Shown: one piece after another, positions 1 to 64,000 of the stretch
Position numbering within the stretch: position 1 is the first letter of the stretch
Layout: each line of letters begins with the position of its first letter
Assembly (NCBI GenBank): GCA_036405675.1
Contig: DASWXD010000004.1
Coordinates: forward strand, 4,766 to 68,765
DNA length: 64,000 bases
Origin: Sediminibacterium sp.
GTDB taxonomy: Bacteria; Bacteroidota; Bacteroidia; Chitinophagales; Chitinophagaceae
Direction of reading: 5' to 3'
Translations under genes and position numbers: made by a program
The notes under the pieces: generated by a model
Database searches by the model: none
What the model was told of the DNA's origin: nothing
What the model saw: only the letters and a program-made list of their open reading frames with translations

Positions 1-2
1 TA

Positions 3-3000
3 TCAGATAATACCACGGGTTGTGCAGCCATTACGCAAACTGCTACTGTAACAGCGGCACCAACCCCGGCAGCACCTACTGCTTCGGGCACTTCCATTTG
101 TGCAGGTAATAGTGCCACACTAACGGCCTCCGCACCGGGTGGTACCTACGAGTGGTACAATGCCTCATCGGGCGGCACACTGCTTGGCACCGGCAACACG
201 TATACCACCCCCACACTGAACAGTACCACCACTTACTATGTGCAAACCACTTTAAATGGTTGTACCGGTCCCAGAACAGCCGTTACCGTAACGGTGAATG
301 CCATTCCTGCTGCACCTACAGCCAGCGGCGGCAGCTTATGTGTAGGTAATACCATTACCCTTACCGCAACAGCACCCGGAGGAACCTATCAGTGGTATGA
401 TGCGCTGAATGGCGGCACCTTACTTACTTCAACAGCTGCCTATACCACGCCTGCACTTACCAGCAGCACCAATTATTATGTACAAACAAGCATTTCAGGT
501 TGTACCAGTGCCAGAACACCCGTAACCGCTACTGTAATACCCAAACAGGATCCCGCATTTGTGTATGCTTCCGGTACCTTCTGTGTTACAGGTACCAATC
601 CAACACCTACCATTACAGGTGGGGTAGGGTCTGGAACATTCAGTGCTAATTCACCTGATCTAGTTTTTGTAAGTACCAGTTCGGGACAGATTAACCTGGC
701 CGCGAGCAAACTTGGTACCTATACCATCCAGTTCGTTACCAACGGTACCTGTGCCTACACCAGCACGGCAAATATTACCGTTACCAATGCTCCCAATGCA
801 TCGTTCACCTATAGCGGTAGTCCGTATTGCCCGCAACAGTTATCGGCTGTTCCTACATTTCCAACCGGTGCCAGTGCCGGTATCTTCAGTTCCACTACCG
901 GACTCGTTTTTAAAAATACCAGTACCGGCGAGATAGACCTGAAAGCAAGTACACCCGGTACCTACACAGTAACCAATACCATTGTAGCGGCAGGTGGTTG
1001 TGCCCAAACAATCGCAACCGGTAGCATTACCATTACGGCTGAACCAACCGTATCGGCGGGGATCGATCAAACAGTTTGTTCGGGAAAAACGGTAAGTCTT
1101 TCCGGTACCATCGGTGGTACGGCCACCAGTGCCAGCTGGTCGGGAGGCAGCGGCAGTTTCAGTAATGCCTCACAGTTAACCACACAATACACACCGGCTG
1201 CTAACGAAACCACCGTAAATCTTTATCTCACCACCAATGCTCCCGGTTCCTGCGCTGCTGCCAAAGACACGGTTGTATTGTATGTTGTTCCTACACCGGC
1301 TGCGCCTACCATCGCAGGTACCACTATCTGTGCCGGGCAGTCTACCACCTTAACGGCCAGTGCACCGGGCGGTAGTTATGGCTGGTATAATGCCGTTACA
1401 GGAGGCTCTCTTTTTGGTTCGGGCAACAGTTACAATACACCCGCATTGAACAATACCCAGACCTATTACGTACAGACCACGATTGCCGGTTGCAGCAGCA
1501 GCCGAACGCCGGTAACCGTAACCGTAACGCCCTTACCGGCAGCCCCAACGGTTGCCAACGCGTCTATCTGTACCGGCAACACCGCCACACTCACAGCCAC
1601 GGCACCCGGCGGAACCTATCAGTGGTACGATGCCGGTTCGGGAGGCAACCTGTTAACATCAAACAATGTTTTTGCAACACCTGTCTTATATACATCCACT
1701 TCCTATTATGTACAAACAACGGTGGCAGGATGTACCGGTAACAGGGCGGTGGTAAACGTATCGGTAAACCCGGCTCCGGCTTTGCCAACTGTATTGGGTA
1801 CCACTATCTGTGCGGGTAACAGCAGCTTTCTTACAGCTACAGCGCCGGGAGGAAATTACGAATGGTATGATGCTGCCGTTGGCGGAACCCAGGTGGCCAA
1901 CACCAGCAGTTTTACAACGCCGGTATTGAATACCACCACTACCTATTATGTGCAAACAACCGTAGCCGGTTGTACAGGAAACAGAACCGCTGTTACGGTA
2001 AACGTAACGCCACTGCCTGCGGCCCCTTCGCTACAGGCGGCTTCGGTATGTGCAGGCAACAGTGCCTCATTAAGCGCTACAGCACCAGGTGGAACCTATC
2101 AGTGGTATGATGCAGTTGCGGGCGGTACTCTGCTTACCACAGGCAGCAGTTACCAAACACCTGTACTTAACAGCAGTACTACCTACTATGTACAAACTAC
2201 TGTAAACGGTTGTACGGGTGCCAGAGCGGCAGTTACCGCAACAGTGATTGCGATTCCTGCTCCGCCAACTGCATCCGGGGGTAGTGTATGTACAGGCAAC
2301 AGCCTTACCTTAAACGCTACTGCACCCGGAGGTACTTATCAATGGTACGATGCCTTATCCGGCGGTACCCTGCTCGCATCTGCTACAAGCTATACAACGC
2401 CGGCACTTACCAGCAGCACCCACTTTTTTGTGCAAACCACTGTATCCGGTTGTACCAGTAACAGAACCCAGGTTACCGCCACCGTTATTCCCATACAGGA
2501 TCCGGCATTTACCTATCCTTCCGGTACGTTTTGTGTATCGGGCAGTAATCCTGTTCCGGTAATTGCAGGTGGCGGTACCGGTACTTTCAGTGCCTCACCT
2601 GCCGGACTTGTTTTTGCAAATACTACCACCGGTGAAATTAATGTTGCAGCCAGTAAAACAGGATCCTATACCATACAGTTTGTTACCAACGGCGTTTGCG
2701 TGTATACCAGCTCGGCAACGGTAACCATTACCAATGCGCCCAATGCTTCATTCTCTTATAACAGCCCTTACTGTCCGCAGCAATTAACAGCCATGCCGGA
2801 TTTTCCGGCCCTGGCCAGTGCGGGTGTTTTTAGTGCCAGCAGCGGACTGGTATTTAAAAGCAACAGCACCGGTGAAATAGACCTGAAAAAAAGTACACCG
2901 GGCACCTATACCGTTACCAATAATATTGCTGCTTCCGGTGGTTGTATTGCAGCCAGTGCCAGTAATACGATAACCATCCATCCCGAACCTACGGCGAATG

Positions 3001-5768
3001 CAGGGGTAGATCAAACGGTTTGTGCGGGTACCATTGTCAGTCTCACGGGTATCATTGGCGGAACGGCAACCGCTGCGGGCTGGTCTGGTGGTAGCGGCAG
3101 TTTCAGTACCACTTCACAGTTAACAACGCAATACACACCCGGGGTAAACGAAACCACCATTAAACTTTATCTCACCACAGATGATCCTGTGGGTCCCTGT
3201 GCAGCAGCAAAAGACAGTGTCAGCATTTTTATTATTCCCACACCCGCTGCACCAACAGTGAATGCTGCAGCCGTTTGTGTAGGTAATACCGCTTTACTAA
3301 CCGCTACTGCACCCGGCGGTAATTATGAATGGTATGCTGTTGCAACCGGAGGTACAGCTATCAGCAATACTGCGGTATATACTACACCGGTATTATCAGC
3401 CACTGCTACTTATTATGTACAGAGCACCATTAATAGCTGTACAGGCCCAAGAGCAGCAGTAACCGTTACTGTATCGCCCAAACCATCGATCAACAGTGCA
3501 CCTGCCGGAGAAGTCTGCTCTTCGCAGCCCCTAACTTACCAGATCCTGAGTGATCAGCCGGGCAGTTCTTTTACCTGGAGCCGTGCCATAGTTGCGGGTA
3601 TCAGTAATCCGCAGAGTGGTACGCAAAACAGCAGTACTATTAACGAAGTGCTTACCAATACCACCGCTGCAGGTATACAGGTATCTTACCAGATCATTCC
3701 TGTAAACAATGGTTGTACGGGCGATGCTTTTACGCATACAGTACTGGTAAAACCTACTCCCGCTGCACCTGCCCTTACCAACAGTACTCCTGTTTGTGTA
3801 GGTACAGCACTATCTTTATTCGCGGGTTCAGTAACTGGTGCTTCGTATCAATGGTCGGGGCCCAATAATTTTTCCTCTACCCTGCAAAATCCGGTGATTA
3901 ATGATGTGGTACTTGCCTCTGCAGGAAACTACCAGGTTTCCGTTACCGTGAATGGCTGTACCAGTTTGCCCAGCATCAAAACAATTGCGCCGGTTATTGC
4001 AGCACCTGCGGCCAGCAGCAATTCGCCGGTATGTGTGGGTAGTACCATCCAACTCAGTACAGCAGGTTTAACAGGTGCCGATTACCAATGGAGCGGTCCG
4101 CTGGGATTCAGTTCTCTCTCCCAAAATCCATCGCTTCCTTCTGCCGCTACCAGCAAAGCGGGCAAATATTTTGTTACTGCTTTTATCGCAGGTTGTGCGG
4201 GTCTGACAGACTCTGTCATCATTACTGTCAATACCCCTCCCGATCCGCCTACCATCTTAACCAATTCTCCGGTATGTGTGCTGGACTCGATCGTACTGCA
4301 GGCAACCGGCACTGCCAGTACCCGGTTCAAATGGTCTGGTCCTAATAATTTTTCTTCCGATACGTCTTCGCCTGTTATCCGGAAAGCTTCTACACAGAAC
4401 GATGGCACTTATAATGTAACTGCCAGCACTCCGGGCTGTACCACTACGAGTGCCGCATCAACCACTGTTTTTGTAAACCTGATTCCCAATATTCAGGTGG
4501 TATCCAATAACGGGCCTTTATGCGAAGGCGGTACATTGTCCCTTTCTGCCAACAGTCTGGCAGGCTCCAGCTACCAGTGGGGCAGCAGTTCCGGGTTCCG
4601 GTCCAGCGATCAGAACCCCAAACTTTCGGATATCACTGCCGCCAATGGCGAAACCTATTTTGTAACCGCTACCAGAAATGGCTGTAAAGGTGATACGGCA
4701 TTTACCAAAGTAACCGTAGTAAAACCCGCTGTGGCCAGTGCCGGCAGGGATGTGACAGTTTGTGCCAATAATGCTTCTGTTTTTCTTACCGGCAGCATTA
4801 GCGGAGAAGATACAAAAACCGGCATCTGGACCAGTAATGGCAAGGGATCTTTTAGCCCGAATGCCAATACCTTAACTGCCAGGTATCTACCAGCTGCAGC
4901 GGATTCTGTAAAAAAGTCGGTTATACTTACACTCACTACTACCAATAACAAAGTATGTGCGGTAACCAGTTCCTCTATGCAGCTTACCATTAGCCCGGCA
5001 CCCTTTGTAAATGCCGGAGCAGATGGTGTTGTTTGTGCCAATGATTCTCTGATTAACCTGCAGGGACTGGTAGGTAATGCCGGTAGCGGGCGTTGGCAGA
5101 GTTCCGGTTCCGGAACCTTCAGCAGGCTGGATGCAGACCCTTTGCATTTCAGGTATACCCCTTCGCACGCAGATATACAGAAAGGGCAAATCAATTTTTA
5201 CCTCACTTCGATTGATAATGGTAATTGCCTTGCTGTAAGAGATACCCTTCAGTATCTTATCCGGCCTATCCCTTATGTAAATGCGGGGGCGGATCTTATT
5301 TTATTTGAGAGAGAAAACTATACTTTCAATCCACAGATCACGGGAACTGATCTGAGCTATCTCTGGACACCCGGAGACTACCTCAGCAGTACTACCATCC
5401 GGAATCCGGTACTGACCGCCACAAATAACCAAACCTATCGGATCAAAGTAACGGGAACGGGAGATTGTTTTGTAGAAGATGAGGTTTTTGTAAGGGTGCT
5501 GAAAGCGATCACCATCCCCAATATCTTCTCGCCCAATGGCGATGGTATTTATGATCTATGGTATATCCCTCAGTTAGCCAATTATCCCGGCTCCACTGTT
5601 GAGGTCTTTACCCGGACCGGACAGAAGATCTTCAGTTCTGTAGGCTATGACCGCCCCTGGGATGGCACATTCAATGGCAAACCGGTTCCGGTAGCCACGT
5701 ATTATTATATTGTACGCCCCAATTTCAGGAACCTGCTTTTCTCCGGCTCGGTAACGGTGATCCGTTGA
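3..5768 (+). CDS. Giant Ig-like repeat surface protein with gliding motility-associated C-terminal domain (CHU_C, T9SS type B CTD); 5' truncated by window edge
   Basis: Frame is open from position 3, before the listed 240 start. It has 80-aa repeats (GGTYQWYDA...YYVQT...GC) and NSPVC...YQWSGP repeats. The C-terminus IPNIFSPNGDG...WDGTFNGKPVPVATYYY is typical of CHU_C. Confidence 0.9.
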   Translation, partial: SDNTTGCAAITQTATVTAAPTPAAPTASGTSICAGNSATLTASAPGGTYEWYNASSGGTLLGTGNTYTTPTLNSTTTYYVQTTLNGCTGPRTAVTVTVNAIPAAPTASGGSLCVGNTITLTATAPGGTYQWYDALNGGTLLTSTAAYTTPALTSSTNYYVQTSISGCTSARTPVTATVIPKQDPAFVYASGTFCVTGTNPTPTITGGVGSGTFSANSPDLVFVSTSSGQINLAASKLGTYTIQFVTNGTCAYTSTANITVTNAPNASFTYSGSPYCPQQLSAVPTFPTGASAGIFSSTTGLVFKNTSTGEIDLKASTPGTYTVTNTIVAAGGCAQTIATGSITITAEPTVSAGIDQTVCSGKTVSLSGTIGGTATSASWSGGSGSFSNASQLTTQYTPAANETTVNLYLTTNAPGSCAAAKDTVVLYVVPTPAAPTIAGTTICAGQSTTLTASAPGGSYGWYNAVTGGSLFGSGNSYNTPALNNTQTYYVQTTIAGCSSSRTPVTVTVTPLPAAPTVANASICTGNTATLTATAPGGTYQWYDAGSGGNLLTSNNVFATPVLYTSTSYYVQTTVAGCTGNRAVVNVSVNPAPALPTVLGTTICAGNSSFLTATAPGGNYEWYDAAVGGTQVANTSSFTTPVLNTTTTYYVQTTVAGCTGNRTAVTVNVTPLPAAPSLQAASVCAGNSASLSATAPGGTYQWYDAVAGGTLLTTGSSYQTPVLNSSTTYYVQTTVNGCTGARAAVTATVIAIPAPPTASGGSVCTGNSLTLNATAPGGTYQWYDALSGGTLLASATSYTTPALTSSTHFFVQTTVSGCTSNRTQVTATVIPIQDPAFTYPSGTFCVSGSNPVPVIAGGGTGTFSASPAGLVFANTTTGEINVAASKTGSYTIQFVTNGVCVYTSSATVTITNAPNASFSYNSPYCPQQLTAMPDFPALASAGVFSASSGLVFKSNSTGEIDLKKSTPGTYTVTNNIAASGGCIAASASNTITIHPEPTANAGVDQTVCAGTIVSLTGIIGGTATAAGWSGGSGSFSTTSQLTTQYTPGVNETTIKLYLTTDDPVGPCAAAKDSVSIFIIPTPAAPTVNAAAVCVGNTALLTATAPGGNYEWYAVATGGTAISNTAVYTTPVLSATATYYVQSTINSCTGPRAAVTVTVSPKPSINSAPAGEVCSSQPLTYQILSDQPGSSFTWSRAIVAGISNPQSGTQNSSTINEVLTNTTAAGIQVSYQIIPVNNGCTGDAFTHTVLVKPTPAAPALTNSTPVCVGTALSLFAGSVTGASYQWSGPNNFSSTLQNPVINDVVLASAGNYQVSVTVNGCTSLPSIKTIAPVIAAPAASSNSPVCVGSTIQLSTAGLTGADYQWSGPLGFSSLSQNPSLPSAATSKAGKYFVTAFIAGCAGLTDSVIITVNTPPDPPTILTNSPVCVLDSIVLQATGTASTRFKWSGPNNFSSDTSSPVIRKASTQNDGTYNVTASTPGCTTTSAASTTVFVNLIPNIQVVSNNGPLCEGGTLSLSANSLAGSSYQWGSSSGFRSSDQNPKLSDITAANGETYFVTATRNGCKGDTAFTKVTVVKPAVASAGRDVTVCANNASVFLTGSISGEDTKTGIWTSNGKGSFSPNANTLTARYLPAAADSVKKSVILTLTTTNNKVCAVTSSSMQLTISPAPFVNAGADGVVCANDSLINLQGLVGNAGSGRWQSSGSGTFSRLDADPLHFRYTPSHADIQKGQINFYLTSIDNGNCLAVRDTLQYLIRPIPYVNAGADLILFERENYTFNPQITGTDLSYLWTPGDYLSSTTIRNPVLTATNNQTYRIKVTGTGDCFVEDEVFVRVLKAITIPNIFSPNGDGIYDLWYIPQLANYPGSTVEVFTRTGQKIFSSVGYDRPWDGTFNGKPVPVATYYYIVRPNFRNLLFSGSVTVIR

Positions 5769-5823
5769 GAATTGGCTGGTGCAAACACAGATCTATCCGG
5801 GTCTGCGTATCTTTGGGATAACC

Positions 5824-6453
5824 ATGAGCCTATACCCTTTACTTGATACCGTTTTTGAACCCGAACTATTAGAAGAACTGGAAGCCAAAGCCGAACATCG
5901 TTTTGTACCGGCTGGCACCAAACTGGTGTCTATTGGCCAAACCGTGAGGCAGATCCCGATCCTCTTATCCGGATCTATCAAAATCTCCAGGGTAGATGAG
6001 GAAGGAAAGGAATTACTGCTCTATTACCTGAATCCGGCTGAGAGTTGTGCCATGACTTTTACCTGCTGCATGCAGCAGTTTCCCAGCGAAATTGAAGCGG
6101 TTACAGAAGAAGATTCTGAGATCCTGTTCCTGCCCATCACCGTGATGGACCAGTGGATCGTTAAATACCCTACCTGGAAAAGTTTTGTGATGCGGACCAT
6201 CCATTTCCGGTTTCATGAACTGTTGCAGACGGTAGACCAGATCGCTTTTCAGCAGCTGGATGAGCGGCTGGTGCGTTATCTCAAAGAAAAAGTAAAGATT
6301 ACCGGTTCTCCGCTTCTGAATTTATCGCATGAGCAAATAGCCACTGAACTGGCCACTTCCCGTGTTGTCATCTCCCGCCTCCTGAAAAAGCTGGAAAACC
6401 AGAAAAAACTGCTCCTCTACCGAAACCAGGTAAGGTTATTAGGCGATATGTAA
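5824..6453 (+). CDS. Crp/Fnr family transcriptional regulator
   Basis: cNMP-binding-like domain plus C-terminal HTH (LSHEQIATELATSRVVISRLLKKLE); ATG at 5824 preferred over the upstream GTG. Confidence 0.9.
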   Translation: MSLYPLLDTVFEPELLEELEAKAEHRFVPAGTKLVSIGQTVRQIPILLSGSIKISRVDEEGKELLLYYLNPAESCAMTFTCCMQQFPSEIEAVTEEDSEILFLPITVMDQWIVKYPTWKSFVMRTIHFRFHELLQTVDQIAFQQLDERLVRYLKEKVKITGSPLLNLSHEQIATELATSRVVISRLLKKLENQKKLLLYRNQVRLLGDM

Positions 6454-6464
6454 CATTTGTCACA
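6449..6464. promoter_or_regulatory. CRP-like operator TGTAA-N6-TCACA overlapping the crp/fnr stop codon
   Basis: TGTAAcatttgTCACA is 9/10 of TGTGA-N6-TCACA and lies about 22 nt upstream of a TAATTTTG -7 box at 6486-6493. Confidence 0.55.
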
Positions 6465-6514
6465 GATAGCCCCAACCACAGTTGGTAATTTTGTATCACA
6501 AAAGAGATACAACT

Positions 6515-6745
6515 ATGAAGATGAATGTGGGCGTTACAGACAGGGTGATCCGTTTATTACTGGCAGCCGTTGTATTTACCATCCTGTATTTTACCGATTC
6601 GATTACCGAAGGACTGGCCATCAGTGCCGTTATTCTGGGTCTGGCCATGATTATTACCAGTATGGTGGGATTCTGTCCTTTGTACCTGCCTTTCGGTATT
6701 AATACCAACCGATTTTTTACTCCTACCAAAAAAGAAACCAAATGA
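6515..6745 (+). CDS. DUF2892 (YgaP-like) membrane protein
   Basis: MKMNVGVTDRVIR start, two TM segments, GFCPLY motif. Confidence 0.85.
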   Translation: MKMNVGVTDRVIRLLLAAVVFTILYFTDSITEGLAISAVILGLAMIITSMVGFCPLYLPFGINTNRFFTPTKKETK

Positions 6746-7203
6746 CACACGAAATTGAAACCCAATGGATGGGTAAAATGCAGTTCAACGCATTGGTTAA
6801 CGGACATACGATTGTGATGGATGCACCGGAAAGAGTGGGTGGTGAAGACCAGGGGCCGATTCCCAAACCTTTTATTCTTTCAGCCTTATCGGGCTGCACA
6901 GGAATGGATGTAGTAGCCATGCTGCGAAAAGCCGGTAAGGAAGTAACCGATTTTGATATGAAAGTATCGGGTGAGATCAGCAAACAGGCGCCGATTGAAT
7001 ATACAGCCATTCACCTGGTATACGATTTCAAAGGACCTGCCGAAAACCGTGATGCCGCTTTACAGGCCGTTACCGATTCGCAGGAAAAATATTGCGGCGT
7101 AAGTAATATGCTCAAGAAAATCATGCCGGTTACCTGGGATGTGAACTACAATGGCGTATCCATCTTCTCCAACAAAAAAGAAACCGTAGCGCAACTAAAC
7201 TAA
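6742..7203 (+). CDS. OsmC family protein
   Basis: DAP...GGEDQGPIPK, LSGCTGMDV and KYCGV two-Cys motifs. Confidence 0.85.
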   Translation: MTHEIETQWMGKMQFNALVNGHTIVMDAPERVGGEDQGPIPKPFILSALSGCTGMDVVAMLRKAGKEVTDFDMKVSGEISKQAPIEYTAIHLVYDFKGPAENRDAALQAVTDSQEKYCGVSNMLKKIMPVTWDVNYNGVSIFSNKKETVAQLN

Positions 7204-7213
7204 ATTCCGATAC

Positions 7214-7528
7214 ATGTTAGAAGCTTTAAAAAGCCTGCTGGGCATGGGCCCGGCAACAGATTATGCCGAACTGATGAAAAAAGGCGCACAGATCATCGAT
7301 GTAAGAACACCCGCTGAATTTAATGGCGGACATATCAAAGGTTCAGTGAATATTCCTTTAGACAATCTGCAAACGCAATTGGTCAAGATCAAAAAGAACC
7401 AGCCGGTGATTACCTGTTGTGCATCGGGTATGCGCAGTGGTGCGGCCAGACAGATTTTGCAGGCCAATGGTTATGCAGAAGTATATAACGGCGGCGGATG
7501 GGCCAGCCTGCAAAACAAACTGAATTAA
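7214..7528 (+). CDS. Single-domain rhodanese (sulfurtransferase)
   Basis: IIDVRTPAEFNGGHIKGSVNIPL; active-site loop CASGMRS. Confidence 0.9.
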   Translation: MLEALKSLLGMGPATDYAELMKKGAQIIDVRTPAEFNGGHIKGSVNIPLDNLQTQLVKIKKNQPVITCCASGMRSGAARQILQANGYAEVYNGGGWASLQNKLN

Positions 7529-7529
7529 T

Positions 7530-7748
7530 ATGAAAAACAGAATACTCACAGGTTGGTCGTTCAGAAGAGCTTTATACCTGGCCATGGGCCTATACGTGGT
7601 GGTGCAGGGGATTATTGACCGTGAATGGTTCTGGTTAATACCGGGTATTTATTTTGCATCCATGGGTTTATTGGCTTTTGGTTGTGCCTCCGGCAACTGT
7701 TATGGCGGCCAGTGTTCCATCGAAAAAGAACCCACTAAACAATCCTGA
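7530..7748 (+). CDS. Small membrane protein with Cys-rich tail
   Basis: Two hydrophobic segments, then GCASGNCYGGQC; tightly packed in the operon. Confidence 0.7.
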   Translation: MKNRILTGWSFRRALYLAMGLYVVVQGIIDREWFWLIPGIYFASMGLLAFGCASGNCYGGQCSIEKEPTKQS

Positions 7749-7749
7749 T

Positions 7750-8049
7750 ATGGCAGCATTTTCAGACATACTCAACAAAGAGAAACTGGTACTGGTAGAT
7801 TTTTTTGCCGAGTGGTGCGGCCCCTGTAAAATGATGGCCCCTATTTTAAAAGACCTGAAAACCAAAGTAGGTAACGATGCCACCATCCTGAAAATGGACG
7901 TAGACAAGAATCCGGCCCTGGCTTCCCGGTTTCAGATACAGGGAGTGCCTACGCTGATCCTTTTCAAGAACGGGCAACCCGTTTGGAGACAGTCCGGCGT
8001 GGTTGCCGCTAACCAGTTACAGCAGGTCATCAGTCAACACCAATCCTGA
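7750..8049 (+). CDS. trxA: Thioredoxin
   Basis: VLVDFFAEWCGPCK; ATG at 7750. Confidence 0.95.
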   Translation: MAAFSDILNKEKLVLVDFFAEWCGPCKMMAPILKDLKTKVGNDATILKMDVDKNPALASRFQIQGVPTLILFKNGQPVWRQSGVVAANQLQQVISQHQS

Positions 8050-8152
8050 ATACAGCGAAAAAACCTGTTGTAAAGCGTATTAATACGCTTTACCCTTATC
8101 GCTTCCATCACTATTTTAGTGATCAAGGTCTGTACCATTAATCCTGCACACC

Positions 8153-8521
8153 ATGATCACTGTTGTCAAACACTGCCTTACCTGCCAGGCAGCCCTGCAT
8201 GGCAGAACCGACAAAAAATTCTGCAACGATTATTGCCGTAACACCCATCACAACACCTTACATAGTGATAGCAACAACTGTATGCGCAGCATCAACTACA
8301 ACCTTCGCAGAAACCGGCATATCCTCGAAAATCTGCTACCAGCTACCAAACCCCTTACCAGGATCTCACGCGAGTTATTACAGCGAAAAGGTTTCAGCTT
8401 TCACTATTTCACCCACCAGTTACCCAACCGGAAAGGGCATCCTGTTTTTTTCTGTTATGATTATGGGTATCGGGTATTGGGGAAGGAGTGGGTGATGGTG
8501 GTGCGGGGAAGGAATGATTGA
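8153..8521 (+). CDS. Hypothetical protein with N-terminal Zn-ribbon (DUF2116-like)
   Basis: CLTC...GRTDKKFCNDYCR, then NxxLRRNRxIL and FxFHYFTH...FCYDYGY. Confidence 0.75.
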   Translation: MITVVKHCLTCQAALHGRTDKKFCNDYCRNTHHNTLHSDSNNCMRSINYNLRRNRHILENLLPATKPLTRISRELLQRKGFSFHYFTHQLPNRKGHPVFFCYDYGYRVLGKEWVMVVRGRND

Positions 8522-8672
8522 ACAGATGAACAGACGAGCAAGGAACAGAAGAACAGATGAATTGGTTGATATAAGTGAGACAGGGAGTTACACAGATAAC
8601 GATAGCTATTTTCTATAAATGAACATGTTCGTCAGTTCCTTGTTCATCGGTTCGTCTGTTCATCTGTTCAAT
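8517..8672. repeat. Inverted repeat of tandem GAACAGAN octamers (family A, copy 1)
   Basis: Left arm ttGAACAGAT GAACAGAC GAGCAAG GAACAGAA GAACAGAT; right arm 8635-8672 is a reverse-complement array; the outer 22 bp pair perfectly. Confidence 0.9.
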
Positions 8673-9048
8673 ACCTGATCCGCACCCTCACCACCCCCGC
8701 ATTCACCATATCGATTTTTTTGGCGGCGCTTCTGGTGAGGTCGATGATGCGGCCAGCCACAAAAGGGCCACGGTCGTTGATACGTACTTTTACGGATTTG
8801 CCGTTAGAGAGATTGGTCACTTTTACCCTGGTACCAAAGGGAAGTTTTTTGTGCGCAGCCGTTAATTTAGAGGAGTTATAGATCTCTCCGTTGGCTGTTT
8901 TACGGCCATTATAACTTTCTGCATAAAAAGAAGCCATACCGGTTTCTGTTCCGCTAACTTCTGCAGAAGAAGCAGGCACCTGTTTGCGGTGACAGGAACA
9001 GACCAGTAATAACAAAACCGGAAGCAGGGTCAGCATTCTTTTCATCAT
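8668..9048 (-). CDS. rlpA: Septal ring lytic transglycosylase RlpA family lipoprotein
   Basis: Lipobox-like VCSC; [35 protein letters not shown]. Confidence 0.92.
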
Positions 9049-9125
9049 GTTACAAATCTACCCAGCGGGGTTCTCAGTCAAAACTTATTATTATCAACAA
9101 ATACAAAACAGTGTTAATAACAGTC

Positions 9126-9158
9126 AAAAAAAAACCGCCAGCCGTAATGGCTGGCGGT
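9126..9158 (-). terminator. Intrinsic terminator downstream of gcvT
   Basis: 10-bp stem ACCGCCAGCC/GGCTGGCGGT, 5-nt loop, 9 U on the minus strand. Confidence 0.85.
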
Positions 9159-9181
9159 GATATACTATTCTGAATTACCTT

Positions 9182-10267
9182 TTAAGCAAAAGGTGCTTTT
9201 ACCACTTTGGCTTTTACCGGTGTATTCCGGATATCAATAAAGATCTCACTATCAATGGCTGCATGTGCAATGGCTACATAACCCAGTCCGATGGCTTTAC
9301 CCAGCGAAGGTGCCTGGGTACCGCTGGTTACTTTACCGATGGTATTACCAGCCGCATCTTTGATCAGGTAATCATGACGCGGTATTCCGCGATCGATCAT
9401 TTCAAAACCTACCAGTTTACGGGTAACACCTGCAGCTTTCTGTTGCTGCAGAATTTCTTTGGCGGTAAAATCTTTGGTGAATTTGGTTACCCAGCCCAGA
9501 CCCGCTTCCAGTGGCGAAGTGGTATCATCAATATCATTTCCATACAGGCAATACCCCATTTCCAGGCGCAGCGTATCCCTCGCACCCAGACCTATCGGTT
9601 TTAATCCCTGTGGAGTGCCTATTTCAAAAATGGCGTCCCAGATCTTGTCGGCCGCGCCGTCTTTGTCTTCAAAATAAATTTCTACCCCACCCGAACCCGT
9701 ATAACCGGTGGCGCTTACCAGCACATTATCTACACCGGCAAATTTACCCTTGGTGAAAGTGTAATATTTCAGGTTCATGATATCTGCATCCACCAATGGC
9801 TGCAGAATTTTGGTGGCGTGCGGACCCTGGATAGCCAGCAAACAGGTTTTCTCGCTCACATTGTGCATCTCTACACCCTTGGTATTATACTTACTGATCC
9901 AGTTCCAGTCTTTTTCAATATTAGACGCATTCACCACAATCATGTACACTTTATTGAATTCGATACAGTACACGATCAGGTCATCTACAATGCCGCCCTG
10001 CTCATTCGGTAAACAGCCATACTGTGCCTGTCCATCAGTGATCTTAGACACATCGTTGGAAGTAACCCGCTGGATCAGGTCCAGTGCATTTTCTCCTTTC
10101 AGGATAAATTCACCCATATGACTCACATCAAACACACCTGCATTTTTACGAACAGTGGCGTGTTCATCATTGATACCACTATAACTGATTGGCATATTAT
10201 ACCCCGCAAATTCAGCCATTTTGGCGCCGAGGGCAATATGTTTCTGGGTAAAAGGAGTAGACTTCAT
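9182..10267 (-). CDS. gcvT: Glycine cleavage system aminomethyltransferase T
   Basis: [36 protein letters not shown]; ATG at 10267. Confidence 0.97.
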
Positions 10268-10325
10268 GGCGTACTGTTTGATAAACAGCCGCAAAAATAG
10301 GTGAAGCACTCCTGCCTAAAAAATA

Positions 10326-10352
10326 AAAAGCAGCGAATGGTTCGCTGCTTTT
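10326..10352. terminator. Hairpin with A/T tails, likely terminator of the NTF2-family gene
   Basis: AAAAGCAGCGAA-tgg-TTCGCTGCTTTT. Confidence 0.7.
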
Positions 10353-10369
10353 CTCAACTGCATCCCTCA

Positions 10370-10849
10370 TCAATGATCGTAAGTAATGAGCCTTTTGATC
10401 TTCCAGCCCGCTTTTGTCTTCTCCCATACATGCATGAACTTGAATGTTCCTTTTTCCAGCTTCCCGTTTTCTACATGGCTGAACGTGTGCAGGCCGGATT
10501 GTATGGCCCCGAAATCTTTGATGGGATATACTTCCATACTGCCTTTCACCAGCTCGCGGGTAAGTATGTATTCGCGGGAGAATAATCCTTTAAAAGCATC
10601 CATGGCCTGTTCGTAATTACGAACCCCCACATTATCCTGGTACAATTCCAGATCGGTTGAAAAATAGGTTCGCAGACTGGTCAGGTCTCTTGTGTTAAAC
10701 GCAGTAAAAAGCAGGCTGTCCATGCTGTACAGCTCACTATACAGTGCACCGTGACCAGGTTGCTGATGGGATGTTTGTGCAGCGCCTTTGGCGATCAGTG
10801 AAAAAAGCAGGCAACAGATGAGTAGTATGCGGGTTAAGGAGGGAGGCAT
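10370..10849 (-). CDS. Nuclear transport factor 2 / DUF4440 family secreted protein
   Basis: Signal peptide; DSLLFTAFN, FSTDLELYQDNVG, FMHVW...WKIKRLITYDH. Confidence 0.8.
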   Translation of the reverse strand: MPPSLTRILLICCLLFSLIAKGAAQTSHQQPGHGALYSELYSMDSLLFTAFNTRDLTSLRTYFSTDLELYQDNVGVRNYEQAMDAFKGLFSREYILTRELVKGSMEVYPIKDFGAIQSGLHTFSHVENGKLEKGTFKFMHVWEKTKAGWKIKRLITYDH

Positions 10850-10853
10850 GGGC

Positions 10854-10893
10854 GGTTAGTAATTAATAATTAATAGTTAATAGTTACTAGTTG
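10854..10893. repeat. Single arm of tandem AGTTAAT-type heptamers (family C)
   Basis: GGTTAGT AATTAAT AATTAAT AGTTAAT AGTTACT AGTT. Confidence 0.7.
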
Positions 10894-10901
10894 GGGGATG
10901 T

Positions 10902-11288
10902 TTAGTCTACGGTGAGGCGGCGTTTGATGCCTTCGCCGAGTTGTTTGATGCGGAAATAGGAATCGTAATCATTTTCCGTTTTATTGAACTGGATCAGGAG
11001 TTTGCCGGGACTGATCTTGATATGAAAATGGGTACGGTCTTCGAGGGTCAGGTCTGCGTCTACCCTTCTTTTGCGGAACAGCTCGTTCTTGAGTTCTTTG
11101 CGCAGGTACTGGTGCACCCTTTCGGCTTTGTAACTGGCATAACTTGCATACAAACGATACGTGTCATCCGATTCTTTTACACGAACAGATACGCCATTGC
11201 GGTTACTGAACCCGTATTGCACCGCCTGCAAAAAACCGACGATACATAACACAGATATAATCACCAGGGCAATCACAAACTTTTTCAT
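10902..11288 (-). CDS. Hypothetical membrane-anchored protein
   Basis: MKKFVIALVIISVLCIVGFL N-terminal TM segment; ATG at 11288. Confidence 0.7.
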   Translation of the reverse strand: MKKFVIALVIISVLCIVGFLQAVQYGFSNRNGVSVRVKESDDTYRLYASYASYKAERVHQYLRKELKNELFRKRRVDADLTLEDRTHFHIKISPGKLLIQFNKTENDYDSYFRIKQLGEGIKRRLTVD

Positions 11289-11331
11289 AGAACAGGTTTT
11301 ACAGGTGGATAGTATGTTTTTTTGCGATTTT

Positions 11332-12159
11332 TTAGCGGAATGCCGGTGCCACACAATACGCATGACTGGAACCACAGACCACAAATACTTTTTCTCCCTT
11401 AGCTGTCAGCTCTTTTACAGCGGCCACTAATTGCTGATTACGCAGATCGTTCGAAAAAGCCATCAGGGGTGCCAGAAAACCGGGCAGGGTGTGTTCATCA
11501 GATACTTCGCGCCAGTCCGGACCGGAAGGGAAATATTTTTTCCAGTACCTATCTACATCAGCAACGTTTTTGATACTGTCCTGCAGGTTCACATAAGCGG
11601 CGCGTTTGAGATATTCCTCTACAAAATTTTCCGGTGAAGCGGGTTTGCCAAAACGGAGATTACTGAAATAAGGATTCAGGATCTGTTGTAAAGCGATCTG
11701 GTCTTTTGTAAATTTTTCCCCTTCCAGCTGTTGGGCCAGCGCTTCTTTGGAAAGATCCCAGTTATAGATCCTGATCCCATCGCGGTGAGCAAGGTGTTTA
11801 ACCGCTCCGCCCTCGCCCAGCGTTTTTACCGGATCCATCAATCCCGGAAATAAAAATCCCAATCTCCCTTCTACCAGTGCCACCGTGGGTTGCAAGCGTT
11901 TCCATTCCGCTTCCATTTGTTTGATCTCAGGTGCATCGGGGTTGCGTGTATGGGCGGCACCGAATATGACCAGACCGGGTTGGGTAACGATCATCGGTCT
12001 TGGATGTTCACCGGTATAACTGCCGAATAAAACAATACTGTCCGAAGGGTTATAGGCTTTTTGCGGAAGATAATACGCGGGTGATTTCCAGGATACGAGG
12101 TACCCAATGGCTAGCAGTATCACCAGTAATAAAAGCAGTCTCGGAAAATATTTTTTCAT
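11332..12159 (-). CDS. Hypothetical exported protein, possibly TraB/GumN (TIKI/EreA/ChaN-like) superfamily
   Basis: N-terminal TM; FGAAH, ALVEG, RNQQL, VVCGSSHA motif spacing; ATG at 12159. Confidence 0.6.
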   Translation of the reverse strand: MKKYFPRLLLLLVILLAIGYLVSWKSPAYYLPQKAYNPSDSIVLFGSYTGEHPRPMIVTQPGLVIFGAAHTRNPDAPEIKQMEAEWKRLQPTVALVEGRLGFLFPGLMDPVKTLGEGGAVKHLAHRDGIRIYNWDLSKEALAQQLEGEKFTKDQIALQQILNPYFSNLRFGKPASPENFVEEYLKRAAYVNLQDSIKNVADVDRYWKKYFPSGPDWREVSDEHTLPGFLAPLMAFSNDLRNQQLVAAVKELTAKGEKVFVVCGSSHAYCVAPAFR

Positions 12160-12320
12160 ACGGTATATGCATGAGATCCCGGGCAAGCAGTTAATACGAT
12201 TGCGGTTCCGGGAATGAATAATAGTAAGATGCTGTTGAATGAATGCCAGTGGGGGAATTGAAAGGGAGAACCCCATCCTGTGAGCAAGACAGGGTTCTTG
12301 AATCCCAACTTCAACCGAGT

Positions 12321-14543
12321 TTATAAAGCCATCTGCATCAATGCCAGTCTGGACAGTTCAGAAGCTGGGGGCAGGTGCTCATCAGATTCTGGTGCTTTAG
12401 GGGCATCGGGTGCTTTATTTGCATTAGGTGCTGTAAGAGAAGCCGCTGTTTTCTGGTAACGATACTTGGTTGTATCAACCGGTTTGTCCAGTTCCTTTTT
12501 CAGCTCTTCCGCTTCTTTTTGTTTCTTTTCGTATTCTTTTTTCAGTTCTTCTTTGCTCTTCTTGTATTTCTCTACAGCGTCATCACTGTTCTCATCGTTA
12601 TTGCTGTCGTCTTCTTTTTTGTCTACACGCTCCAGTCCACCGGGAGTCATCACATATTCCACATCAGAACTCCACCAGTAGTCATTGTTCCAGTCCTCAT
12701 CAAAATCCCAGTCATTACGTCCGGCATTGATATGGAAAGAATTCAGTCTGCGCGATACAGATCCTTTGATCACAATCCTTTTACCCACCGGCACCTGCAG
12801 GTTCACGGTCACACTCTGGTTACGGAAACGGGTACCACGCTGCAGAGAGAAACCACGATCGAGGTAAATCAGGCTATCCTGCTGACTCACACCATAACTG
12901 ATTTCTTTTACATTACGCAGGGCAGCATTTTCGTCCGGACCGTTGCTGTATTTATAAGAACCTATATGAAATAACGAGTCATTACTTTTTACGATACGCA
13001 GGCGAACATTGTTCAGGAACAGGCTGTCATCGCTCATGCTCAGGATCCCGTCCATTCTCCACCAGCGGCCATATACTTTCACTTTGCTGTCGGGTACATT
13101 CACGATCAGTTTACCGTTACTGGGCTGTACAATGGTGTAATCCTGTTTGTCGCGGGCCCTTGCATCAAAATTGCGGGCAATAGAAGCGGCCAGTATACCA
13201 CCGCAAACCAGGCCAATGAACCAGAGACCACCGAAAGTGAATCCCAGGTATTTATTACCTGATTTTACACCCATGATTCTCCGGATGATCCAGGTAACAA
13301 AAGCTACTACCGGTATACCGAGGAATAAGAGCAGGGTTGACCATGCGAGGAAGTTCTGCCAGAATCCTTCGAGGAAGAAATTCTTTAAAGGAAATACACC
13401 TACGCCGGCTACCATCAGGGCTAATAAAGCCACCAGCAGCGCAAAAGCGATAATACCGGCGATAAACAGGAAGAAAGCTTTGAACATGATGCCGATAGCG
13501 CGGCCGATGCGGCTACCACCTCTTTTAATGGCTGAGCCCGCTTCGGTTCCAAACTGCTGGCCTTTCTGGCCTACGGTGCTGCCGAATTCCTGGCCAAACT
13601 GTTGGGCTTTGTCTTTAAACTCACCACCCCATTTTTCGGCGCGTGATTTAAAACCTTCAAGGTCTTCCTGGATCGTGTTCTTGATGGTATTCAGGTCTAC
13701 TTTCTCACCACGCATTTCCAGTTTCTCCGAAGCGCTTTTGGCTTCAGGTATCACGGCCCACAATACGGCATACACAATAAAGAGGGTACCGCCGAAAGAA
13801 CCGAAGAGGATGCTGGGGAAAGGATCCACATCAAACCACATGATACCTCTGAAGATAGAGTTAATGATACCGAGTACCAGTGGCAAAGCAAAGATCAGAC
13901 GGGGTATCCATACTGCGATATCAAAATAAGAAGCGATACCACTGGCAACACCGGCCACCACTTTTTCTTCGGGGTTACGGTACAAACGTTTGGTAGAGGT
14001 AGTATGAATCAGTGATTTGGATGGCAGGATGATCCATAATAAGATATAGAGAAGGATCCCGGTTCCGGCACCAAAGCTGATCACGGCAAATACCAGACGA
14101 ACGATGGTAGGGTCTACACGTAAGTAACTCGCCAGACCACCGCACACACCACCCAGGATCTTGTCGTTCTCATCGCGGTATAAACGGCCGCGGGGAGTTT
14201 CTGTTTCGGCTGTGTGGAAACCGGATTTACTGCTGTTGCTGCTTTCTTCTCCGCCCAGCTGCGATTTTACTTTGCCTTCTTCGCCTTCGAAGTCTTCGGG
14301 GCGACCCATGCTTTCGATGATCTGGTTCACATCTGCATCAGTAATGCAGGTGCTGCCTTTTTTCAGGGTCTCACCAAACAGTTCAGCAATACGGCCCTCG
14401 ATATCATTGATGATCTCATCACGTCCCTCCTCATCTGCAAAGAACCTGCGCAAACTTTCTACATACTGCTTCAGCATGTCGTAGGCAGCTTCCTCAATGG
14501 GAATTACCCTGCCCTGAAAGTTTATATTAATTACCTTTTTCAT
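12321..14543 (-). CDS. pspC: PspC domain-containing membrane protein
   Basis: MKKVININFQG N-terminus; two PspC repeats (RLYRDENDKILGGVCGGLA, RLYRNPEEKVVAGVASGIA); TM region and C-terminal extracytoplasmic domain. Confidence 0.9.
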   Translation of the reverse strand: MKKVININFQGRVIPIEEAAYDMLKQYVESLRRFFADEEGRDEIINDIEGRIAELFGETLKKGSTCITDADVNQIIESMGRPEDFEGEEGKVKSQLGGEESSNSSKSGFHTAETETPRGRLYRDENDKILGGVCGGLASYLRVDPTIVRLVFAVISFGAGTGILLYILLWIILPSKSLIHTTSTKRLYRNPEEKVVAGVASGIASYFDIAVWIPRLIFALPLVLGIINSIFRGIMWFDVDPFPSILFGSFGGTLFIVYAVLWAVIPEAKSASEKLEMRGEKVDLNTIKNTIQEDLEGFKSRAEKWGGEFKDKAQQFGQEFGSTVGQKGQQFGTEAGSAIKRGGSRIGRAIGIMFKAFFLFIAGIIAFALLVALLALMVAGVGVFPLKNFFLEGFWQNFLAWSTLLLFLGIPVVAFVTWIIRRIMGVKSGNKYLGFTFGGLWFIGLVCGGILAASIARNFDARARDKQDYTIVQPSNGKLIVNVPDSKVKVYGRWWRMDGILSMSDDSLFLNNVRLRIVKSNDSLFHIGSYKYSNGPDENAALRNVKEISYGVSQQDSLIYLDRGFSLQRGTRFRNQSVTVNLQVPVGKRIVIKGSVSRRLNSFHINAGRNDWDFDEDWNNDYWWSSDVEYVMTPGGLERVDKKEDDSNNDENSDDAVEKYKKSKEELKKEYEKKQKEAEELKKELDKPVDTTKYRYQKTAASLTAPNANKAPDAPKAPESDEHLPPASELSRLALMQMAL

Positions 14544-14565
14544 GTCAGTTCAATTTTATGGTTGG

Positions 14566-14931
14566 TTAAGGTTGGGATTGGTTGGTTTCGGATGATGGGT
14601 TTTCTACAGGTTGTGTCAAAGCATGAACAGCATCCGCCAGTTCCTGCCAGGTTCTTTCCAGTTCGCCGTAGAATTCGAGGCCCTTATCGGTCATCACGAA
14701 ATATTTACGGGGCGGTCCGCTATTGCTTTCTACCCAGCGGTAAGTTAGCAAACCTGCATTTTTTAATCGGGTAAGCAATGGATAGAGGGTACCCTCCAGG
14801 ATGTGGAGGTTGGCTGCTTTCATCCGCTCTACCAGGTCGGAAGGATATACCTCGCCCTGGCGAATGATGGATAAAATACAAAACTCCAATACGCCCTTTC
14901 GCATCTGACTTTGTGTGTTCTGAATGTCCAT
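14566..14931 (-). CDS. PadR family transcriptional regulator
   Basis: QMRKGVLEFCIL, EGTLYPLLTRL, GPPRKYF. Confidence 0.93.
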   Translation of the reverse strand: MDIQNTQSQMRKGVLEFCILSIIRQGEVYPSDLVERMKAANLHILEGTLYPLLTRLKNAGLLTYRWVESNSGPPRKYFVMTDKGLEFYGELERTWQELADAVHALTQPVENPSSETNQSQP

Positions 14932-15012
14932 AACCGGCGTTTTTGTCCTGCCGCTTTCCTTTGAAAATGGCAGGCGTTGTGATTGAATGATAGGTTTTCG
15001 AGCGGGCTTTGT

Positions 15013-15204
15013 TTATGCCAAATGCCTTCTAACGATTCTTGTTCTGCGGCTACGTTCCAGGTTCCAGAGGTCAACCATTCCAAAACTGGATTTGGGGTTT
15101 ACCTGGGCAACATGGGTAGCTACGGTTTCTTTTACTTCTTTCACTAAGTTATTCAACTGGTTTTCGCCAAGTGTCTGAAAGAAGAAGTTGTTTTGCGTTT
15201 TCAT
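15013..15204 (-). CDS. Small hypothetical protein (63 aa) upstream of padR
   Basis: ATG at 15204 with A-rich leader; MKTQNNFFFQ...VDLWNLERSRRTR. Confidence 0.55.
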   Translation of the reverse strand: MKTQNNFFFQTLGENQLNNLVKEVKETVATHVAQVNPKSSFGMVDLWNLERSRRTRIVRRHLA

Positions 15205-15311
15205 GATTTCTTTATTTAGAATGTTTTTAATTTTTTCAAGGTGGAGGAGAATCTCTCTTTGGGGATTCTCCCGGTTCATTCCCTTTGACAACACAAAGAT
15301 GTGCATTTATT

Positions 15312-15336
15312 TGGTACTATGCAACACATAGTACCA
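15312..15336. promoter_or_regulatory. Perfect inverted repeat, candidate PadR operator
   Basis: TGGTACTATG-caaca-CATAGTACCA upstream of the smallORF-padR-pspC unit. Confidence 0.6.
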
Positions 15337-15487
15337 GTTTTTTTCAAGTAATAGGTAGCGGACAATAACTGGCTTACTATAAATTATTGATTTACAGATG
15401 GATATGAAAAATTCAAAAAATATCGAAATGGTAGACGGTTCTATTTATTGATGAGTGGCGGCAGTCTAAAAATCTCAAAAAATATTT

Positions 15488-15549
15488 ATCGTATTTGTAC
15501 GATTAATCAGAAAATCTTCTTTTCTTTGTTCTATCGTACAAAAACGATA
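15488..15549. promoter_or_regulatory. Two ATCGT-N6-ACGAT palindromes, candidate ArsR operators
   Basis: ATCGTatttgtACGAT at 15488-15503 and TATCGTacaaaaACGATA at 15532-15549, just before the arsR ATG. Confidence 0.65.
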
Positions 15550-15554
15550 AACCA

Positions 15555-15890
15555 ATGGCATCCGCTAAAACAGAGATATTTACACAGGAAGATCAGGACC
15601 TGGCAGCCATCGCCAAAGTGCTTTCGCACCCGGCCCGTGTTGCCATTTTAAAGATCCTTGCCGCGCAAAACGCTTGTATCTGCGGCGAGATCGTAGACAT
15701 ATTACCCCTGGCACAATCCACCGTTTCGCAGCATTTAAAAGAATTAAAGAACGCCGGCCTCATTAAAGGAACCATCGACGGACCCAAAAGCTGTTACTGC
15801 ATCAACCGCGAAGCATTTGAAAAACTGCACGGGGTCTTTGACTCTCTTTTTACATCGCTGAAAACGGATAACGCCACCAACTGTTGTTAA
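15555..15890 (+). CDS. arsR: ArsR/SmtB family repressor
   Basis: LSHPARVAIL, ACICGEI, AQSTVSQHLKELK, C-terminal CC. Confidence 0.93.
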   Translation: MASAKTEIFTQEDQDLAAIAKVLSHPARVAILKILAAQNACICGEIVDILPLAQSTVSQHLKELKNAGLIKGTIDGPKSCYCINREAFEKLHGVFDSLFTSLKTDNATNCC

Positions 15891-15968
15891 CAAACGCGCC
15901 TCTGCACTCTTACAGAATGCGTTCTGTTGAAGTGCAAAGGCGTTATTACAAACCATAAAAAATATATT

Positions 15969-16820
15969 ATGCAAACCGAACAGGAATTAAAAGCATTGGT
16001 AAAAGAAAAGTACGGCGAGATCGCTGATCAATCGCGCACACAGAACCTGTCTTCCTGCTGCGGCTCCGGCTGCTGCAGCGATGAAGTGTATAACCTGATG
16101 GCTGATGATTATTCGCAACTGCAGGGTTATAACGCAGATGCGGATCTGGGCCTCGGCTGTGGTTTACCTACGCAATTTGCGCAGATCAAAAAAGGAGATG
16201 TGGTGATCGACCTTGGCAGTGGTGCCGGCAACGATTGTTTTGTAGCCCGTGCCGCCACCGGCGAAACAGGGAAAGTGATCGGCATCGATTTCACAGAAAA
16301 AATGATTGAGAAAGCGAGAGCCAACGCAGAGAAACTCGGTTATCACAATGTGGAATTCCGTTTTGGAGATATCGAACACATGCCCGTATCGGCCAATGTA
16401 GCCGATGTGGTAGTGAGTAACTGTGTACTCAACCTCGTTCCCAATAAATTCAATGTATTAAAAGAAGTATACCGCATATTAAAACCCGGCGGCCATTTCA
16501 GCATTTCTGATATTGTACTCGAAGGAGAACTGCCTGCCCCATTAAAACAAGCCGCTGAAATGTATGCGGGCTGTGTATCCGGTGCTATTCAGAAACAGGT
16601 ATATCTGGAACTGATCAACACCACCGGTTTTACCAATATCACCGTACAGAAAGAAAAACTGATCAATATCCCGGATGATATTCTCAGTAACTATATCAGC
16701 CAGGAAGAGATCGCCGCTTTCCGTAACAGTAATATGGGCATTTACAGCGTAACCGTATATGCCGAAAAACCTGTGGAGAAAGAAGCCTGCTGTGTACCCG
16801 GTTCCGGCTGCTGTAATTAA
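15969..16820 (+). CDS. arsM: Arsenite S-adenosylmethionine methyltransferase
   Basis: LGLGCG, VIDLGSGAGND, VVVSNCVLNL, AEMYAGCVSGA; ATG at 15969. Confidence 0.93.
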   Translation: MQTEQELKALVKEKYGEIADQSRTQNLSSCCGSGCCSDEVYNLMADDYSQLQGYNADADLGLGCGLPTQFAQIKKGDVVIDLGSGAGNDCFVARAATGETGKVIGIDFTEKMIEKARANAEKLGYHNVEFRFGDIEHMPVSANVADVVVSNCVLNLVPNKFNVLKEVYRILKPGGHFSISDIVLEGELPAPLKQAAEMYAGCVSGAIQKQVYLELINTTGFTNITVQKEKLINIPDDILSNYISQEEIAAFRNSNMGIYSVTVYAEKPVEKEACCVPGSGCCN

Positions 16821-16830
16821 TATCAACCCG

Positions 16831-16878
16831 CGCCTTAGCGCCTTTACGGGAAAATTTTCCCGCAAAGGCGCTAAGGCG
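16831..16878. repeat. 48-bp near-perfect palindrome with AAAGGCGC/TAAGGCG octamer arms (family G)
   Basis: CGCCTTAGCGCCTTT-a-CGGGAAAA|TTTTCCCG-c-AAAGGCGCTAAGGCG, one mismatch, between arsM and arsN. Confidence 0.85.
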
Positions 16879-16896
16879 TAAACATAAATTTGTTGT

Positions 16897-17379
16897 ATGC
16901 TTATTACCAAACTCCTTCCCGAACATTGGGAAGCTGTGAAAACCATTTATGAGGAAGGCATTGCCACCGGTAATGCTACTTTTCAAACCACGGCACCATC
17001 CTGGGAAGAATGGGATGCGGCACATAGTAAAAAACCCAGACTGGTTGCTGTTGAAAACGATACCGTTTTGGGCTGGGCCGCCATCACACCCGTTAGTGGC
17101 CGATGTGTGTATGCCGGTGTGGGCGAAGTCAGTGTGTACGTAAGTGCAGCTGCCCGCGGCAAAGGAGTGGGTAAACAACTACTGCAGGCACTCATCACGG
17201 AAAGTGAAAAAGAAAACCTGTGGACCCTGCAGGCAGGTGTGTTCCCGGAGAATGAAGCCAGTCTCGCTATTCATAAAGCCTGCGGTTTCCGCATCGTAGG
17301 CACCCGTGAAAAAATCGGTAAAATGAATGGTATTTGGAGAGATACCGTGTTATTGGAAAAAAGAAGTGCTCACGTATAA
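16897..17379 (+). CDS. arsN: GNAT acetyltransferase, phosphinothricin/arsinothricin N-acetyltransferase type (ArsN1-like)
   Basis: IYEEGIATGNATFQT, VSGRCVYAGVGEVSVYV, RGKGVGKQLL, ASLAIHKACGFRIVG; inside the ars operon. Confidence 0.82.
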   Translation: MLITKLLPEHWEAVKTIYEEGIATGNATFQTTAPSWEEWDAAHSKKPRLVAVENDTVLGWAAITPVSGRCVYAGVGEVSVYVSAAARGKGVGKQLLQALITESEKENLWTLQAGVFPENEASLAIHKACGFRIVGTREKIGKMNGIWRDTVLLEKRSAHV

Positions 17380-17388
17380 TTGAATCAA

Positions 17389-18468
17389 ATGTCTGCCAAC
17401 AACTGCGCCCCGGCTCACGAAAGAAAAAAACTCAGTTTCCTCGACCGCTATCTCACCTTATGGATCTTTCTGGCCATGGCGATCGGGGTAGGCATCGGTT
17501 ATTTGTTTCCTTCCTCTGCTGGTTTTATCAATCAGTTTTCCAGTGGCACTACGAATATTCCACTGGCAGTTGGTTTGATCCTGATGATGTATCCTCCCCT
17601 CGCCAAAGTGCGTTATGAAAAAATGCACGAAGTATTTACCAATACCAAAGTGCTGGGTGCCTCGCTATTGCTGAACTGGATCATTGGACCCATTGTGATG
17701 TTTCTGCTGGCCATTGTTTTTTTACAGGGCTATCCGGAATACATGATCGGTCTCATTCTCATCGGCCTCGCCCGTTGTATTGCGATGGTAGTAGTATGGA
17801 ACGAACTGGCAGAAGGAAACCGCGAATATGCCGCAGGACTGGTAGCATTGAACAGTATTTTCCAGGTATTATTATACAGCGTGTATGCCTGGCTCTTTAT
17901 TACCATTTTGCCACCCCTGTTCGGCATCAAAGGACTCGAAGTGAATATCACCATCGGCATGATTGCAGAATCAGTCGCTATTTATCTCGGTATTCCTTTT
18001 GCAGCCGGTGTGATCAGTCGGTACACACTGATCCGTCTCAAAGGCGAAGAATGGTTTCAGCAGAAATTTGTTCCCTTTATCTCACCCATTACACTGATCG
18101 CACTTTTATTTACGATCCTCGTCATGTTCAGTTTAAAAGGGGAACTTATTGTTCGCATACCGATGGATGTTGTAAGAATTGCTATCCCGCTGGTGATCTA
18201 TTTTATCCTGATGTTTCTCTCCAGCTTTTTTGTTGCCAAAACATTGGGTGCCGATTATGCCAAAAACGCCGCCGTTTCTTTTACTGCAACGGGCAATAAT
18301 TTTGAACTCGCTATTGCCGTAGCCATTGGTGTATTCGGCATTAATTCCGGACAAGCATTTGCAGGTGTCATCGGCCCACTGGTAGAAGTACCGGCACTCA
18401 TCGCTTTGGTGAATGTGGCTTTCTGGCTGCAGAGAAAATATTATACGAAACCGCTTACGAACTCATAA
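17389..18468 (+). CDS. acr3: ACR3 family arsenite efflux transporter
   Basis: [43 protein letters not shown]. Confidence 0.96.
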
Positions 18469-18537
18469 CATCTTGCGCTATTGAAATCAATCACCCTATT
18501 ATTCGGGATTACATGTCGCTCACGGCCGCTGGGCCCC

Positions 18538-18644
18538 GTGCCTGTTACCGGGCTGCTTTGGCTTCTGATCAGATCTGCTTCGCATGATCTGATCTGTCTG
18601 TGCTTCGCTCGACACCGAACCCAAAGAGGCCCGTCCACAGGCAC
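18538..18644. repeat. Branched (Y/T-shaped) palindromic element
   Basis: GTGCCTGT/ACAGGCAC, CGGGC/GCCCG and CTTTGG/CCAAAG form a stem closing two hairpins with GC-TTC-GC loops. Confidence 0.75.
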
Positions 18645-18749
18645 TGATTAGAAATAATTCATCGATCACCTTACAATAGCAGTTTTTTTAATCATACCGA
18701 TTTAGAAGTATCGAATACACAAAATCTCAACTCATAACAATCATCATCT

Positions 18750-19148
18750 ATGTCAGTCAAAAAGAAAGTATTATTTGTTTGTGTAGAGAACAGTAACCGC
18801 AGCCAGATGAGCCAGGCTTTTGCCATCCTGCATGGCGGTGATACGGTGGAAGCCTATAGCGCCGGCAGTAAACCCAGTGGTATCGTTAACCCCAAAGCCA
18901 TTGCCGCCATGAAAGAACTGGGGTACGATCTCAGTACACACGATAGTAAATCATTACAGGAAGTAGAACAATATGCGCCTTTTGATGCTGTGGTAACCAT
19001 GGGCTGTGGCGACGCCTGTCCGTGGATGCCTGCCAAACAGTTTATCGACTGGCAGATCCCCGATCCCAAACACATGGAGCCTGCTGCATTTAATGAAGTG
19101 CGTGATTATATCAGTGAAAAAGTAAAGGAATTGCTGAAAACCTTATGA
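18750..19148 (+). CDS. arsC: Arsenate reductase, LMW-PTP (thioredoxin-coupled) family
   Basis: LFVCVENSNRSQM P-loop, VVTMGCGDACP, WQIPDP. Confidence 0.92.
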   Translation: MSVKKKVLFVCVENSNRSQMSQAFAILHGGDTVEAYSAGSKPSGIVNPKAIAAMKELGYDLSTHDSKSLQEVEQYAPFDAVVTMGCGDACPWMPAKQFIDWQIPDPKHMEPAAFNEVRDYISEKVKELLKTL

Positions 19149-19508
19149 GGTTTTGTTCCCGTCGTTGTTAGAACCGATCAGGGCTTCGATCAGTGAAGAA
19201 ACAAAACTGACCACCAGGCTGAACAGTAAAGCAGATACCCAACCATCTACCGTAAAACCCGGTACCAGACTGGCGGCCCATTTAATGATCAGGATATTGA
19301 TGAATAAAAGGAAGAGTCCGAGGGTGATAATGGTAATGGGAATAGTCAGGATGATCAGGATAGGCTTGATAAAACTATTCAGCAAACCCAGCACTACGGC
19401 CACCAGCAAAGCCGTTACCGTACTATCTACCTGTACCCCTTTCAATACATAAGCGGCGAACAGAACAGCCACAGCTGTAGCGATGGTTTTAGCAAAGAAC
19501 CTTCCCAT
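19143..19508 (-). CDS. Phage holin family (YvlD-like 4-TM) membrane protein
   Basis: LGLLNSFIKPIL, LTIPITIITLGLF, VPGFTVDGW; ATG at 19508. Confidence 0.85.
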   Translation of the reverse strand: MGRFFAKTIATAVAVLFAAYVLKGVQVDSTVTALLVAVVLGLLNSFIKPILIILTIPITIITLGLFLLFINILIIKWAASLVPGFTVDGWVSALLFSLVVSFVSSLIEALIGSNNDGNKTS

Positions 19509-19540
19509 ATGGATCTTTTGAAAGGTTAAGTTACCATTTA

Positions 19541-19626
19541 AATATCGAATATCGAACAGGGAACACCGAATATCGATCGGAGCGTTACTTCGGCGTTCGA
19601 TATTCCCTGTTCGATATTCGATATTC
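19541..19626. repeat. Inverted repeat of tandem AATATCG/AACAGGG heptamers (family B, copy 1)
   Basis: AATATCG AATATCG AACAGGG AACACCG AATATCG ... CGATATT CCCTGTT CGATATT CGATATT. Confidence 0.92.
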
Positions 19627-19633
19627 AAAATTC

Positions 19634-20914
19634 CTACACCACTACCACTTCATAAAACGAATCCGGCTCCAGGTAATGCTGGGCAAGGGCCTGGATCTCT
19701 TCGGCGGTGATGGTTTGTACGGTTTTAATGCTGTTGTAGAAATATTCTTCGGTCAGGCCGTTCAGGATATAATTCTTCCAGCGGGCAATGATCTGGAACG
19801 GGCCATCCAGGTCTCCGAGCAGGGAGCCGATCATGTAATTGCGTACCAGGTCCAGTTCTTCTGCTTCTACGGGTTCATTGCGCAGGATCGCCATTTCTTT
19901 GTACACTTCTTCAATGGTAGCAGCGCATACATCCCGCCCCGCTTCGGTGCTGATCATCCAGGCGCTGGTATGGATATGGTTCTGCATATAACTATGTATG
20001 CCGTAGGTATACCCTTTGTCTTCGCGGATATTACTCATCAGTCTGGATCCGAAAAAACCACCGAAAATATTATTCAGCACCTGTGCCTTTGAAAAATCAG
20101 GATGATGCCTGTTAGGGAAGGGCCGCGCAATACGGATCGCTCCCTGTACACCATTCTCATCATTGATGATATTGTATTTTTTGGTCTCTGCCGGGTGCGT
20201 GTTAAAGTTTACCGCAGGCAGGTTTTGTGGCTGAAAAGGCAGGTGTCCGAAATTGGTATTCAATTGTTGCTGAATATCCCCAGGCAATTTACCTGCCACG
20301 AATACCAGGCATTTACCCCCCGTATAAAATTTCCGGTAAAAAGCATCCAGCTCATCGCGCTGCAGGTTATCGTAATCCAGTGTAGACGTATATTTTCCGT
20401 AGGGATGATGAAACCCATAAACATATTCATCAATCAACCGGTTAGCAATGAAGTCGCATTTCTTCAGGTTCACTTCCAGTCTTTGTTTCTGGTTCTGCTT
20501 ATAAATCGCCAATTCTTCTTCGGGGAAAATACATTCCGTCATCAACTCTGCTACCACCGGCAACAGTTCCGGTAAATGTTTACTGAGGCAATGCAGGGTA
20601 ATAGTGGCTGTTTCATTATAACAGCTCCTGTTCAGGTATGCACCATAAAAATCAAAATGCTCATTTATAGTAAAGGCTTTTTTCTGCCGGGTACCATTCT
20701 TGAGCATGAAGTTGGTGGTGGCAGCTACAATATTTTTTTCTTCGTACCAGTTCCCCGCATAAAACACCCATTCTACCAGTATCACTTCCTGTGCTCCCGC
20801 ATCTATGCTGTACACAGGTACTCCATTATCGAGGGTGTACTGTTCGTAGGGTGGTAACTGCAATTGCATATTAACCGCATCAATGATCTCCGGCGCACTT
20901 GTTCTGTTGGTCAT
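19634..20914 (-). CDS. M16 (pitrilysin-like) peptidase, non-catalytic subunit
   Basis: No HxxEH; has FGSRLMSNIREDKGYTYGI of the M16 C-domain. Confidence 0.88.
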   Translation of the reverse strand: MTNRTSAPEIIDAVNMQLQLPPYEQYTLDNGVPVYSIDAGAQEVILVEWVFYAGNWYEEKNIVAATTNFMLKNGTRQKKAFTINEHFDFYGAYLNRSCYNETATITLHCLSKHLPELLPVVAELMTECIFPEEELAIYKQNQKQRLEVNLKKCDFIANRLIDEYVYGFHHPYGKYTSTLDYDNLQRDELDAFYRKFYTGGKCLVFVAGKLPGDIQQQLNTNFGHLPFQPQNLPAVNFNTHPAETKKYNIINDENGVQGAIRIARPFPNRHHPDFSKAQVLNNIFGGFFGSRLMSNIREDKGYTYGIHSYMQNHIHTSAWMISTEAGRDVCAATIEEVYKEMAILRNEPVEAEELDLVRNYMIGSLLGDLDGPFQIIARWKNYILNGLTEEYFYNSIKTVQTITAEEIQALAQHYLEPDSFYEVVVV

Positions 20915-20919
20915 GCTCT

Positions 20920-22155
20920 TTACTTAGTGTGATAAAATAAGGTGTTGCTGTTATCGTTCCGGAATACTTCTTTGCAGTATTGCTGCACATCTGCTGCTGT
21001 AATTTCCTGGTAACGTGCCAGTTCGGTGTTCATCAGTTCCGCATCGCCCAGCAGTTCGTACATGGCCAGGCTGTTGGCCCTACTCATCACGCCCATATCT
21101 TCAAATGCAATTACGCTCTCTGTTTTGTTTTTCACCTTCTGCAGTTCAGCATCGCTGATAGCAACTGCCTGTATTTTCTCGATCTCTTCTTCAACGGCTT
21201 TGGCAGCTGCTTCCATGGCAACGCCTTTTACCAGTTTGCCTTCTACGGCCAGTAAACCTTTATCAATACTGCCGAAATGATAACAGTCGATACTCGAGAA
21301 CAGCTGTTTCTCTTTTACCAGTGCCTGGTATAAACGCGATGATCCGCCACCGCCCAGCACTTCTGTGGCAAGGTCCATTACATAATACCCTTTATCCAGC
21401 CGTGCATCCATATGCCAGGTTTTGATAAACGCATCCAACGGCACATCTGCATATACAGTAGATACGCGCGCCTGCGTTTGCCTGGGTTCCTGCGGCAGGG
21501 AGCGGTTGTATTTTTCTCCCATGGGGATATCGCCAAACCATTTCTGCGCCAGTTGTTTGATTTTTTCCAGTTCCACATGTCCTGCCACCACCAGGATCGC
21601 ATTTACCGGCCGGTAATGTTTGAAGAAAAAATTCTTTACATCGTCGATATGGGCATTCTCTACATGACTCAGTTCCTTGCCGATCGTCATCCAGCGATAC
21701 GGGTGTGTGGTATAAGCCAGCTCCCGCATTTTATGCCACACATCGCCATAGGGTTTGTTGATATAGTGTTCCTTGAACTCTTCGCACACTACTTTTTTCT
21801 GCACATCCAGGCTTTTTTGCCCGAAGGCAAGACTCAACATCCGGTCGCTCTCCAGCCAGAAAGCGGTTTCTATGTTTGCTGCCGGTAACTGGCAATAATA
21901 ATTGGTGAGGTCGTTGGTAGTATAGGCATTGTTCTCACCCCCTGCGCGCTGCAGGGGCTCGTCATAATCGGGGATATGGATGCTGCCGCCGAACATCAGG
22001 TGTTCAAACAGGTGAGCGAAGCCGGTCTGGGCAGGGTTCTCATCTCTGGCACCCACATCATACATAATATTCACCACTGCCATCGGGGTAGAATGGTCCT
22101 CATGAACCAGCAACCGCAGGCCATTATCCAATACAAAACGGTCATATCTGATCAT
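20920..22155 (-). CDS. M16 (pitrilysin-like) zinc peptidase, catalytic subunit
   Basis: GFAHLFEHLMFGGS (HxxEH), NAYTTNDLTNY. Confidence 0.93.
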   Translation of the reverse strand: MIRYDRFVLDNGLRLLVHEDHSTPMAVVNIMYDVGARDENPAQTGFAHLFEHLMFGGSIHIPDYDEPLQRAGGENNAYTTNDLTNYYCQLPAANIETAFWLESDRMLSLAFGQKSLDVQKKVVCEEFKEHYINKPYGDVWHKMRELAYTTHPYRWMTIGKELSHVENAHIDDVKNFFFKHYRPVNAILVVAGHVELEKIKQLAQKWFGDIPMGEKYNRSLPQEPRQTQARVSTVYADVPLDAFIKTWHMDARLDKGYYVMDLATEVLGGGGSSRLYQALVKEKQLFSSIDCYHFGSIDKGLLAVEGKLVKGVAMEAAAKAVEEEIEKIQAVAISDAELQKVKNKTESVIAFEDMGVMSRANSLAMYELLGDAELMNTELARYQEITAADVQQYCKEVFRNDNSNTLFYHTK

Positions 22156-22220
22156 ACACACGATTAAAGAAGCTGCAAAATAGGGGATTCGGGAAAACTG
22201 GAACTACGAAAAGAGGAAAA

Positions 22221-22322
22221 TGAACAGAGGAACAGATGAACAGACGAACAAGGAACGGATGAACGGAGAGATTGATTTATTACATTACTTCCGATCATCT
22301 GTTCATCTGTTCCTCTGTTCAA
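22221..22322. repeat. Inverted repeat of tandem GAACAGAN octamers (family A, copy 2)
   Basis: GAACAGAG GAACAGAT GAACAGAC GAACAAG GAACGGAT GAACGGAG ... ATCTGTTC ATCTGTTC CTCTGTTC. Confidence 0.9.
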
Positions 22323-22334
22323 TATTCCCACCCC

Positions 22335-23525
22335 CTACCGCCTGATATCTTTGATATCAATCGTAAGCACCAGGGGTTTCTGGTCGCGGAAGATGACTAC
22401 GCGCATTTTGCCGATGCTGTTCTGGAAGAGGTTTTTGTAGGTCTGGATGTTCTTGGAAACATTGGTTTCTACAGAAAAGATCACATCACCCGGCAGAAAA
22501 CCGGCTTTGTCTCCGGGCGAGCCCGGCATGATATCAATTACCCTGATTTCTCCATCCACCAGGTAAATACCCAGACCGGTATAGGAATAATCGAAGCTTT
22601 CGTTGTAATGCGTATTGGGTTTGATATGGATACTCTGCTCCGGATAGTTCAGGATCACGTTAAAACGGCGCAGGATATCATTGCCGATCAGTCCACCGAG
22701 TAAAGGATACGAAGTAACATTGTATTCATCTTCAAAAATATGTATCGGCACCCGCTTGAACTTGTAAGGGCCCAGCTTCACTTCCTTGACCACCGAAATA
22801 GACATCTGCCGTTTGCCCCCCAGCCCTTCTGCCTGTGTAGGATAAAATTTCCGTTTCTTACGGAATACCACACTATCATCCACAAAATCTTTGGATAACA
22901 GAAAACTGAGTCCCGCACCGGTATCAAAAATAAATCGGCTCACAATCAGCCTGTCGTCCTGTATCGCGGCAGACTGCAACGGAAGCGTAGAGAAATTAGG
23001 TTTCAGCATATAACCGCCGCGGGGATATTTGAAGGAACCCGGCGAATACACTTCGATAAACATGTTATCATAATCCAGTCTTACGATATACCTGCGCAGA
23101 AAGCTGTAGCCGATAATACCGTCGATACGGATCCCGTATACACTGGTCAGCAATTCATAGTCATTGATATGAAAATCGAGCTTTTCTACTTCCAGTGTGC
23201 CCAGTTTCAGGGTATGCCCCATGGTAAAATCCACGTTTTTGATACCTGCGATGCCACGGATGGTCTTTTCTGTTTTTACAGTGGGCAGTTTCAGCAAATC
23301 TACCGTAGTAGAATCCAGGGAAATACCGCCGCTTCCGGTATCAAAAACGAAATTGAGTGTATCGGGATAATTGTCGAGAACGGCCCGAACGATCACGATG
23401 CCGCCGCTTAGCTGGGTAAAGGAGAATCTGGTCAATAGTTTTGCCTCCGGAGAAACAAATTCCTCCTGCGCTTTGCCGCTGATACTAAGGCAAAACATGG
23501 CAAATGCAATTAAGACCGGTTTCAT
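22335..23525 (-). CDS. Aspartyl protease family protein with C-terminal PDZ domain
   Basis: Signal peptide; two retropepsin motifs FVFDTGS and FIFDTGA; PDZ GLGI...GSPGDKAG. Confidence 0.88.
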   Translation of the reverse strand: MKPVLIAFAMFCLSISGKAQEEFVSPEAKLLTRFSFTQLSGGIVIVRAVLDNYPDTLNFVFDTGSGGISLDSTTVDLLKLPTVKTEKTIRGIAGIKNVDFTMGHTLKLGTLEVEKLDFHINDYELLTSVYGIRIDGIIGYSFLRRYIVRLDYDNMFIEVYSPGSFKYPRGGYMLKPNFSTLPLQSAAIQDDRLIVSRFIFDTGAGLSFLLSKDFVDDSVVFRKKRKFYPTQAEGLGGKRQMSISVVKEVKLGPYKFKRVPIHIFEDEYNVTSYPLLGGLIGNDILRRFNVILNYPEQSIHIKPNTHYNESFDYSYTGLGIYLVDGEIRVIDIMPGSPGDKAGFLPGDVIFSVETNVSKNIQTYKNLFQNSIGKMRVVIFRDQKPLVLTIDIKDIRR

Positions 23526-23691
23526 GCAGGTTGAAAATAGGATGATTTCAGATGCAAACGGCCATTATCTGTATGAGGTTGCCCGGATAGAAGATAAACG
23601 GCCCAAATGAAGGACAGCAAATAATTGGTTTTCGATGCAAGGTCAATCAACCATATCGCAGTACCTTTGTTCTTCTTATAAAGTGTTGAAT

Positions 23692-24816
23692 ATGCAATTA
23701 GCCGATCTGTACCAGAAAGCCCTGAAATTTGAGTTCCTCAGTATCGAAGAAGGGATGTTCTTATTTGAACATGCCCCCCTCACAGAACTGATGTATGTAG
23801 CCGATGAAATGCGGAAGATACAGGTGCCTTATAACAAAGTAACCTGGCAGATAGACCGGAACGTGAACACCACCAATGTGTGCATAGCCAATTGTAAGTT
23901 CTGTAATTTTTACCGGATCCCCGGCCATGCGGATGCCTATATCACCGATATGGATACTTACCGTAAAAAAATCACCGAAACCCTGAAATACGGCGGCGAT
24001 CAGTTGCTGTTACAAGGCGGACACCATCCGGAACTGGGACTTGATTTCTATACCAACACTTTCCGCGCCATCAAGCAGGAGTTCCCCACCATTAAACTGC
24101 ACGCACTCGGGCCGCCCGAAGTGGCACATATCAGTAAGCTGGAAAAAATGAGTCACCACGATACCCTGAAAGCCTTACAGGAAGCGGGTCTGGACTCTTT
24201 GCCGGGTGCGGGTGCCGAGATCCTGGTAGACAGGGTGAGACGCCTTATCTCCAAAGGAAAATGCGGGGCAGACGAGTGGCTGGCCGTGATGCACGAAGCG
24301 CATAAACTCAATATCACCACCAGTGCCACCATGATGTTTGGTCATGTGGAAACACTGGAAGAACGTTTTATTCATTTAGTCAGGATCCGGGAAGTACAAA
24401 GCAGGAAACCGGAGAATGCCAAAGGTTTTCTCGCCTTCATTCCCTGGACTTTCCAGGATGTAGATACTTTGCTGGCGCGCATCAGGGGCGTACATAACCT
24501 GACCACACCGGATGAATATATCCGGATGATCGCCATCAGCCGTATTATGCTGCCGAATATCAAGAATATCCAGGCCAGCTGGCTTACCGTGGGTAAACAA
24601 ACCGCCCAGATCTGTCTGCGTGCAGGTGCCAACGATTTTGGCAGTATCATGATTGAGGAGAATGTAGTAAGTGCCGCCGGTGCTCCCCATCGTTTTACTT
24701 ATAAAACCATGCAGGAAGCCATCCGCGAAGCCGGTTTTGAACCCCAGTTACGTGGTCAGCAATACGAATTCAGGGACATTCCGGCCGCCATACAGGAGCA
24801 GGTGATCGATTATTAG
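23692..24816 (+). CDS. mqnC: Cyclic dehypoxanthinyl futalosine synthase (CofH/MqnC radical SAM)
   Basis: DRNVNTTNVCIANCKFC, LLLQGGHHP, LPGAGAEIL, ATMMFGH, NIQASW, GANDFGS; TACCTTTG promoter at 23662. Confidence 0.88.
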   Translation: MQLADLYQKALKFEFLSIEEGMFLFEHAPLTELMYVADEMRKIQVPYNKVTWQIDRNVNTTNVCIANCKFCNFYRIPGHADAYITDMDTYRKKITETLKYGGDQLLLQGGHHPELGLDFYTNTFRAIKQEFPTIKLHALGPPEVAHISKLEKMSHHDTLKALQEAGLDSLPGAGAEILVDRVRRLISKGKCGADEWLAVMHEAHKLNITTSATMMFGHVETLEERFIHLVRIREVQSRKPENAKGFLAFIPWTFQDVDTLLARIRGVHNLTTPDEYIRMIAISRIMLPNIKNIQASWLTVGKQTAQICLRAGANDFGSIMIEENVVSAAGAPHRFTYKTMQEAIREAGFEPQLRGQQYEFRDIPAAIQEQVIDY

Positions 24817-24891
24817 GTCTGGGATTTAACGTTTTGTTGAACCCGCAGGTGATGGATTACAGTATTTTCGTATACAAATAAACCCACCTGT

Positions 24892-25071
24892 ATGAGGTCA
24901 AAATCCATCCTGCTGCTGGCATTAATTGCCGTATCTGTTACGTTTGTGACCTTTTTACTGCTGGAGAGCCAGTCTGTTACCGTAACCTGCGAAAAAAGTC
25001 CTGCCGGCATAAATCCGGATACAGGCGTTCTGGCAAGCCCGGAAAACCACCTGATCGTATCCATCAACTAA
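24892..25071 (+). CDS. Small (59 aa) membrane or secreted protein absent from the ORF track
   Basis: MRSKSILLLALIAVSVTFVTFLLLES...; A-rich leader; followed directly by a terminator. Confidence 0.55.
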   Translation: MRSKSILLLALIAVSVTFVTFLLLESQSVTVTCEKSPAGINPDTGVLASPENHLIVSIN

Positions 25072-25080
25072 ATCATACCA

Positions 25081-25110
25081 ATCCTGCGCTGATACCGCAG
25101 GATTTTTTTT
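25081..25110 (+). terminator. Intrinsic terminator
   Basis: ATCCTGCG-ctgatac-CGCAGGAT plus T7. Confidence 0.8.
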
Positions 25111-25118
25111 CTTTGCAG

Positions 25119-25144
25119 TGTAACATAATACCGGCTGATGCGTA
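25119..25144 (+). promoter_or_regulatory. Candidate ECF sigma promoter TGTAAC-N16-CGTA
   Basis: Resembles the SigW-type TGAAAC-N16-CGTA; 46 nt upstream of an ECF sigma gene. Confidence 0.55.
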
Positions 25145-25190
25145 TAATATCTGAAACAAGGCAAACAACCAAAGCTATTCCCTGCTGTTT

Positions 25191-25676
25191 ATGACCGAGA
25201 AAGCGTACAATGAATGTGTGAACCAATATGCGGATAACGTATACCGGTTCATTGTGAAGAATCTTCGCCATGAAGAGGACGCACGTGATATTGTACAGAC
25301 CGCTTTCGAAAAATTATGGCGCAACAGGGAATCGGTGGAGCCGGATAAATCGAAATCTTACCTGTTTACCGTTGCCTATAACCAGATGATCGACCATATC
25401 CGTAAAAACAAACGGATCCAGCTGAAAGAGGATTTTGCGGAGGATGCAAGGGTACAGCAGGCCACCAATACCAACCTGAAAAAAGTATTGATGGAAGCCC
25501 TGAACCAGCTGAACGAAACACAAAGAAGCCTGGTGATGCTGAAAGATTATGAGGGCTATAGTTATGAAGAAATAGGCGAAATCATGGGACTGAACGAAAG
25601 CCAGGTGAAAGTATACCTGCACCGGGCCCGGTTAACCCTGCGGAATTATTTAGTGAGCGCCGAAAATGTGAGATAA
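25191..25676 (+). CDS. ECF sigma-70 factor
   Basis: DARDIVQTAFEKLW, SYLFTVAYN, EGYSYEEIGEIM...VKVYLHRAR. Confidence 0.95.
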   Translation: MTEKAYNECVNQYADNVYRFIVKNLRHEEDARDIVQTAFEKLWRNRESVEPDKSKSYLFTVAYNQMIDHIRKNKRIQLKEDFAEDARVQQATNTNLKKVLMEALNQLNETQRSLVMLKDYEGYSYEEIGEIMGLNESQVKVYLHRARLTLRNYLVSAENVR

Positions 25677-25730
25677 AACAATCAGTGAAATCATATATCT
25701 GAGAAATCATACAACTAATCAAAATAATCT

Positions 25731-26846
25731 GTGCTTCATATTAACCAACATAATTACGAGGAATTTTTCCTGCTGTATGTAGACGGGGAACTGTCTGCCA
25801 CAGACAAACAGGCCGTAGACCGGTTTGTGCAGGAGAATCCACACCTGGCCGTTGAGCTGGAGATGTTGCAGCAGGCACAGTTGCCCATAGAAGCATGGAG
25901 TTTTGATGACAAGTACCTGCTTTACCGGAATGGCGCAGCAGAGATCAACACCGATAACCACGAAGAGCAGTTTCTGTTATATGTAGATGATGAACTGGAT
26001 GCAGACGGGAAAGAACAGGTAGAAAGATTTGTTTTGCAACACCCTGCATTACAGGAATCCTTTACCCGGCTGAAACAAACCCGGCTGGTACCAGAACTGA
26101 TCCTTTTCCCCGACAAAGCATCGCTGTACCGGGAAGAGAAAAAAGAAAGGCCCGTTATTTACATGCGCTGGCAGCGGATAGCTGTGGCGGCGGTATTAAC
26201 AGGCGTAGCGGTTTTGCTCTGGACCGTGATTCCACAGCAAAGAAATAGTGAGCCGGTATTGGCACAACAAACAGTTGCCCCGGCAGCCAGGGATAATCAA
26301 CCAGCTTCCGTAACAGCACCCGGTACCAGCACCGTTACCGGTGATGATCAAGGCATAACAATTACTGCCGCTAACAGCAACCCGATCAACACTGCAGGCC
26401 CAACGCAGGAGAAAACAGCGGTTGTTACTCCGGCAACCGATCTGCTGGCAGCCCATACCGAAGCGATGAAACCGGTTGATGTGCCAAGAAGCGATGCAGA
26501 TGTAATTGCCACTGTTTCCGGCAATGGATTTGAAACAGTAACCTCTAACACCAACCGGGTTTCGGGCGATAATGCGGTACTGGATCATGTGGATATGGTA
26601 AAACCCGCCAATGAACAGTTGAACAATATCACTGATAACACAGACAACAATATACACCCGGCCGTATATCGGGAACTGGATACCGAATCGGCTGATCAGA
26701 AAAAAACCTTGCTCCTCGGTTCACTGGAGATCAATAAAGACAAACTCCGCGGTTTCTTCAGAAAAGCCGGCAGCATTTTCCGCAGTAAAGCAAAAACGGA
26801 AGAAGAGAGCAGTCCTTCCTCTATCAGTACAAGACCATCAAAATAA
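25731..26846 (+). CDS. Putative anti-sigma factor with duplicated N-terminal domain
   Basis: Two EExFLLYVDxEL repeats, one TM (WQRIAVAAVLTGVAVLLW), low-complexity periplasmic tail; follows the sigma gene. Confidence 0.75.
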   Translation: MLHINQHNYEEFFLLYVDGELSATDKQAVDRFVQENPHLAVELEMLQQAQLPIEAWSFDDKYLLYRNGAAEINTDNHEEQFLLYVDDELDADGKEQVERFVLQHPALQESFTRLKQTRLVPELILFPDKASLYREEKKERPVIYMRWQRIAVAAVLTGVAVLLWTVIPQQRNSEPVLAQQTVAPAARDNQPASVTAPGTSTVTGDDQGITITAANSNPINTAGPTQEKTAVVTPATDLLAAHTEAMKPVDVPRSDADVIATVSGNGFETVTSNTNRVSGDNAVLDHVDMVKPANEQLNNITDNTDNNIHPAVYRELDTESADQKKTLLLGSLEINKDKLRGFFRKAGSIFRSKAKTEEESSPSSISTRPSK

Positions 26847-26863
26847 ACAGAAAAGAAAAAGAC

Positions 26864-27736
26864 ATGAAACGAATCGTTATGGCAGCAGCCTGCCTGCTGG
26901 TTACAGGAATCAGTTGGGCGCAGACAGATAGTTCTGCTAAAAATACAGACACTGTGAAAGTGGGCAACTTCATCATCATTAAAAAGAAGAACGCAGGTAC
27001 TGTTTCTTCGGATGATGATAACAGCAAGCGGCGCGGCTCCATAGAATACAGCATTGAACGCCGCACCCGCAGAAGAAGTAATATCAGCACCAACTGGTGG
27101 ATCATGGACCTCGGTTTTGCCAACATGCGCGATCAGACAGATTATACCGCCGCAGCAGCAGGTGGCTATTTTAAAACATTCCGCCCGGCGGATGGTGCTG
27201 TGAACCAGAACAGTTACAAACTCATCAACGGCAAATCCAGCAACGTGAACATCTGGTTTTTTATGCAGAAAGTAAACCTGATCAAACATGTGGTGAACCT
27301 GAAATATGGTCTGGGACTGGAAATGTACAATTACCGCTATGATACCAGATTAAGTTACCGCAAAGAACCGGCGCCTTTTGTGTTCAACGACTCGATCAGT
27401 TTTACCAAGAACAAATTGTATGTAGAGTATCTCACCATCCCGGTAATGCTGAACATCAATACCACTCCCGATAGCAGAAGAGGTTTCAGCATCAGTGCCG
27501 GGGTAAGTGCGGGTTATTTAACCAATAGCCGCAACAAACAGATCAGCGGCGAGCGTGGTAAACAGAAATACAAAGGTGATTTCAATTTTGAACAATGGCG
27601 CGTGGCCCTGATAGGCGAGATGGGATTGGGTCCGGTACGCGTATACGGCAGCTATAGCCTGAACCGTTTACAGAAAGATGTAACCCGTGTTGAACAATAT
27701 CCTTACACAGTAGGTATCCGCTTCAGCAACTGGTAA
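26864..27736 (+). CDS. Outer membrane beta-barrel protein (porin family)
   Basis: Signal peptide; alternating beta strands; C-terminal YPYTVGIRFSNW. Confidence 0.8.
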   Translation: MKRIVMAAACLLVTGISWAQTDSSAKNTDTVKVGNFIIIKKKNAGTVSSDDDNSKRRGSIEYSIERRTRRRSNISTNWWIMDLGFANMRDQTDYTAAAAGGYFKTFRPADGAVNQNSYKLINGKSSNVNIWFFMQKVNLIKHVVNLKYGLGLEMYNYRYDTRLSYRKEPAPFVFNDSISFTKNKLYVEYLTIPVMLNINTTPDSRRGFSISAGVSAGYLTNSRNKQISGERGKQKYKGDFNFEQWRVALIGEMGLGPVRVYGSYSLNRLQKDVTRVEQYPYTVGIRFSNW

Positions 27737-27770
27737 GATTCAACTTAGTTTTTTTCTCATGTTACACAGC

Positions 27771-27797
27771 GCGCCCCCTTTCCAGGGGGCGCTTTTT
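27771..27797 (+). terminator. Intrinsic terminator
   Basis: GCGCCCCCT-ttcc-AGGGGGCGC plus T5. Confidence 0.88.
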
Positions 27798-27950
27798 GTT
27801 AAGCAGTAAATCCCATATTCAGCAAGTATCATCAGTGGTTAGCGTTTTCTTAAATCGCTGCATCAGCTCTCCGGCATTAACTTAATTTTTGGTGAATTAA
27901 CCAAAACACAACAGGCAGATACGATAGGTTGCTGTTATAAAACCCCATCC

Positions 27951-28490
27951 ATGAACCTACCTGTCTGCCTCTCCGTATTAGGTGTGATCAGCCTCACCCA
28001 AACCTCTTTTAAAAAAATCCCGCCAGACAAACGATTTACCACACCCGGCACTTATTATGTACGGGTAGAAAAACGTAAATATGTTTTGCATTTGTTTGAT
28101 TCCAGCGGAGAAAGAATTGTCAGCTATCCCGTTGTATTCGGCAACAAAGATCTGGGTGATAAAATGATGCAGGGCGACCGCAAAACGCCCGAAGGCATCT
28201 TTCATATCAGTTCCAAACGCCGGCACGAGAAATGGAATGCTTTTCTCTTGATCGATTATCCCAATGCAGACAGCTACCGGAAATTCAATGAACGAAAAGC
28301 CAAAGGATTACTGCCTGCCAATGCACAGATCGGCGGTGGCATTGGTATACACGGCACCTGGCCACGCGAGGATTTTGCCATCGATCAATACCAGAACTGG
28401 ACCGAAGGATGCATCAGCACCAAGAACATGTATATCCAGGAAATTTTTGGGTTATTACCGGTAGGGACGAGGGTGGAAATAACGCCGTAG
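27951..28490 (+). CDS. L,D-transpeptidase (YkuD) family protein
   Basis: GDRKTPEG, IDYPN, IGIHGT...NWTEGCI. Confidence 0.9.
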   Translation: MNLPVCLSVLGVISLTQTSFKKIPPDKRFTTPGTYYVRVEKRKYVLHLFDSSGERIVSYPVVFGNKDLGDKMMQGDRKTPEGIFHISSKRRHEKWNAFLLIDYPNADSYRKFNERKAKGLLPANAQIGGGIGIHGTWPREDFAIDQYQNWTEGCISTKNMYIQEIFGLLPVGTRVEITP

Positions 28491-28578
28491 GAATGTCGAA
28501 TATCGAACAGGGAATATCGAATGTCGAAGTAATATCCGATCGACATTCGATATTCCCTGTTCGATATTCTGCTGTTCC
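28491..28578. repeat. Inverted repeat of tandem AATATCG/AACAGGG/AATGTCG heptamers (family B, copy 2)
   Basis: Fills the gap between two convergent TAG stops: AATGTCG AATATCG AACAGGG AATATCG AATGTCG ... CGACATT CGATATT CCCTGTT CGATATT. Confidence 0.92.
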
Positions 28579-29847
28579 CTAGATTTTCTCCGCCCCGAAA
28601 TAACTATGCAGCACCGCCGGCAATTGGATGCCTTCTGTTGTCTGGTTATTCTCGAGCAGGCAGGCCACAATTCTGGGCAGGGCCAGTGAACTTCCGTTTA
28701 GTGAATGGGTGAGCTGCATTTTACCATCGGCATCTTTGTAACGGCATTTCATGCGGTTGGTCTGGTAGCTTTCAAAATTGCTCACACTGCTCACTTCCAG
28801 CCAGCGTTCCTGTGCGGCGCTGAATACTTCAAAGTCGTAGGTGATGGCACTCGTAAAACCCATATCGCCCCCGCATAAACGCAGGATGCGGTAAGGCAGC
28901 TGTAAAGATTGCAACAGTTTTTCTACATGGTTCACCATTTCATCCAGCACAGCATAACTGGTAGCCGGCTCCACAATCTGGATGATCTCCACTTTCTCGA
29001 ACTGGTGAACACGGTTCAGTCCGCGTACATCTTTTCCAAAACTGCCCGCTTCTCTTCTGAAGCAAGGTGAGTAAGCGGTCATCTTAACAGGCAGTTCCTC
29101 CAGTTTCAAGATGGTATCGCGGTAAATATTGGTTACGGGCACTTCGGCCGTAGGGATCAGGTAAAAATTATCGGCCGTAGCATGGTACATCTGCCCTTCT
29201 TTATCCGGTAACTGTCCGGTGGCAAATGCACTGGCTTCGTTTACCATAAACGGTGGCAGGTATTCGGTGTAACCGGCTGCTGTGTTAAAGTCGAGGAAAT
29301 ACTGTACCAGGGCGCGTTGTAATTTGGCGCCTTTGCCTTTGTACAACGGAAACCCGCTTCCGGTAATTTTGGCACCGGTTTCAAAATCTACCAGGTCGTA
29401 TTGTTTGATCAGGTCCCAATGCGGTACGGATCCTTCGTGTAATACAGGTTTTTGTCCCCCCTCTCTCACCACCACATTCTCTTCCGGCGATTTGCCCTCG
29501 GGTACCTGTTCAGAAGGCAGGTTGGGTAACAATACAATTGTATCCAGCAGTTCTTTTTCAACAACGGCCATTTGTTCTTTCAGGGGTTCCAGTGTGGCTT
29601 TCCAGCTGGCTACATCGGCTTTCAGGGCTTCGGCTCCTTCTTTATTCCCCTGGCCCATCAGTTTCCCGATCTCTTTGGATGCACTGTTTACTTTGGCCTG
29701 GGTACCATCAAAATCGGCCTGCAGTTTTTTCCGGGTATCATCCAGGGCAATGATCGTATCTACCAGTTCCGGCTGTTTAAAATGTTTCACAGCCAGTCTT
29801 TTTTTAACCTCAGCTGTATTGTTGCGCAATACACTCACTTGTAACAT
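28579..29847 (-). CDS. serS: Serine--tRNA ligase
   Basis: LIPTAEVP, FRREAGSFGKDVRGLNRVHQFEKVE, EVSSVSN, LNGSSLA; TATCTTTG promoter at 29872-29865. Confidence 0.98.
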   Translation of the reverse strand: MLQVSVLRNNTAEVKKRLAVKHFKQPELVDTIIALDDTRKKLQADFDGTQAKVNSASKEIGKLMGQGNKEGAEALKADVASWKATLEPLKEQMAVVEKELLDTIVLLPNLPSEQVPEGKSPEENVVVREGGQKPVLHEGSVPHWDLIKQYDLVDFETGAKITGSGFPLYKGKGAKLQRALVQYFLDFNTAAGYTEYLPPFMVNEASAFATGQLPDKEGQMYHATADNFYLIPTAEVPVTNIYRDTILKLEELPVKMTAYSPCFRREAGSFGKDVRGLNRVHQFEKVEIIQIVEPATSYAVLDEMVNHVEKLLQSLQLPYRILRLCGGDMGFTSAITYDFEVFSAAQERWLEVSSVSNFESYQTNRMKCRYKDADGKMQLTHSLNGSSLALPRIVACLLENNQTTEGIQLPAVLHSYFGAEKI

Positions 29848-29924
29848 AAGGGTCCAATTTGCCGCAAAGATAACTTTTGCCGGTTGATGATGGCATGCTT
29901 CCACGGTTTACCTTTGCGGTAATT

Positions 29925-30269
29925 ATGTTTATTTCAGACGATTTACAGCAAAGATGGTGGAACCTGGAGGCCAAACTGGTGGAGCGGTTTGGTAAAAAAC
30001 CCGACCTGGAAGCGGTTTTATTCCTGATCGGTATGCAGGAAACAGGTTTTCTGCAGGAAAAGATCTCCAAAGAACAGAAACAGGACCTGATGCACGTGGC
30101 CGTATGCCGGGTGCTCAGCCAGAGTGGTTATTATATACTGGAAGGCAATGATGAAGAAGGCTGGCCCCATTACAAACAGGTAAAAGAATTACCCGTAATG
30201 GTTTTGCCGGAGCAGGAGAACTTTATCAAAGACCATGTGTTGCTGTATTTTGAGCAGCAGGGGTTTTAG
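29925..30269 (+). CDS. Hypothetical protein
   Basis: KPDLEAVLFLIGMQE...KQDLMHVAVC...GWPHY; TACCTTTG promoter at 29909. Confidence 0.8.
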   Translation: MFISDDLQQRWWNLEAKLVERFGKKPDLEAVLFLIGMQETGFLQEKISKEQKQDLMHVAVCRVLSQSGYYILEGNDEEGWPHYKQVKELPVMVLPEQENFIKDHVLLYFEQQGF

Positions 30270-30379
30270 GAGTTAATAGTTAAAAGTCTATAGTTAATAG
30301 TGGGAAGCAGGTAAAGTGTATGTACTTCAACCTGCCCGTTTTTCCCTTTTAACTATTAACTTTTCACTCTTTAAACTCC
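30270..30379. repeat. Inverted repeat of AGTTAAT-type heptamers around an inner hairpin (family C)
   Basis: AGTTAAT AGTTAAA AGTCTAT AGTTAAT ... TTTAACT ATTAACT TTTCACT; inner GCAGGT/ACCTGC stem. Confidence 0.8.
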
Positions 30380-30436
30380 ATTATTTAATTTCTCAACCGT
30401 TTTTTATCTAATATTTGCAATACTAAAACTTACGTT

Positions 30437-30814
30437 ATGAATTTCCCAGCAGATGTTCGCTACACCAAAGACCATGAATGGATTCGCCTGGATGGCAATG
30501 TTGCCACTATTGGTATCACTGATTTTGCCCAGCATGAGTTGGGGGATATTGTGTATGTAGACATCAATACCATTGGCCAGACCCTGTCAGCCGAAGGTCT
30601 TTTTGGTACTGTAGAAGCGGTAAAAACCGTTAGCGACCTGTTTCTGCCGGTAGCGGGAACCGTATTAGAAGCCAATCCTTTGCTGGAAAAACAGCCCGAA
30701 CTGGTTAATACAGATCCGTATGGCGATGGCTGGATGATCAAGCTGACTGTCAGTGATCCGGCTTCCGTATCTGCCTTGATGGATAGTGCCGCTTATGCAG
30801 CTTTAGTGGGATAA
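30437..30814 (+). CDS. gcvH: Glycine cleavage system H protein
   Basis: [29 protein letters not shown] lipoyl-Lys, NTDPYGDGW. Confidence 0.97.
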
Positions 30815-30868
30815 AACCAGGGAACCCAATCTTTCGTATATCCAATATCAACCTTAGTAAACCTGCTT

Positions 30869-31411
30869 TTGGAAGTAGTTAAAAAATACAGCGAACCGGA
30901 ATTGGTACAGCTGCTCCGGCAACGGAGTCAGTCTGCCTTTGGGTACCTGTATGATAATTATTCAGGTGCCCTGCTTTCCATCATTCTGAATATTGTGAAC
31001 GAGGAAGAACTGGCCAATGATGTATTGCAGGAGGTTTTTGTGAAGATCTGGAAGCAGATTGAGAGTTACGACAGCAGCAAAGGACGCCTGTTTACCTGGA
31101 TGCTCAATATTGCCCGCAACGCTTCTATAGATACGGTGCGCAGCAAAAGCTTCCAGAACAGCCGGCAAAACCGGGAATTAACAGAAGACGTATATACAGC
31201 AGGAGGGGTTACCGAAACCCGGACAGATCAGATCGGATTAAGAAAAATGGTACACAGTCTGAAGGAAGAATACAGGGTATTGGTGGAATTATCTTATTTC
31301 CAGGGTTTTACCCAGGATGAGATCGCCAAAATGCTGGAGATTCCGTTAGGAACAGTAAAAACGCGGTTACGGGCCGCATTAACACAATTAAGAGAAATTA
31401 TTAAACCATAA
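30869..31411 (+). CDS. ECF sigma-70 factor (SigK-like)
   Basis: AFGYLYDNYSGAL, GRLFTWMLNIARN, PLGTVKTRLRAA. Confidence 0.93.
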   Translation: MEVVKKYSEPELVQLLRQRSQSAFGYLYDNYSGALLSIILNIVNEEELANDVLQEVFVKIWKQIESYDSSKGRLFTWMLNIARNASIDTVRSKSFQNSRQNRELTEDVYTAGGVTETRTDQIGLRKMVHSLKEEYRVLVELSYFQGFTQDEIAKMLEIPLGTVKTRLRAALTQLREIIKP

Positions 31412-31412
31412 A

Positions 31413-32186
31413 GTGGATATCAAGGCTTACATAGAAAGTGGCGTGATCGAAAGCTATGTCTTAGGCATGGCCGATGCACAGGAAGCTGCCGAACTGGAAC
31501 AGCTGAGCCGTCAGCATCCTGAAATCAGGAAAGCGATAGACGAGTTCGAAGCTGCGCTGGAACAGCAGGCCCTGGCTACTGCCGTTGTGCCCGCTCCCCG
31601 TGTAAAAGAACAGCTTTTGGCTGAACTTGATTTTGAGAAAAAGAATCAAAAAGCGGTGGTGATAGGATGGAGCCGCTATCTGGCTGCGGCTTCTGTGATA
31701 CTGCTGGTAGTGAGTGCTTCCCTGAATGTATATTTCTACAAACAGTTTAGTTCTGCCAATACTGCTTACCAGGCATTACTGATCGAAAAAACCAGCCTGC
31801 TCTCAGATAACCAGCAAACCCAGACCAAACTGCTGGACCTCTACAGCAATATGCAGATGATGAGCGATCCATCCATGATCAAAGTATCCATGCCCGGTGT
31901 AGCCGGTAAGGAGAACAGCCTGGCTACTGTTTTCTGGGATAGTAAATCGAGAGACGTTTACCTCCTGCCTAATAAATTACCTGAAGCCGCCGCCGGCAAA
32001 CAATACCAGTTATGGGCCATTGTAGACGGCAAACCGGTAGATGCCGGCGTAATAGATGCCTGTGCCGGATTGTGTAAGATGAAAAATATCCCTGCCGCTT
32101 CCATGTTTGCTATTACCCTCGAGAACAAAGGTGGCAGTGCCGCCCCTACCCTGGATCAGATGTATGTAGCGGGAAAAGTAGGATAA
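31413..32186 (+). CDS. Anti-sigma factor (RskA family)
   Basis: YIESGVIESYVLG, TM segment, KQYQLWAIVDGKPVDAG, AFAITLE-like MFAITLE...PTL. Confidence 0.9.
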   Translation: MDIKAYIESGVIESYVLGMADAQEAAELEQLSRQHPEIRKAIDEFEAALEQQALATAVVPAPRVKEQLLAELDFEKKNQKAVVIGWSRYLAAASVILLVVSASLNVYFYKQFSSANTAYQALLIEKTSLLSDNQQTQTKLLDLYSNMQMMSDPSMIKVSMPGVAGKENSLATVFWDSKSRDVYLLPNKLPEAAAGKQYQLWAIVDGKPVDAGVIDACAGLCKMKNIPAASMFAITLENKGGSAAPTLDQMYVAGKVG

Positions 32187-32335
32187 GAGAACAATATTCC
32201 GATATTAATGTGAAGCCGCAGCATGTGATTTCAACTGAAATCTTTGTACTGCGGCTTCTTCTTTTGTAATAATCGCTGATTAACATAGTATATGTAAAAA
32301 AATGGCTTACTTGCCTCCCTAAACAGTAGCCTTAC

Positions 32336-32716
32336 TTGAAAATCATTCGTTTCCTTCCTACCATTGGTTGGTTTATACTAAGTATTATTTTATTAACCTT
32401 ACCGGGTTCTGCCGTTCCCAGTTATCCCTGGCTGGCTACGATTCATGCAGACAAATGGGTACATATCGGGCTTTTTGGCATGCTTTGCCTGTTAAGTATG
32501 CTGCCATTTCGTGCAAGCAGTTATAACAATAAACAAAGAAAGAAATGGTTCCTGTTGATTACGTTTGGCGGGATTCTCTATGGTATTTTGATGGAGTTTG
32601 TACAGGAAAACTGGGTCATTAACCGCTCTTTTGAATACAGTGATATTCTGGCCGATACAGCGGGCTGCGTGCTTGCCTATTATATCAGCCTCCGGAAGTT
32701 TTTGGTGAAGGGGTAG
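32336..32716 (+). CDS. VanZ family protein
   Basis: ADKWVHIGLF, GILMEFVQ, NRSFEYSDILADTAG. Confidence 0.88.
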   Translation: MKIIRFLPTIGWFILSIILLTLPGSAVPSYPWLATIHADKWVHIGLFGMLCLLSMLPFRASSYNNKQRKKWFLLITFGGILYGILMEFVQENWVINRSFEYSDILADTAGCVLAYYISLRKFLVKG

Positions 32717-32747
32717 AAAAAAATTGGTCCCGATAGAAATCGGGACC
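32717..32747 (-). terminator. Intrinsic terminator at the 3' end of the cbb3 locus or of a small RNA
   Basis: Minus strand GGTCCCGAT-ttct-ATCGGGACC-aa-T7. Confidence 0.8.
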
Positions 32748-32979
32748 GCAACCAAAACTAACTGCTTATGAGAAAAATGTAAACTTGTTTCTGTTTTCTA
32801 TTCTTATTAACGCAAATCCTGTGCCGCCGGTTTTTTCTGTTCTGTTAAACTCTGTTAAACCTTTTCTACCGGCTATTTCTTACGTAGATACAGGATTTTT
32901 ATTGCCTGTTGCCTGAAGCAAAGTTCTATGTAATAGATACAATAAAATGTCAATGGTTTAACAATGAAATGTTAAAGCA

Positions 32980-33687
32980 CTAATGACAGGAAATGCCATC
33001 CTGCGAATGATTGTGCAGGTAAGGACTTATATAGGGGATATTCAGATTCAGTCCTCTGAGGATCAATAAAATACCCATTGTAAACAAAACATAAGGAACT
33101 GCTTTCTTCATGGCATTGCGTGCAGCCATACCGATCATACTGCCAAAAAAAGAGAGGGCGAACATGGCAGGCAAAGTGCCAAAACCGAAAGCGGCCATAA
33201 AGAGAACTCCCCCTTCTACCGTACCTGCTGCCAGCGCACCGGTGATAGCGAAGTATACCATGCCGCAGGGTAATAAACCATTGGCGGCACCTAATACAAA
33301 CATGCCATACAATTTACGTTGCTGCATATAGCGGGCAATAAATCGTTGTAAAGCCTGTGTAAACTTTTCTGTCCAGCGTACTCGGAATAATTTCTTAGGT
33401 AACAAAGATCCCAGTAATGTAAAAAGAATCAGGGCGCCGAGAAAAACAGAAAAACCCTGCTGCATACCACCGAGGTACACCTGGCGGCCTACAAATCCAA
33501 ACAAAAGTCCCAGTAAAGAGTAAGTAACAATACGACCGAAATTATAGAGAAAGATCCCGAGTGCTTTTTGTGGTTTAGGCAGATAATGAACCGGCAGCGA
33601 AAATGCGATAGGTCCACACATACCCACGCAGTGAAAACTACTCACAGCGCCCAGTACAAAACCTGTTATCAGCAATTGCCCGTACAT
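32980..33687 (-). CDS. Sulfite exporter TauE/SafE (DsbD_2) family protein of the cbb3 assembly locus
   Basis: SSFHCVGMCGPI, NGLLPCGMVY. Confidence 0.9.
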   Translation of the reverse strand: MYGQLLITGFVLGAVSSFHCVGMCGPIAFSLPVHYLPKPQKALGIFLYNFGRIVTYSLLGLLFGFVGRQVYLGGMQQGFSVFLGALILFTLLGSLLPKKLFRVRWTEKFTQALQRFIARYMQQRKLYGMFVLGAANGLLPCGMVYFAITGALAAGTVEGGVLFMAAFGFGTLPAMFALSFFGSMIGMAARNAMKKAVPYVLFTMGILLILRGLNLNIPYISPYLHNHSQDGISCH

Positions 33688-33691
33688 CTGG

Positions 33692-34129
33692 TTAGTTCAC
33701 ATTTACAATCTGTTCGGTATAATATTTCTGATCGCCGGCCTGCCAGTTCAGTTTTAATTCATAGGTGGTTCCCTTGGCAAGCTGGTTTTTTAAAATCAAT
33801 TGTTTACCACTTGTATCAACAGACAAAGCAATTTTCCGGTCGCGCACCGCGTCTGTTTTACAGTAAAACCAGGCTTCGCCTTCTACTTTTACTCCTTTCA
33901 TTTCATCCGGCAACCCGATGGTGAGGGCGTCAGCATCCTGTGTAACAGCTACTTTACCAATCAGGGCAGCATTGTTTCTGCCATCGATCCTGTCCTGGTA
34001 ACGCAATTCATCTTTATAATAGTCTTTGCTGACCAGTTCAAACTTTGTATTCACTGCCTTGTATACCAATGTGGCCATTAATATCGCAAACAGAATAAAA
34101 ACAACCACCAGTTTATTGCCCCAGTTCAT
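33692..34129 (-). CDS. fixH: FixH/CcoH family protein
   Basis: MNWGNKL, LVSKDYYKDELRYQ; position in the cco operon. Confidence 0.88.
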   Translation of the reverse strand: MNWGNKLVVVFILFAILMATLVYKAVNTKFELVSKDYYKDELRYQDRIDGRNNAALIGKVAVTQDADALTIGLPDEMKGVKVEGEAWFYCKTDAVRDRKIALSVDTSGKQLILKNQLAKGTTYELKLNWQAGDQKYYTEQIVNVN

Positions 34130-34148
34130 GTATTTAGTTTTAAATGGA

Positions 34149-35561
34149 TTAATTGGCCGGACCCAGAAAATTGGTCTTCAGCGAAGCTACTTTCTTATCA
34201 GCGATATACAGTCCCAGTTTCAATTCTGTTTTCCGGTTATGTATGCGGGAAGTAGGTAACACCACAAAAAAAGATCCGGAACCCTGGCCTTCTTTCTCTA
34301 CTGGAATATAGGGTTTGCCGATAATTTCTACCTTACCGTTACCATCTTCCAGCCTTACCTCTACATGTGCCGGTTCAACGGTTTTGTTTACCATTTTGAT
34401 ATTGTAGAGATTGGAGATACTATCAGTACCACGCTCCTGGTACAGAATTCCGGGTGTTCGCATAATAGTAGCATCAATATCCACACGGGTTAGCAGCAAT
34501 ACAGTAAGGATGCATAATACAAACGCACATAACCCGGTATAGAACTTCATACGGGTAGTATAATGCAGCGGTTCGCCATTGGCGATGGAGTTTTCCGAAG
34601 CGTAGCGGATCAGTCCGCGTGGCCTGTCTAATTTATCCATGATGCTGTTACAGGCATCTATACAGGCGGTGCAGCCCACACATTCCATTTGCACCCCATC
34701 CCGGATATCGATACCCGTAGGGCATACTTTTACGCACAGATGGCAATCGATACAATCGCCTAAATGCTCATCATGTGTTTTTTTGGCATTTCCTCTGGGT
34801 TCGCCACGCTTGTAATCGTAAGCTACGATCATAGAGTTCTTATCCAGCAATACACTCTGTAAACGACCGTAAGGGCAAACCACGGTACAAGCCTGTTCTC
34901 TGAAGAAAGCATATACGGCATAAAACACGCCGCTGAAAACAAGGATTGAGGAAAAGCCTACAATATGCTGGCTAACCGGTTCCGTAATAATCTTCTCCAG
35001 TTCTTTTATACCTATGATGTAGGCCAGAAAAAAGTTGGCAATCACAAAAGATAACAGATAAAAGACCACATGTTTCAATGCCACTTTGGTGATCTTAGCG
35101 GGTGTCCACGGTGCATTTTGCAGCATTTTTTGTGCAGGGGCATCGCCCAGTATCAGGAACTCCACTTTACGGTACATCATTTCCATAAAGTTGGTCTGGG
35201 GACAGGCCCAACCGCAGAATAAACGGCCAAATGCAGCAGTGAACAGGATAATAAAGAACACGAATGTGATCATCGTGATACCGAAGATGAAAAAATCCTG
35301 TGGCCAGAAAATTTTTCCGAACAGAATAAATTTCGCTTCGGGGATATTGAACATAAATAGAGGCCGCCCATTGATATGTACAAAGGGCAGCCCGAAGAAT
35401 ACAATAAAATAGAGGGCACTTAACCAGCTGCGGATATTGTAAAATTTTCCTTTGGGTTTATGTGCGTAGATCCATTTCCGCTTACCACTTTCGTCTACTG
35501 TTGCAATTCTGTCGCGGAAACTTTCTGTTAACGGCTCGTTGGTATGTTTGATCTCACTCAT
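34149..35561 (-). CDS. ccoG: Cytochrome c oxidase accessory protein CcoG
   Basis: GRLFCGWACPQT, CPYGRLQ, CIDCHLCVKVCP, CVGCTACIDAC. Confidence 0.96.
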   Translation of the reverse strand: MSEIKHTNEPLTESFRDRIATVDESGKRKWIYAHKPKGKFYNIRSWLSALYFIVFFGLPFVHINGRPLFMFNIPEAKFILFGKIFWPQDFFIFGITMITFVFFIILFTAAFGRLFCGWACPQTNFMEMMYRKVEFLILGDAPAQKMLQNAPWTPAKITKVALKHVVFYLLSFVIANFFLAYIIGIKELEKIITEPVSQHIVGFSSILVFSGVFYAVYAFFREQACTVVCPYGRLQSVLLDKNSMIVAYDYKRGEPRGNAKKTHDEHLGDCIDCHLCVKVCPTGIDIRDGVQMECVGCTACIDACNSIMDKLDRPRGLIRYASENSIANGEPLHYTTRMKFYTGLCAFVLCILTVLLLTRVDIDATIMRTPGILYQERGTDSISNLYNIKMVNKTVEPAHVEVRLEDGNGKVEIIGKPYIPVEKEGQGSGSFFVVLPTSRIHNRKTELKLGLYIADKKVASLKTNFLGPAN

Positions 35562-35579
35562 CTTATCTGTTAACCGCTG

Positions 35580-36782
35580 TTATTTTTTGTCAACGGTTGC
35601 TTTCGCAGAATCACCCGCTGCAGGTGCCGGTGTTGCTGCATTCTCTTCATACACGGTACCCTGTGCTTCTTTCGGTTTGGCCGGTTTGGTACCTTTTAAT
35701 GATTTTACATAACTGGCCACTTGTGCGATCTGCACCGGAGAATAATCATCCTGCCAGCTCTTCATCCCTTTTTCGGGCCAGCCATATTTAATGGTTTTAA
35801 AAATGTCTTTGATACTGCCTCCATGAATCCAGAACTCATCAGTCAGGTTGGGACCTACTGAACCACCGCCGTCTGCCTGGTGACAGGCCGCACATACCGT
35901 GGTAAACACTTTTTTACCGGCTTCCAGCGAAGCTGCATCTGACAGGTAAGTTACGGTATTCTCATCTACCTTATTGGCAGATTTTTTCAGGTATTCTTCC
36001 TTTTCAGCAGCGGCGGTTGTCATGGCTATCTGCAACTCTTCCTGTGGTAAGGGAGCACTATGTGCTACGTGATAACGATAGATATAGATACCCGCAAAAA
36101 TGATACACAGATAAAATCCATATAACCACCATGGCGGCAAACGGTTATCCAGTTCACGGATACCATCGTAGTCGTGCCCAAGGTCGATATTGGCTTCTTC
36201 CTGAATTGGGCGGAGGCTATTGAATTTATCCCACCATGCACTCCAGCTGAAAGCGGGTTTGTGCGTTTCTCCTGCGAGAACAGCTGCTGCTTTTTCTTTT
36301 GCCAGCAATAATTTTAAATTATACAGCAGTGTAAAAAGTATGATCAGCTCAATCAGAATCACAAAAATCAAAGCATAAAAAGATGTAGCTGACAGGCCGC
36401 CGTAATGATCAACTGCAGGTGCAGCAACGGAAGCGGCAGCAGCTGCATCCTGTGCAAACATAGGCGTACTGAGGAGGCAGAGGGCCAGCAGACTGAGTAA
36501 TTTACCCGGACCACTTGCTGCATTTTTGGCGTCTTTGTAGCGCTGCAGGTATAGCTGTGCGGCTCCCATCACCACATTGGCCAGTAAGGCAATGATCAGT
36601 AAAAGACCGATGATGATGAATATCAGTACCTGTGCCATGGGTTTAGACATTTCGGAAGGTACCGGTGGACCGGCGGCAAATGCGCCGGATGGGAAAGCGA
36701 AGAGCAATACCATCATCGTGGCCAGCAGATATCCGCTATATCTTTTTACAGAAGATCGTTTCATATCAGATGTTTTAAACAT
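35580..36782 (-). CDS. ccoP: cbb3-type cytochrome c oxidase subunit III (single heme, extended N-terminus)
   Basis: HDYDGIRELDNRLPPWW, one CAACH, GPNLTD, GMKSW. Confidence 0.93.
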   Translation of the reverse strand: MFKTSDMKRSSVKRYSGYLLATMMVLLFAFPSGAFAAGPPVPSEMSKPMAQVLIFIIIGLLLIIALLANVVMGAAQLYLQRYKDAKNAASGPGKLLSLLALCLLSTPMFAQDAAAAASVAAPAVDHYGGLSATSFYALIFVILIELIILFTLLYNLKLLLAKEKAAAVLAGETHKPAFSWSAWWDKFNSLRPIQEEANIDLGHDYDGIRELDNRLPPWWLYGFYLCIIFAGIYIYRYHVAHSAPLPQEELQIAMTTAAAEKEEYLKKSANKVDENTVTYLSDAASLEAGKKVFTTVCAACHQADGGGSVGPNLTDEFWIHGGSIKDIFKTIKYGWPEKGMKSWQDDYSPVQIAQVASYVKSLKGTKPAKPKEAQGTVYEENAATPAPAAGDSAKATVDKK

Positions 36783-36794
36783 AATTCAGGTTAG

Positions 36795-36956
36795 TTAATT
36801 TTCTAAAGGGATACGGCTGATTTCCTCGATCATTTTTTTATCTGCCTTCCATACCCACAATAACATCAGCATAAAAAAAACAAAGAAGATCGAAAAAGAA
36901 CTGAGCGCATACACATCAACGCCGGTGATCTTTTCTAAATAGTTGATGAATTTCAT
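36795..36956 (-). CDS. ccoQ: cbb3-type cytochrome c oxidase subunit CcoQ
   Basis: MKFINYLEKITGV...FFVFF...IPLEN; ATG at 36956. Confidence 0.85.
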   Translation of the reverse strand: MKFINYLEKITGVDVYALSSFSIFFVFFMLMLLWVWKADKKMIEEISRIPLEN

Positions 36957-36970
36957 AATAGTTGTTTTTG

Positions 36971-37036
36971 CGTGAGCGGTAAGTAGTGAGCAGTGAGTCA
37001 TTCTTTTCCAACTCACTGCTCACCACTCACTACTAC
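36971..37036. repeat. Inverted repeat of NGTGAGY heptamers (family D, copy 1) inside the cco operon
   Basis: CGTGAGC GGTAAGT AGTGAGC AGTGAGT - 12 nt - ACTCACT GCTCACC ACTCACT. Confidence 0.9.
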
Positions 37037-39166
37037 CTATTTTTCTGCCAATGGTTTCGCCTGTGCTTTAATATCTGTTCCTACCCGCTGCAGGTAAGCG
37101 ATCAGTGCAATGATCTCTTTGTTGGCAGTGGTATTGATCTTATCCAGTTTCAGGTTAATGCGGATCAGGTTGGCCTGCGACATGAGGTCGGCATTCGCCA
37201 CTTTATCATATCCTTCGGGATAAGGAACGCCCAGTGTTTGCATGGCCCTGATCTTGGCTGGTGTAATAGCGGTATCAATCGGATCATCCAGTAACCAGCT
37301 GTAAGAAGGCATGATGGAACCCGGACTCATACTCTGCGGCTCCAGCATGTGGTTGTAATGCCAGCTATCGGGGTATTTACCGCCGATACGGGCAAGATCC
37401 GGACCCGTACGTTTACTTCCCCACTGGAATGGGTGATCGTATACAAACTCACCGGCTTTGCTGTACTCGCCATAACGGGCCACTTCATCACGGAAAGGGC
37501 GCACCATTTGTGAATGACATAAATAACAACCCTCTCTCACATAAATATCTCTTCCCTGCAGCTCAAGTGGTGTGTATGGTTTTACGGCCGCAATAGTGGG
37601 GATATTACTTTTGATCAGGAAAGTAGGCACTATCTCCAGAATACCACCAATAGCTACTGCCACCAGACTGAATACCAGCATCTGAATAGGTCTTGCCTCA
37701 ATCCATCTGTGCCAGTATTGTTTACCATGGGTAACCGGTACTTTGGGTAATGCGGGTGCTTCGGCTTCTTCATTGGCCACCAGACTGCCCGCTTTCACTG
37801 TTTTTACAATATTATATACCATGATAAAGACACCTACCAGGTATAATAATCCCCCGATACTACGGGTAACATAGAGCGGAATAATATGAGTAACGGTTTC
37901 GAGGAACTGGAATTTCAGGGTTCCGTCATCGGTGAACTGTTTCCACATCATGGCCTGTGTAAAACCGGCCCAGTACATCGGGATGGCATAGAGTACGATA
38001 CCGATGGTGCCGATCCAGAAATGCGTGGTGGCTAATTTTTTAGAGTAGAGCGGGGTATTGAATATTTTAGGAATGATCCAGTACAGGATACCGAAGGTTA
38101 AGAAGCCATTCCAGCCAAGGGCACCTACGTGCACGTGTGCAATGGTCCAGTCGGTAAAGTGCGAGATCGCATTCACATTCTTCAGACTCAACAAAGGCCC
38201 TTCAAAAGTTGCCATACCATAACAGGTAATGGCCACTACCATGAATTTCAAAATAGGATCTTCCCGTACTTTATCCCAGGCACCCCGCAGGGTGAACAGA
38301 CCATTCAGCATACCACCCCATGAGGGTGCAATCAGCATGATGCTGAAAACAGTACCCAGGCTCTGCGCCCAGTCGGGCAGGGCTGTGTACAGCAGGTGGT
38401 GCGGTCCGGCCCAGATATAGATAAAGATCAATGCCCAGAAGTGGATGATGGATAAGCGATAACTGTATACCGGACGATTAGCTGCCTTGGGCAGAAAGTA
38501 ATACATGATACCGAGGTAAGGTGTGGTAAGGAAGAAGGCAACGGCATTGTGTCCGTACCACCACTGTACCAGTGCATCCTGTACACCTGCATACCAGCTG
38601 TAACTTTTCATCATGGAGAAGGGGATCTCGAAAGAGTTTACGATATGCAGCATGGCAACCGTAACCCAGGTAGCGATAAAAAACCAGATAGCTACATAGA
38701 GATGGCTCTCCCTTCTTTTCAGGATCGTACCAAACATATTGATACCGAATACTACCCAGATCAGGGTAATGGCGATATCGACGGGCCATTCCAGCTCGGC
38801 GTACTCCTTACCGGTGGTATAACCGGCCAACAGGGTTACCGCAGCAGCCACAATGATGAGCTGCCATCCCCAGAAATGGATCTTACTAAGGGCATCGCTG
38901 AACATACGTGCTTTACACAAACGCTGCAGCGAGTAATACACACCCATAAAGATGCCGTTTCCTACAAAGGCAAAAATGACCGCATTGGTGTGCACAGGAC
39001 GTACCCGGCCAAAAGTAGTAATGGGCAGACCAAAATTGGCCGCTGGCAGGTAAATCTGCACGGCAGCCAGTAAGCCCACGGTCATACCTACTACACCCCA
39101 TAAAATGGTGGCATACGCAAACATTTTAACGGTCTTGTTGTCGTAATAGAATTTTTCTACTTGCAT
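37037..39166 (-). CDS. ccoN: cbb3-type cytochrome c oxidase fused subunit I/II (CcoNO)
   Basis: QWWYGHNAV, WAGPHH, HVH; CcoO part EGCYLCHSQ, WGSKRTGPDL. Confidence 0.97.
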   Translation of the reverse strand: MQVEKFYYDNKTVKMFAYATILWGVVGMTVGLLAAVQIYLPAANFGLPITTFGRVRPVHTNAVIFAFVGNGIFMGVYYSLQRLCKARMFSDALSKIHFWGWQLIIVAAAVTLLAGYTTGKEYAELEWPVDIAITLIWVVFGINMFGTILKRRESHLYVAIWFFIATWVTVAMLHIVNSFEIPFSMMKSYSWYAGVQDALVQWWYGHNAVAFFLTTPYLGIMYYFLPKAANRPVYSYRLSIIHFWALIFIYIWAGPHHLLYTALPDWAQSLGTVFSIMLIAPSWGGMLNGLFTLRGAWDKVREDPILKFMVVAITCYGMATFEGPLLSLKNVNAISHFTDWTIAHVHVGALGWNGFLTFGILYWIIPKIFNTPLYSKKLATTHFWIGTIGIVLYAIPMYWAGFTQAMMWKQFTDDGTLKFQFLETVTHIIPLYVTRSIGGLLYLVGVFIMVYNIVKTVKAGSLVANEEAEAPALPKVPVTHGKQYWHRWIEARPIQMLVFSLVAVAIGGILEIVPTFLIKSNIPTIAAVKPYTPLELQGRDIYVREGCYLCHSQMVRPFRDEVARYGEYSKAGEFVYDHPFQWGSKRTGPDLARIGGKYPDSWHYNHMLEPQSMSPGSIMPSYSWLLDDPIDTAITPAKIRAMQTLGVPYPEGYDKVANADLMSQANLIRINLKLDKINTTANKEIIALIAYLQRVGTDIKAQAKPLAEK

Positions 39167-39207
39167 TATATCAATTTGAGGTTTGGAGTTTATAGTCAGG
39201 GAAAGGA

Positions 39208-39399
39208 TCAGTTATTCAGTGTTTCTTCGGCAAGCAAATCACGCTCCCTTTTTCCACCGGGTTTGTCTTCAAAGAGGATCCTTACAGCCGGGGCAATCTC
39301 ATCATCATACTGGCCATCCTTTACGCTCCAGATAAAGGCAAAAAGGAACAGGGAGGCTACTGAAATACTGGCAATTAGTAGTAAGATGATGACACTCAT
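39208..39399 (-). CDS. ccoS: cbb3 oxidase assembly protein CcoS
   Basis: FLFAFIWSVKDGQYDD...PAVRILFED; ATG at 39399. Confidence 0.93.
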   Translation of the reverse strand: MSVIILLLIASISVASLFLFAFIWSVKDGQYDDEIAPAVRILFEDKPGGKRERDLLAEETLNN

Positions 39400-39449
39400 G
39401 GGCAAAATATTATCTGTTGTAAAAATAAAAGGGTCCCACACGCCGGAGC

Positions 39450-39485
39450 ATGATATACATCAATACGGAATATGATTTTTATCAT
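39450..39485. promoter_or_regulatory. Tandem FNR-like boxes upstream of ccoS
   Basis: ATGAT-atac-ATCAA (39450) and ATGAT-tttt-ATCAT (39472), 22 bp apart. Confidence 0.75.
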
Positions 39486-39505
39486 ATCCGATCCGGTTTG
39501 TTTCA

Positions 39506-41905
39506 CTACTTCAGTTTTTCCCTGAACCCGAAGTAATTACTCAGTCCATACGTTACCAATAATATACTGATACTGCTACTGGGCATCAGAATAGCCGCGA
39601 TCATGGGGGATAAAACCCCCGTAACTGCAAAAAACAGCCCCACCAGGTTGTACAATACGGAGATCACAAAAGCGGCCATCACCACCTGTTTGTTGGCTTT
39701 ACCCAGTCTGATGAAACGATCCAGTTTGGGTAATTGGTCTGCCGCCAGGATGGCATCGCTGGCCGGCGTGAAATTATTGTTGCTCTCAGACACAGCTATG
39801 CCGATATCTGCCTGTTGCAGGGCGCCGGCATCATTTAACCCGTCTCCCACCATCATTACTTTTTTACCCTGTGCCTGTAATGTGCGGATGGCTTCCAGTT
39901 TATCCATTGGCTGCTGGTTAAACAGTAAAATAGCTTCATAGCCCAGCAACTGCCGCAGGTAAGCCTGTTCCCCCGCATTATCGCCGCTGAGTACTGCCAG
40001 CTGGTATTTTTTTCCCAGCCGTTGCAACATAGCCGGCACTTCTTCCCGGTAATGGTTCCTGAATTTGAACCGGCCCCAGACTTCTTCTTCAATGGCAATG
40101 TATACCTGTGAAGCATCGTTGGTCATCTGTTCTTTTTGGGTCACAAACGAAGCGGAGCCCAGGGTTATCAGGTCGCCATCTACTATACCTTCAATACCCT
40201 TTCCGGCTATTTCGCGGAAACCACTCACTTTATGCCGGGTCAGGTTACCGGCCCAGGCGGCAATGGCTTTACTGAAGGGGTGGGTAGACTGTGCCGCCAA
40301 TGCACCGATGGCTTTTACCTGCTTTTCCTGCAGGGGTTCGCCTTCATAGAGGATATCCTGATAGAGACCGGTGGTAAGGGTGCCTGTTTTATCAAAAACA
40401 ATGCAATCGGCACTGGCAATGTCTTCGATCACCTGTGCATTGCGCAGGTATAGATGATTACGCCCTAAACGACGGAGTATATTGGCGTTGGTGAAAGTGT
40501 TACTGAGTAATAAGGCACAGGGACAGGCAACAATGAGTACGGCGGTAACAGCTGTCCATATTTTGGACGGATCATGAAAATACCACCAGGCAGCAGCAGC
40601 AGCGGCAATGGTGAACAGGATGATGGTAAAATAACGGCTGAGCAGGTGCACAAAAGAACGCTCTTCATCGGGTTTGCCGGAATCTTCGTTCCGGTTCCAG
40701 AGTTTGGTGAGATAACTCTGGGCCACTTCCTTGATCACGAGGATCTCAATATTACCACCGGTCTGTTTACCGCCGGCATATACAATCTCGCCCATCTCTT
40801 TGGCAACCGGCAAACTTTCGCCGGTTACAAAACTATAATCGATCAGCGCCTTGCCCCTCGTAATGATACCATCTGCAGGAATCAGTTCCTCATTATGTAT
40901 CAGCAGCGTATCATTCAACCGGATATCGGGCAGCGCGGCCGTTTCCTGTTTTTCCTCGGTAATCCTGGTAACAGCAATAGGGAAATAAGAAGTATAATCT
41001 CTTTCAAAACTCAGTTGCTGGTAGGTCTTATCCTGTAATACCCTGCCAGCCAGCATAAAAAATACAATGCCGCTCATCGAGTCAAAATAACCACCGCCGG
41101 TGCCGGTCAGCACTTCGTATACACTGCGGCCAAATGTTACCCAAACGGCCAGTACAATGGGGGCATCGATATTAAGAAAACGGTGTTTCAGGCTTTTCCA
41201 GGCACTGGTATAAAATTCGGAAGCACTGTAAAAGAATACCGGTAAGGACAGGAACAGGTTGGCAAAACGGAATACCGTGAGCAGGTTTCTTTCCCTGGTA
41301 TCGATACCGAGGTATTCCGGAAAACTCATGAGCATGATATTGGCAAAACAGAAACCTGCCACACCCAGCTTGTATAATTTGGAAGAATCGATCGTCGTTT
41401 TTTTCGATCCCATATCGTTAAAACTGATATAGGGTTCGTAACCGATACTGGTCAGCAATTCTGCTACTTTCCGCAGTGGAAATGACTGGTGATCGAAAAC
41501 AATATCCACTTCTTTTTTAATGAAATTGACCTTACTGCTCAGCACTCCCGCTTCCAGGCGGTGCAGGTTTTCGAGCAGCCAGAGACAGCTGCTGCAATGC
41601 ATCTGGGGTACGTAAAAACTGATATGGCTCTGTGTCTCATCTCTGAAATGAATAAGAGATGCCGCAATCTTACTGTCATCGAGGAAAGCGAATTTATCTT
41701 CTCGTACTTTAACCTTCCGCGTAGTACCAGGATTGCTGCTGATACTATAATAATCGCACATACCATTCTGGTTCAGGATCTCATAGACCATCTGGCAGCC
41801 ACTGCAGCAAAAGTCTTTATCGTGTGCATGAAAAGTCTCCTCATTGCAGTCTTCGCCGCAATGGTAGCACCTGGGTTTGGCAGGAGAAGCTGTGAGTTTA
41901 CTCAT
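39506..41905 (-). CDS. ccoI: Heavy-metal P1B-type ATPase CcoI/FixI
   Basis: CYHC, CCSGC, HCSSC; TGES, ACPCAL, DKTGT, MVGDGLND. Confidence 0.95.
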   Translation of the reverse strand: MSKLTASPAKPRCYHCGEDCNEETFHAHDKDFCCSGCQMVYEILNQNGMCDYYSISSNPGTTRKVKVREDKFAFLDDSKIAASLIHFRDETQSHISFYVPQMHCSSCLWLLENLHRLEAGVLSSKVNFIKKEVDIVFDHQSFPLRKVAELLTSIGYEPYISFNDMGSKKTTIDSSKLYKLGVAGFCFANIMLMSFPEYLGIDTRERNLLTVFRFANLFLSLPVFFYSASEFYTSAWKSLKHRFLNIDAPIVLAVWVTFGRSVYEVLTGTGGGYFDSMSGIVFFMLAGRVLQDKTYQQLSFERDYTSYFPIAVTRITEEKQETAALPDIRLNDTLLIHNEELIPADGIITRGKALIDYSFVTGESLPVAKEMGEIVYAGGKQTGGNIEILVIKEVAQSYLTKLWNRNEDSGKPDEERSFVHLLSRYFTIILFTIAAAAAAWWYFHDPSKIWTAVTAVLIVACPCALLLSNTFTNANILRRLGRNHLYLRNAQVIEDIASADCIVFDKTGTLTTGLYQDILYEGEPLQEKQVKAIGALAAQSTHPFSKAIAAWAGNLTRHKVSGFREIAGKGIEGIVDGDLITLGSASFVTQKEQMTNDASQVYIAIEEEVWGRFKFRNHYREEVPAMLQRLGKKYQLAVLSGDNAGEQAYLRQLLGYEAILLFNQQPMDKLEAIRTLQAQGKKVMMVGDGLNDAGALQQADIGIAVSESNNNFTPASDAILAADQLPKLDRFIRLGKANKQVVMAAFVISVLYNLVGLFFAVTGVLSPMIAAILMPSSSISILLVTYGLSNYFGFREKLK

Positions 41906-41907
41906 AT

Positions 41908-42417
41908 CTATTCTGCCGATTGGGGTTTGCTACTGATAGAAGGATATAACAGACTCTGTTCGATATAGATCCATTGATGAATTTCTCTTTCCAGCAGGAA
42001 CAGTTCATTCACACAGGCCCTCCATTCTTTACACCAGCCGGGCTGAACCACATAGTTATTCAGTTGCTGGCGGAGTTTGAGTAACAAGTTAATAATAACC
42101 TGCTGTGTCTGGTGTATATTCTCGGGAATTTTGGGTGGGATCACGTAACCCGGACCCGCATTTTTAATAGCCGGAAAAATGATACCGGTTTCTTTGAGGA
42201 AAAGGTGCTCTACCTCATCCTGTAGTTTGGCAAACAGCAATTGAACCAGCTCATATACCGGTTCCGGTGTTACTTTATTGGATTCCTGTGAAAAATAATC
42301 GGCGATCTTGCGGCAAGACAATCTGATCTCGCGCTGGCATTCCTTTTCTACGAGGTTGCATAGGCCTGGTGGATCTAATGTTTCCTGCAACTTCGTATCC
42401 CATTGTTTCATCAACAT
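41908..42417 (-). CDS. Degenerate hemerythrin-like/RIC (YtfE/ScdA-like) protein
   Basis: KETGIIFP and EQSLLYP resemble KEExILFP and ENNILFP of RIC proteins, but His ligands are missing. Confidence 0.6.
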   Translation of the reverse strand: MLMKQWDTKLQETLDPPGLCNLVEKECQREIRLSCRKIADYFSQESNKVTPEPVYELVQLLFAKLQDEVEHLFLKETGIIFPAIKNAGPGYVIPPKIPENIHQTQQVIINLLLKLRQQLNNYVVQPGWCKEWRACVNELFLLEREIHQWIYIEQSLLYPSISSKPQSAE

Positions 42418-42464
42418 GTCCCTTCCATTTGACTGCAAGATACCCTGCTGCATTATGGGGATAT

Positions 42465-42505
42465 ATGATGATACTCAACCAAAAACATGATTTTTATCAT
42501 GTTTT
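42465..42505. promoter_or_regulatory. Tandem FNR-like boxes upstream of the RIC-like/ccoI unit
   Basis: ATGAT-gata-CTCAA (42465) and AAAACATGAT-tttt-ATCATGTTTT (core 42487), 22 bp apart. Confidence 0.75.
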
Positions 42506-42536
42506 AAATACATAAAATTAAAACTAATGTATGTGA

Positions 42537-43238
42537 TCAGTCCTGGAGATTAGCGGCCCTGATTAATTCCTTCGGTTTCATGATCTTGATCTTCTTGCCA
42601 TCCAGTTCCACCATACCATCTTTTTTGAACTCAGAGAGCAGACGGATGGCCGATTCTGTGGCCGTGCCAACCAGGTTGGCTATTTCTTCGCGGGAGAGGC
42701 GAACATTGAGGGTAATACCATCTTCTTCAAAACCATAGGTTTCCTTAATGAACAGCAGGGTTTCGGCCAGGCGTTCGCGGATGGGTTTCTGGGCCAGGTG
42801 GGTCAGTTTGATTTCGGCTCTGTGCAGTTCATCGCTCAGCAGTTTCATCATTTCAAAAGCCAATCCCGGATCCAGTTTCAGTACACTTACAAACAGGTCT
42901 TTGGGGATGAAACAGATCTGGGTATCTTCCAGTGCCACTGCACTCGCACTGTACCTATCGCCACTTAACAGGGCGCGGTATCCCAACACATCACCGGCTT
43001 TGAGCAGGCGGATGATCTGTTCCTTGCCATCATCGCCCTGGTGAGAGAGTTTTACCTTACCATCGTTGATGCAATAGACCCCAAAAGGATAGGAACCCTC
43101 ATTGAAAAGGATCTGTCCTCTTTTGTACACATTACAAATCTTCTGCTCATTGATCTGATTGATATATTCCTCTTTTGCTTTGCAAAAAACAGAATTGAAT
43201 CTTTGTGAACAGGATTGACAGGTGCTATGATCGTTCAT
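42537..43238 (-). CDS. fnr: FNR-type Crp/Fnr regulator with N-terminal Cys cluster
   Basis: CQSC-X8-C plus internal QICF; SREEIANLVGTATESAIR HTH; TAAATTTG promoter at 43267-43260 favours ATG 43238. Confidence 0.88.
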   Translation of the reverse strand: MNDHSTCQSCSQRFNSVFCKAKEEYINQINEQKICNVYKRGQILFNEGSYPFGVYCINDGKVKLSHQGDDGKEQIIRLLKAGDVLGYRALLSGDRYSASAVALEDTQICFIPKDLFVSVLKLDPGLAFEMMKLLSDELHRAEIKLTHLAQKPIRERLAETLLFIKETYGFEEDGITLNVRLSREEIANLVGTATESAIRLLSEFKKDGMVELDGKKIKIMKPKELIRAANLQD

Positions 43239-43410
43239 TGGTTGGTAGTACAATTCGCACAAATTTAGAATTTATCTGTTATAAACGGCTTTTTCCTTGG
43301 ATTTGTAGCCTGATTTCCGGCTTTCTGTTAAAATAACAGGGCCGTAAAAGGGGCTAGTTTTAGCGCAATCGCTTATTTATCACGCTTCTCAACCTATTTT
43401 TACAAGTATT

Positions 43411-44442
43411 ATGCCTTATTTCAACTGGAACGATAGTATTAATTTTTTTAACAAACTAAGTGTCCGCAGGCTGTGGAATGCCGCAAAAGTGTACAGCAGC
43501 TACCAGCTTACCAAACTTACCGGCAAGCCTATCCAGTGGGGGTATCCTATTTCTATCTCTTTTGAACCAACTACTTCCTGTAATCTGCGCTGTCCCGAAT
43601 GTCCGAGCGGCTTACGGGCTTTTACCCGCCCTACCGGGATGCTGGAGAATAGTTTTTTCAGGCAAACCATCGACGATATTTACAAAGACCTGCTGTACCT
43701 GATCTTTTATTTCCAGGGCGAACCTTACCTGAACCCGGATTTCCTCACCATGGTAAAGTATGCGCATGACAAGGGGATCTATACGGCCACTTCCACCAAT
43801 GCCCATTACCTGACCGATGAAAAAGCAAAACAAACTGTAGAAAGCGGCCTTGACCGGCTGATCATTTCCATAGATGGAACCACCCAGGATGTGTACCAGC
43901 AATACCGCGTTGGCGGTAAGCTGGATAAAGTGCTGGAAGGAGCCCGGAATATTGTAAAGTGGAAAAAAGAACTGAACAGTAAAACACCTTTCGTTTTCTT
44001 CCAGTTCCTGGTAGTAAAACCCAATGAACACCAGATAGAAGAGATCAAACGCCTGGGCAAAGAGATCGGGGTAGACCAGGTGCGGTTTAAAACTGCACAG
44101 GTATATGATTACGAGAATGATCCCCACCAGCTGATCCCCACTATCCAGAAATACAGCCGTTATAAAAAAGATGCCAGCGGAAAAATGAACGTAAAAAGCG
44201 GCCTCAGCAACCATTGCTGGAAGCTCTGGCATGCCAATGTGATTACCTGGGATGGACTGGTGGTACCCTGCTGTTTTGATAAAGATGCCACCCACCAGCT
44301 GGGGAATCTGCAGACACAAAGCTTTAAAGAAACCTGGCATAACGATAATTACCGCCAGTTCCGCCGCGAACTGCTCACCAGCCGCAAGAACATAGATATC
44401 TGTGCCAATTGCAGCGAGGGACTGACGGTGTGGGAGTCGTGA
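43411..44442 (+). CDS. Radical SAM protein with SPASM/Twitch domain
   Basis: CNLRCPEC, FYFQGEPYLN, STNA; C-terminal CWKLW...PCCFD...CANC. Confidence 0.9.
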   Translation: MPYFNWNDSINFFNKLSVRRLWNAAKVYSSYQLTKLTGKPIQWGYPISISFEPTTSCNLRCPECPSGLRAFTRPTGMLENSFFRQTIDDIYKDLLYLIFYFQGEPYLNPDFLTMVKYAHDKGIYTATSTNAHYLTDEKAKQTVESGLDRLIISIDGTTQDVYQQYRVGGKLDKVLEGARNIVKWKKELNSKTPFVFFQFLVVKPNEHQIEEIKRLGKEIGVDQVRFKTAQVYDYENDPHQLIPTIQKYSRYKKDASGKMNVKSGLSNHCWKLWHANVITWDGLVVPCCFDKDATHQLGNLQTQSFKETWHNDNYRQFRRELLTSRKNIDICANCSEGLTVWES

Positions 44443-44539
44443 GGCGTGAATCGTGAGTAGTCAGTAGTAAGTAGGTGGAAATGGATAAACGCTCCTTACT
44501 AACGTCTCACGACTGACGACTGACGACTCACGATTCACC
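44438..44539. repeat. Inverted repeat of CGTGAGT/CGTCAGT heptamers (family D, copy 2)
   Basis: CGTGAGG CGTGAAT CGTGAGT AGTCAGT AGTAAGT ... TCTCACG ACTGACG ACTGACG ACTCACG ATTCACC; first unit contains the TGA stop. Confidence 0.9.
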
Positions 44540-44563
44540 CGATACCCTTATTTTTACAAAACC

Positions 44564-45028
44564 ATGGGCATAGAAAAAGATATCCAGCAGCAGCAGTTCC
44601 GGAATGATTACCAGAAGGCTACGGTAAATATTATCTTTTCTGCGGGATGGTTACAGGAAAAGATCAAGACTTTTCTGGATGCAGAAGACATTACCCCGCA
44701 ACAATACAATATCCTGCGGATCCTTCGTGGTAACAAAGAACCGCTCAGTACCCTTCAGATCCGCGAAAGGATGCTGGATAAGATGAGCGATACCAGCCGT
44801 ATCGTAGAAAGACTGCAGAAAAAAGCCCTTGTAGAAAAGAAAACCTGCCCTACAGACAAACGTCTGGTAGATGTGGTGATCTCCAAAAAAGGCCTGGCTT
44901 TACTGGATAAACTGGATAAACGGAACGGAGAGCTGGATAGTATGCTGCACAGTCTCAGCAGCGAAGAAGCCCAGACGCTGAACCATCTCCTCGATAAAAT
45001 GCGCGACACCACCCGGCAAGTCCTGTGA
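44564..45028 (+). CDS. MarR family transcriptional regulator
   Basis: ITPQQYNILRILRG, SDTSRIVERL, DKRLVDV. Confidence 0.93.
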   Translation: MGIEKDIQQQQFRNDYQKATVNIIFSAGWLQEKIKTFLDAEDITPQQYNILRILRGNKEPLSTLQIRERMLDKMSDTSRIVERLQKKALVEKKTCPTDKRLVDVVISKKGLALLDKLDKRNGELDSMLHSLSSEEAQTLNHLLDKMRDTTRQVL

Positions 45029-45098
45029 ATTACCGGTAAGTTCCTGTTAAATCATCCACAATCGCTTCAGCCTGCACCAGTCGGTTTATCTTCGTAGG

Positions 45099-46586
45099 AT
45101 GAAGATTCTCTTTCGCCTCAGCCTGCTTTTGACAGCCTTCTGCTATTTACCCGTTAGTAAAGCCCAAACCGGTTCGCCCAATTATGAGTTCAGGGGGGTA
45201 TGGATTGCTTCAGTAGTGAATATTGACTGGCCCAGTAAAAAGAACCTGTCTGTAGAAGAGCAGAAAGCCGAATATATCCGCCTTCTTGACCTGCACCAGC
45301 GTAACGGGATGAATGTGATCGTCATGCAGGTAAGGCCCGCAGGTGATGTGTTATATCCCTCACCCTTTGAACCCTGGAGCGAATACCTTACAGGAAAACA
45401 GGGGTTACCTCCCTCTCCGTTCTATGATCCGATGGAATTCATGATCAGTGAAACACATAAACGTGGCATGGAATTTCATGCCTGGCTGAATCCTTACCGT
45501 GCGGTGTTTGATATGCTGCGTTCCTCCATCTTACCTTCCCATCTCACCAAAACACATCCTGAATGGTTTCTGGTATATGGCGGTAAGAAATACTTCAATC
45601 CCGGGTTACCGGAAGTAAGGGCTCATCTGGGTAAAGTTGTGCGCGATATGGTTACCCGGTATGATATAGACGGAATTCACATGGACGATTATTTCTACCC
45701 CTACCGCATCGCCGGTAAAGAATTTCCCGACCAGAAAGATTACCTGAAATATGGCAAGGGGCTTAGCAAAGACAGCTGGAGGAGAAGTAACTGTGATAGC
45801 GCGATTATGCAGATTCATGAGATTATCCGTAGTGTAAAGCCAAGGGTGAAATTCGGGGTAAGCCCTTTTGGGATCTGGCGCAACAAAAGCCAGGATGCCA
45901 TGGGCAGTGATACCCGCGGCGGACAAACCAATTACGATGATCTGTATGCAGATATCCTTCTTTGGCTGCAGAAAGGATGGATTGATTATGTAGTACCGCA
46001 ATTATACTGGGAGCGCGGACATAAGCTGGCCGATTATGGCGTTTTACTGGATTGGTGGAACAAATACACTTATGGCAAACACCTCTATATCGGCCATGGC
46101 ATTTACCGTGCAGGCACCAATACCGCCTGGAAAAATCCGAACGAAATTCCACAACAGATCGCGGAGCTGAGGAATTATCCCACTACGCAGGGCAGCGTTT
46201 ATTTCAGCAGCAAAACATTTGAAAAGAATCCGATGGGCTGGAACGATAGCCTGCGTAATCATTACTACCGTTACCCGGCACTGGTACCTGCCATGCCCTG
46301 GATTGATAATTCAGCTCCTGCGCAACCCCTGGTACAGCAACAGGATAACAATACGGTAAAACTGGTATACAAGGGAGAAGAAAAGATCAAAGCCTTTGGT
46401 GTATTAACCCTGACACAGAATACTGCCGCGAAGTTTACACTAGCGCAGCTGGTACAGGTAATTGTGGCCGATAAAGTAGCGGTGGTTGACCTGTCAAAAA
46501 TCCCCGATACAAAAAACAAACGCATTTTCTTTGTATCAGTAGATCTGGATAATAATGTAAGTCCGATGACAGAATTGGTAAGGTAG
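45099..46586 (+). CDS. Glycoside hydrolase-like 10 (YddW/DigH family) protein
   Basis: EFRGVWIASVVNIDWPS, EFHAWLNPYR, DGIHMDDYFYPY, SPFGIW, PQLYW. Confidence 0.9.
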   Translation: MKILFRLSLLLTAFCYLPVSKAQTGSPNYEFRGVWIASVVNIDWPSKKNLSVEEQKAEYIRLLDLHQRNGMNVIVMQVRPAGDVLYPSPFEPWSEYLTGKQGLPPSPFYDPMEFMISETHKRGMEFHAWLNPYRAVFDMLRSSILPSHLTKTHPEWFLVYGGKKYFNPGLPEVRAHLGKVVRDMVTRYDIDGIHMDDYFYPYRIAGKEFPDQKDYLKYGKGLSKDSWRRSNCDSAIMQIHEIIRSVKPRVKFGVSPFGIWRNKSQDAMGSDTRGGQTNYDDLYADILLWLQKGWIDYVVPQLYWERGHKLADYGVLLDWWNKYTYGKHLYIGHGIYRAGTNTAWKNPNEIPQQIAELRNYPTTQGSVYFSSKTFEKNPMGWNDSLRNHYYRYPALVPAMPWIDNSAPAQPLVQQQDNNTVKLVYKGEEKIKAFGVLTLTQNTAAKFTLAQLVQVIVADKVAVVDLSKIPDTKNKRIFFVSVDLDNNVSPMTELVR

Positions 46587-46604
46587 TTGAATTACACAAA
46601 GTAG

Positions 46605-47075
46605 TTATACCCATTTCCCGAAGTGCCGTTCCACGGCTACAAATCGATGATCGAAGATTTGTTTCAGCTGGGCTTTTACCATAAGTAACCAGGCAAGATC
46701 TCCCAGCAACCAGAGGGGTAATTTGTAATGCACGATATCCGTCATTTCTACCCCACCTTCGATTTCTCTGAAATGATGCTGGTGATGCCATAGGCTGTAA
46801 GGACCAAAACGCTGTTCATCCACAAAATATTTTTTATCCTCCACGTGAGTGATCTCCGTCATCCAATACAGGGGAATGCCCAGGATGGGCTTTACGGTGT
46901 ATTCAATGATCTGCCCGGGATACATTTTTTCGCCATGGTGTTTGGAGATGATATGAAACCCCAGGTTGGGTGGTGTAATATCTTTCAGGTTATCCGGGCG
47001 GCTGAAAAATTCCCAGGCCTGGTCTAAACTGATCGGGATTTTTTGAACGGTTTTGATGGAGTAGACTTTTGACAT
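46605..47075 (-). CDS. SRPBCC family protein
   Basis: WEFFSRPDNLKDITP, YFVDEQRFGPYSLWHHQH. Confidence 0.9.
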   Translation of the reverse strand: MSKVYSIKTVQKIPISLDQAWEFFSRPDNLKDITPPNLGFHIISKHHGEKMYPGQIIEYTVKPILGIPLYWMTEITHVEDKKYFVDEQRFGPYSLWHHQHHFREIEGGVEMTDIVHYKLPLWLLGDLAWLLMVKAQLKQIFDHRFVAVERHFGKWV

Positions 47076-47105
47076 GCATTAATAACAACCTCACCACCAA
47101 AAAGT

Positions 47106-47232
47106 TCAACTCACCCCGACGGCACTTCGTGCGTCGACCCTCTCTACTGCGTAGAGAGGGTGGGACTCTCCCCCTACCCCTCTCTGCTCTGCAGAGAGGG
47201 GTGACGAGCGAAGCGATGTCGGGGTGAGTTGA
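47106..47232. mobile_element. 127-bp nested palindromic element (MITE/REP-like, non-autonomous)
   Basis: 15-bp perfect terminal inverted repeats TCAACTCACCCCGAC/GTCGGGGTGAGTTGA enclosing two CCCTCTCT...AGAGAGGG hairpins. Confidence 0.65.
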
Positions 47233-47245
47233 TTATCTTTACGCT

Positions 47246-50200
47246 ATGGCCGCTACCCAACAACAGAAAGAACAATTCGAAAAAATTTATACCAACCTGA
47301 ACGAACAGCAGAAACTTGCTGTAGATACCATCGAAGGTCCGGTGATGGTGATCGCCGGTCCGGGTACGGGTAAAACCCAGATTCTGAGTGCCCGCATCGG
47401 TAAAATTCTGTTAGACACGGATACGCAGGCCGAAAACATTCTCTGCTTAACCTATACCGATGCCGGTGCGGTAGCCATGCGCAAACGGTTGCTGGGATTT
47501 ATTGGTCCGGATGCGTACAAAGTGAATATTTATACCTTTCATGCTTTCTGCAATGATATCATCCAGGAGAACCTGTCTTTGTTCGAGAAAACCGTGCTGG
47601 ATCCGATCTCAGACCTTGAAAAGATCGACCTCTTCAAACAACTGATTGATGGCTTTCCCAAAAATCATCCGCTGAAACGCTATCGGGGTGATGTGTATTT
47701 TGAGATCAACAACCTACAGCAGCTCTTCAGTGCCATGAAGCGGGAAGGTTGGACACCTGCTTTCATCAACCGGAAAATTGATGAATACCTGAACGAATTG
47801 CCTACCCGCGATGAATTTATTTACCAGCGCGCTTACAAACAATTCAAAAAAGGCGACCTGAAAGAGAACAAGATCGAAGAAGCCAGGGAAAAAATGGAAA
47901 AACTGCGTGCCGCTGTAAACGAGTTTGACCGTTTTCAAAAACTGATGCGCAGCCGCAACCGCTATGATTTTGACGACATGATCAATTGGGTGATCAAGGC
48001 TTTTGAAGAAAACAAAACCTTACTGGCCCGTTACCAGGAACAGTTCCTGTATATTTTGGTAGATGAATACCAGGATACCAGCGGTACGCAGAACCGGCTG
48101 GTAGAACTACTGATCAGTTACTGGGAGCAGCCTAATGTATTTGTAGTGGGAGATGATGACCAGAGTATTTACCGCTTCCAGGGTGCCAACGTAGAAAACA
48201 TGGAAGCTTTTGCCCAGAAATACGAAGAAGACCTATTGGCCGTTGTATTACAGGAAAACTACCGTTCTACCCAACCCATTCTGGATATTTCAAAAACCCT
48301 GATAGACAGAAACGAAGAAAGACTGGTAAAAAAGATCAAGGGCCTTACCAAAAATCTTTCTGCAGCAAATAGCGCACTGAGCCAACTGACACACAAACCT
48401 GTTATTACTGAATACGAAACACAACGCCAGGAAATGATCCATCTTACCCTGGCGGTAGAAAAACTGCTGGCACAAAAAGTAGAACCGGGCCTGATCAGTA
48501 TCATTTATAAAGAGAATAAATACGGTGAGGAACTGGCGCAGTATTTTGCACAACGTAATATTCCGGTATACAGCAAACGCAACCTGAATATTCTCGAGAT
48601 CCCGCTCGCTAAAAAAATCATCCTGTTGCTGGAATACCTGGCCGCAGAACATGATATACCGGATGGCGGAGATGAAATGTTATTTGAGATTCTGCACTTC
48701 GACTGGTTTGGCATTGCACCAATTGAAATTGCCAAACTGACTTCTGCAGTAGCCGACAGGAAATTTGGCCAAAACAAAACTTCGCTTCGGAAATTATTGT
48801 ACGAAAAAGTAAATGCCCCGGCCCGTGATCTCTTCAGCGGGGCAGCCCCTGCCGGTATGAAAGCCGCCAGTGATGCTATTGAAAAACTACTGACCGATGC
48901 GTCGAATGTAACATTGGTGAACCTGGTAGAGAACTGTATCCGCGATGCGGGATTACTGAACCAGATCATGCTGAGCCCTGATAAACACTGGCATTTACAG
49001 GTACTCACCGGTTTATTTGATTTCATCAAAGAAGAAGCCCGCCGTAACCCAAATCTGACGCTGGAGCAACTTGTCAATATTTTTATGTTGATGGAGAAAG
49101 AGGGACTGAGTTTGCCATTGGTACAGGTAAGCGGCAGCGAAAAAGGAGTGAACCTCTTAACGGCGCATGGTTCAAAAGGATTGGAATTTGAACATGTATT
49201 CCTGGTTGGCTGTAACGCTTCCAGCTGGGAAAAGAAGCGCAAACCAGGTGGTGGCTATAGTTTCCCGGATACCATGTTCACTTCTCAACCCAAACAAACG
49301 GACGAAGAGGAACTGAGGCGTTTGTTTTATGTGGCACTGACAAGGGCCAAACAGCATCTGCACATATCCTACAGCCGTTTTAAAAATGATGGTAAAGAAC
49401 TGGAGCCATCGATGTTTATTGCAGAAATACAGGATACACATGTTTTACCAGTGGAGAAAGTGATCCTTGACAAAGAAGTGCTCAGCGAATTTGCCATGAT
49501 CCAGTTTACGTCGGTGCAGGTACCGGAAATAGAAAAGAACGAGGCTGAATTTATCAGCCAGCTCCTCGACAAATTTGTAATGAATGTAACGGCACTGAAC
49601 AATTACCTGAAATGCCCGCTGCAGTTCTATTTTCAGAACCTGGTAAGGGTACCTTCGGGCAAATCAGAAGCCACAGAGTTTGGTTCTGCCGTACACCATG
49701 CTTTGCATAAACTGTTTGAGAAAATGCAGCAAACGGAACAGTTCCCGGGGAAAGAAGAATTTATTCTCGATTTTAACTGGTACATGAACCGTAACCGCGA
49801 AAGTTTTACCAAAGAACAGTTTGCCCGCAGAATGGAATACGGACAGGAAGTACTCGGCAATTATTACGACCAGTATCACAAGAGCTGGAACAAAGTAGTA
49901 GCCGTGGAAAGAACCATTCGAAATATTGTGGTAGAAGGTGTACCGCTGAAAGGGAAACTGGACAAACTGGAATTCAATGGCAAAGAAGTGAACGTGGTGG
50001 ATTATAAAACCGGCGATATTGATAAGGCCAAAGACAAACTGAAACCACCGCACGAGGAAGACCCTAATGGCGGCGATTACTGGCGCCAGGCGGTATTTTA
50101 CAAGATCCTGGTAGATCATTATGAGCAGAAAAGCTGGAAGGCGGTAAGTACAGAGTTCGATTTTATAGAACCCGACAAAAAGAAACAACACCGGAAAGAA

Positions 50201-50386
50201 AAGATCGTGATCAGTCCGGAAGACATTACCACCGTAACCCAACAGATCAAAACCGTTTGGCAGAAAATTCAGGACCGTGCTTTTTATACCGGCTGCGGCA
50301 AACCCGAGTGTCATTGGTGCAATTTTGTAAAAACCAACGAAATGGCCATTGCCCTGCACGATCTTTCTGAAGAAGAACCGGAATAG
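47246..50386 (+). CDS. UvrD/PcrA-type ATP-dependent helicase with C-terminal PD-(D/E)XK nuclease
   Basis: AGPGTGKT, LVDEYQD, VVGDDDQSIY, HGSKGLEF, YVALTRA; nuclease GKLDKL..VVDYKTG; four Cys. Confidence 0.93.
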   Translation: MAATQQQKEQFEKIYTNLNEQQKLAVDTIEGPVMVIAGPGTGKTQILSARIGKILLDTDTQAENILCLTYTDAGAVAMRKRLLGFIGPDAYKVNIYTFHAFCNDIIQENLSLFEKTVLDPISDLEKIDLFKQLIDGFPKNHPLKRYRGDVYFEINNLQQLFSAMKREGWTPAFINRKIDEYLNELPTRDEFIYQRAYKQFKKGDLKENKIEEAREKMEKLRAAVNEFDRFQKLMRSRNRYDFDDMINWVIKAFEENKTLLARYQEQFLYILVDEYQDTSGTQNRLVELLISYWEQPNVFVVGDDDQSIYRFQGANVENMEAFAQKYEEDLLAVVLQENYRSTQPILDISKTLIDRNEERLVKKIKGLTKNLSAANSALSQLTHKPVITEYETQRQEMIHLTLAVEKLLAQKVEPGLISIIYKENKYGEELAQYFAQRNIPVYSKRNLNILEIPLAKKIILLLEYLAAEHDIPDGGDEMLFEILHFDWFGIAPIEIAKLTSAVADRKFGQNKTSLRKLLYEKVNAPARDLFSGAAPAGMKAASDAIEKLLTDASNVTLVNLVENCIRDAGLLNQIMLSPDKHWHLQVLTGLFDFIKEEARRNPNLTLEQLVNIFMLMEKEGLSLPLVQVSGSEKGVNLLTAHGSKGLEFEHVFLVGCNASSWEKKRKPGGGYSFPDTMFTSQPKQTDEEELRRLFYVALTRAKQHLHISYSRFKNDGKELEPSMFIAEIQDTHVLPVEKVILDKEVLSEFAMIQFTSVQVPEIEKNEAEFISQLLDKFVMNVTALNNYLKCPLQFYFQNLVRVPSGKSEATEFGSAVHHALHKLFEKMQQTEQFPGKEEFILDFNWYMNRNRESFTKEQFARRMEYGQEVLGNYYDQYHKSWNKVVAVERTIRNIVVEGVPLKGKLDKLEFNGKEVNVVDYKTGDIDKAKDKLKPPHEEDPNGGDYWRQAVFYKILVDHYEQKSWKAVSTEFDFIEPDKKKQHRKEKIVISPEDITTVTQQIKTVWQKIQDRAFYTGCGKPECHWCNFVKTNEMAIALHDLSEEEPE

Positions 50387-50506
50387 GAATGAATCTGTTT
50401 ATTTGTTGAAAGAATCGCAGGAATCCGTTTCTGCCCGCCACAATTCGCTTTCCCTTCACAAAGATTTGATGCGGTAAGCTGCACGGAGTTCTATATTTGT
50501 GCTCAC

Positions 50507-51913
50507 ATGAAAAAGGTATCCGTTTCCTTATTGGCAGTAGTCGTATACATGGCATTGATATTGCAGTTAAGTTCCTGTGCCAATATCATCCCACCAGGTG
50601 GCGGACCCAGGGATAGTTTACCACCCCGGCTGGTAATGGCCCAACCCAAAGATTCGGCGGTAAATGTGACCAGTAAAAATATCACCCTCACATTTGATGA
50701 ATATATCACGTTGCAGAGTCCGCAGCAAAGCCTCATCATCTCGCCCAACCCTTCTTCACAGGGTACCCCGCTGATTGATTACAAGTTGCGTAATGTGACC
50801 ATCAAACTGAAAGACAGCCTGGAGCCCAATACCACTTACTCTTTCAATTTCGGAGACGCCATCCGTGATGTGAATGAAAACAATATTGCCCAGAATTTCA
50901 CCTATGTATTTTCTACCGGAAAAAGCATCGACTATAACAGTTATAGCGGGAAAGTATTACTGGCAGAAAAAGGCAAAGTGGATAGTACCCTGATTGTGCT
51001 GTTGCATCGTAACCTGAACGATACAGCGGTGATAAAAGAAAGACCCCGCTATTACACACGCCTCAACGGCAAAGGCGAATTTACATTCCGTAACCTGCCG
51101 CAGGGACAGTTTGCTGTTTATGTATTGCCCGGTGCTGATATTTCAAGAAAATACGACGATAGTACCAAGATGTTCGCCTTTCGCAACGGTCCCGTTACAA
51201 TCAGTGCCGATACTCGCCGCGATACCTTATATGCGTTTGAAGAAGCGAAGCGAACTGAATTCAGCACTGGTGCAACTGCCAAAGTAGCGGCTGCAGCGCG
51301 GGACGACAAACGATTGAAATACGCCCATGATCTGGAGAATGGCCTGCAGGACCTGCTGCGGAACTTCACCCTCAGCTTCAACCGGAAACTCACCGGTTTC
51401 GACAGCACTAAATTTATTTTGGCCGATACCAGCTATCAAAAAATAGACGGCGCTTCTTTTACATTAGATAGTACTGGAACCAAAGTGATACTATCTTATC
51501 CCTGGAAAGAGGCAAAACCGTTCCGCTTACTCATTGCCAAAAATGCAGTGACTGATTCTGCAGGAACAGAACTTTCCAAAGCAGATACCATCCGTTTTAT
51601 CACCAAAAGGGAGTCTGATTACGGCAGTATCCGGATCCGTTTCACGAACCTCGACCTCAGCAAAAAACCGGTATTACAGTTTGTGCAGGGAGAGAAACTG
51701 GTAGAAACAGTTCCCCTCACACAAAATGATTTCCAGCGTAAGCGTTATGCACCCGGCACCTATGAAATGAGGATATTGTATGATACCAACCAGAACGGCA
51801 AATGGGATACCGGTAATTATAAAACCAAACGGCAGCCCGAAACAGTGTACCTCATTCCCCGCCAGCTGGCCATACGCGCCAACTGGGATAATGAGGTAAC
51901 CATTGCATTATAG
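50507..51913 (+). CDS. Ig-like (Big_5) domain lipoprotein
   Basis: Lipobox LSSC, PPGGGPRD..PP, FDEY, LEPNTTYSFNFGDAI, DTNQNGKWDTG. Confidence 0.85.
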   Translation: MKKVSVSLLAVVVYMALILQLSSCANIIPPGGGPRDSLPPRLVMAQPKDSAVNVTSKNITLTFDEYITLQSPQQSLIISPNPSSQGTPLIDYKLRNVTIKLKDSLEPNTTYSFNFGDAIRDVNENNIAQNFTYVFSTGKSIDYNSYSGKVLLAEKGKVDSTLIVLLHRNLNDTAVIKERPRYYTRLNGKGEFTFRNLPQGQFAVYVLPGADISRKYDDSTKMFAFRNGPVTISADTRRDTLYAFEEAKRTEFSTGATAKVAAAARDDKRLKYAHDLENGLQDLLRNFTLSFNRKLTGFDSTKFILADTSYQKIDGASFTLDSTGTKVILSYPWKEAKPFRLLIAKNAVTDSAGTELSKADTIRFITKRESDYGSIRIRFTNLDLSKKPVLQFVQGEKLVETVPLTQNDFQRKRYAPGTYEMRILYDTNQNGKWDTGNYKTKRQPETVYLIPRQLAIRANWDNEVTIAL

Positions 51914-51988
51914 TTAGCGTATGCCGAAAGGGTTCCCTTGTCCCTAATAATCTTAACTTTGCGTTCTTATCAGCCCCTTAACTGAATC

Positions 51989-52603
51989 ATGCAGCTCCCA
52001 TCCTCCTTATTAGAAAACGCAGTGGCCCAGTTTACCAAACTACCCGGTATTGGTAAAAAAACGGCTTTACGTCTGGTGCTGCACCTGCTGAAACAGGAGG
52101 TGAATGAAGTGCAGCATTTTGGCGAAACCATTGCCCGGATGCGCCGTGACATCAAATTCTGTCAGCGTTGCCATAACGTGAGCGATGGGGATATCTGCTC
52201 CATCTGTTCCAATTCCATGCGTAACCAGCGGATGATCTGCGTGGTAGAGAATATCAGGGATGTGATAGCGATAGAAAGCACCCAGCAGCTAAGCGGCACT
52301 TACCATGTGCTGGGGGGCATTATTTCTCCATTGGATGGGGTAGGTCCGGATCAGCTCAATATCGAATCGCTGGTGGCGAGGATCACCAAGGAAGAGACCG
52401 AAGAACTGGTTTTTGCCCTGAATCCCAATATCCAGGGCGATACCACCATTTACTATATACAGAAAAAAATTGCCCACCTGCCCTGCCGTATCACCACCAT
52501 TGCCCGGGGCATCGCTTTCGGGGGCGAGCTGGAGTATGCCGATGAAATGACGCTGGCACGCAGCCTTGCCAACCGCCTGCCGGTTCAGCAGTATGTTAAA
52601 TAG
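51989..52603 (+). CDS. recR: Recombination mediator RecR
   Basis: LPGIGKKTA, C4 zinc finger, YHVLGG, Toprim domain, LEYADE. Confidence 0.97.
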   Translation: MQLPSSLLENAVAQFTKLPGIGKKTALRLVLHLLKQEVNEVQHFGETIARMRRDIKFCQRCHNVSDGDICSICSNSMRNQRMICVVENIRDVIAIESTQQLSGTYHVLGGIISPLDGVGPDQLNIESLVARITKEETEELVFALNPNIQGDTTIYYIQKKIAHLPCRITTIARGIAFGGELEYADEMTLARSLANRLPVQQYVK

Positions 52604-52713
52604 GCTTTCTTACAGAACAATTTTAGCATTCAGGCAACCATATTTTTGATCAGCCGTATCGTTTTGTATTGATACAATGAGTAATTTGCTGTTTAAACAA
52701 CAAATTTTCCCGT

Positions 52714-53130
52714 ATGCAGAAATGGAAAAAAACAATACTCATGATTGGTGGTATCGGTTTACTGGCAGCCTTGGCGGTAGTGTTGTATGTATTCCTGAAG
52801 CCACACCGGGATGTATCGAAGGAAAAAGGCGTTCAGTTAACGGCACAGGCATTGTTTGATGCGTTTAAAACCAATGAAGCAGATGCCAATGTGAGGTATC
52901 TGGACAAAGCCATTGAGCTAAACGGAGAAGTAGCAGATGTAAATACAAACCAGGATGGCCATATTGTCGTAAATGTGAAGACCAACGATCCTTTATTTAT
53001 GATCAACTGTACATTTAAAACCAATCCGGGTACTTTACAACCCGGACAAACGATTACTTTTAAAGGCATCTGTACCGGTTATATACCCGATATGAATGTA
53101 GTGATCAATGAAGGCGTCTTAGTTAAATAG
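52714..53130 (+). CDS. OB-fold (tRNA_anti-like) membrane-anchored protein
   Basis: N-terminal TM; ANVRYLDKAIELNGEV, ITFKGICTGY. Confidence 0.8.
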   Translation: MQKWKKTILMIGGIGLLAALAVVLYVFLKPHRDVSKEKGVQLTAQALFDAFKTNEADANVRYLDKAIELNGEVADVNTNQDGHIVVNVKTNDPLFMINCTFKTNPGTLQPGQTITFKGICTGYIPDMNVVINEGVLVK

Positions 53131-53143
53131 TAAAAACCCGTTT

Positions 53144-53668
53144 ATGAAATTTGTATTTGTTTTTTTGATAGGCATTCTTTTTTTAGGCACGCAGGCGGAA
53201 GCGCAGAAAGTATTCGGTACCCGCAACGGTAAGATCACTTTTGCATCTCCTACGGATGATGATGTAAAATCGACCAACAACGAAGTAGCCAGCCGGATAG
53301 CAGATAACGGTCAGATCACTTTCAGTGCATTGATCAAGGGATTCAAATTCAAGTATGCCGAAATGCAGGAGCATTTTAACGACCAGTACCTGGAAAGTAA
53401 TAAGTTCCCGAGAGCCGATTTCAAAGGCACGATCGTGAACCTGAAAGAAGTGAATTTCGGCAAAGACGGTTCCTATAAAGTATCGGTAAAAGGAGATCTT
53501 ACCCTGCACGGCGTAACAAAGAATATTACAGTAGCCGGCACGATCGAGATTAAAGGAGGGAAGCCGCTGGCAAATTGCAAATTTGTGATCCGGATGAAGG
53601 ATTTTAACGTAGATGCGTCCAGTGTTACCGAAACGGTGAACGCTGAAGTGAGCTGTCAATACCAATAA
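53144..53668 (+). CDS. YceI family protein
   Basis: Signal peptide; MQEHFNDQYLESNKFPRADF, GDLTLHGVTK. Confidence 0.9.
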   Translation: MKFVFVFLIGILFLGTQAEAQKVFGTRNGKITFASPTDDDVKSTNNEVASRIADNGQITFSALIKGFKFKYAEMQEHFNDQYLESNKFPRADFKGTIVNLKEVNFGKDGSYKVSVKGDLTLHGVTKNITVAGTIEIKGGKPLANCKFVIRMKDFNVDASSVTETVNAEVSCQYQ

Positions 53669-53692
53669 TTCCACACACATAAACTATCACCT

Positions 53693-54595
53693 ATGATAAT
53701 CTTTACCAAAAGGTTACTGGCCATTGTATGCCTTAGCCTGACCCTAGTTACTGCCCGCGCACAGCAGGTAGATCTTTTCAAAATGCAGGACAGCACCAAT
53801 GCTGCCGACAATAAAACCCTGGGTAACGAACCGGTCATCAACACTTTTTACTCTACCCGCCTGGTAAACAGCCATACCGTTGAAATGCTCGGGCCGGGTA
53901 GTATGGATTTCCGGATCAACCACCGTTTCTCACCCCTGAATATGGGTCTATACGATATGTTCGGCCTCGACTATGCTTCTATGCGTATGGGCTTTGATTT
54001 TGGGTTATCCAAAAATCTGATGGTGGGCATTGGCCGCTCAACCATTTATAAAGAGCTGGATGGTTTTATCAAATACAGGGTCATGCACCAAAGCACCGGA
54101 ACCGGTGCACCACTATCCATCACACTCTTAGGTGCCATGGCCTATCGCAGCATAGATATGGACCCTACGCTGAAAGTGACCGGCTCAGACAGAACCTATT
54201 ATACGGCTCAGGTATTGATAGCGCGTAAACTCAATGCCAATACTTCCCTGCAGCTATCACCTACCTATACCCGTTACAACCGTTTGATCTACTTAACCGG
54301 CGGTGCCAAAGACCTTTTTTCAGTAGGGTTTCTGGCCAGACAGAAAATCAGCAAGCGTGTAAGCATTAACCTGGAGTATTTTGCCAGCACCAAGAGCTTT
54401 AATGGTACATATGATCCGTTGTCTGTTGGGGTAGATATCAATACAGGCGGGCACGTATTCCAGCTGCATTTTACCAATGCCACAGGCATGAACGAACATA
54501 GTTTTATCCATGAAACCACCGGATCCTGGGGCAAGGGAGATATCCGCTGGGGATTCAATATCTCCCGGATCTTCCACATTGGCAGAAAAAAGTAA
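53693..54595 (+). CDS. DUF5777 family beta-barrel protein
   Basis: TRLVNSHTVE, FRINHRF, INTGGHVFQLHFTN, GFNISRIF. Confidence 0.88.
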   Translation: MIIFTKRLLAIVCLSLTLVTARAQQVDLFKMQDSTNAADNKTLGNEPVINTFYSTRLVNSHTVEMLGPGSMDFRINHRFSPLNMGLYDMFGLDYASMRMGFDFGLSKNLMVGIGRSTIYKELDGFIKYRVMHQSTGTGAPLSITLLGAMAYRSIDMDPTLKVTGSDRTYYTAQVLIARKLNANTSLQLSPTYTRYNRLIYLTGGAKDLFSVGFLARQKISKRVSINLEYFASTKSFNGTYDPLSVGVDINTGGHVFQLHFTNATGMNEHSFIHETTGSWGKGDIRWGFNISRIFHIGRKK

Positions 54596-54624
54596 CCGTT
54601 TTACAATCCAATATCTACTTACTG

Positions 54625-54665
54625 AAAGCCCGCTATAGGAGATTTTACCCTCCTGCGGGCTTTTT
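54625..54665 (+). terminator. Probable intrinsic terminator
   Basis: AAAGCCCGC...AGGA/TCCT...GCGGGC plus T5. Confidence 0.65.
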
Positions 54666-54714
54666 CAATTTTGTATGAGTCTCTCTATAATTTTGTCATA
54701 AGCCCCTTACCCTT

Positions 54715-54722
54715 TATCTTTG
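54715..54722 (+). promoter_or_regulatory. Bacteroidota -7 promoter element for the metH leader
   Basis: TATCTTTG exact match, about 15 nt before the riboswitch-like element. Confidence 0.7.
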
Positions 54723-54734
54723 TCATTCTTACTA

Positions 54735-54836
54735 CAGGCGGATTTGTTTATTGTTCGGCCTGATTTCCCGCTTCGGCGGAAACAATCGAACTAATAAACG
54801 TTTTGAAGTGCTCTACACATACCACCTTCCAAAGCG
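54735..54836 (+). ncRNA. SAM-II-like riboswitch with long inserted hairpin (SAM-II long-loop type)
   Basis: GGCG-GAUUUG-[hairpin with C-UUCG-G]-CGUUUUGAAG-UGCU-loop-CUUCCAAAGCG can fold as an H-type pseudoknot; sits upstream of metH. Confidence 0.62.
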
Positions 54837-54908
54837 TTTACAGTTCCTTATATAAATGATCCCGTAATGGCATCTGTTGGATGCTGCTATGAGATAAAAA
54901 CATCGTAT

Positions 54909-55922
54909 ATGGATATCAGAAAAGAATTGGAAAAACGTATTCTTGTCATCGATGGCGCCATGGGTACCATGATACAGCGGCATAAACTGTCAGAAGCCGA
55001 TTACCGGGGAGAGCGGTTTAAAGACTGGCATTCGGATGTAAAGGGCAATAACGACCTGCTTTGTATTACGCAGCCCGAGATCATCAAAGGTATTCATAAA
55101 TTATACCTGGCAGCCGGGGCCGATATCATTGAAACCAACACTTTCAGCAGCACTGTCATTGCCATGGCTGATTATGATATGCAATCGCTGGCCTATGAAC
55201 TCAATGTAGCTGCCGCCAAATGTGCCAAAGATGCTGTAAAGGAATTTATGGCAGAAAACCCAGGTACCACACCCAAATTTGTAGCCGGTGCCATCGGACC
55301 ATTGAATAAAACCCTGAGTCTTTCCCCCGACGTAAATAATCCCGGTTTCCGTGCCGTTACTTTTGATGAAGTAGTAGCAGCTTACTACGAACAAATCAAA
55401 GGCCTGGTAGATGGCGGGGTAGACATACTGCTGATTGAAACCATCTTCGATACCCTCAATGCCAAAGGCGCCATTTTCGCCGCCAAAAAATATTTCCGCG
55501 ATCAGCAACGTGAAGAACTACCCATCATGATCAGCGGTACCATTACCGATGCATCGGGCAGAACACTCAGCGGACAAACCCTCGAAGCTTTTTATACCTC
55601 CGTAATGCATGCGCGGCCCTTAAGCGTTGGCTTGAACTGTGCGCTGGGTGCGGCCGAAATGAGAAGTCATATTGAGGAGCTTTCACAGATTGCCGCCTGT
55701 TATACTTCTGCTTACCCCAATGCCGGATTACCCAATGCCATGGGCGAGTACGATGAACAACCGCATGAAACCGCGCATTTTATTGAAGAATGGGCCAAAG
55801 AAGGCTTCGTGAATATTGTAGGCGGTTGTTGCGGTACCACACCGGACCATATCAAACATATCGCGGATCATGTCAGGAAAATTGCACCAAGAATATTGCC
55901 GGTGCTGGAACAAAGTTTATAA
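54909..55922 (+). CDS. metH: Methionine synthase, homocysteine-binding half (split MetH)
   Basis: [42 protein letters not shown]; ATG at 54909. Confidence 0.95.
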
Positions 55923-55966
55923 CGAATCAACCCACTGTTTGCACAATAGCAGGCAGTAAAAATAGT

Positions 55967-58678
55967 ATGAGCACAACCATCAAACCTTACTTACGTTTGT
56001 CAGGCCTGGAACCACTGGTGATCAGACCCGAAACCAATTTTGTAAATGTTGGCGAGCGTACCAATGTTACCGGCTCTAAAAAATTTGCCAGACTGGTACG
56101 CGATGGGCGGTATGAAGAAGCCCTGTCAGTAGCCCGCCAACAGGTAGAGAATGGTGCACAGATCCTGGACGTGAATATGGACGATGCCATGCTGGATGGG
56201 GTGAGTGCTATGACCACTTACCTCAACCTCCTGCAAAGCGAACCGGATATTGCCCGCATCCCCATCATGATCGACAGTTCCAAATTCGAGATCATTGAAG
56301 CGGGGTTGAAATGTGTTCAGGGTAGGTGTATCGTGAACTCTATCTCCATGAAAGAAGGAGAAGAGAAGTTTATTGAACAGGCTTTCACCTGCAAAGCCTA
56401 TGGCGCTGCGGTGATTGTGATGGCGTTTGATGAAATCGGTCAGGCCGATACCAAACAGCGGAAAGTAGAAATCTGCCACCGGGCCTATAAGATCCTCACA
56501 GAGAAAGTAGGATATGATCCGCAGGATATCATTTTTGACCCTAACATTTTTGCGATCGCTACCGGCATCGAAGAACATAATAATTACGCGGTTGATTTTA
56601 TCGAAGCCACCCGCGAGATCAAACAACTGATGCCTTTGGCCAAAGTGAGCGGCGGGGTATCGAATGTATCTTTTTCTTTCCGCGGTAACGACCATGTTAG
56701 GGAAGCCATCCACTCCGTATTTCTGTTCTACGCCATTAAGGCGGGTATGGATATGGGTATTGTAAATGCCGGACAGCTGGTAGTATACGATGAAATAGAA
56801 CCCACGCTGAAACAGTTGTGCGAAGATGTAATCCTGAACCGCAACAACGATAATAACGAAGCCACAGAAAAACTGATTGTATTTGCCGAAACGGTGAAAG
56901 CAAAGGGCAAAGTGGAAGTAAAAGATGAAGCCTGGAGAAATGAACCCGTAGAAAAACGATTGGCACATTCACTTATCAACGGTATCACCGATTATATTGA
57001 AGCAGATACAGAAGAAGCCCGCCAGAAATACCCCACCCCACTGGAAGTGATCGAAGGACCATTGATGGATGGTATGGGAATTGTAGGTGACCTCTTCGGT
57101 GCCGGAAAAATGTTTCTGCCGCAGGTAGTTAAAAGCGCCCGTGTAATGAAGAAAAGCGTGGCCGTACTCACCCCTTATATTGAGGCAGAAAAAGAAGAAA
57201 GAAAACAGGCACACCTTACCGCCGGAACCACCAACAACGAAGCTGCGGGTGCCGCTAAGATACTACTGGCCACAGTAAAAGGGGATGTACATGATATCGG
57301 TAAAAACATTGTGGGTGTGGTACTGGGCTGTAACGGTTACGATATTATTGACATGGGTGTGATGGTACCCGCTGATAAAATCCTCGAAACTGCACAAAGG
57401 GAAAAAGCAGATATCATTGGTCTGAGTGGTCTGATCACTCCGTCACTCGACGAGATGGTTCATATTGCCAAAGAAATGAAACGCCGGGGCATGACACAAC
57501 CCCTGCTCATTGGTGGTGCCACTACTTCGCGTATCCATACTGCTGTTAAAATTGCACCGGAATACCAGGAAGGCGTAGTGCATGTACTGGATGCATCCAG
57601 AAGTGTAACCGTTGCCGGTTCGCTGCTGAGTAAAGAACAGAAACCCGATTTTCTCCAGGGGATAAAAGAAGAATATGTCAAATTGAAAGAAGGATTTGAT
57701 AACAAGAAAGTCGTAAAAACCTACCTCCCATACAGCGAAGCACTGCAGAACAAAGTGGCGGTTGACTGGAAAAATCATACTACACAAACCCCCACATTTA
57801 CCGGCACCAAAGTGTTTGAAGCATACGACCTGAATAGTCTCCGACCATTCATAGACTGGAAACCTTTCTTTATTGCCTGGGAAATGCATGGCAATTTCCC
57901 GGATATTTTAACCGATAGCGTAGTAGGTACAGAAGCTACCAAACTGTATAACGACGCCAATGCGTTAATTGATCAGCTCATTGCAGAAAAATGGCTGACG
58001 GCCAAGGGAACTATCGGTTTCTGGGAAGCCAGCAGTGTGGAAGATGATGTGGAAGTAATTTCACCTGATGGTCCGGTGCAACTTTCCTTCCTGCGCCAGC
58101 AGATCAAAAAAGCAGCGGATCAGCCTAATTTATCACTGGCAGATTTTATTGCTCCCAAAACCAGTGGTAAAAAAGATTTTATCGGCGCCTTTGCCGTAAC
58201 CCTGCATGGCATAGAAGAACATATCAAAAAGTTTGAAGCCAACCACGACGATTACAACAAAATCATGTTACAGGCATTGGCCGACAGGTTTGCAGAAGCC
58301 TTTGCAGAAGCCTTACACCTGCAGGTAAGAAAAGAATACTGGGGCTACGATAAAGACGAACAGCTGAGCAACGAAGACCTGATCAAGGAACAATATATGG
58401 GTATCAGGCCGGCACCGGGTTATCCTGCCTGTCCGGATCATACAGAAAAATACAAACTCTTTGATCTGCTCAAAGCAACTGATACCATTGGGGTGCAGCT
58501 TACCGAGAGCCTGGCCATGTATCCGGCCTCTTCTGTTTGCGGCTGGTATTTCTCTAATCCCAAAAGTCAGTACTTCGGCGTTGGAAAGATCCAGCGCGAT
58601 CAGCTGGAAGAGTATGCCAAACGCAAACACATGCCGTTGGCAGAAGCGGAAAGATGGCTGAGTCCGGTACTGGAATAA
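55967..58678 (+). CDS. metH: Methionine synthase, pterin/B12-binding/activation half (split MetH)
   Basis: [25 protein letters not shown] (B12 DxH), [20 protein letters not shown]; ATG at 55967. Confidence 0.96.
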
Positions 58679-58806
58679 ATCAACCAGCACACCCTCATAA
58701 ACCCTTTTCACTGTTAACCTGCGGCGGAAAGGGTTTGTGCTTTCGGCTGTCTTTGTCCGCTTATGTGTCGTCAGCCATTATCTTTGTGGTCTGAAATCTT
58801 GTAACC

Positions 58807-59616
58807 GTGAATCTACTGAGAGCTTTTGTTGTTATTCTATTGAGTTTACCCCTTTTTGCCAACGCACAGAACAAAAAAACCGAACGCAAGGGCGAATTGT
58901 ATTTTTCCTGGGGCTATAACAAGGAATGGTACACCAACTCCAACGTAAAAGTGAACCAATCTGCGTTGAACAATCAGTATACACTGAAAAATGTAAGATC
59001 ACATGATAATCCGGGCTGGGACAAAGGCATTTTCAATACGCCGATCAGTATTCCGCAGTACAATTACCGGCTGGGTTATTTCTTTAACCGCAAAAAAGGA
59101 TTGGCTTTCGAGATCAACTTCGATCATACCAAACACCTGATACAGGATGGACAAACGATCCGGATCGCAGGTACGCTCAATGGCCGGCAGGTAGACTCTT
59201 CCATCAATTTTTCTGAAGGCAATGGTTTTTATTATTACCTGAACAATGGTGCCAATTTTTTACTGTTCAATATTGTCAAAAGATGGAACTGGCAACAAAG
59301 CAAAAGCGGCAATTTTAAAATTGATGCATTGGGCAAAGCGGGAATTGGCCCTTTGATTCCCCATGTACAGAACAGTCTTTTCGGTAAAGCCAATGATCCC
59401 GGTTTTCAGATCGGCGGGTGGAATATGGGGGTAGAAGCCGCTGTGCGTGCTACTTTTCACAAACGTATTTACCTGGAGTTTGCCAACAAACTGGACTATG
59501 CCCGTTATTCCAACCTGAAAGTATACCAGGGAACGGCCAAACAGGCTTTTGGCACCTATGAGCTGATCCTGAGTCTGGGGGTAACCATTGATGCAGGAAA
59601 ACGAATTACAGAATAA
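58807..59616 (+). CDS. Hypothetical exported protein, probable outer membrane beta-barrel
   Basis: Signal peptide ending ANAQ; aromatic, alternating strands (ELYFSWGYN, PQYNYRLGYF, FEINFDHTK). Confidence 0.75.
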   Translation: MNLLRAFVVILLSLPLFANAQNKKTERKGELYFSWGYNKEWYTNSNVKVNQSALNNQYTLKNVRSHDNPGWDKGIFNTPISIPQYNYRLGYFFNRKKGLAFEINFDHTKHLIQDGQTIRIAGTLNGRQVDSSINFSEGNGFYYYLNNGANFLLFNIVKRWNWQQSKSGNFKIDALGKAGIGPLIPHVQNSLFGKANDPGFQIGGWNMGVEAAVRATFHKRIYLEFANKLDYARYSNLKVYQGTAKQAFGTYELILSLGVTIDAGKRITE

Positions 59617-59619
59617 CCC

Positions 59620-60351
59620 TTATCGGCTTTCCAATAACCACCATAATCTTTTCCTGGGTTTTACTTTGAAGTTTTTGGCGATATAGGCACCGATATACTG
59701 CATGGCTTCATCAATATCATCTGTTAACAGGATCAAATCTTTATCCTTGGCCGAGATGGTTCCCTTTTCAACCATGGTATCAATGGCTTCCATCAGCGGC
59801 ATAAAATACTCTTTGCCATATAACACGATCGGGAAATTGGTGATGACGCGGGTCTGGATCAGGGTGATGGTTTCAAACATTTCATCCATGGTACCATAAC
59901 CGCCGGGCAGAATCACAAACGCGTACGAATACTTTACCAGCAATACTTTCCGGATAAAGAAATAATCGAAAGTGATCCACTTCTGCATATAAGGATTGGG
60001 ATGCTGCTCAAAAGGAAGTTTGATATTGCAGCCCACCGATTGGCCTCCATTCTCAAAAGCACCGCGGTTGGCGGCTTCCATAATACCGGGACCACCACCC
60101 GTCATAGTAGTAAACCCCATGGCCGCAATCCGCTTGCCAAATTCACGGGCCGCTTCATAATAGGCATGCCCCTCCTTAAACCGGGCCGACCCAAATACGG
60201 TAATACAGGGCCCAAGAAAATGCAGGTTACGAAACCCGTATATCATTTGCCGGAACACATTCCAGGCAAAGAAAAATTCATTGATCCGCGGTTTGGGCCC
60301 ATCCAGGTAAACCGATTCTTTGGCAGGTATGATCCGTTCAGATTTTTCCAT
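59620..60351 (-). CDS. LOG family (TIGR00730) Rossmann-fold protein
   Basis: TVFGSARF, TGGGPGIMEAANRGA, PGGYGTMDE. Confidence 0.93.
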   Translation of the reverse strand: MEKSERIIPAKESVYLDGPKPRINEFFFAWNVFRQMIYGFRNLHFLGPCITVFGSARFKEGHAYYEAAREFGKRIAAMGFTTMTGGGPGIMEAANRGAFENGGQSVGCNIKLPFEQHPNPYMQKWITFDYFFIRKVLLVKYSYAFVILPGGYGTMDEMFETITLIQTRVITNFPIVLYGKEYFMPLMEAIDTMVEKGTISAKDKDLILLTDDIDEAMQYIGAYIAKNFKVKPRKRLWWLLESR

Positions 60352-60435
60352 GATCTATGCTTATATTCATCAATAATTCAGATTAGCATACATTTTGCTG
60401 TAGTAAAGATAACGCTGTCTAACTGCTTTATACTT

Positions 60436-61821
60436 ATGAGAAAAATAATCACCTGCCTGCTATTCCTGCTTGCCGCACAAACCGTTCCGGCCCAGCAGAA
60501 GATAGTGCTTGAAAATCTTCGTCTCTACAACCTCAACGAACCGATACTCCGCTACCTGCAAAGCCCTGATATCAAGCAAACCATTGTCACAGACCTGAAT
60601 CAGTTACTCGGTAAAAAAATGAACGGGCAGCTTACCAACACCAGCGATCTGCCTGTTGAACTGCTTGATTTTAATTTTGTTGTGCCGGTCATCAAACCTG
60701 TTTTCGCTGATCCGGATCCCAACCTGCTTCATCTGTATCTTGATTTCATTGAAGCCGATCCTTTCTTTTTTTTCAGGTATGACAAAGAGAATGAGATTGA
60801 CAGCCTTACACAAAAGCGGGTAAAAACAGTTTTTATACTGAAAGCGCATATATACAGCTCAGACCAAAAACTAATACGAACAGAAATGCTGAACGTATTG
60901 ATCAGTGCGGCCGAAACACCGGGCATAGGCAACCTGTATAACCTGGGCATCCGGTTCACAGACCTAACGGTAACCTCAAAAACTTTTACCGAACTATTCA
61001 AAAAAAGCACTTCGTTATTACTGGATACAGCCAACAATCTTGCTGCTATTGAAGTAAAACTACAACCGGCTTATCTGGCCGATAACTATCTCCTACCAAA
61101 AACCCTTAACCGGACAAGAACTTTTGTCAGCACCCAAAAGAACATCAGTTCTTACCTGTTGGGAAAACAGTCAGAAATGATCCGTATGGGTGAACCTTTG
61201 TATGAAGAGATCCTGCTGAAAGGGAAAAAAGCACAAAAATATCCGGACCAGATCACCGCTGCTATCAAAGCCACACAAAACTTTTCAAAGTCTGATTATG
61301 TATTTCTCCGCCAGGAAGGAAGAGATGTGTTAAGAGATAAGAATTACCTGATCAAACTCTGCACGCAGGTAGACCCAACTGATATTCCCGAGAACCGGAA
61401 CCTGCTCTTCACCCGTTTTCTCCCTGGCAATTTTCATTACCTGTTACAGGAAAAAGATACAGTGGCGCAGTTTTCTATTCTGAAAGAAGTCACAGAAAAA
61501 ACCAATAAAATCTATCCCAATATCGTTACCAATGGGTACGATAGTACTGGTTTTTCTACTTTACCGGCTTTGGGCAGTCGTAAGACAGAATGGGAAGTGG
61601 TGTATCGCTACATAATCAATGGTTCTCTGGCGGGCACGCCCTTCCGGATCAAATGCAGCGGTTTTGATAACAGCCTGCGGGAGTTCTTCCTCGCCGATCA
61701 ACTGGTCTGTATCGCACAGGGAAAATTTAACCCGGAAAAAATTGTGCTTTTTGATGCATCTTTATCCCCCGAAAAACTGAACCAGTTATTCCTGATCGGT
61801 TTTAATCGTTTCCTGGAATAA
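60436..61821 (+). CDS. Hypothetical exported protein
   Basis: MRKIITCLLFLLAAQTVPAQ signal peptide at 60436; the upstream ORF extension overlaps the LOG gene. Confidence 0.75.
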   Translation: MRKIITCLLFLLAAQTVPAQQKIVLENLRLYNLNEPILRYLQSPDIKQTIVTDLNQLLGKKMNGQLTNTSDLPVELLDFNFVVPVIKPVFADPDPNLLHLYLDFIEADPFFFFRYDKENEIDSLTQKRVKTVFILKAHIYSSDQKLIRTEMLNVLISAAETPGIGNLYNLGIRFTDLTVTSKTFTELFKKSTSLLLDTANNLAAIEVKLQPAYLADNYLLPKTLNRTRTFVSTQKNISSYLLGKQSEMIRMGEPLYEEILLKGKKAQKYPDQITAAIKATQNFSKSDYVFLRQEGRDVLRDKNYLIKLCTQVDPTDIPENRNLLFTRFLPGNFHYLLQEKDTVAQFSILKEVTEKTNKIYPNIVTNGYDSTGFSTLPALGSRKTEWEVVYRYIINGSLAGTPFRIKCSGFDNSLREFFLADQLVCIAQGKFNPEKIVLFDASLSPEKLNQLFLIGFNRFLE

Positions 61822-61835
61822 CACAAACTCTACCC

Positions 61836-62606
61836 ATGCGTATCATTTCCTATAATGTAAACGGCATCCGCGCCGCTATTAAAAAAGGTTTCACCGAATG
61901 GCTGCAGACAAACCCTGCTGATATTATCTGCCTGCAGGAAACCAAAGCCAGTAAAGAAGATGTGGACCTGACAGAACTGGAAGCACTGGGTTACCAGTCG
62001 TACTGGTTCTCTGCACAAAAAAAAGGATACAGTGGCGTTGCCATCTTTACAAAGATCAAACCCGACAATATTGAATACGGGCATGCCAAAGAACAAAGCG
62101 ATTTTGAAGGCAGGGTTATCCGTGCCGATTTTGGTGATATCACATTGATCAACGCCTATTATCCATCGGGTACAAGCGGAGATGAAAGACAGACCTACAA
62201 ATACCATTGGTTAGATGAATTTTTTGATTACCTGCAGGATCTGCGGAAAACAAGGAAAAAACTGATCGTAGTGGGCGATTATAATATTGCCCACACAGAA
62301 ATAGATATACATGATCCGAAAGGAAATAAGAAATCCTCTGGATTTTTACCAGAGGAAAGGGCATGGATGGATAAATTTCTGCAGCACGACTGGGTAGACA
62401 GTTTCCGCGAACTGAACCCCGGTGTTACAGGCGCTTATTCCTGGTGGAGCCAGCGTTTCCCCTCGGTACGTTTGCAGAATAAGGGATGGCGGATTGATTA
62501 TATCTGTGTAACCAAATCCCTGCAACCGCAACTGAAAGAGGCCAGAATCTACCCCGATGTAAAACACAGCGACCACTGCCCCATCTACGCAGAAATCAGT
62601 ATTTAA
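61836..62606 (+). CDS. xth: Exodeoxyribonuclease III
   Basis: ISYNVNGIRA, CLQETK, YSGVA, GDYNIAH, GWRIDY, SDHCP. Confidence 0.96.
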   Translation: MRIISYNVNGIRAAIKKGFTEWLQTNPADIICLQETKASKEDVDLTELEALGYQSYWFSAQKKGYSGVAIFTKIKPDNIEYGHAKEQSDFEGRVIRADFGDITLINAYYPSGTSGDERQTYKYHWLDEFFDYLQDLRKTRKKLIVVGDYNIAHTEIDIHDPKGNKKSSGFLPEERAWMDKFLQHDWVDSFRELNPGVTGAYSWWSQRFPSVRLQNKGWRIDYICVTKSLQPQLKEARIYPDVKHSDHCPIYAEISI

Positions 62607-62692
62607 TGAAAAATGAACAATTAAAAATTACCATTTCAGATAAACCACTACTACGTCAATTATTAATTTTTAATTGCTAATTTTTAATTACC
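62605..62692. repeat. Inverted repeat of AT-rich AATKAAA heptamers (family F)
   Basis: AATGAAA AATGAAC AATTAAA AATTACC ... AATTATT AATTTTT AATTGCT AATTTTT AATT. Confidence 0.7.
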
Positions 62693-62696
62693 GAAG

Positions 62697-63002
62697 ATGT
62701 TTATTTACAACGTAACCACCAAAGTCAGCTGGTCCATACACGAAGCCTGGGTGTTATGGATGCGGGAGAAACATATTCCTGCCATCATGGAAAAAGGGTG
62801 TTTTACGGAGTACCGTTTTGCACGTTTACTGGAAACAGATGATACCGAAGGACCTACCTATACCACGCAGTATTATGCCCCCAGCAAAGAAGCGTATGAA
62901 CGTTATATAGCCGAACATGCAAATGCTTTGCGAAAAGATGCATTGGATAACTGGGGCGACCAGTTCATTGGTTTTCGTTCGTTAATGGAACTTGTGAATT
63001 GA
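62697..63002 (+). CDS. DUF4286 family protein
   Basis: MFIYNVTTKV, WMREKHIP, GPTYTTQY, FRSLMEL. Confidence 0.9.
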   Translation: MFIYNVTTKVSWSIHEAWVLWMREKHIPAIMEKGCFTEYRFARLLETDDTEGPTYTTQYYAPSKEAYERYIAEHANALRKDALDNWGDQFIGFRSLMELVN

Positions 63003-63236
63003 GTGTGGATAGTTTACCGAATTCATTTTGGCAATCACAAATCTTTGTTATATTCCGCTAAAACCCGCTCGGGCATTGAATTTCAGACGATTCACCCCGA
63101 AATCCTTGCTGCACAAGGGTTTCAGGGAACATTGTTAAATACGCAATCTATTATATATCAAACCGGATTCAGCTGAAATCCTTTATACATAGGGGTTTTG
63201 AAGAAAACAACCATGATAAAAAAAATAATAAAATTT

Positions 63237-63266
63237 TTTGTTGATTAGCAAAAGCGAATAAATTTG
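63237..63266 (+). promoter_or_regulatory. Bacteroidota sigma-70 promoter for hup
   Basis: TTTG (63237-63240), N18, TAAATTTG (63259-63266). Confidence 0.7.
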
Positions 63267-63296
63267 TTGCTGTTATTAAACATTAAAAACACATCT

Positions 63297-63566
63297 ATGA
63301 ACAAAGCTGAATTAATTGCTCAGATCGCTGAAGATGCAGGCGTAACCAAAACACAGGCTAACGCTGCCCTGGATTCTTTTGTAGGCGCTGTAACCAAAAC
63401 CCTGAAAAAAGGTGACAAAGTTACGCTGGTAGGTTTTGGTACTTTTTCCGTGTCTAAGCGTGCTGCACGTACAGGCCGTAACCCACAAACCGGTGCTGCG
63501 ATCAAGATCAAAGCTAAAAAAGTTGCTAAATTCAAAGCAGGTAAAGAATTAAGCGCCAAGCTCTAA
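63297..63566 (+). CDS. hup: HU family DNA-binding protein
   Basis: [30 protein letters not shown]. Confidence 0.97.
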
Positions 63567-63585
63567 TTATTGCCCAAACAAATTG

Positions 63586-63614
63586 AAACCCTGCCTGAAC
63601 CGCGGGGTTTTTTT
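63586..63614 (+). terminator. Intrinsic terminator after hup
   Basis: AAACCCTGC-ctgaacc-GCGGGGTTT plus T run. Confidence 0.75.
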
Positions 63615-63750
63615 ATGCTTTTGCCTTCCGCCAGGAGCCTTCCTGCAGCTGAATTACCGGCTATTTGAGGCTATTTCAAATGAACTCCCCAAAATCCCCG
63701 GGTTTTTCTATTTTTGCAGCCTTACATCATTCATTCAAAAAAACCATACC

Positions 63751-63867
63751 ATGGGAAGAGGTGACAAAAAAACCGCAAAAGGTAAAAGATTCCAGGGCTC
63801 ATTCGGTAAAAGCCGCCCTGCAAAAGCAACCAAACAAAAAAAGCCTGTAGTAGCCAAAGCCTCCTAA
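63751..63867 (+). CDS. 30S ribosomal protein bTHX
   Basis: MGRGDKKTAKGKRFQGSFGKSRP; TATTTTTG promoter at 63709. Confidence 0.88.
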   Translation: MGRGDKKTAKGKRFQGSFGKSRPAKATKQKKPVVAKAS

Positions 63868-64000
63868 GCTTAACTGCACCGATATTTTGGAAACAATAAT
63901 CGGGAAATGCACAACCGCAAACTGCGATACCGGCATTTCCCGATTCCAAAATTTTTACACTGGCTATTTTTTCTTAGCCGCTATTTCTCCGATCGCCATC

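What the first reader, a model, noticed from the sequence alone, without database searches (positions are those of the whole stretch)
8517..62692. A sequence-diverse but structurally uniform class of intergenic palindromes built from tandem 7/8-bp units and anchored at stop codons
Seen: about ten elements (8517, 10854, 16831, 19541, 22221, 28491, 30270, 36971, 44438, 62605). Nine have a left arm of 2-5 tandem 7- or 8-mers, a unique spacer of variable length (none at 16831) and a reverse-complement right arm; 10854 is a single arm. The unit sequences belong to unrelated families (GAACAGAN, AATATCG, AGTTAAT, NGTGAGY, AATKAAA, AAAGGCGC). What is shared is the period, the inverted layout and the position: an arm usually begins in or within about 13 nt of a stop codon, some lie inside operons (ars, cco), and two fill whole gaps between convergent genes. 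Inference: one mechanism makes or spreads these elements regardless of unit sequence. They may be empty forms of small cassettes whose full versions carry a passenger gene (for example four-helix-bundle or GxxExxY-type ORFs) between the arms, or mRNA 3'-processing/stability stems. No cognate enzyme is encoded in the window.
Basis: partly seen in the sequence, partly recalled or inferred. Interest (0 to 1): 0.8.

Follow-up and report, generated by a model that had tools for sequence, protein, structure and literature searches.

The report
Heptamer-armed palindromes from four-helix-bundle cassettes
The ten intergenic palindromes are real, and they are gene-less copies of a widespread cassette (inverted runs of 7- or 8-base repeats framing a small four-helix-bundle gene) known so far only as the "intervening sequence" of 23S ribosomal RNA, which gives the unexplained bacterial heptamer repeats a candidate protein partner.

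Summary
All ten elements exist as described. They belong to about 330-400 such hairpins in this 3.77-Mb Chitinophagaceae genome. Intergenic tandem repeats peak sharply at periods 7 and 8, and arms hold mostly 4-5 units. Stop-facing ends lie a median 6 nt from the stop codon; start-facing ends lie a median 46 nt from the gene start. Every unit family has one polarity, and 90 of 110 have the G-rich strand leading in from each flank.

Thirteen of the genome's 14 PF05635/TIGR02436 four-helix-bundle genes (S23p, Avd-like) sit between such inverted arrays and the fourteenth lies beside a complete hairpin, each with a different unit. The same framing holds for 31 of 38 such genes in relatives and 19 of 28 in other phyla. 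Congeners with background array density have no such genes (15 of 18). The layout matches the Coxiella 23S rRNA intervening sequence, which has GACAGAT heptamers and is cut by RNase III.

One arm string is letter-identical in at least 8 phyla, and its protein subfamily travels with it. Between strains, every indel of 5 nt or more is exactly one 7-nt unit inside an element.

Element 16831 belongs to a second subclass linked to a GxxExxY nuclease gene.

The parts
8517..8672 (.). GAACAGA-octamer palindrome (arms of about 37-45 nt, 70-nt spacer). It fills the convergent gap between ORF 8153-8521 (+) and the DPBB/RlpA-like gene 8668-9048 (-). Both TGA stops lie in the outermost units.
   Evidence: (I2, I14). 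RNA fold -58.1 kcal/mol, z -6.8. Loaded copy of this family with a PF05635 gene at G000 C46:47958-48525.
10854..10895 (.). Single-arm array, 5.4 x GTTAATA/AGTTAAT, 6 nt from the stop of ORF 10902-11384 (-). Probably a stub left by partial deletion of a palindrome.
   Evidence: No significant fold (z -1.1). An analogous deletion stub is seen at G000 C87:130928 against the sister species.
16831..16878 (.). Perfect 48-nt palindrome CGCCTTAGCGCCTTTACGGGAAAA/TTTTCCCGCAAAGGCGCTAAGGCG with no spacer and the pyrimidine-rich arm first. It lies between the ArsM-like methyltransferase and GNAT genes of the ars cluster. It belongs to the AAAGGCGC/AAAGGCAC subclass.
   Evidence: I11; z -8.4. About 19 family members. 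The loaded copy carries the GxxExxY PDDEXK_3 gene at G000 C129:318-671 with the arms in reverse order. Conserved in the sister species.
19537..19632 (.). AATATCG/AACAGGG heptamer palindrome ending 1-4 nt from the stop of the M16 peptidase gene 19634-20914 (-).
   Evidence: I3, I4; z -8.1. The centre is inverted relative to the sister species. The arm string is found in at least 8 phyla.
22200..22321 (.). GAACAGA-octamer palindrome 13 nt downstream of the aspartyl-protease/PDZ gene 22335-23525 (-). It is the only window element followed by a U-rich run on the sense strand.
   Evidence: I7; -50.7 kcal/mol, z -10.5.
28491..28578 (.). AATATCG/AACAGGG palindrome with 30-nt perfect arms, filling the whole gap between the YkuD transpeptidase TAG (28488-28490) and the serS TAG (28579-28581).
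   Evidence: I5; z -10.8. Identical in the roughly 91%-identical sister species. Absent downstream of serS in 18 congeners, many of which have a canonical terminator there. Short-read contigs break at this element.
30270..30371 (.). AGTTAAT heptamer palindrome starting at the stop of ORF 29877-30269 (+), upstream of gcvH.
   Evidence: I6, I22; z -5.0. One-unit (7-nt) indel in a 99% strain. Loaded family copy at G000 C87:135013-135492.
36971..37034 (.). GTGAGYR heptamer palindrome 2 nt after the ccoNO stop (37037), inside the cbb3 oxidase cluster between ccoNO and ccoP.
   Evidence: I17; z -7.6. Largest family in the genome (GAGTAGT/GAGTCGT, 45 hairpins). Loaded copy at G000 C107:18231-18736.
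44438..44540 (.). GTGAGYR/GTGAATC heptamer palindrome overlapping the stop of the radical-SAM/SPASM gene (44440-44442), upstream of a MarR gene.
   Evidence: I10; z -5.8. Three strains differ by +7 or -7 nt in either arm.
62604..62692 (.). AATKAAA heptamer palindrome whose first unit holds the TAA stop of the Exo_endo_phos gene (62604-62606), upstream of a DUF4286 gene. The stem is AT-rich and weak.
   Evidence: I8; -10.1 kcal/mol, z -2.9. One-unit indel in two strains. Related loaded copy at G000 C117:7180-7676.

Best explanation
The elements are gene-less members of one class of foldback cassette. A cassette has two inverted arms, each usually 4-5 tandem units of 7 or 8 nt, with the G-rich, C-poor strand reading inward from either flank. 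The loaded form carries a PF05635/TIGR02436 four-helix-bundle gene (S23p, the fold family of the DGR protein Avd) in the loop. This is the same architecture as the ORF-bearing intervening sequence (IVS) of 23S rRNA.

Shown here:
- Nearly every such gene is framed this way, in this genome, in relatives and in other phyla.
- Protein subfamily and unit type travel together, even across phyla.
- The class has expanded in this lineage together with the gene family.
- Arms change by whole-unit slippage. Loops flip, accept nested elements and evolve fastest. Whole hairpins are duplicated or deleted.

Inferred:
- The S23p homopentamer recognises its own repeat units and promotes copying or maintenance of the arms. 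Gene-less copies would then be non-autonomous.
- Transcripts fold into 20-45-bp stems (-38 to -58 kcal/mol) that RNase III would cut, as it cuts the IVS. The elements would therefore act as 3'-end or intercistronic processing and stability stems rather than classical terminators.
- Tight packing against stop codons would reflect insertion at, or growth up to, gene ends. Stop-rich G/A/T arms would end any reading frame that runs in.

The catalytic route of spread is unknown. The confidence given is for the identity of the class (gene-less members of the PF05635/IVS-type cassette). Each inferred functional step is less certain, at roughly 0.3-0.4.
For: Abundance and geometry:
- Sharp excess of period-7/8 intergenic arrays and of periodic hairpins.
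- Stop-codon packing: median 6 nt at stop-facing ends against 46 nt at start-facing ends. Periodic hairpins occupy 17.7% of convergent gaps, 9% of tandem gaps and 7% of divergent gaps.
- Polarity: every family has a single polarity, and 90 of 110 families have G>C in the 5' arm.
- Units per arm peak at 4 (210 arrays) and 5 (142).

Link to PF05635:
- 13 of the 14 genes in G000 lie between inverted arrays of different unit families and one lies beside a hairpin.
- 31 of 38 such genes are framed this way in other Chitinophagales, and 19 of 28 by a strict cut in Desulfobacterota, Methylomirabilota, Planctomycetota, Gemmatimonadota, Kiritimatiellota and Bacteroidota.
- 15 of 18 congeners have no such gene and show background array density. 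Gene density against array density gives rho 0.79, p 0.007, n=10.
- 15 of 16 cross-phylum genomes that carry the AATATCG element have 3-16 copies of the gene.
- Protein identity tracks arm similarity (permutation p 0.0015, n=59).
- The C46-like subfamily is 46-64% identical across phyla, against a family mean of 27%, and has GAAYAnn-type arms wherever found.

Dispersal and dynamics:
- A 23-nt arm string is exact in more than 110 stretches from at least 8 phyla (about 0.02 expected by chance).
- All indels of 5 nt or more between 98-99% strains are 7 nt long and lie inside elements.
- Flip, deletion stub, tandem triplication and nesting are seen against the sister species.

Literature:
- The Coxiella IVS carries an S23p ORF, has 2-3 GACAGAT heptamers whose number varies between strains, and is excised by RNase III (PMC4990558).
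- PF05635 resembles Avd (PMC10053308).
- The G000 proteins match the pentameric protein of PDB 2GSC.
Against: - No catalytic protein is linked to the elements. The genome has no reverse transcriptase, and its three RAYT-like genes have their own unrelated REPs.
- Loops of gene-less copies hold no remnant of an S23p gene, so they are not simple deletion derivatives.
- Arms are no better conserved than other intergenic DNA against the sister species (88.2% against 88.1%).
- Stem mismatches show no excess of G.U over A.C on the sense strand (99 against 112). There is therefore no sign of selection on the sense RNA fold in particular.
- Canonical terminators are not depleted.
- The AATATCG family has no loaded copy in this genome.
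- No copy was found in viral, phage or plasmid collections, so the vehicle of cross-phylum spread is unknown.
- The protein/arm co-variation would also follow from simple co-inheritance.
Confidence: 0.68

Rival explanations
1. The arrays are neutral by-products. Polymerase slippage makes heptamer and octamer simple-sequence repeats, and template switching within a strand turns them into palindromes. PF05635 and GxxExxY genes would be passive cargo that lands or survives best in hairpin loops. No protein-repeat partnership would exist.
For: Unit-wise +7/-7 indels dominate differences between strains. Arms evolve like other intergenic DNA. There are no S23p remnants in empty loops. Loops do accept unrelated nested elements. 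Heptamer SSRs are the commonest long SSR class in many prokaryotes and have been ascribed to slippage (Mrazek 2007, as cited in PMC4679880).
Against: Slippage alone does not explain four observations: the 23-nt higher-order arm string identical in at least 8 phyla, the conserved unit order within families, the universal polarity rule, and protein subfamilies keeping the same unit type across phyla. Congeners of similar G+C content and genome size (for example G017) lack both the arrays and the gene.
Confidence: 0.15
2. They are locally evolved, factor-independent transcription terminators or attenuators without U tracts. Each would have arisen in place, and the periodicity would be incidental.
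For: All sit just past stop codons and are enriched in convergent gaps. The stems are very stable. Congeners carry canonical terminators at the serS site that the element occupies here.
Against: Several lie inside operons (ars, cco). Only 20 of 396 gene ends followed by a periodic array also show a GC stem plus T tract, and canonical terminators are not depleted. The same sequences recur at many loci and across phyla. Loaded copies carry a gene in the loop.
Confidence: 0.07
3. They are REP/BIME-type elements mobilised by REP-associated tyrosine transposases (RAYTs).
For: They are intergenic palindromes near gene ends, in multiple families, sometimes tandemly clustered. The genome encodes three Y1_Tnp proteins.
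Against: Each RAYT-like gene is flanked by its own short GC-rich REP hairpin (GAACCCCAGCTTTTAAGCTGGGGTT, AGTCGCTCGGCTCTGCCGAGTGACT, TTGTTGGTCGCCTGACCAACAA), unrelated to any 7/8-mer family. About 110 unit variants cannot be served by three RAYTs. The arms are tandem arrays, not single conserved REP stems.
Confidence: 0.03
4. They are G-quadruplex or other non-B DNA regulatory sites, as proposed for the GGGAATC arrays of Xanthomonas.
For: They share the positional rule of those arrays: G-rich strand on the coding strand within 50 nt of the stop, about 4 units, convergent pairs (PMC4692102).
Against: The window units (GAACAGA, AATATCG, AGTTAAT, GTGAGTA, AATGAAA) have no G runs and cannot form quadruplexes. 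The paired layout predicts hairpins.
Confidence: 0.02

Closest known systems
ORF-bearing intervening sequences (IVS) of 23S rRNA (Leptospira, Coxiella burnetii, Brucella, Haemophilus; PMC4990558)
   Same: A long inverted-repeat stem encloses an S23p/PF05635 four-helix-bundle ORF. Tandem heptamers lie in the stem region (GACAGAT in Coxiella, against GAACAGAT here), and their number varies between strains. Distribution is sporadic, and horizontal spread is suspected.
   Different: The IVS sits in helix 25 or 45 of 23S rRNA and is a single copy. Here there are hundreds of copies, mostly gene-less, at the 3' ends of protein genes and inside operons. RNase III cleavage is shown for the IVS and only inferred here. 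The assembly has no 23S rRNA gene, so an IVS could not be looked for.
Heptameric simple-sequence repeats: Xanthomonas GGGAATC and Nostoc GGGGAYT arrays (PMC4692102), cyanobacterial STRR (recalled from memory: Mazel 1990), LSSR (Mrazek 2007, cited in PMC4679880), TAACTGA repeats (PMC4679880)
   Same: Tandem 7-nt units in intergenic DNA, with a preferred length of about 4 units. The G-rich strand lies on the coding strand within 50 nt of the stop codon or overlapping it. Convergent (inverted) pairs are frequent in Xanthomonas. The same heptamer is shared by distant phyla (TAACTGA).
   Different: Those reports treat one unit per genome and read it as a G-quadruplex, a slippage product or a 5'-UTR protein site. 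None that I could search links the arrays to PF05635 or to the IVS. Here there are about 110 unit variants in one genome, mostly unable to form quadruplexes, and most are paired as hairpins.
REP/BIME elements with RAYT transposases; REPINs (PMC3116915)
   Same: Short intergenic palindromes in many copies near gene ends, sometimes in clusters, with a single-copy protein gene flanked by its own repeats.
   Different: REPs are single conserved stems of 20-40 nt with a Y1 transposase as partner. Here the arms are tandem arrays, the partner is a non-enzymatic four-helix bundle, and the genome's RAYTs have separate REPs.
Foldback (FB) transposons of eukaryotes (recalled from memory)
   Same: The inverted arms are themselves built of short tandem subrepeats. 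Loops vary, and only some copies carry a gene in the loop.
   Different: FB elements are kilobases long and eukaryotic, and their loaded copies encode transposase-type proteins. No homology is implied.
Integron attC sites and gene cassettes (recalled from memory)
   Same: Imperfect palindromes that are diverse in sequence but uniform in structure, placed right after the stop codons of small cassette genes. The GxxExxY-linked subclass (16831) has the gene lying between two half hairpins, like a cassette boundary.
   Different: The arms show no RYYYAAC/GTTRRRY core sites. The elements do not form cassette arrays. The tandem-unit construction is foreign to attC. An integrase was not searched for.

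Membership tests
PF05635/IVS-type heptamer-armed cassette | Two inverted arms that can form a long stem | tested here: met
   Nine of ten window elements. 329 periodic hairpins genome-wide.
PF05635/IVS-type heptamer-armed cassette | Arms built of tandem units of 7 nt (or 8 nt) whose number varies between strains | tested here: met
   TRF periods 7 and 8. All indels of 5 nt or more between strains are exactly 7 nt and lie inside elements. Coxiella precedent: PMC4990558.
PF05635/IVS-type heptamer-armed cassette | S23p (PF05635/TIGR02436) ORF in the loop | tested here: not met
   None of the ten window elements holds an ORF, so they are gene-less forms. Loaded copies of five of the six unit families exist elsewhere in the genome (C46, C87, C107, C117 with PF05635; C129 with PF13366). 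A loaded copy of the sixth lies in L135.
PF05635/IVS-type heptamer-armed cassette | Location in helix 25 or 45 of 23S rRNA (classical IVS) | tested here: not met
   All window elements lie between protein genes. The assembly has no 23S rRNA gene.
PF05635/IVS-type heptamer-armed cassette | Excision or cleavage of the stem by RNase III | not testable with these tools
The only basis is the analogy with PMC4990558.
Heptameric SSR arrays of the Xanthomonas/Nostoc type | Tandem heptamers, about 4 units, G-rich strand on the coding strand within 50 nt of the stop, convergent pairs | tested here: met
   compared with PMC4692102.
Heptameric SSR arrays of the Xanthomonas/Nostoc type | Four or more G runs able to form a G-quadruplex | tested here: not met
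   The unit sequences read have no GGG runs.
REP/BIME with RAYT | A RAYT (Y1_Tnp) gene flanked by copies of the same repeat | tested here: not met
   The three Y1_Tnp genes are each flanked by other, GC-rich REP hairpins.
Rho-independent terminator | GC-rich stem of 5-14 bp followed directly by a U tract | tested here: not met
   Reading the flanks, only 22200-22321 is followed directly by a U-rich run. Genome-wide, 20 of 396 gene ends followed by a periodic array also fit a GC stem plus T tract.
MITE | Terminal inverted repeats plus target-site duplication, and a related autonomous transposase element | tested here: inconclusive
   No duplication is visible at the one presence/absence site seen, which looks like a deletion with a stub. 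No transposase is associated. No clean insertion site was found in about 80 kb of sister-species sequence or about 36 kb of strain comparison.
Rfam RNA families | Match to a curated covariance model | tested here: not met
   No hit at gathering score in the window. Only sub-threshold generic hairpin (miRNA) hits on cross-phylum copies.

The most novel reading that the evidence does not exclude
PF05635 four-helix-bundle pentamers would be sequence-specific partners of the 7/8-nt repeat arrays, with roughly one unit per subunit; arms peak at 4-5 units. Each protein subfamily would have its own unit. Together they would form a pan-bacterial mobile or self-renewing element that needs no nuclease, recombinase or reverse transcriptase of its own. 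The classical rRNA intervening sequences, cyanobacterial STRR, the Xanthomonas GGGAATC arrays and the hundreds of stop-codon-anchored hairpins here would all be manifestations of it. A second, parallel system would use GxxExxY PD-(D/E)XK nucleases with oppositely arranged arms.
Probability: 0.25. Interest if true: 0.85.

Novelty: new variant of a known kind. Interest (0 to 1): 0.66.

Why it matters
Heptanucleotide repeats have been catalogued in bacteria since about 1990, and rRNA intervening sequences with their S23p ORF have been known equally long. Both remain unexplained, and the papers I could search treat them as separate topics. This genome shows them as one system at large scale: about 13% of gene ends carry such a hairpin. 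It also supplies testable handles:
- protein subfamilies matched to repeat units;
- a family whose arm sequence is identical across phyla;
- a clean contrast with congeners that lack both the gene and the repeats.

If the protein does recognise its repeats, this would define a new kind of protein-repeat element. It would give a function to a large orphan family related to the DGR factor Avd. It would also explain a common cause of assembly breaks and of unit-wise hypervariability at gene ends in many phyla.

Tried and rejected
- Rfam: nothing at gathering score in the window, and only generic hairpin hits below threshold on cross-phylum copies.
- Vehicles of spread: the exact arm string is absent from IMG/VR contigs, and blastn against phage and plasmid collections found nothing. 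The low-complexity filter may hide weak matches.
- RAYT/REP explanation: rejected.
- Reverse transcriptase or DGR route: no RVT_1 match in the genome.
- IVS in the organism's own 23S rRNA: the assembly has no LSU gene.
- Replacement of canonical terminators: not supported. G000 has 11.8% canonical-like gene ends against 7.7% in G017.
- Selection on the sense RNA fold, tested by G.U against A.C mismatches: symmetric, no support.
- Arms under stronger constraint than other intergenic DNA: not supported. The 100% identity of the 28491 element is an anecdote.
- Gene-less copies as deletion derivatives that retain S23p fragments: no tblastn hit in 125 loops.
- Fixed insertion offset from the stop codon: the distribution is broad, from -5 to +9 nt, with no single target position.
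- Stop codons as the full explanation of polarity: only partial. Stops occur in all three frames in 36% of 5' arms against 19% of 3' arms, and stop-less units obey the rule too.
- Literature searches for the arm strings and for heptamer, IVS and Bacteroidetes terminator terms returned only the papers cited. The Elhai 2008 paper on small dispersed repeats could not be fetched.

Full report
**1. The observation**

Inverted-repeat and tandem-repeat scans recover all ten elements at the stated coordinates. Nine are palindromes whose arms are runs of 7- or 8-nt units. Element 10854-10895 is a single array.

Folded as RNA, eight give -30 to -58 kcal/mol with z-scores from -5.0 to -10.8. The AT-rich element at 62604 is weak (z -2.9), and the single arm does not fold (z -1.1).

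Every element starts or ends 0-13 nt from a stop codon or overlaps one. Elements 8517 and 28491 fill whole convergent gaps, and at 8517 both TGA stops lie in the outermost units.

Pfam scans of the flanking genes confirm the operon claims. Element 16831 lies between an ArsM-like methyltransferase and GNAT/Acr3/ArsC genes. Element 36971 lies between ccoNO and ccoP.

**2. It is a genome-wide class**

The window is C4:4766-68765 of a 3.77-Mb, 136-contig assembly with 45% G+C.
- Intergenic TRF arrays number 599 at period 7, 386 at period 8 and 227 at period 14, against 1-52 at periods 5, 6 and 9-13. Coding arrays peak at periods 6, 9 and 12.
- Of 1214 merged arrays, about 45% have an inverted partner within 250 nt, against 5% with a direct partner.
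- A repeat-blind hairpin scan finds 533 strong intergenic hairpin loci, and 326 of them have arms with best period 7 or 8.
- Periodic hairpins occupy 17.7% of convergent gaps, 9% of tandem gaps and 7% of divergent gaps.
- Stop-facing ends lie a median 6 nt from the stop. Start-facing ends lie a median 46 nt from the start.
- A periodic array follows 12.7% of all gene ends, against 0-5% in sampled relatives.
- Arms hold mostly 4 units (210 arrays) or 5 units (142).

**3. A polarity rule**

Each of the 110 unit variants occurs in one polarity only (for example 29:0, 22:0, 16:0). In 90 of the 110 the 5' arm has more G than C. Overall the 5' arms are A 33%, G 27%, T 30% and C 10%. Because the elements are palindromes, the G-rich, C-poor strand is what a gene reads when running in from either side.

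Stop codons explain part of this. Stops occur in all three frames in 36% of 5' arms against 19% of 3' arms. Units without any stop triplet obey the rule too.

The same rule was reported for the Xanthomonas GGGAATC arrays (PMC4692102).

**4. Families are dispersed copies, not local slippage products**

Copies share the order of variant units (AATATCG-AATATCG-AACAGGG-AATRTCG; GAACAGA...GAACAAG), while their loops are unrelated. Arms are often composites of several unit types. GAACAGA and AATATCG are both GAAnnnn variants that occur together.

They come from Bacteroidota, Desulfobacterota, Planctomycetota, Gemmatimonadota, Methylomirabilota, Kiritimatiellota, Sumerlaeota and a Pseudomonadota MAG. 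In every case it is the 5' arm of a hairpin. About 0.02 hits are expected by chance.

Of 91 such copies outside this lineage, 66 face a gene's stop codon. In 30 of those 66 the stop lies within 40 nt; for start-facing copies the figure is 3 of 25.

**5. The loaded form**

A search for inverted arrays 250-6000 nt apart turned up small ORFs packed between matching arms. These are PF05635/TIGR02436 four-helix-bundle proteins, and they match the pentameric Xanthomonas protein of PDB 2GSC.

Thirteen of the 14 PF05635 genes in the genome lie between inverted 7/8-mer arrays, and one lies beside a complete hairpin. Each has a different unit: GAGCTNN, GGTAATTG, GTGAGTC, GTGAATG, AATTAGN, GGTTTATT, CGGATTNG, AGTTAAA, AATTTGA, AATGAGTG, GAACAGA or TAAGTNG. 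These include the most abundant gene-less families.

The framing holds elsewhere:
- 31 of 38 PF05635 genes in other Chitinophagales;
- 19 of 28, by a strict cut, in six other phyla, including a 67% G+C Methylomirabilota genome.

**6. Gene and repeats go together**
- Fifteen of 18 congeners have no PF05635 gene, and the sampled ones have background array density: 3-7 arrays per 100 kb at each of periods 7 and 8, against 20 and 13.5 here.
- Across ten genomes, gene density and array density correlate (rho 0.79, p 0.007).
- Fifteen of 16 cross-phylum genomes that carry the AATATCG element have 3-16 such genes, against 1 of 14 control genomes.
- Across 59 loaded elements, protein identity tracks arm similarity (permutation p 0.0015).
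- The protein in the GAACAGA-armed cassette (C46) is 64% identical to the one inside an AATATCG/AACAGGG-armed cassette of a Saprospiraceae MAG.
- Its 46-54%-identical relatives in Gemmatimonadales, Methylomirabilota, Phycisphaerae, Desulfobacteraceae and two Chitinophagaceae all have GAAYAnn-type arms. The family mean identity is 27%.

**7. Link to the known**

The Coxiella burnetii 23S rRNA intervening sequence is a 428-nt element in helix 45. It carries an S23p ORF and has two or three tandem GACAGAT heptamers whose number differs between strains. RNase III excises it, cutting at the start of the first repeat (PMC4990558). That matches the cassette described here, with nearly the same unit as the GAACAGAT of this genome. 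PF05635 is also the fold family of the DGR accessory protein Avd (PMC10053308).

Heptamer arrays near stop codons, with convergent pairs and about four units, were described in Xanthomonas and read as G-quadruplexes (PMC4692102). TAACTGA repeats shared by Beggiatoaceae, cyanobacteria and Bacteroidetes were left unexplained (PMC4679880). None of the papers my searches returned connects these arrays with PF05635 or the IVS.

**8. Dynamics**

Two sister species about 91% identical keep the elements at the orthologous sites of 16831, 19541, 28491 and 30270. The centre of 19541 is inverted between species.

Other differences against the sister species:
- a deletion that leaves a 10-nt stub;
- indels of 42 nt (six units) and 14 nt (two units);
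- a tandem triplication of a whole hairpin;
- a roughly 190-nt CTCTGTG/CACAGAG element nested in a loop in one species only.

Among 98-99.4%-identical strains, every indel of 5 nt or more across about 36 kb of the window is exactly 7 nt and lies inside elements 30270, 44438 or 62604. One nearby intergenic region has been remodelled by the CTCTGTG/CACAGAG element.

Against the sister species, identity is 88.2% in arms, 88.1% in other intergenic DNA, 91.9% in coding sequence and 80.6% in loops.

**9. A second subclass**

Element 16831 belongs to the AAAGGCGC/AAAGGCAC family of about 19 hairpins, all with the pyrimidine-rich arm first. The genome's only GxxExxY (PF13366, PD-(D/E)XK) gene is framed by this family in the reverse order: AAAGGCG...gene...CGCCTTT. 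The gene thus appears to sit between two half hairpins. By the strict cut, 3 of 17 such genes in relatives are framed the same way, and several more weakly, by inverted arrays of about 8 nt.

**10. What it is not, and what is unknown**
- The three RAYT-like genes have their own REPs.
- The genome has no reverse transcriptase.
- There is no Rfam match.
- No copy was found in viral, phage or plasmid collections.
- Canonical terminators are not depleted.
- Stem mismatches show no bias toward sense-strand G.U pairs.
- Empty loops hold no S23p remnants.
- The assembly has no 23S rRNA gene.
- Sequencing runs could not be consulted.

The identity of the class is therefore well supported. The role of the protein, the mechanism of spread and the function of the RNA are inferences.

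**11. Earlier notes of this scan**

After I had reached the PF05635 link, a look-up showed that other agents had reported the same gene-plus-heptamer cassette in many other genomes. Two first-reader notes on this window (the octamer element at 8517, and the two AATATCG palindromes) agree with what I found. These notes are not independent evidence. One of them led me to the Xanthomonas paper.

**12. Verdict**

Against the published record this is a new variant of known kinds (the rRNA IVS and heptamer SSR arrays), and the link that unifies them is not found in the literature I could search.

Noticed in passing
window 47106-47232: A 127-nt GC-rich nested palindrome (55-nt arms, 80% complementary, with two inner hairpins) between ORF 46605-47075 (-) and the UvrD-like gene. 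It has no 7/8-nt periodicity and belongs to a different class from the finding.
   Followed up: no
G000 C130:46745-47173, C36:1403-1933, C73:87764-88285 (L001-L003): Three RAYT-like Y1 transposase genes. Each is flanked by its own classical GC-rich REP hairpin, and C130 has three tandem copies downstream.
   Followed up: partly
G000 C4:2784-3088 (about 1.7 kb upstream of the window), C24:2475-2767, C132:8426-8697; L108:2713-2966; L324:15880-16130: A roughly 200-230-nt element with CTCTGTG...CACAGAG arms (pyrimidine arm first) sits nested inside AATATCG palindromes. It is present or absent between 98%-identical strains and between sister species. Its unit type matches the arms around GxxExxY genes in relatives.
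   Followed up: partly
G000 C38:11079-11250: A whole GAGCNNN-type hairpin is tandemly triplicated relative to the sister species (L120), giving a BIME-like cluster.
   Followed up: partly
L109, L120, L125, L145, L153, L181 (CALRMK02): A MAG labelled 'Caulobacter sp. UNC279MFTsu5.1' is about 91% identical in nucleotide sequence and syntenic to this Chitinophagaceae genome. The label looks wrong.
   Followed up: partly
window 1-64000, including 54735-54836: The Rfam gathering-level scan finds no family anywhere in the window. That includes the site where another first-reader note proposes a SAM-II-like riboswitch upstream of metH.
   Followed up: no
L095-L103 (Logan contigs): Nine short-read contigs that carry the YkuD gene end about 26-35 nt into the 28491 palindrome. 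These elements therefore break short-read assemblies, which may also explain the 136 contigs of this genome.
   Followed up: partly
G000 C108:3719-3892 and C44:1197-1466: A small GC hairpin (CCCGCCAAGGGCGGG or CCCGCCTTGGCGGG) is embedded inside AATATCG arrays at two loci.
   Followed up: no
window 15485-15551: A 30-nt-arm inverted repeat (80% complementary, 7-nt loop, not periodic) lies just upstream of ORF 15555-15890, ahead of the ars cluster. It may be an operator or a leader hairpin.
   Followed up: no

Follow-up and report, generated by a model that had tools for sequence, protein, structure and literature searches.

An IS982-type MITE between acr3 and arsC of Sediminibacterium carries a conserved Y-shaped core found in many genera of Chitinophagaceae

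Background

A predominant feature shared by the Correia elements of Neisseria, ERIC/IRU, the RUP and BOX elements of Streptococcus and REP/BIME, and shared by them with the element described here, is that they are small, intergenic and multi-copy, form stable stem-loops, are often co-transcribed and occur in modular variants. Mostly they are simple long hairpins or modular boxes, with effects at the RNA or protein-binding level. To our knowledge, few classes of chromosomal element work as folded single-stranded DNA, among them attC sites, IS200/IS605 and REP ends, single-strand initiation (ssi) signals and CTX-type attachment sites. HUH elements make neither inverted repeats nor target duplications; IS982-family elements, according to ISfinder, have AC ends and duplicate 3-9 bp of target.

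In Cardinium, also a member of the Bacteroidota, the MITE MITECca01 is IS982-derived, ~240 bp long and has ISCca4 as its parent (PMC9769881). Mini-hairpins of the d(GCGNAGC) type have been described in single-strand initiation signals (phage G4 origin, RSF1010 ssiA) and in phage N4 early promoters (PMC13037366), and are extraordinarily stable in DNA, dependent on a C-G closing pair (PMC13037366, PMC3201870).

In this study, we analysed a stretch of 64,000 nucleotides from Sediminibacterium sp. (GCA_036405675.1, contig DASWXD010000004.1), referred to below as the window, around a Y-shaped palindrome between acr3 and arsC. A sequence-only reading of the window had proposed that the palindrome acts as folded single-stranded DNA rather than as RNA, like the substrates of HUH enzymes.

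Results

The acr3-arsC junction

The ars genes are ordered arsR, ArsM-like methyltransferase, GNAT acetyltransferase, acr3, a gap and arsC, and the two genes bordering the gap are:

17380-18468, plus strand: acr3, arsenite efflux permease (ORF; Pfam SBF, 203 bits; homologous acr3-arsC pairs in relatives)
18750-19148, plus strand: arsC, low-molecular-weight phosphatase-type arsenate reductase (ORF; Pfam LMWPc, 70.7 bits)

From the TAA stop of acr3 (18466-18468) to the ATG of arsC (18750) the gap measures 281 nt, against 13 to ~73 nt for the acr3-arsC spacers of relatives (~53-73 nt in congeners other than the genome G289), so that the sequence-only reading was right to call a gap of ~280 bp in this operon unusually long.

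An IS982-type MITE in the gap

The gap is filled by a repeat. BLAST and an nhmmer profile recovered 19 copies in the 3.77-Mb, 136-contig assembly, 238-310 bp long and differing from one another by indels of 1-30 nt. Similarity among the copies spans ~18465-18722 of the window, and in their alignment the copies end TAACGTGTTGTGCTATT...AATAGCACAAGACGTTA, with terminal inverted repeats of 15-16 nt whose consensus at both ends is ACGTGTTGTGCTATT. The limits of the window copy are as follows:

18469-18728, plus strand: MITE of 260 bp, non-autonomous, with IS982-type ends (19 genome copies, copy alignment, empty site, duplication statistics)
18460-18468, no strand: left copy of the target-site duplication, AACTCATAA, a 9-mer identical to the right copy
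18729-18737, no strand: right copy of the target-site duplication, AACTCATAA, identical to the left copy
18467-18482, plus strand: left terminal inverted repeat, degenerate, AACATCTTGCGCTATT against the consensus AACGTGTTGTGCTATT (13/16); the same 16-mer is found at the ends of the 1023-bp IS982-family elements
18714-18728, minus strand: remnant of the right terminal inverted repeat, strongly degenerate, AATACACAAAATCTC against the consensus AATAGCACAAGACGT (alignment of copies)

The duplication at the window copy is 8-9 bp long and contains the acr3 stop codon; since the target ends in AA, the boundaries of the MITE are ambiguous by 1-2 nt. The empty site that the sequence-only reading had proposed to look for in relatives was found in G289, where segments 90% and 93% identical to acr3 and arsC of the window abut with a 9-nt overlap. 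The site in G289 reads ...CCGCTTACT AACGCATAA TCAATCATCAGTC ATG, with CTTACT before AACGCATAA, which is single there, and 13 nt separate the acr3 stop from the arsC ATG; the occupied site in the window reads ...CCGCTTACG AACTCATAA (260 bp) AACTCATAA CAATCATCATCT ATG. Comparison of the two shows that the insertion comprises 18469-18728 and that the original spacer was 13 nt. Target duplication is also seen across copies: in a single fixed frame, the 8-mers on either side agree at 7-8 of 8 positions for 12 of 31 copies, a level reached by 1.7% of mismatched left/right flank pairs used as control, and several further copies show the duplication after a 1-nt shift.

A protein-coding element was considered and rejected because the indels between copies are not multiples of three; the ORFs over the window copy are only mechanical ones of 56 and 67 aa. 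A terminator scan of the window copy found no terminator-like site, and a sigma-70 promoter scan gave one match, at chance level. The insertion may influence arsC expression. The decay of its ends suggests that the window copy is old and probably immobile.

Inverted repeats, a target duplication with its empty site, small size, many copies, no transposase, and an autonomous element with the same ends (see below) are thus found together: the window element is a member of a new IS982-type MITE family of Sediminibacterium, one copy of which split acr3 from arsC. At the level of the locus such a split is ordinary, and it is datable against the empty-site relative.

The IS982-family partner

The autonomous partner was recovered only when metagenome contigs were scanned for exact matches to the terminal inverted repeat. 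Three elements came to light, each 1023-1025 bp long and bounded by inverted repeats of 16 nt without mismatch; the transposase ORF is intact in two of them (301 and 310 aa) and has an in-frame TGA in the third. The transposases score 200.4 and 205 bits on the NCBIfam model NF033520, 'IS982 family transposase', for which the cut-off is 130; the runner-up, the IS5 model, reaches 53 bits against a cut-off of 110. Both proteins also match Pfam DDE_Tnp_1_3. The element at L111 is flanked by a perfect 8-bp duplication, TAAATATA; a clean duplication is absent at two of the three full-length insertion sequences. MITE and insertion sequence share only their terminal 21-31 nt.

G289 has pieces of this transposase at four contig ends, others occur in G234, G274 and G245, and three of these four genomes (G289, G234 and G274) contain the MITE. 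By tblastn and Pfam searches the transposase is absent from the assembly studied here (G000), in which no pairs of the terminal repeat 0.1-5 kb apart with a duplication were found besides the MITEs; the Pfam models for IS1595, IS256, ISL3 and IS4/IS5 have no match in G000, G282 or G235. Two further candidates for the partner were discarded: a weak ISL3 match proved to be a histidine kinase, and ORFs beside several of the 20 solitary terminal repeats in G282 are ordinary genes (AraC, methyltransferase, penicillin amidase and others).

Since the same inverted repeats flank IS982-family elements, the mobility of the MITE would be DDE cut/copy-and-paste, and the identical termini and co-occurrence point to an IS982-family transposase putatively mobilising it in trans. 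In this genome, such mobilisation was probably historical or may proceed via unassembled copies.

The terminal repeats also occur in other settings. They flank different hairpin-rich interiors at L035:91-373 and L034 ~866-1029, and G282 has 78 matches to them, paired 180-560 bp apart.

The fold of the window copy

Within the MITE lies a core consisting of a P0 hairpin followed by the stacked stems P1-P3 and two hairpins at a three-way junction:

18515-18651, plus strand: Y-shaped core, 137 nt (covariance model match; covariation)
18524-18535, plus strand: P0 hairpin, GGCC-GCTG-GGCC (invariant in the genus; covaries family-wide)
18538-18561, plus strand: 5' strands of P1-P3
18621-18644, plus strand: 3' strands of P3-P1
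18538-18545 with 18637-18644, plus strand: P1, GTGCCTGT paired with ACAGGCAC (folds; covariation)
18549-18554 with 18628-18633, plus strand: P2, CGGGC(T) paired with (G)GCCCG (folds; covariation)
18556-18561 with 18621-18626, plus strand: P3, CTTTGG paired with CCAAAG (folds; covariation)
18567-18594, plus strand: hairpin A, GATCAGATC-TGC-TTC-GCA-t-GATCTGATC (folds; covariation)
18595-18614, plus strand: hairpin B, TGTC...GC-TTC-GC...GACA (folds; covariation)

The Y-shaped palindrome that the sequence-only reading had drawn at 18538-18644 is present with every stem it named, and so are the GCGAAGC tips that it had read on the minus strand of both hairpins; the plus-strand loop TTC of hairpin A (18579-18581), which reads GAA on the opposite strand, is closed by C-G. 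The extent given there holds for the stems, but the feature is larger, having an extra hairpin upstream, a core of 18515-18651 and a repeat unit of 18469-18728. Folding of both strands as DNA and as RNA, which that reading had put forward as a check, returned the same three-way junction as the minimum-free-energy structure in all four cases. Folding energies with DNA parameters are -30.9 (plus) and -34.9 (minus) kcal/mol, with z of -6.3 and -7.2, and with RNA parameters -55.3 (plus) and -57.6 (minus) kcal/mol, with z of -5.5 and -5.3; none of 200 shuffles matched the fold energy of the window copy. The covariance model R1 scores the window core at 161 bits (G000:C4:23280-23416).

Covariation and conserved residues

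Double changes that preserve pairing are abundant. Among 25 distinct cores of the genus in a plain MAFFT alignment, the 46 pairs are 94.9% paired, with double changes in 14 pairs (81 cells); alignments slid out of register give at most 14 cells and none of 500 shuffles reaches the observed values. The family set comprises 46 distinct cores in an alignment which, being fitted to the model, leans towards structure; pairing is again 94.9%, with double changes in 38 of the 46 pairs (482 cells), against at most 101 cells in slid controls and again none of 500 shuffles. The plain genus alignment gives the same picture of covariation as the model-fitted one.

The changes are spread over the whole structure. 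Family-wide, the outer pair of P0, invariant in the genus, occurs as GC, AU and CG. Double changes are found in 7 of 8 P1 pairs, in 12 of the 15 pairs that join columns 44-60 with 127-146 (P2, P3 and the junction-proximal stem), in all nine stem pairs of hairpin A and in 6 of 7 pairs of hairpin B. Several unpaired residues are conserved as well, namely CTCA at the 5' end, TC before P1 and TGGT or TGAT after it, TG and AG facing each other between P2 and P3, and TT, A and CC at the junction, this CC lying within an ACCGAAC motif. In variant cores, one stem arm is swapped for a self-contained GC-rich mini-hairpin and the other arm is left unpaired. The sequence-only reading would have been undone by a single-copy element lacking covariation in relatives; the element is present in 19 copies and covaries at 38 of 46 pairs. 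The fold of the core appears to be under selection.

Distribution of the core

By BLAST, the MITE core is present in 17 of 100 sampled species of the genus. An exact 26-mer matches 28 stretches in MAGs titled Sediminibacterium, Chitinophagaceae, Chitinophagales and Bacteroidota, and occurs also in MAGs titled 'Caulobacter sp.' and 'Chitinophaga pinensis'; the 'Caulobacter' MAG carries loci corresponding to those of this genome, so both odd labels are probably wrong.

Searched with a covariance model built from the genus cores, 150 other genomes of the family yielded full-length cores in 12, no two of which belong to one genus. Multi-copy genomes among them include G147 (at least 17 cores), G048 (at least 16) and G089 (7). 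In the 11 cores read with 200-nt flanks (one copy per genome, G101 left out), the IS982 inverted repeat is absent from all 11. The repeat in G147 consists of the bare core and a semi-conserved AT-rich segment of ~45 nt upstream at a fixed distance, with neither inverted repeats nor an obvious duplication, and many copies there have T-runs downstream; in G048 the cores sit inside larger repeats, and in G062 they form a 210-nt tandem array. Copies of the core are always intergenic, often tens of nt from gene ends; the ORFs flanking the cores in other genera form no recurring gene arrangement. The core is a separate module, older than the window MITE, that occurs in many Chitinophagaceae genera in differing contexts.

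Substitution pattern and strand

Across the family-wide cores, 1905 of 2052 cells are Watson-Crick pairs. Outside one fixed T-G position, G-T/T-G accounts for 10 cells, A-C/C-A for 26 and other mismatches for 78, so wobble is not favoured over other mismatches on either strand. On the plus strand, the loop of hairpin A reads TTC (25), TAC (8), TCC (7) or TGC (5). The minus-strand equivalent is a G-N-A loop in which G and A never vary, any of the four bases occurs at N and C-G forms the closing pair, and the tip fits the d(GC-GNA-GC) motif. With DNA parameters 40 of 46 cores, and with RNA parameters 39 of 46, fold more stably as the minus strand, the mean difference being 4 kcal/mol. Where the two neighbouring genes share a direction, the minus-strand core runs with them 20 times and against them 8 times, a suggestive bias in counts that include orthologous duplicates; if genes mostly follow the replication fork, this would place the GNA strand on the lagging-strand template.

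Rfam gave no match over the window element at E up to 10 and, when 11 copies of other genera were scanned at E up to 0.5, none of relevance; a known cis-regulatory RNA, which the sequence-only reading had named as the other outcome that would overturn it, did not appear. A ribozyme of the hammerhead, twister-sister or similar three-way-junction type was rejected given this silence of Rfam and because the junction strands, judged by eye, lack the required conserved cores. The near-strict Watson-Crick pairing, the GNA loop, the stability of the minus strand and the lack of an Rfam family together fit folded DNA better than RNA.

Discussion

The best explanation, which we consider very probable, is that an IS982-type MITE carries a separate, older and conserved Y-fold core. 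The ends of the MITE would be IS982-family inverted repeats on which a DDE transposase supplied in trans acts, and its transposition would duplicate 8 (7-9) bp of AT-rich target. One copy would have entered the 13-nt acr3-arsC spacer after the split from the 90-93%-identical relative, and its ends would have decayed afterwards. The core would be the older module, a 137-nt three-way junction with a 5' hairpin; its copies read outside the genus stand alone as bare repeats, are embedded in larger ones or line up in short tandem arrays.

As to what the core does, a role as single-stranded DNA on the minus strand is the most likely reading, though we would put it at somewhat under an even chance; it is suggested by the strictly Watson-Crick pairs, the invariant G-N-A loop with C-G closure and the more stable minus strand. 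The folded strand could arise, for example, on the lagging-strand template. A conventional RNA role is less likely. Several observations speak against a DNA reading: covariation limited to Watson-Crick pairs could also arise from intrastrand template switching that 'corrects' quasi-palindromes, the AT-rich sequence ahead of the G147 cores may serve the plus strand as a promoter and would then favour an RNA gene, the orientation bias is modest, and the variants with mini-hairpin arms break the pairing. More tentatively, and with considerable doubt as to the whole, the core may represent a previously undescribed class of folded single-stranded-DNA elements of Chitinophagaceae, a GNA-tipped, strand-specific junction read on the lagging-strand template by a putative enzyme (for example a nuclease, a recombinase, or a primase or ssi-like factor). 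In Sediminibacterium, IS982-type ends would have taken it up as cargo, and elsewhere other repeat contexts would have done so.

An unlikely but serious alternative is that the element is a plain selfish MITE whose Y-shaped interior is palindromic filler free of selected function, its arms copied by template switching and slippage during replication. Self-templated correction is expected to give just such Watson-Crick-only covariation with no wobble intermediates, and the slippage-type deletion derivatives L233 and L234, the arms swapped for mini-hairpins, the expanded hairpins and the unrelated hairpin-rich interiors between the same inverted repeats (L034, L035, G282) all agree with it. However, the architecture has been kept across at least 12 genera while nearly all paired positions turned over; what was kept is the order and length of the helices, the junction CC/TT, the motifs CTCA and ACCGAAC, and a G-N-A loop in which G and A do not vary. 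In addition, stability consistently favours one strand, and the core is retained in a number of different settings, mobile or repetitive. Drift with correction alone is insufficient for the conserved unpaired residues and the strand-asymmetric loop. It could also be proposed that the core is a structured RNA, either a multi-copy small RNA gene with its own promoter or a cis-acting element that stabilises, insulates or processes mRNA as REP, ERIC and Correia do. Very strong covariation and a high RNA fold stability would be in keeping with this, as would copies that are always intergenic and often near gene ends, the promoter-like AT-rich segment upstream of the plus strand in G147 and the T-runs after many copies, and the window copy, lying within an operon, must be transcribed if arsC is co-transcribed with acr3. 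Yet G-U pairs hardly occur (10 of 2052 cells once one fixed position is set aside), which is atypical for selected RNA helices, and the loop motif and stability point to the minus strand while the promoter-like flank points to the plus strand. With core copies in both orientations relative to genes, no Rfam match and no terminator-like site in the window copy, we regard a structured RNA as quite improbable.

The sequence-only reading had joined two proposals, of which the preference for folded single-stranded DNA over RNA gains some indirect support from Watson-Crick pairing, the GNA loop and minus-strand stability, and the link to HUH enzymes (REP/RAYT, IS200/IS605 ends) is not supported. That the core is an HUH/Y1 substrate (REP with RAYT, IS200/IS605 ends or PATE), moving as folded single-stranded DNA, could be argued from its hairpin-rich form, GNA mini-hairpin tip and DNA-type pairing, from the bare core of G147 that lacks inverted repeats or an obvious duplication, and from the three Y1_Tnp-like proteins encoded in this genome. 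A RAYT/TnpA(Y1) gene flanked by similar elements, as that reading would have it, was looked for among these three genes and the 3-6 in each of four other core-bearing genomes: at none of the 15 loci (G000, G147, G048, G089 and G062) does a core lie within 1.5 kb, and what similarity these loci have to the core is at chance level. On contig C36, the Y1 gene sits between inverted 25-nt hairpins that are its own and unlike the core, and it looks like a separate REP/RAYT-type system. In place of the pattern of IS200/IS605 ends or PATE, which insert beside a fixed tetra- or pentanucleotide and have neither inverted repeats nor a target duplication, the window family is marked in this genome and genus by inverted repeats, an 8-9-bp duplication, the empty site and an IS982 DDE partner; this combination rules out an HUH mechanism for the window MITE family. 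The HUH reading is largely refuted for the window copy, and we consider it very improbable.

What makes the MITE with its older core unusual is this cargo, with 38 of 46 pairs covarying, a range of many genera, different mobile contexts and absence from Rfam. The case also shows that a structured module can be acquired and multiplied by transposon ends to which it is unrelated, and a new, abundant class of folded single-stranded DNA, if true, would be worth a bench test.

Comparison with known systems

The core resembles integron attC sites and IS200/IS605 ends in that structure is conserved over sequence, with strand-specific function on folded single-stranded DNA in those systems. It differs from them in that no association with an integrase or Y1 transposase was found and in lying outside cassette arrays; the inverted repeats and target duplication of the window family are a further difference. 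What the core has in common with single-strand initiation signals is hairpin A, tipped on the minus strand by 5'-GC-GNA-GC-3' and closed by the required C-G, and a multi-hairpin region of similar scale (~137 nt), whereas the core is chromosomal and dispersed, at ~7 to at least 19 copies per genome; we take this resemblance as a possible lead only. Set against Correia, ERIC, RUP, BOX and REP elements, as these are generally known, the core is distinguished by a five-helix three-way junction with cross-genus covariation, almost no wobble and a strand-specific GNA loop.

The ends of the MITE have their counterpart in the IS982 family: the partner elements are ~1 kb long with a single DDE transposase, termini that begin with AC and an 8-bp duplication, in agreement with the ends and the duplication range given above for the family, while the window element is devoid of a transposase. 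MITECca01 is similar in its Bacteroidota host, its lack of a transposase, its many copies and inverted repeats very similar to those of an IS982-family element. Compared by description only, MITECca01 is derived from its parent, whereas here only ~21-31 terminal nt are shared with the insertion sequence, and the interior of the Sediminibacterium MITE is an unrelated structured module that is found, free of these ends, in other genera.

Genomic context and elements sharing IS982-type ends

The 260-bp IS982-type non-autonomous transposon (MITE) lies within the ars operon, and the window contains other long intergenic palindromes belonging to several families:

15555-19148: ars operon, in the order arsR (HTH_5), ArsM-like SAM methyltransferase, GNAT acetyltransferase, acr3, MITE, LMW-PTP-type arsC
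8517-8672, 19537-19629, 22221-22321, 28498-28569, 44446-44538 and 47106-47232: other palindromes

The IS982-type terminal inverted repeat (TIR) was absent from these other palindromes of the window, and a TIR scan of the containing contig (C4) matched the copy between acr3 and arsC alone. The hairpin at 19537-19629 was weakly matched, below threshold, by miRNA precursor models, which simply reflects its being a long hairpin.

The same TIRs also enclose unrelated hairpin-rich interiors of ~160-560 bp, identified in L035 (91-373), in L034 (~866-1029) and in G282, a genome with 78 TIR matches, and it seems that one transposase serves a whole set of MITE families. In an IS982-family copy at L111:2058-3080, both the inverted repeats and the 8-bp duplication are perfect, but the transposase is interrupted by an in-frame TGA (..MEAL*IDSENLLW..). 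This copy is probably a recent pseudogene.

Structural variation of the Y core

The 137-nt Y core of the MITE consists of the P0 hairpin, stems P1-P3 and junction hairpins A and B. In some copies, parts of the core are replaced or lengthened by GC-rich mini-hairpins with the pattern TC(C/T)CG(G)C-N3-5-G(C)CG(G/A)GA. In the source genome, such mini-hairpins were identified in the core copies on C96, C2 (3347 and 11663), C130, C31, C39 and C99, where they affect the tips of P0 and of hairpin B, the 5' strand of P2 and the hairpin A 5' arm. The regular hairpin B of other genera has this form. The related motif TCCCGC-N3-6-GCGGGA occurs 50 times genome-wide, with 41 occurrences outside MITE copies and some within other repeat families, and some of these sites probably represent the 3' ends of tRNAs, or terminators.

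Two MITE copies, L233 (G298, contig C5) and L234 (G244, contig C4), are deletion derivatives, one of which retains only P0 and the beginning of P1/P2 fused straight to the 3' tail, while the other is without both junction hairpins. Short direct repeats mark the ends of both deletions, a pattern expected of replication slippage across the hairpins. Repeated cores were also observed:

L241:1229-1732 (contig C8 of G062, from another genus of the family): tandem array of Y cores, period 210 nt, 2.4 copies

Each unit of this array comprises one Y core and a ~75-nt spacer, and an additional unit is disrupted by a different small hairpin repeat. In L245 (G045), two cores lie ~510 nt apart with repeated flanks.

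Database records carrying the MITE

The MITE was present in L043, L047, L048, L051 and L057 (CALRMK02..., titled 'Caulobacter sp.') and in L060 and L061 (CALSAD01..., titled 'Chitinophaga pinensis'). The CALRMK records share loci with the source genome; for instance, the flanks of the L043 copy are those of C2:11663, and the flanks of L057 those of C102. Both labels of these MITE-bearing MAGs are probably wrong.

A probable separate REP/RAYT-type system

A RAYT-like transposase gene was identified on contig C36 of the source genome, within L032 (C36:1-3184):

L032, 1475-1684: Y1_Tnp match
L032, ~1345-1375 and ~1966-1996: 25-nt hairpins beside the Y1 gene, as inverted copies

The 25-nt hairpin reads AGTCGCTCGGC-TCT-GCCGAGTGACT, with its complement on the opposite flank of the gene, and an additional copy is located at C87:23158. 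The Y1 gene and its hairpins look like a separate system of the REP/RAYT type, bearing no relation to the Y core.

What the first reader, a model, noticed from the sequence alone, without database searches (positions are those of the whole stretch)
54735..54836. SAM-II-like riboswitch upstream of metH with non-canonical bases in the predicted ligand pocket
Seen: GAUUUG, an inserted 54-nt hairpin capped by C-UUCG-G, then UUUUGAAG pairing with CUUC-C-AAAG; P1 is weak (GGCG/UGCU). By hand alignment to the metX SAM-II aptamer (AUUGCA/UAGC-U-AAA), the bulged U that contacts the SAM adenine (U44 numbering) is a C at 54830, and the adjacent C-G pair is A-U. Long-loop SAM-II variants are described in Bacteroidota. 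Whether these substitutions are normal for that subtype or alter ligand specificity (SAH or another metabolite) cannot be decided here.
Basis: partly seen in the sequence, partly recalled or inferred. Interest (0 to 1): 0.6.

Follow-up and report, generated by a model that had tools for sequence, protein, structure and literature searches.

The report
SAM-V-like riboswitch variant before metH
The leader of the methionine synthase gene holds a conserved RNA pseudoknot whose core nearly copies the known SAM-V/SAM-II S-adenosylmethionine sensors but is missed by the RNA-family database, differs at one ligand-contacting base, and carries an extra competing hairpin.

Summary
There is a real, strongly conserved cis-regulatory RNA at 54735-54846. 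It starts just after a Bacteroidota promoter box and lies ahead of a split metH. The true P1 is CAGGC/GCCUG. The "inserted 54-nt hairpin" is the aptamer's own pseudoknot helix (GUUUAUUGUUC with GAAC-U-AAUAAAC). UUUUGAAG/CUUC-C-AAAG belongs to an added 3' hairpin whose far strand competes for the same middle strand.

No Rfam model (SAM-II, SAM-II long loops, SAM-V) reaches even E=10. Even so, the core aligns almost letter for letter with the crystallised SAM-V metY aptamer (z 6.5-8 against shuffles):
- third strand, 6 of 7 bases identical
- P2 strands AUUGUUC/GAAC-U-AAU against AUUGUAC/GUAC-U-AAA
- the adenine-binding bulged U is kept (U54792)

Only the position of A50, which contacts the amino-acid end of SAM, differs (U54795).

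The element sits before metH in about 70% of Chitinophagaceae genomes sampled and in three sister families. In the sister families the 3' pseudoknot strand abuts the AUG, the layout of a translational OFF switch. How the window's version acts downstream remains unresolved.

Verdict: new variant of a known kind. The scan reached the same reading earlier on other genomes (e1-5256780, e1-5133571).

The parts
54715..54722 (+). Bacteroidota -7 promoter box TAnnTTTG (TATCTTTG); the transcript probably starts a few nt before P1
   Evidence: Sequence. A TAnnTTTG box ends 4-16 nt before P1 in 42 of 45 related loci.
54735..54739 (+). P1 5' strand, CAGGC
   Evidence: Pairs with 54758-54762. All 5 pairs show changes on both sides across families.
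54740..54746 (+). L1 / predicted triplex third strand, GGAUUUG (SAM-V G5-G11 is GCAUUUG)
   Evidence: GAUUU is invariant in 28 of 28 sequences. 6 of 7 bases are identical to the SAM-V metY third strand.
54747..54756 (+). P2 5' strand, UUU-AUUGUUC (P2a UUU; P2b AUUGUUC, equivalent to SAM-V A18-C24 AUUGUAC)
   Evidence: Pairs with 54788-54798. Two pairs show compensatory changes and six are invariant.
54758..54762 (+). P1 3' strand, GCCUG (G54757 is a 1-nt L2)
54763..54787 (+). L3 linker with an optional hairpin (54764-54782, UUCG loop) and an A-rich 3' end. It corresponds to SAM-V P3 plus the A40-A42 linker.
   Evidence: Length varies from 4 to about 80 nt among relatives, with or without a hairpin. 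SAM-V has P3 at the same place.
54788..54799 (+). P2 3' strand, GAAC-U-AAUAAAC. U54792 is the bulged U (SAM-V U47, adenine site). A54793 and A54794 correspond to A48 and A49 (triples). U54795 stands in place of A50.
   Evidence: Exact in 70 of 74 further genome contigs. Covariation is and the mapping to SAM-V contacts.
54805..54829 (+). P3 hairpin (GAAG.../...CUUC) with a C-rich, G-poor loop
   Evidence: A hairpin is present at this place in the related loci, with different stem sequences (GAAAC/GUUUC, AACGG/CCGUU, AAAAAC/GUUUUU). Composition is C 33% and G 12%.
54835..54846 (+). Competitor strand, CGUUUAC-A-GUUC. It pairs with 54788-54800 (P4) and so excludes the pseudoknot.
   Evidence: The closing pairs of P4 covary (ACG/CGU to ACA/UGU to AUG/CAU). 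The middle strand is predicted about 90% paired in P4 when the pseudoknot is not modelled.
54847..54908 (+). Rest of the leader, with a local hairpin GCAUC-UGUUG-GAUGC. It is not conserved among relatives.
54909..55922 (+). metH part 1: homocysteine S-methyltransferase domain ORF (start [19 protein letters not shown])
   Evidence: Pfam PF02574, E 7e-101. The start was chosen by homology.
55967..58678 (+). metH part 2: pterin-binding, B12-binding and activation domains
   Evidence: Pfam PF00809, PF02607, PF02310 and PF02965. The start is ATG 55967.

Best explanation
The element is a riboswitch of the SAM-II/SAM-V pseudoknot superfamily. It is closest to SAM-V and belongs to a lineage-specific form confined, in the samples searched, to Chitinophagales metH leaders.

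Aptamer. It is an H-type pseudoknot. P1 is 54735-39 with 54758-62. The P1 loop supplies a U-rich third strand (GGAUUUG) and the 5' strand of P2 (UUUAUUGUUC). This pairs with GAAC-U-AAUAAAC (54788-99) downstream of a variable L3.

Ligand (inferred). By analogy with SAM-V, S-adenosylmethionine would bind in the P2 major groove. Its adenine would sit on bulged U54792 and its sulfonium beside the predicted U54752:A54793.U54744 triple, locking the pseudoknot.

Simple form. In sister families, and in some Chitinophagaceae, the 3' P2 strand lies 0-20 nt before the metH AUG. Locking the pseudoknot would hide the A-rich initiation region, giving a translational OFF switch.

The window's form. A P3 hairpin and a competitor strand (54835-46) have been added. 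Without ligand, the competitor captures the middle strand into a long P4-P3 hairpin. With ligand, the competitor and the C-rich P3 region are left single-stranded.

Shown here:
- conservation of the element
- P1, P2 and P4 pairing with covariation
- exclusive association with metH
- sequence correspondence to SAM-V

Inferred:
- SAM as the ligand
- the OFF direction
- the output step in the window's form. I favour Rho loading or RNase attack on the exposed C-rich, U-rich stretch, with low confidence.
For: Conservation and gene context:
- One hit per genome in 141 of 201 same-family genomes, with a 28-nt core about 100% identical.
- All 30 family loci plus 14 from sister families lie directly upstream of metH.
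- 70 of 74 further contigs with the core carry the exact 3' strand, and 67 of 74 have the metH N-terminus within 600 nt.
- A promoter box ends 4-16 nt before P1 in 42 of 45 loci.

Structure:
- P1: 5 of 5 pairs change on both sides.
- P2: 98% of cells are paired, against 25-48% in slid controls. Compensatory changes are C-G to U-A in 8 sequences and U-A to C-G in 3.
- P4: 93% paired, with 2 compensated pairs.

Simple form: the AUG follows immediately or closely after AAACUAAUAAAC in L041, L043, L044, L047, L050, L052 and L075.

Relation to SAM-V (metY sequence and contact table):
- Third strand GCAUUUG against GGAUUUG. The single difference is the extruded C6.
- P2 AUUGUAC/GUAC-U-AAA against AUUGUUC/GAAC-U-AAU. 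A23:U44 becomes U:A, which is compensatory.
- P1 AGGC/GCCU is identical.
- There is an optional hairpin in L3, as with SAM-V P3.
- Global alignment of the window core to metY gives z=6.5, with 0 of 1000 shuffles as good; other family members give z 6.8-8.1.

The Bacteroidota SAM-II long-loop consensus shows the same order of elements: GGAUUUG, then AUUGC, then GC-U-AAA.
Against: - No Rfam model scores it. There was nothing at gathering in the window or in 20 related loci. No SAM family reached E<=10, even for the shortest-linker relative. RF00521, RF01726 and RF01826 found nothing at this site in the own genome.
- My core model hits true SAM-II long-loop sites only at 9-12 bits.
- The A50 equivalent is U in all 28 sequences and can pair with A18 by Watson-Crick, so the aminoacyl contact of SAM-V is absent.
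- The turn after the third strand is 3 nt shorter than in SAM-V.
- Six of 11 P2 pairs never vary, so they carry no covariation signal.
- In the window's form I found no link between the switch and the start codon. Start-region accessibility was 0.46 against 0.50 in the two states, lower in the locked state in 20 of 32 leaders. There was no loop-to-start-site complementarity and no U-tract terminator after P4 in most members.
- No ligand binding was or could be tested.
Confidence: 0.7

Rival explanations
1. Same fold, but altered specificity or inverted logic. The A50-to-U change and the shortened turn would retune the pocket to a relative of SAM that lacks or alters the amino-acid end (SAH, decarboxy-SAM, MTA). 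Alternatively, the competitor hairpin would turn the Chitinophagaceae version into an ON switch.
For: - U at the A50 position is invariant.
- A50 hydrogen-bonds the SAM aminoacyl group, and atomic changes there weaken binding 2- to 34-fold.
- In a few members P4 is followed by U-rich runs (L005, L027, L042, L010/16). If P4 acts as a terminator there, the locked pseudoknot would be an antiterminator.
- Precedent: SAM-I variants that sense spermidine.
Against: - Gene context is unchanged (methionine synthesis only), unlike the variant classes known to have changed ligand.
- The positions that read the adenine and the sulfonium charge are all canonical.
- The simple form is wired as an OFF switch. 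That fits SAM, and does not fit SAH acting as an activating signal.
- Most P4 hairpins have no U-tract.
Confidence: 0.17
2. Not a metabolite sensor. The element would be a structured leader whose invariant 18-nt loop and middle strand are recognised by a protein or small RNA, or that acts only as a constitutive translational brake. The likeness to SAM-V would then be convergent.
For: - Extreme sequence invariance without covariation in most of P2 would also fit a sequence-specific binding partner.
- No family model supports membership in any SAM class.
- The output in the window's form is unexplained.
Against: - The invariance is also explained by a three-way constraint: the middle strand must pair with two partners and also form triples.
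- The base-by-base match to every SAM-V contact position except one, plus an identical P1, is hard to get by convergence.
- The two positions that vary do so in a compensatory way.
Confidence: 0.1
3. One reading: a SAM-II aptamer with weak P1 GGCG/UGCU, a 54-nt insertion, P2 formed by UUUUGAAG/CUUC-C-AAAG, and a C in place of the bulged U.
For: The complementary strings exist in this one sequence, and the single-sequence fold pairs 54801-08 with 26-34.
Against: - GGCG/UGCU is not conserved in relatives.
- The supposed insertion is the invariant core.
- The UUUUGAAG/CUUC pairing is the variable P3/P4 hairpin, which is absent altogether in the simple form of the element.
Confidence: 0.02

Closest known systems
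SAM-V riboswitch (Rfam RF01826; metY/bhmT of 'Candidatus Pelagibacter ubique'; crystal structure 6FZ0, PMC6061858)
   Same: - H-type pseudoknot with a 4-5 bp P1 (AGGC/GCCU is identical).
- Third strand G-N-AUUUG.
- 6-bp P2 AUUGUNC/GNAC-U-AA with a single bulged U.
- Both U:A.U triple positions.
- Optional hairpin in L3, followed by A-rich linker bases.
- A 3' tail that overlaps the translation start in the simple form.
- Methionine/SAM gene context.
   Different: - A50 (aminoacyl contact, trans Hoogsteen-sugar pair with A18) is U and can form a Watson-Crick pair.
- The turn between the third strand and P2 is 3 nt shorter.
- P2 continues as an uninterrupted helix (UUU/AAA).
- There is a 1-nt L2.
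- No Shine-Dalgarno sequence lies in the tail.
- The Chitinophagaceae form adds a P3/P4 competitor hairpin.
- The RF01826 model does not detect it.
- It is found in soil and freshwater Chitinophagales, not in marine Alphaproteobacteria.
SAM-II long-loop riboswitch (Rfam RF01726; Bacteroidetes and marine; Weinberg et al. 2010, PMC2864571)
   Same: - Same phylum and class.
- Same order of elements: P1, GGAUUUG, short spacer, (A/C)UUGC, P1', A-rich L3 that tolerates long insertions, GC-U-AAA, then a P2a partner.
   Different: - P2b is 4 bp (UUGC/GC-U-AA) here against 6 bp in the window's element.
- Every hit whose downstream ORF I read (L066-L073) precedes metK, not metH.
- It was found in 0 of 151 genomes of the window's order but in 14 of 121 genomes of the phylum sample, in other families.
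- The RF01726 model gives no hit on the element.
- My core model scores those sites at only 9-12 bits.
SAM-II riboswitch (Rfam RF00521, SAM_alpha / metA motif; metX structure 2QWY)
   Same: Same binding-core architecture as SAM-V (the cores superimpose at 0.37 A according to PMC6061858). Same ligand logic and same pathway.
   Different: - P1 is usually 6 bp or more and P2 is 4 bp.
- There is no L3 hairpin.
- Most members act on transcription.
- It is mainly alphaproteobacterial.
- The best RF00521 hit in the own genome scores 17 bits at an unrelated place.

Membership tests
SAM-V (RF01826) | Scores at or above the family's covariance-model cut-off (41 bits) | tested here: not met
   No RF01826 match at E<=10 in 54590-54920 or in the shortest-linker relative. 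There was none in the own genome at E<=0.01 (that search had no positive control).
SAM-V (RF01826) | H-type pseudoknot: short P1 whose loop pairs with a 3' strand to give a 6-bp P2 | tested here: met
   P1: 5 of 5 pairs have double changes. P2: 98% paired, with 2 compensated pairs, against 25-48% paired in slid controls.
SAM-V (RF01826) | Third strand G-C-A-U-U-U-G that forms the major-groove triples | tested here: met
   GGAUUUG at 54740-46. This is 6 of 7 identical, the difference being the extruded C6, and GAUUU is invariant. Triplex formation itself cannot be tested here.
SAM-V (RF01826) | Single bulged U (U47) between C46 and A48 that pairs with the SAM adenine, plus the U20:A48 and U19:A49 pairs | tested here: met
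   GAAC-U-AA at 54788-94 with UUG at 54751-53. These are invariant in 28 of 28 sequences and in 70 of 74 further contigs.
SAM-V (RF01826) | A50 forming a non-canonical pair with A18 and binding the aminoacyl group of SAM | tested here: not met
   The position is U54795 in all sequences, opposite A54750, which allows a Watson-Crick pair (columns 19-74 AU in 28 of 28).
SAM-V (RF01826) | Selective binding of SAM over SAH | not testable with these tools
   This needs in-line probing or ITC.
SAM-II long loops (RF01726) | Scores at or above the cut-off (44 bits) | tested here: not met
   No hit in the own genome at E<=1. 0 of 151 genomes in the order had a hit, while the Bacteroides thetaiotaomicron control was positive.
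SAM-II long loops (RF01726) | Core words GAUUUG ... (A/C)UUGCAA ... AUGC-U-AAA with an insertion-tolerant L3 | tested here: inconclusive
   GAUUUG, AUUG, C-U-AA and a variable L3 are shared, but the GC/GC part of P2b is UU.C/G.AA in the window's element.
SAM-II (RF00521) | Scores at or above the cut-off (36 bits) | tested here: not met
   No hit at the locus. The best hit in the own genome is 17.2 bits, elsewhere.

The most novel reading that the evidence does not exclude
The invariant A50-to-U change and the compressed turn have retuned a SAM-V-type pocket to a different ligand, or to a different recognition mode. The added competitor hairpin makes the Chitinophagaceae version work by a route not described for this superfamily: ligand-dependent exposure of a C-rich stretch for Rho or an RNase, or even an ON switch. 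Under this reading, one aptamer lineage shows two output logics on the same gene.
Probability: 0.2. Interest if true: 0.8.

Novelty: new variant of a known kind. Interest (0 to 1): 0.5.

Why it matters
This element probably regulates the B12-dependent methionine synthase in most Chitinophagaceae, an abundant soil, rhizosphere and freshwater group. Standard RNA annotation does not see it.

It extends the SAM-II/SAM-V superfamily with a branch that keeps the adenine- and sulfonium-reading positions but replaces the base that holds the amino-acid end of SAM. That makes it a natural test of how much that contact matters for affinity and for SAM/SAH discrimination.

The simple and extended forms sit on the same gene. 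They offer a clean natural pair for studying how an expression platform is rebuilt around an unchanged aptamer.

In practice, a covariance model built from these sequences would fill an annotation gap.

Tried and rejected
1. Rfam membership. cmscan at gathering and at E<=10 on the window, on 20 related loci and on the shortest-linker relative gave no SAM family. Whole-genome searches with RF00521, RF01726 and RF01826 found nothing at this site.

2. Reverse test. My core model, run with filters off on true SAM-II long-loop loci, gave only 9-12 bits at 2 of 8 sites. The models do not establish homology. The sequence alignment to the crystallised SAM-V RNA does show similarity.

3. Competitor strand hiding the start site when released. 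Constrained partition-function folding of 32 leaders gave mean unpaired probability of -20..+10 of 0.50 (free) against 0.46 (locked), lower in the locked state in 20 of 32 leaders. There is no consistent effect.

4. Free P1 loop pairing with the new start region. Mean duplex energy was -6.1 against -6.5 kcal/mol for coding-region controls. Rejected.

5. P4 as an intrinsic terminator. The scan found no terminator here, and most relatives have no U-tract after P4.

6. Leader peptide after the middle strand. No start codon is conserved there.

7. Wider distribution. The core model hit only the window's family in a 150-genome phylum sample.

8. My first tblastn used a metH query in the wrong reading frame. 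It was redone correctly.

9. Literature. No 'metH motif' or Chitinophaga metH riboswitch appeared in the searchable library or in two recent large motif surveys.

Full report
WHAT IS THERE

The gap between a DUF5777 outer-membrane gene and metH carries several features in order.
- An intrinsic terminator of the upstream gene, with its hairpin at 54636-54655.
- A Bacteroidota -7 promoter box, TATCTTTG, at 54715-22.
- The element itself, at 54735-54846.
- A 62-nt remainder of the leader, then the start codon at 54909.

metH is split into two ORFs. The first is 54909-55922 (homocysteine-binding domain). The second is 55967-58678 (pterin, B12 and activation domains).

CHECK OF THE OBSERVATION

The region is clearly not a chance feature. 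A blastn of 54700-54912 against 201 genomes of the same family found one match in 141 of them. A 28-nt core (54735-54762) was essentially identical across more than 100 genera.

COMPARATIVE ANATOMY

I aligned thirty family loci. The alignment shows, in order:
- a 5-bp P1 (CAGGC/GCCUG) that covaries
- an invariant 18-nt loop, GGAUUUGUUUAUUGUUCG
- a linker of 4 to about 80 nt, with or without a hairpin
- an invariant GAACUAAUAAAC(G)
- a hairpin P3 with varying stem sequence
- CCAA-CGUUUAU-(N)-GUUC

The invariant middle strand is complementary both to the loop (pseudoknot helix P2) and to the last strand (helix P4). The two pairings therefore exclude each other.

A covariance model built from this alignment found weaker copies in sister families of the same order. 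Four families had hits, but the single hit in one of them (L055) looks false. In the sister families, and in a few members of the window's family (L041, L075), P3 and P4 are absent. There the 3' pseudoknot strand lies 0-20 nt before the metH AUG, for example ...AAACUAAUAAAC|AUG.

These diverged copies supply the covariation that the family itself lacks.
- The GUUC/GAAC end of P2 becomes GUUU/AAAC in 8 sequences.
- U-A becomes C-G in 3 sequences.
- All five P1 pairs change on both sides.
- 98% of P2 cells are paired, against 25-48% when the partner is slid.
- P4 is 93% paired, with two compensated pairs.
- In L006, the C-to-U change in the middle strand is compensated in P4 but not in the loop. 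This suggests that the loop G (G54746) is not a Watson-Crick partner in the functional pseudoknot.

DISTRIBUTION AND GENE CONTEXT

All 30 family loci and 14 loci from sister families lie directly upstream of metH.
- In L044 and L049 the element precedes a gene that begins with the pterin module.
- An exact-match scan of 185,579 species genomes returned 119 or more contigs. Almost all are labelled Chitinophagaceae or Chitinophagales (Cnuella, Puia, Ferruginibacter, Niastella, Terrimonas, Sediminibacterium, Chitinophaga and others).
- Of 74 contigs with enough downstream sequence, 70 carry the exact 3' strand and 67 have the metH N-terminus within 600 nt.
- A core model found nothing outside the window's family in a 150-genome phylum sample.
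- Some family genomes have metH without the element.

COMPARISON WITH KNOWN FAMILIES

Rfam 15 gives no hit, at gathering or at E<=10. The own genome has one SAM-I riboswitch elsewhere, ahead of a Cys/Met PLP enzyme. It has no SAM-II, SAM-II long-loop or SAM-V match.

SAM-II long-loop riboswitches occur in other families of the same class. Every one whose downstream ORF I read lies before metK. Their consensus shows the same order of elements as the window's RNA.

The decisive comparison is with the crystallised SAM-V metY RNA. Its sequence and full contact table are in the supplement of PMC6061858. Written side by side:
- SAM-V: AGGC | GCAUUUG | AACUGU | AUUGUAC | GCCU | P3 | AAA | GUAC-U-AAA | AAAGG
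- Window: (C)AGGC | GGAUUUG | UUU | AUUGUUC | G | GCCU(G) | hairpin | ..AAUC | GAAC-U-AAU | AAACG

Position by position, the correspondence is as follows.
- The third strand is identical except for the base that is extruded in the crystal (C6).
- The A45:U22.G5 and C46:G21.A7 triples can be kept.
- U47, the bulged base that binds the SAM adenine, is kept.
- The A48:U20.U9 triple beside the sulfonium and the A49:U19.U10 triple can be kept.
- A23:U44 is replaced by U:A, a compensatory change.
- A50 is replaced by U. In SAM-V, A50 holds the amino-acid end of SAM through a non-canonical pair with A18.
- The turn after the third strand is three bases shorter.

A global alignment of the window core to metY scores z=6.5 against 1000 shuffles, none as good. 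Other family members score z 6.8-8.1. Against the second SAM-V RNA (bhmT), z is 3-4.

In the cited study, atomic changes at A50 weakened SAM binding 2- to 34-fold and did not abolish it. Loss of this contact need not prevent SAM binding.

MECHANISM

For the simple form the inference is direct. A ligand-locked pseudoknot covers the 12 bases before the AUG, as proposed for SAM-V. That gives a translational OFF switch.

For the window's form, the switch is between the pseudoknot and the P4-P3 hairpin, but the output is not resolved.
- Folding 32 leaders with the aptamer locked or free gave no consistent change in start-site accessibility.
- The free loop has no complementarity to the new start region.
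- Most P4 hairpins lack a U-tract.
- The stretch that becomes single-stranded when the pseudoknot is locked has an unusual composition. It is C 33% and G 12%, against 23% and 22% in the surrounding loci.

I therefore favour, with low confidence, ligand-dependent exposure of a Rho-loading or RNase-sensitive stretch. An ON-switch reading cannot be excluded.

The class-level idea (SAM-II-like, not matched by Rfam, long-loop relatives in the phylum) holds. The fold and the claimed pocket substitutions do not.
- The supposed bulged C54830 is in an accessory hairpin.
- The real bulged base is a canonical U.
- One pocket position does differ (U54795), so the question about specificity remains open in a corrected form.

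EARLIER NOTES OF THIS SCAN

Two follow-up reports on other genomes (e1-5256780, e1-5133571) describe the same element as a SAM-V-like variant before metH. They mention one differing contact base, and one mentions a competing hairpin.

I saw these after I had derived the pseudoknot and the SAM-II long-loop resemblance myself. They pointed me to SAM-V as the closest relative. I then tested that with the published sequence and contact table. They are not independent evidence.

VERDICT

This is a real, order-wide riboswitch-type element, and a new variant of a known kind. It is moderately interesting because of the changed contact base and the rebuilt expression platform. It is already known to this scan from other genomes.

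Noticed in passing
window 54909-55922 and 55967-58678: metH is split into two ORFs at the linker between the homocysteine and pterin modules, with a 44-nt spacer. The same two-gene layout appears in the related loci. In two genomes of a sister family (L044, L049) the riboswitch directly precedes a gene that starts with the pterin module.
   Followed up: partly
L004:1644-1750, L013:1589-1695, L025:1365-1471 (-), L027:1591-1697, L030:1376-1482 (-), also L005, L023, L026: In relatives with long leaders, a second conserved hairpin-like motif lies between the riboswitch and metH (GCGAYAG-YAAC ... UUCAACUU ... GUUGYGUCRC). No Rfam family matches it, even at E<=1. It is absent from the window itself. 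It could be a second, tandem regulatory RNA.
   Followed up: partly
G000:C11:40584-40702 (-), locus L032: The same genome has one canonical SAM-I riboswitch (89 bits) ahead of a Cys/Met-metabolism PLP enzyme. The organism would therefore use two unrelated SAM-sensor folds.
   Followed up: partly
L003, L004, L008, L013, L014, L018, L022, L024 (just before the metH ATG): Many Chitinophagaceae metH leaders carry clear AGGAGG-type Shine-Dalgarno sequences 5-9 nt before the ATG. By my recollection Bacteroidota are generally said to make little use of them. Short-leader relatives and the window lack one.
   Followed up: no
window 54805-54834 and the same region of L001-L030: The P3 loop is pyrimidine-rich and G-poor, with a recurrent ACUCC word (GAAACUCCnC), although the stem sequence varies. 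The reason is unknown. Possible explanations are a Rho site, an anti-SD-like word, or a tertiary contact.
   Followed up: partly
L090, L104, L151, L155: The exact 19-nt loop word also occurs in contigs labelled Lentisphaerae, Gammaproteobacteria, Chryseobacterium indologenes and Gastranaerophilales. None of these has the exact 3' strand, and L104 and L151 also lack metH nearby. They are probably chance matches or mis-binned DNA.
   Followed up: partly
window 54629-54668: A canonical intrinsic terminator (hairpin plus U-run) ends the upstream DUF5777 gene. This shows that the organism uses ordinary U-tract terminators, which the riboswitch's P4 hairpin lacks.
   Followed up: yes
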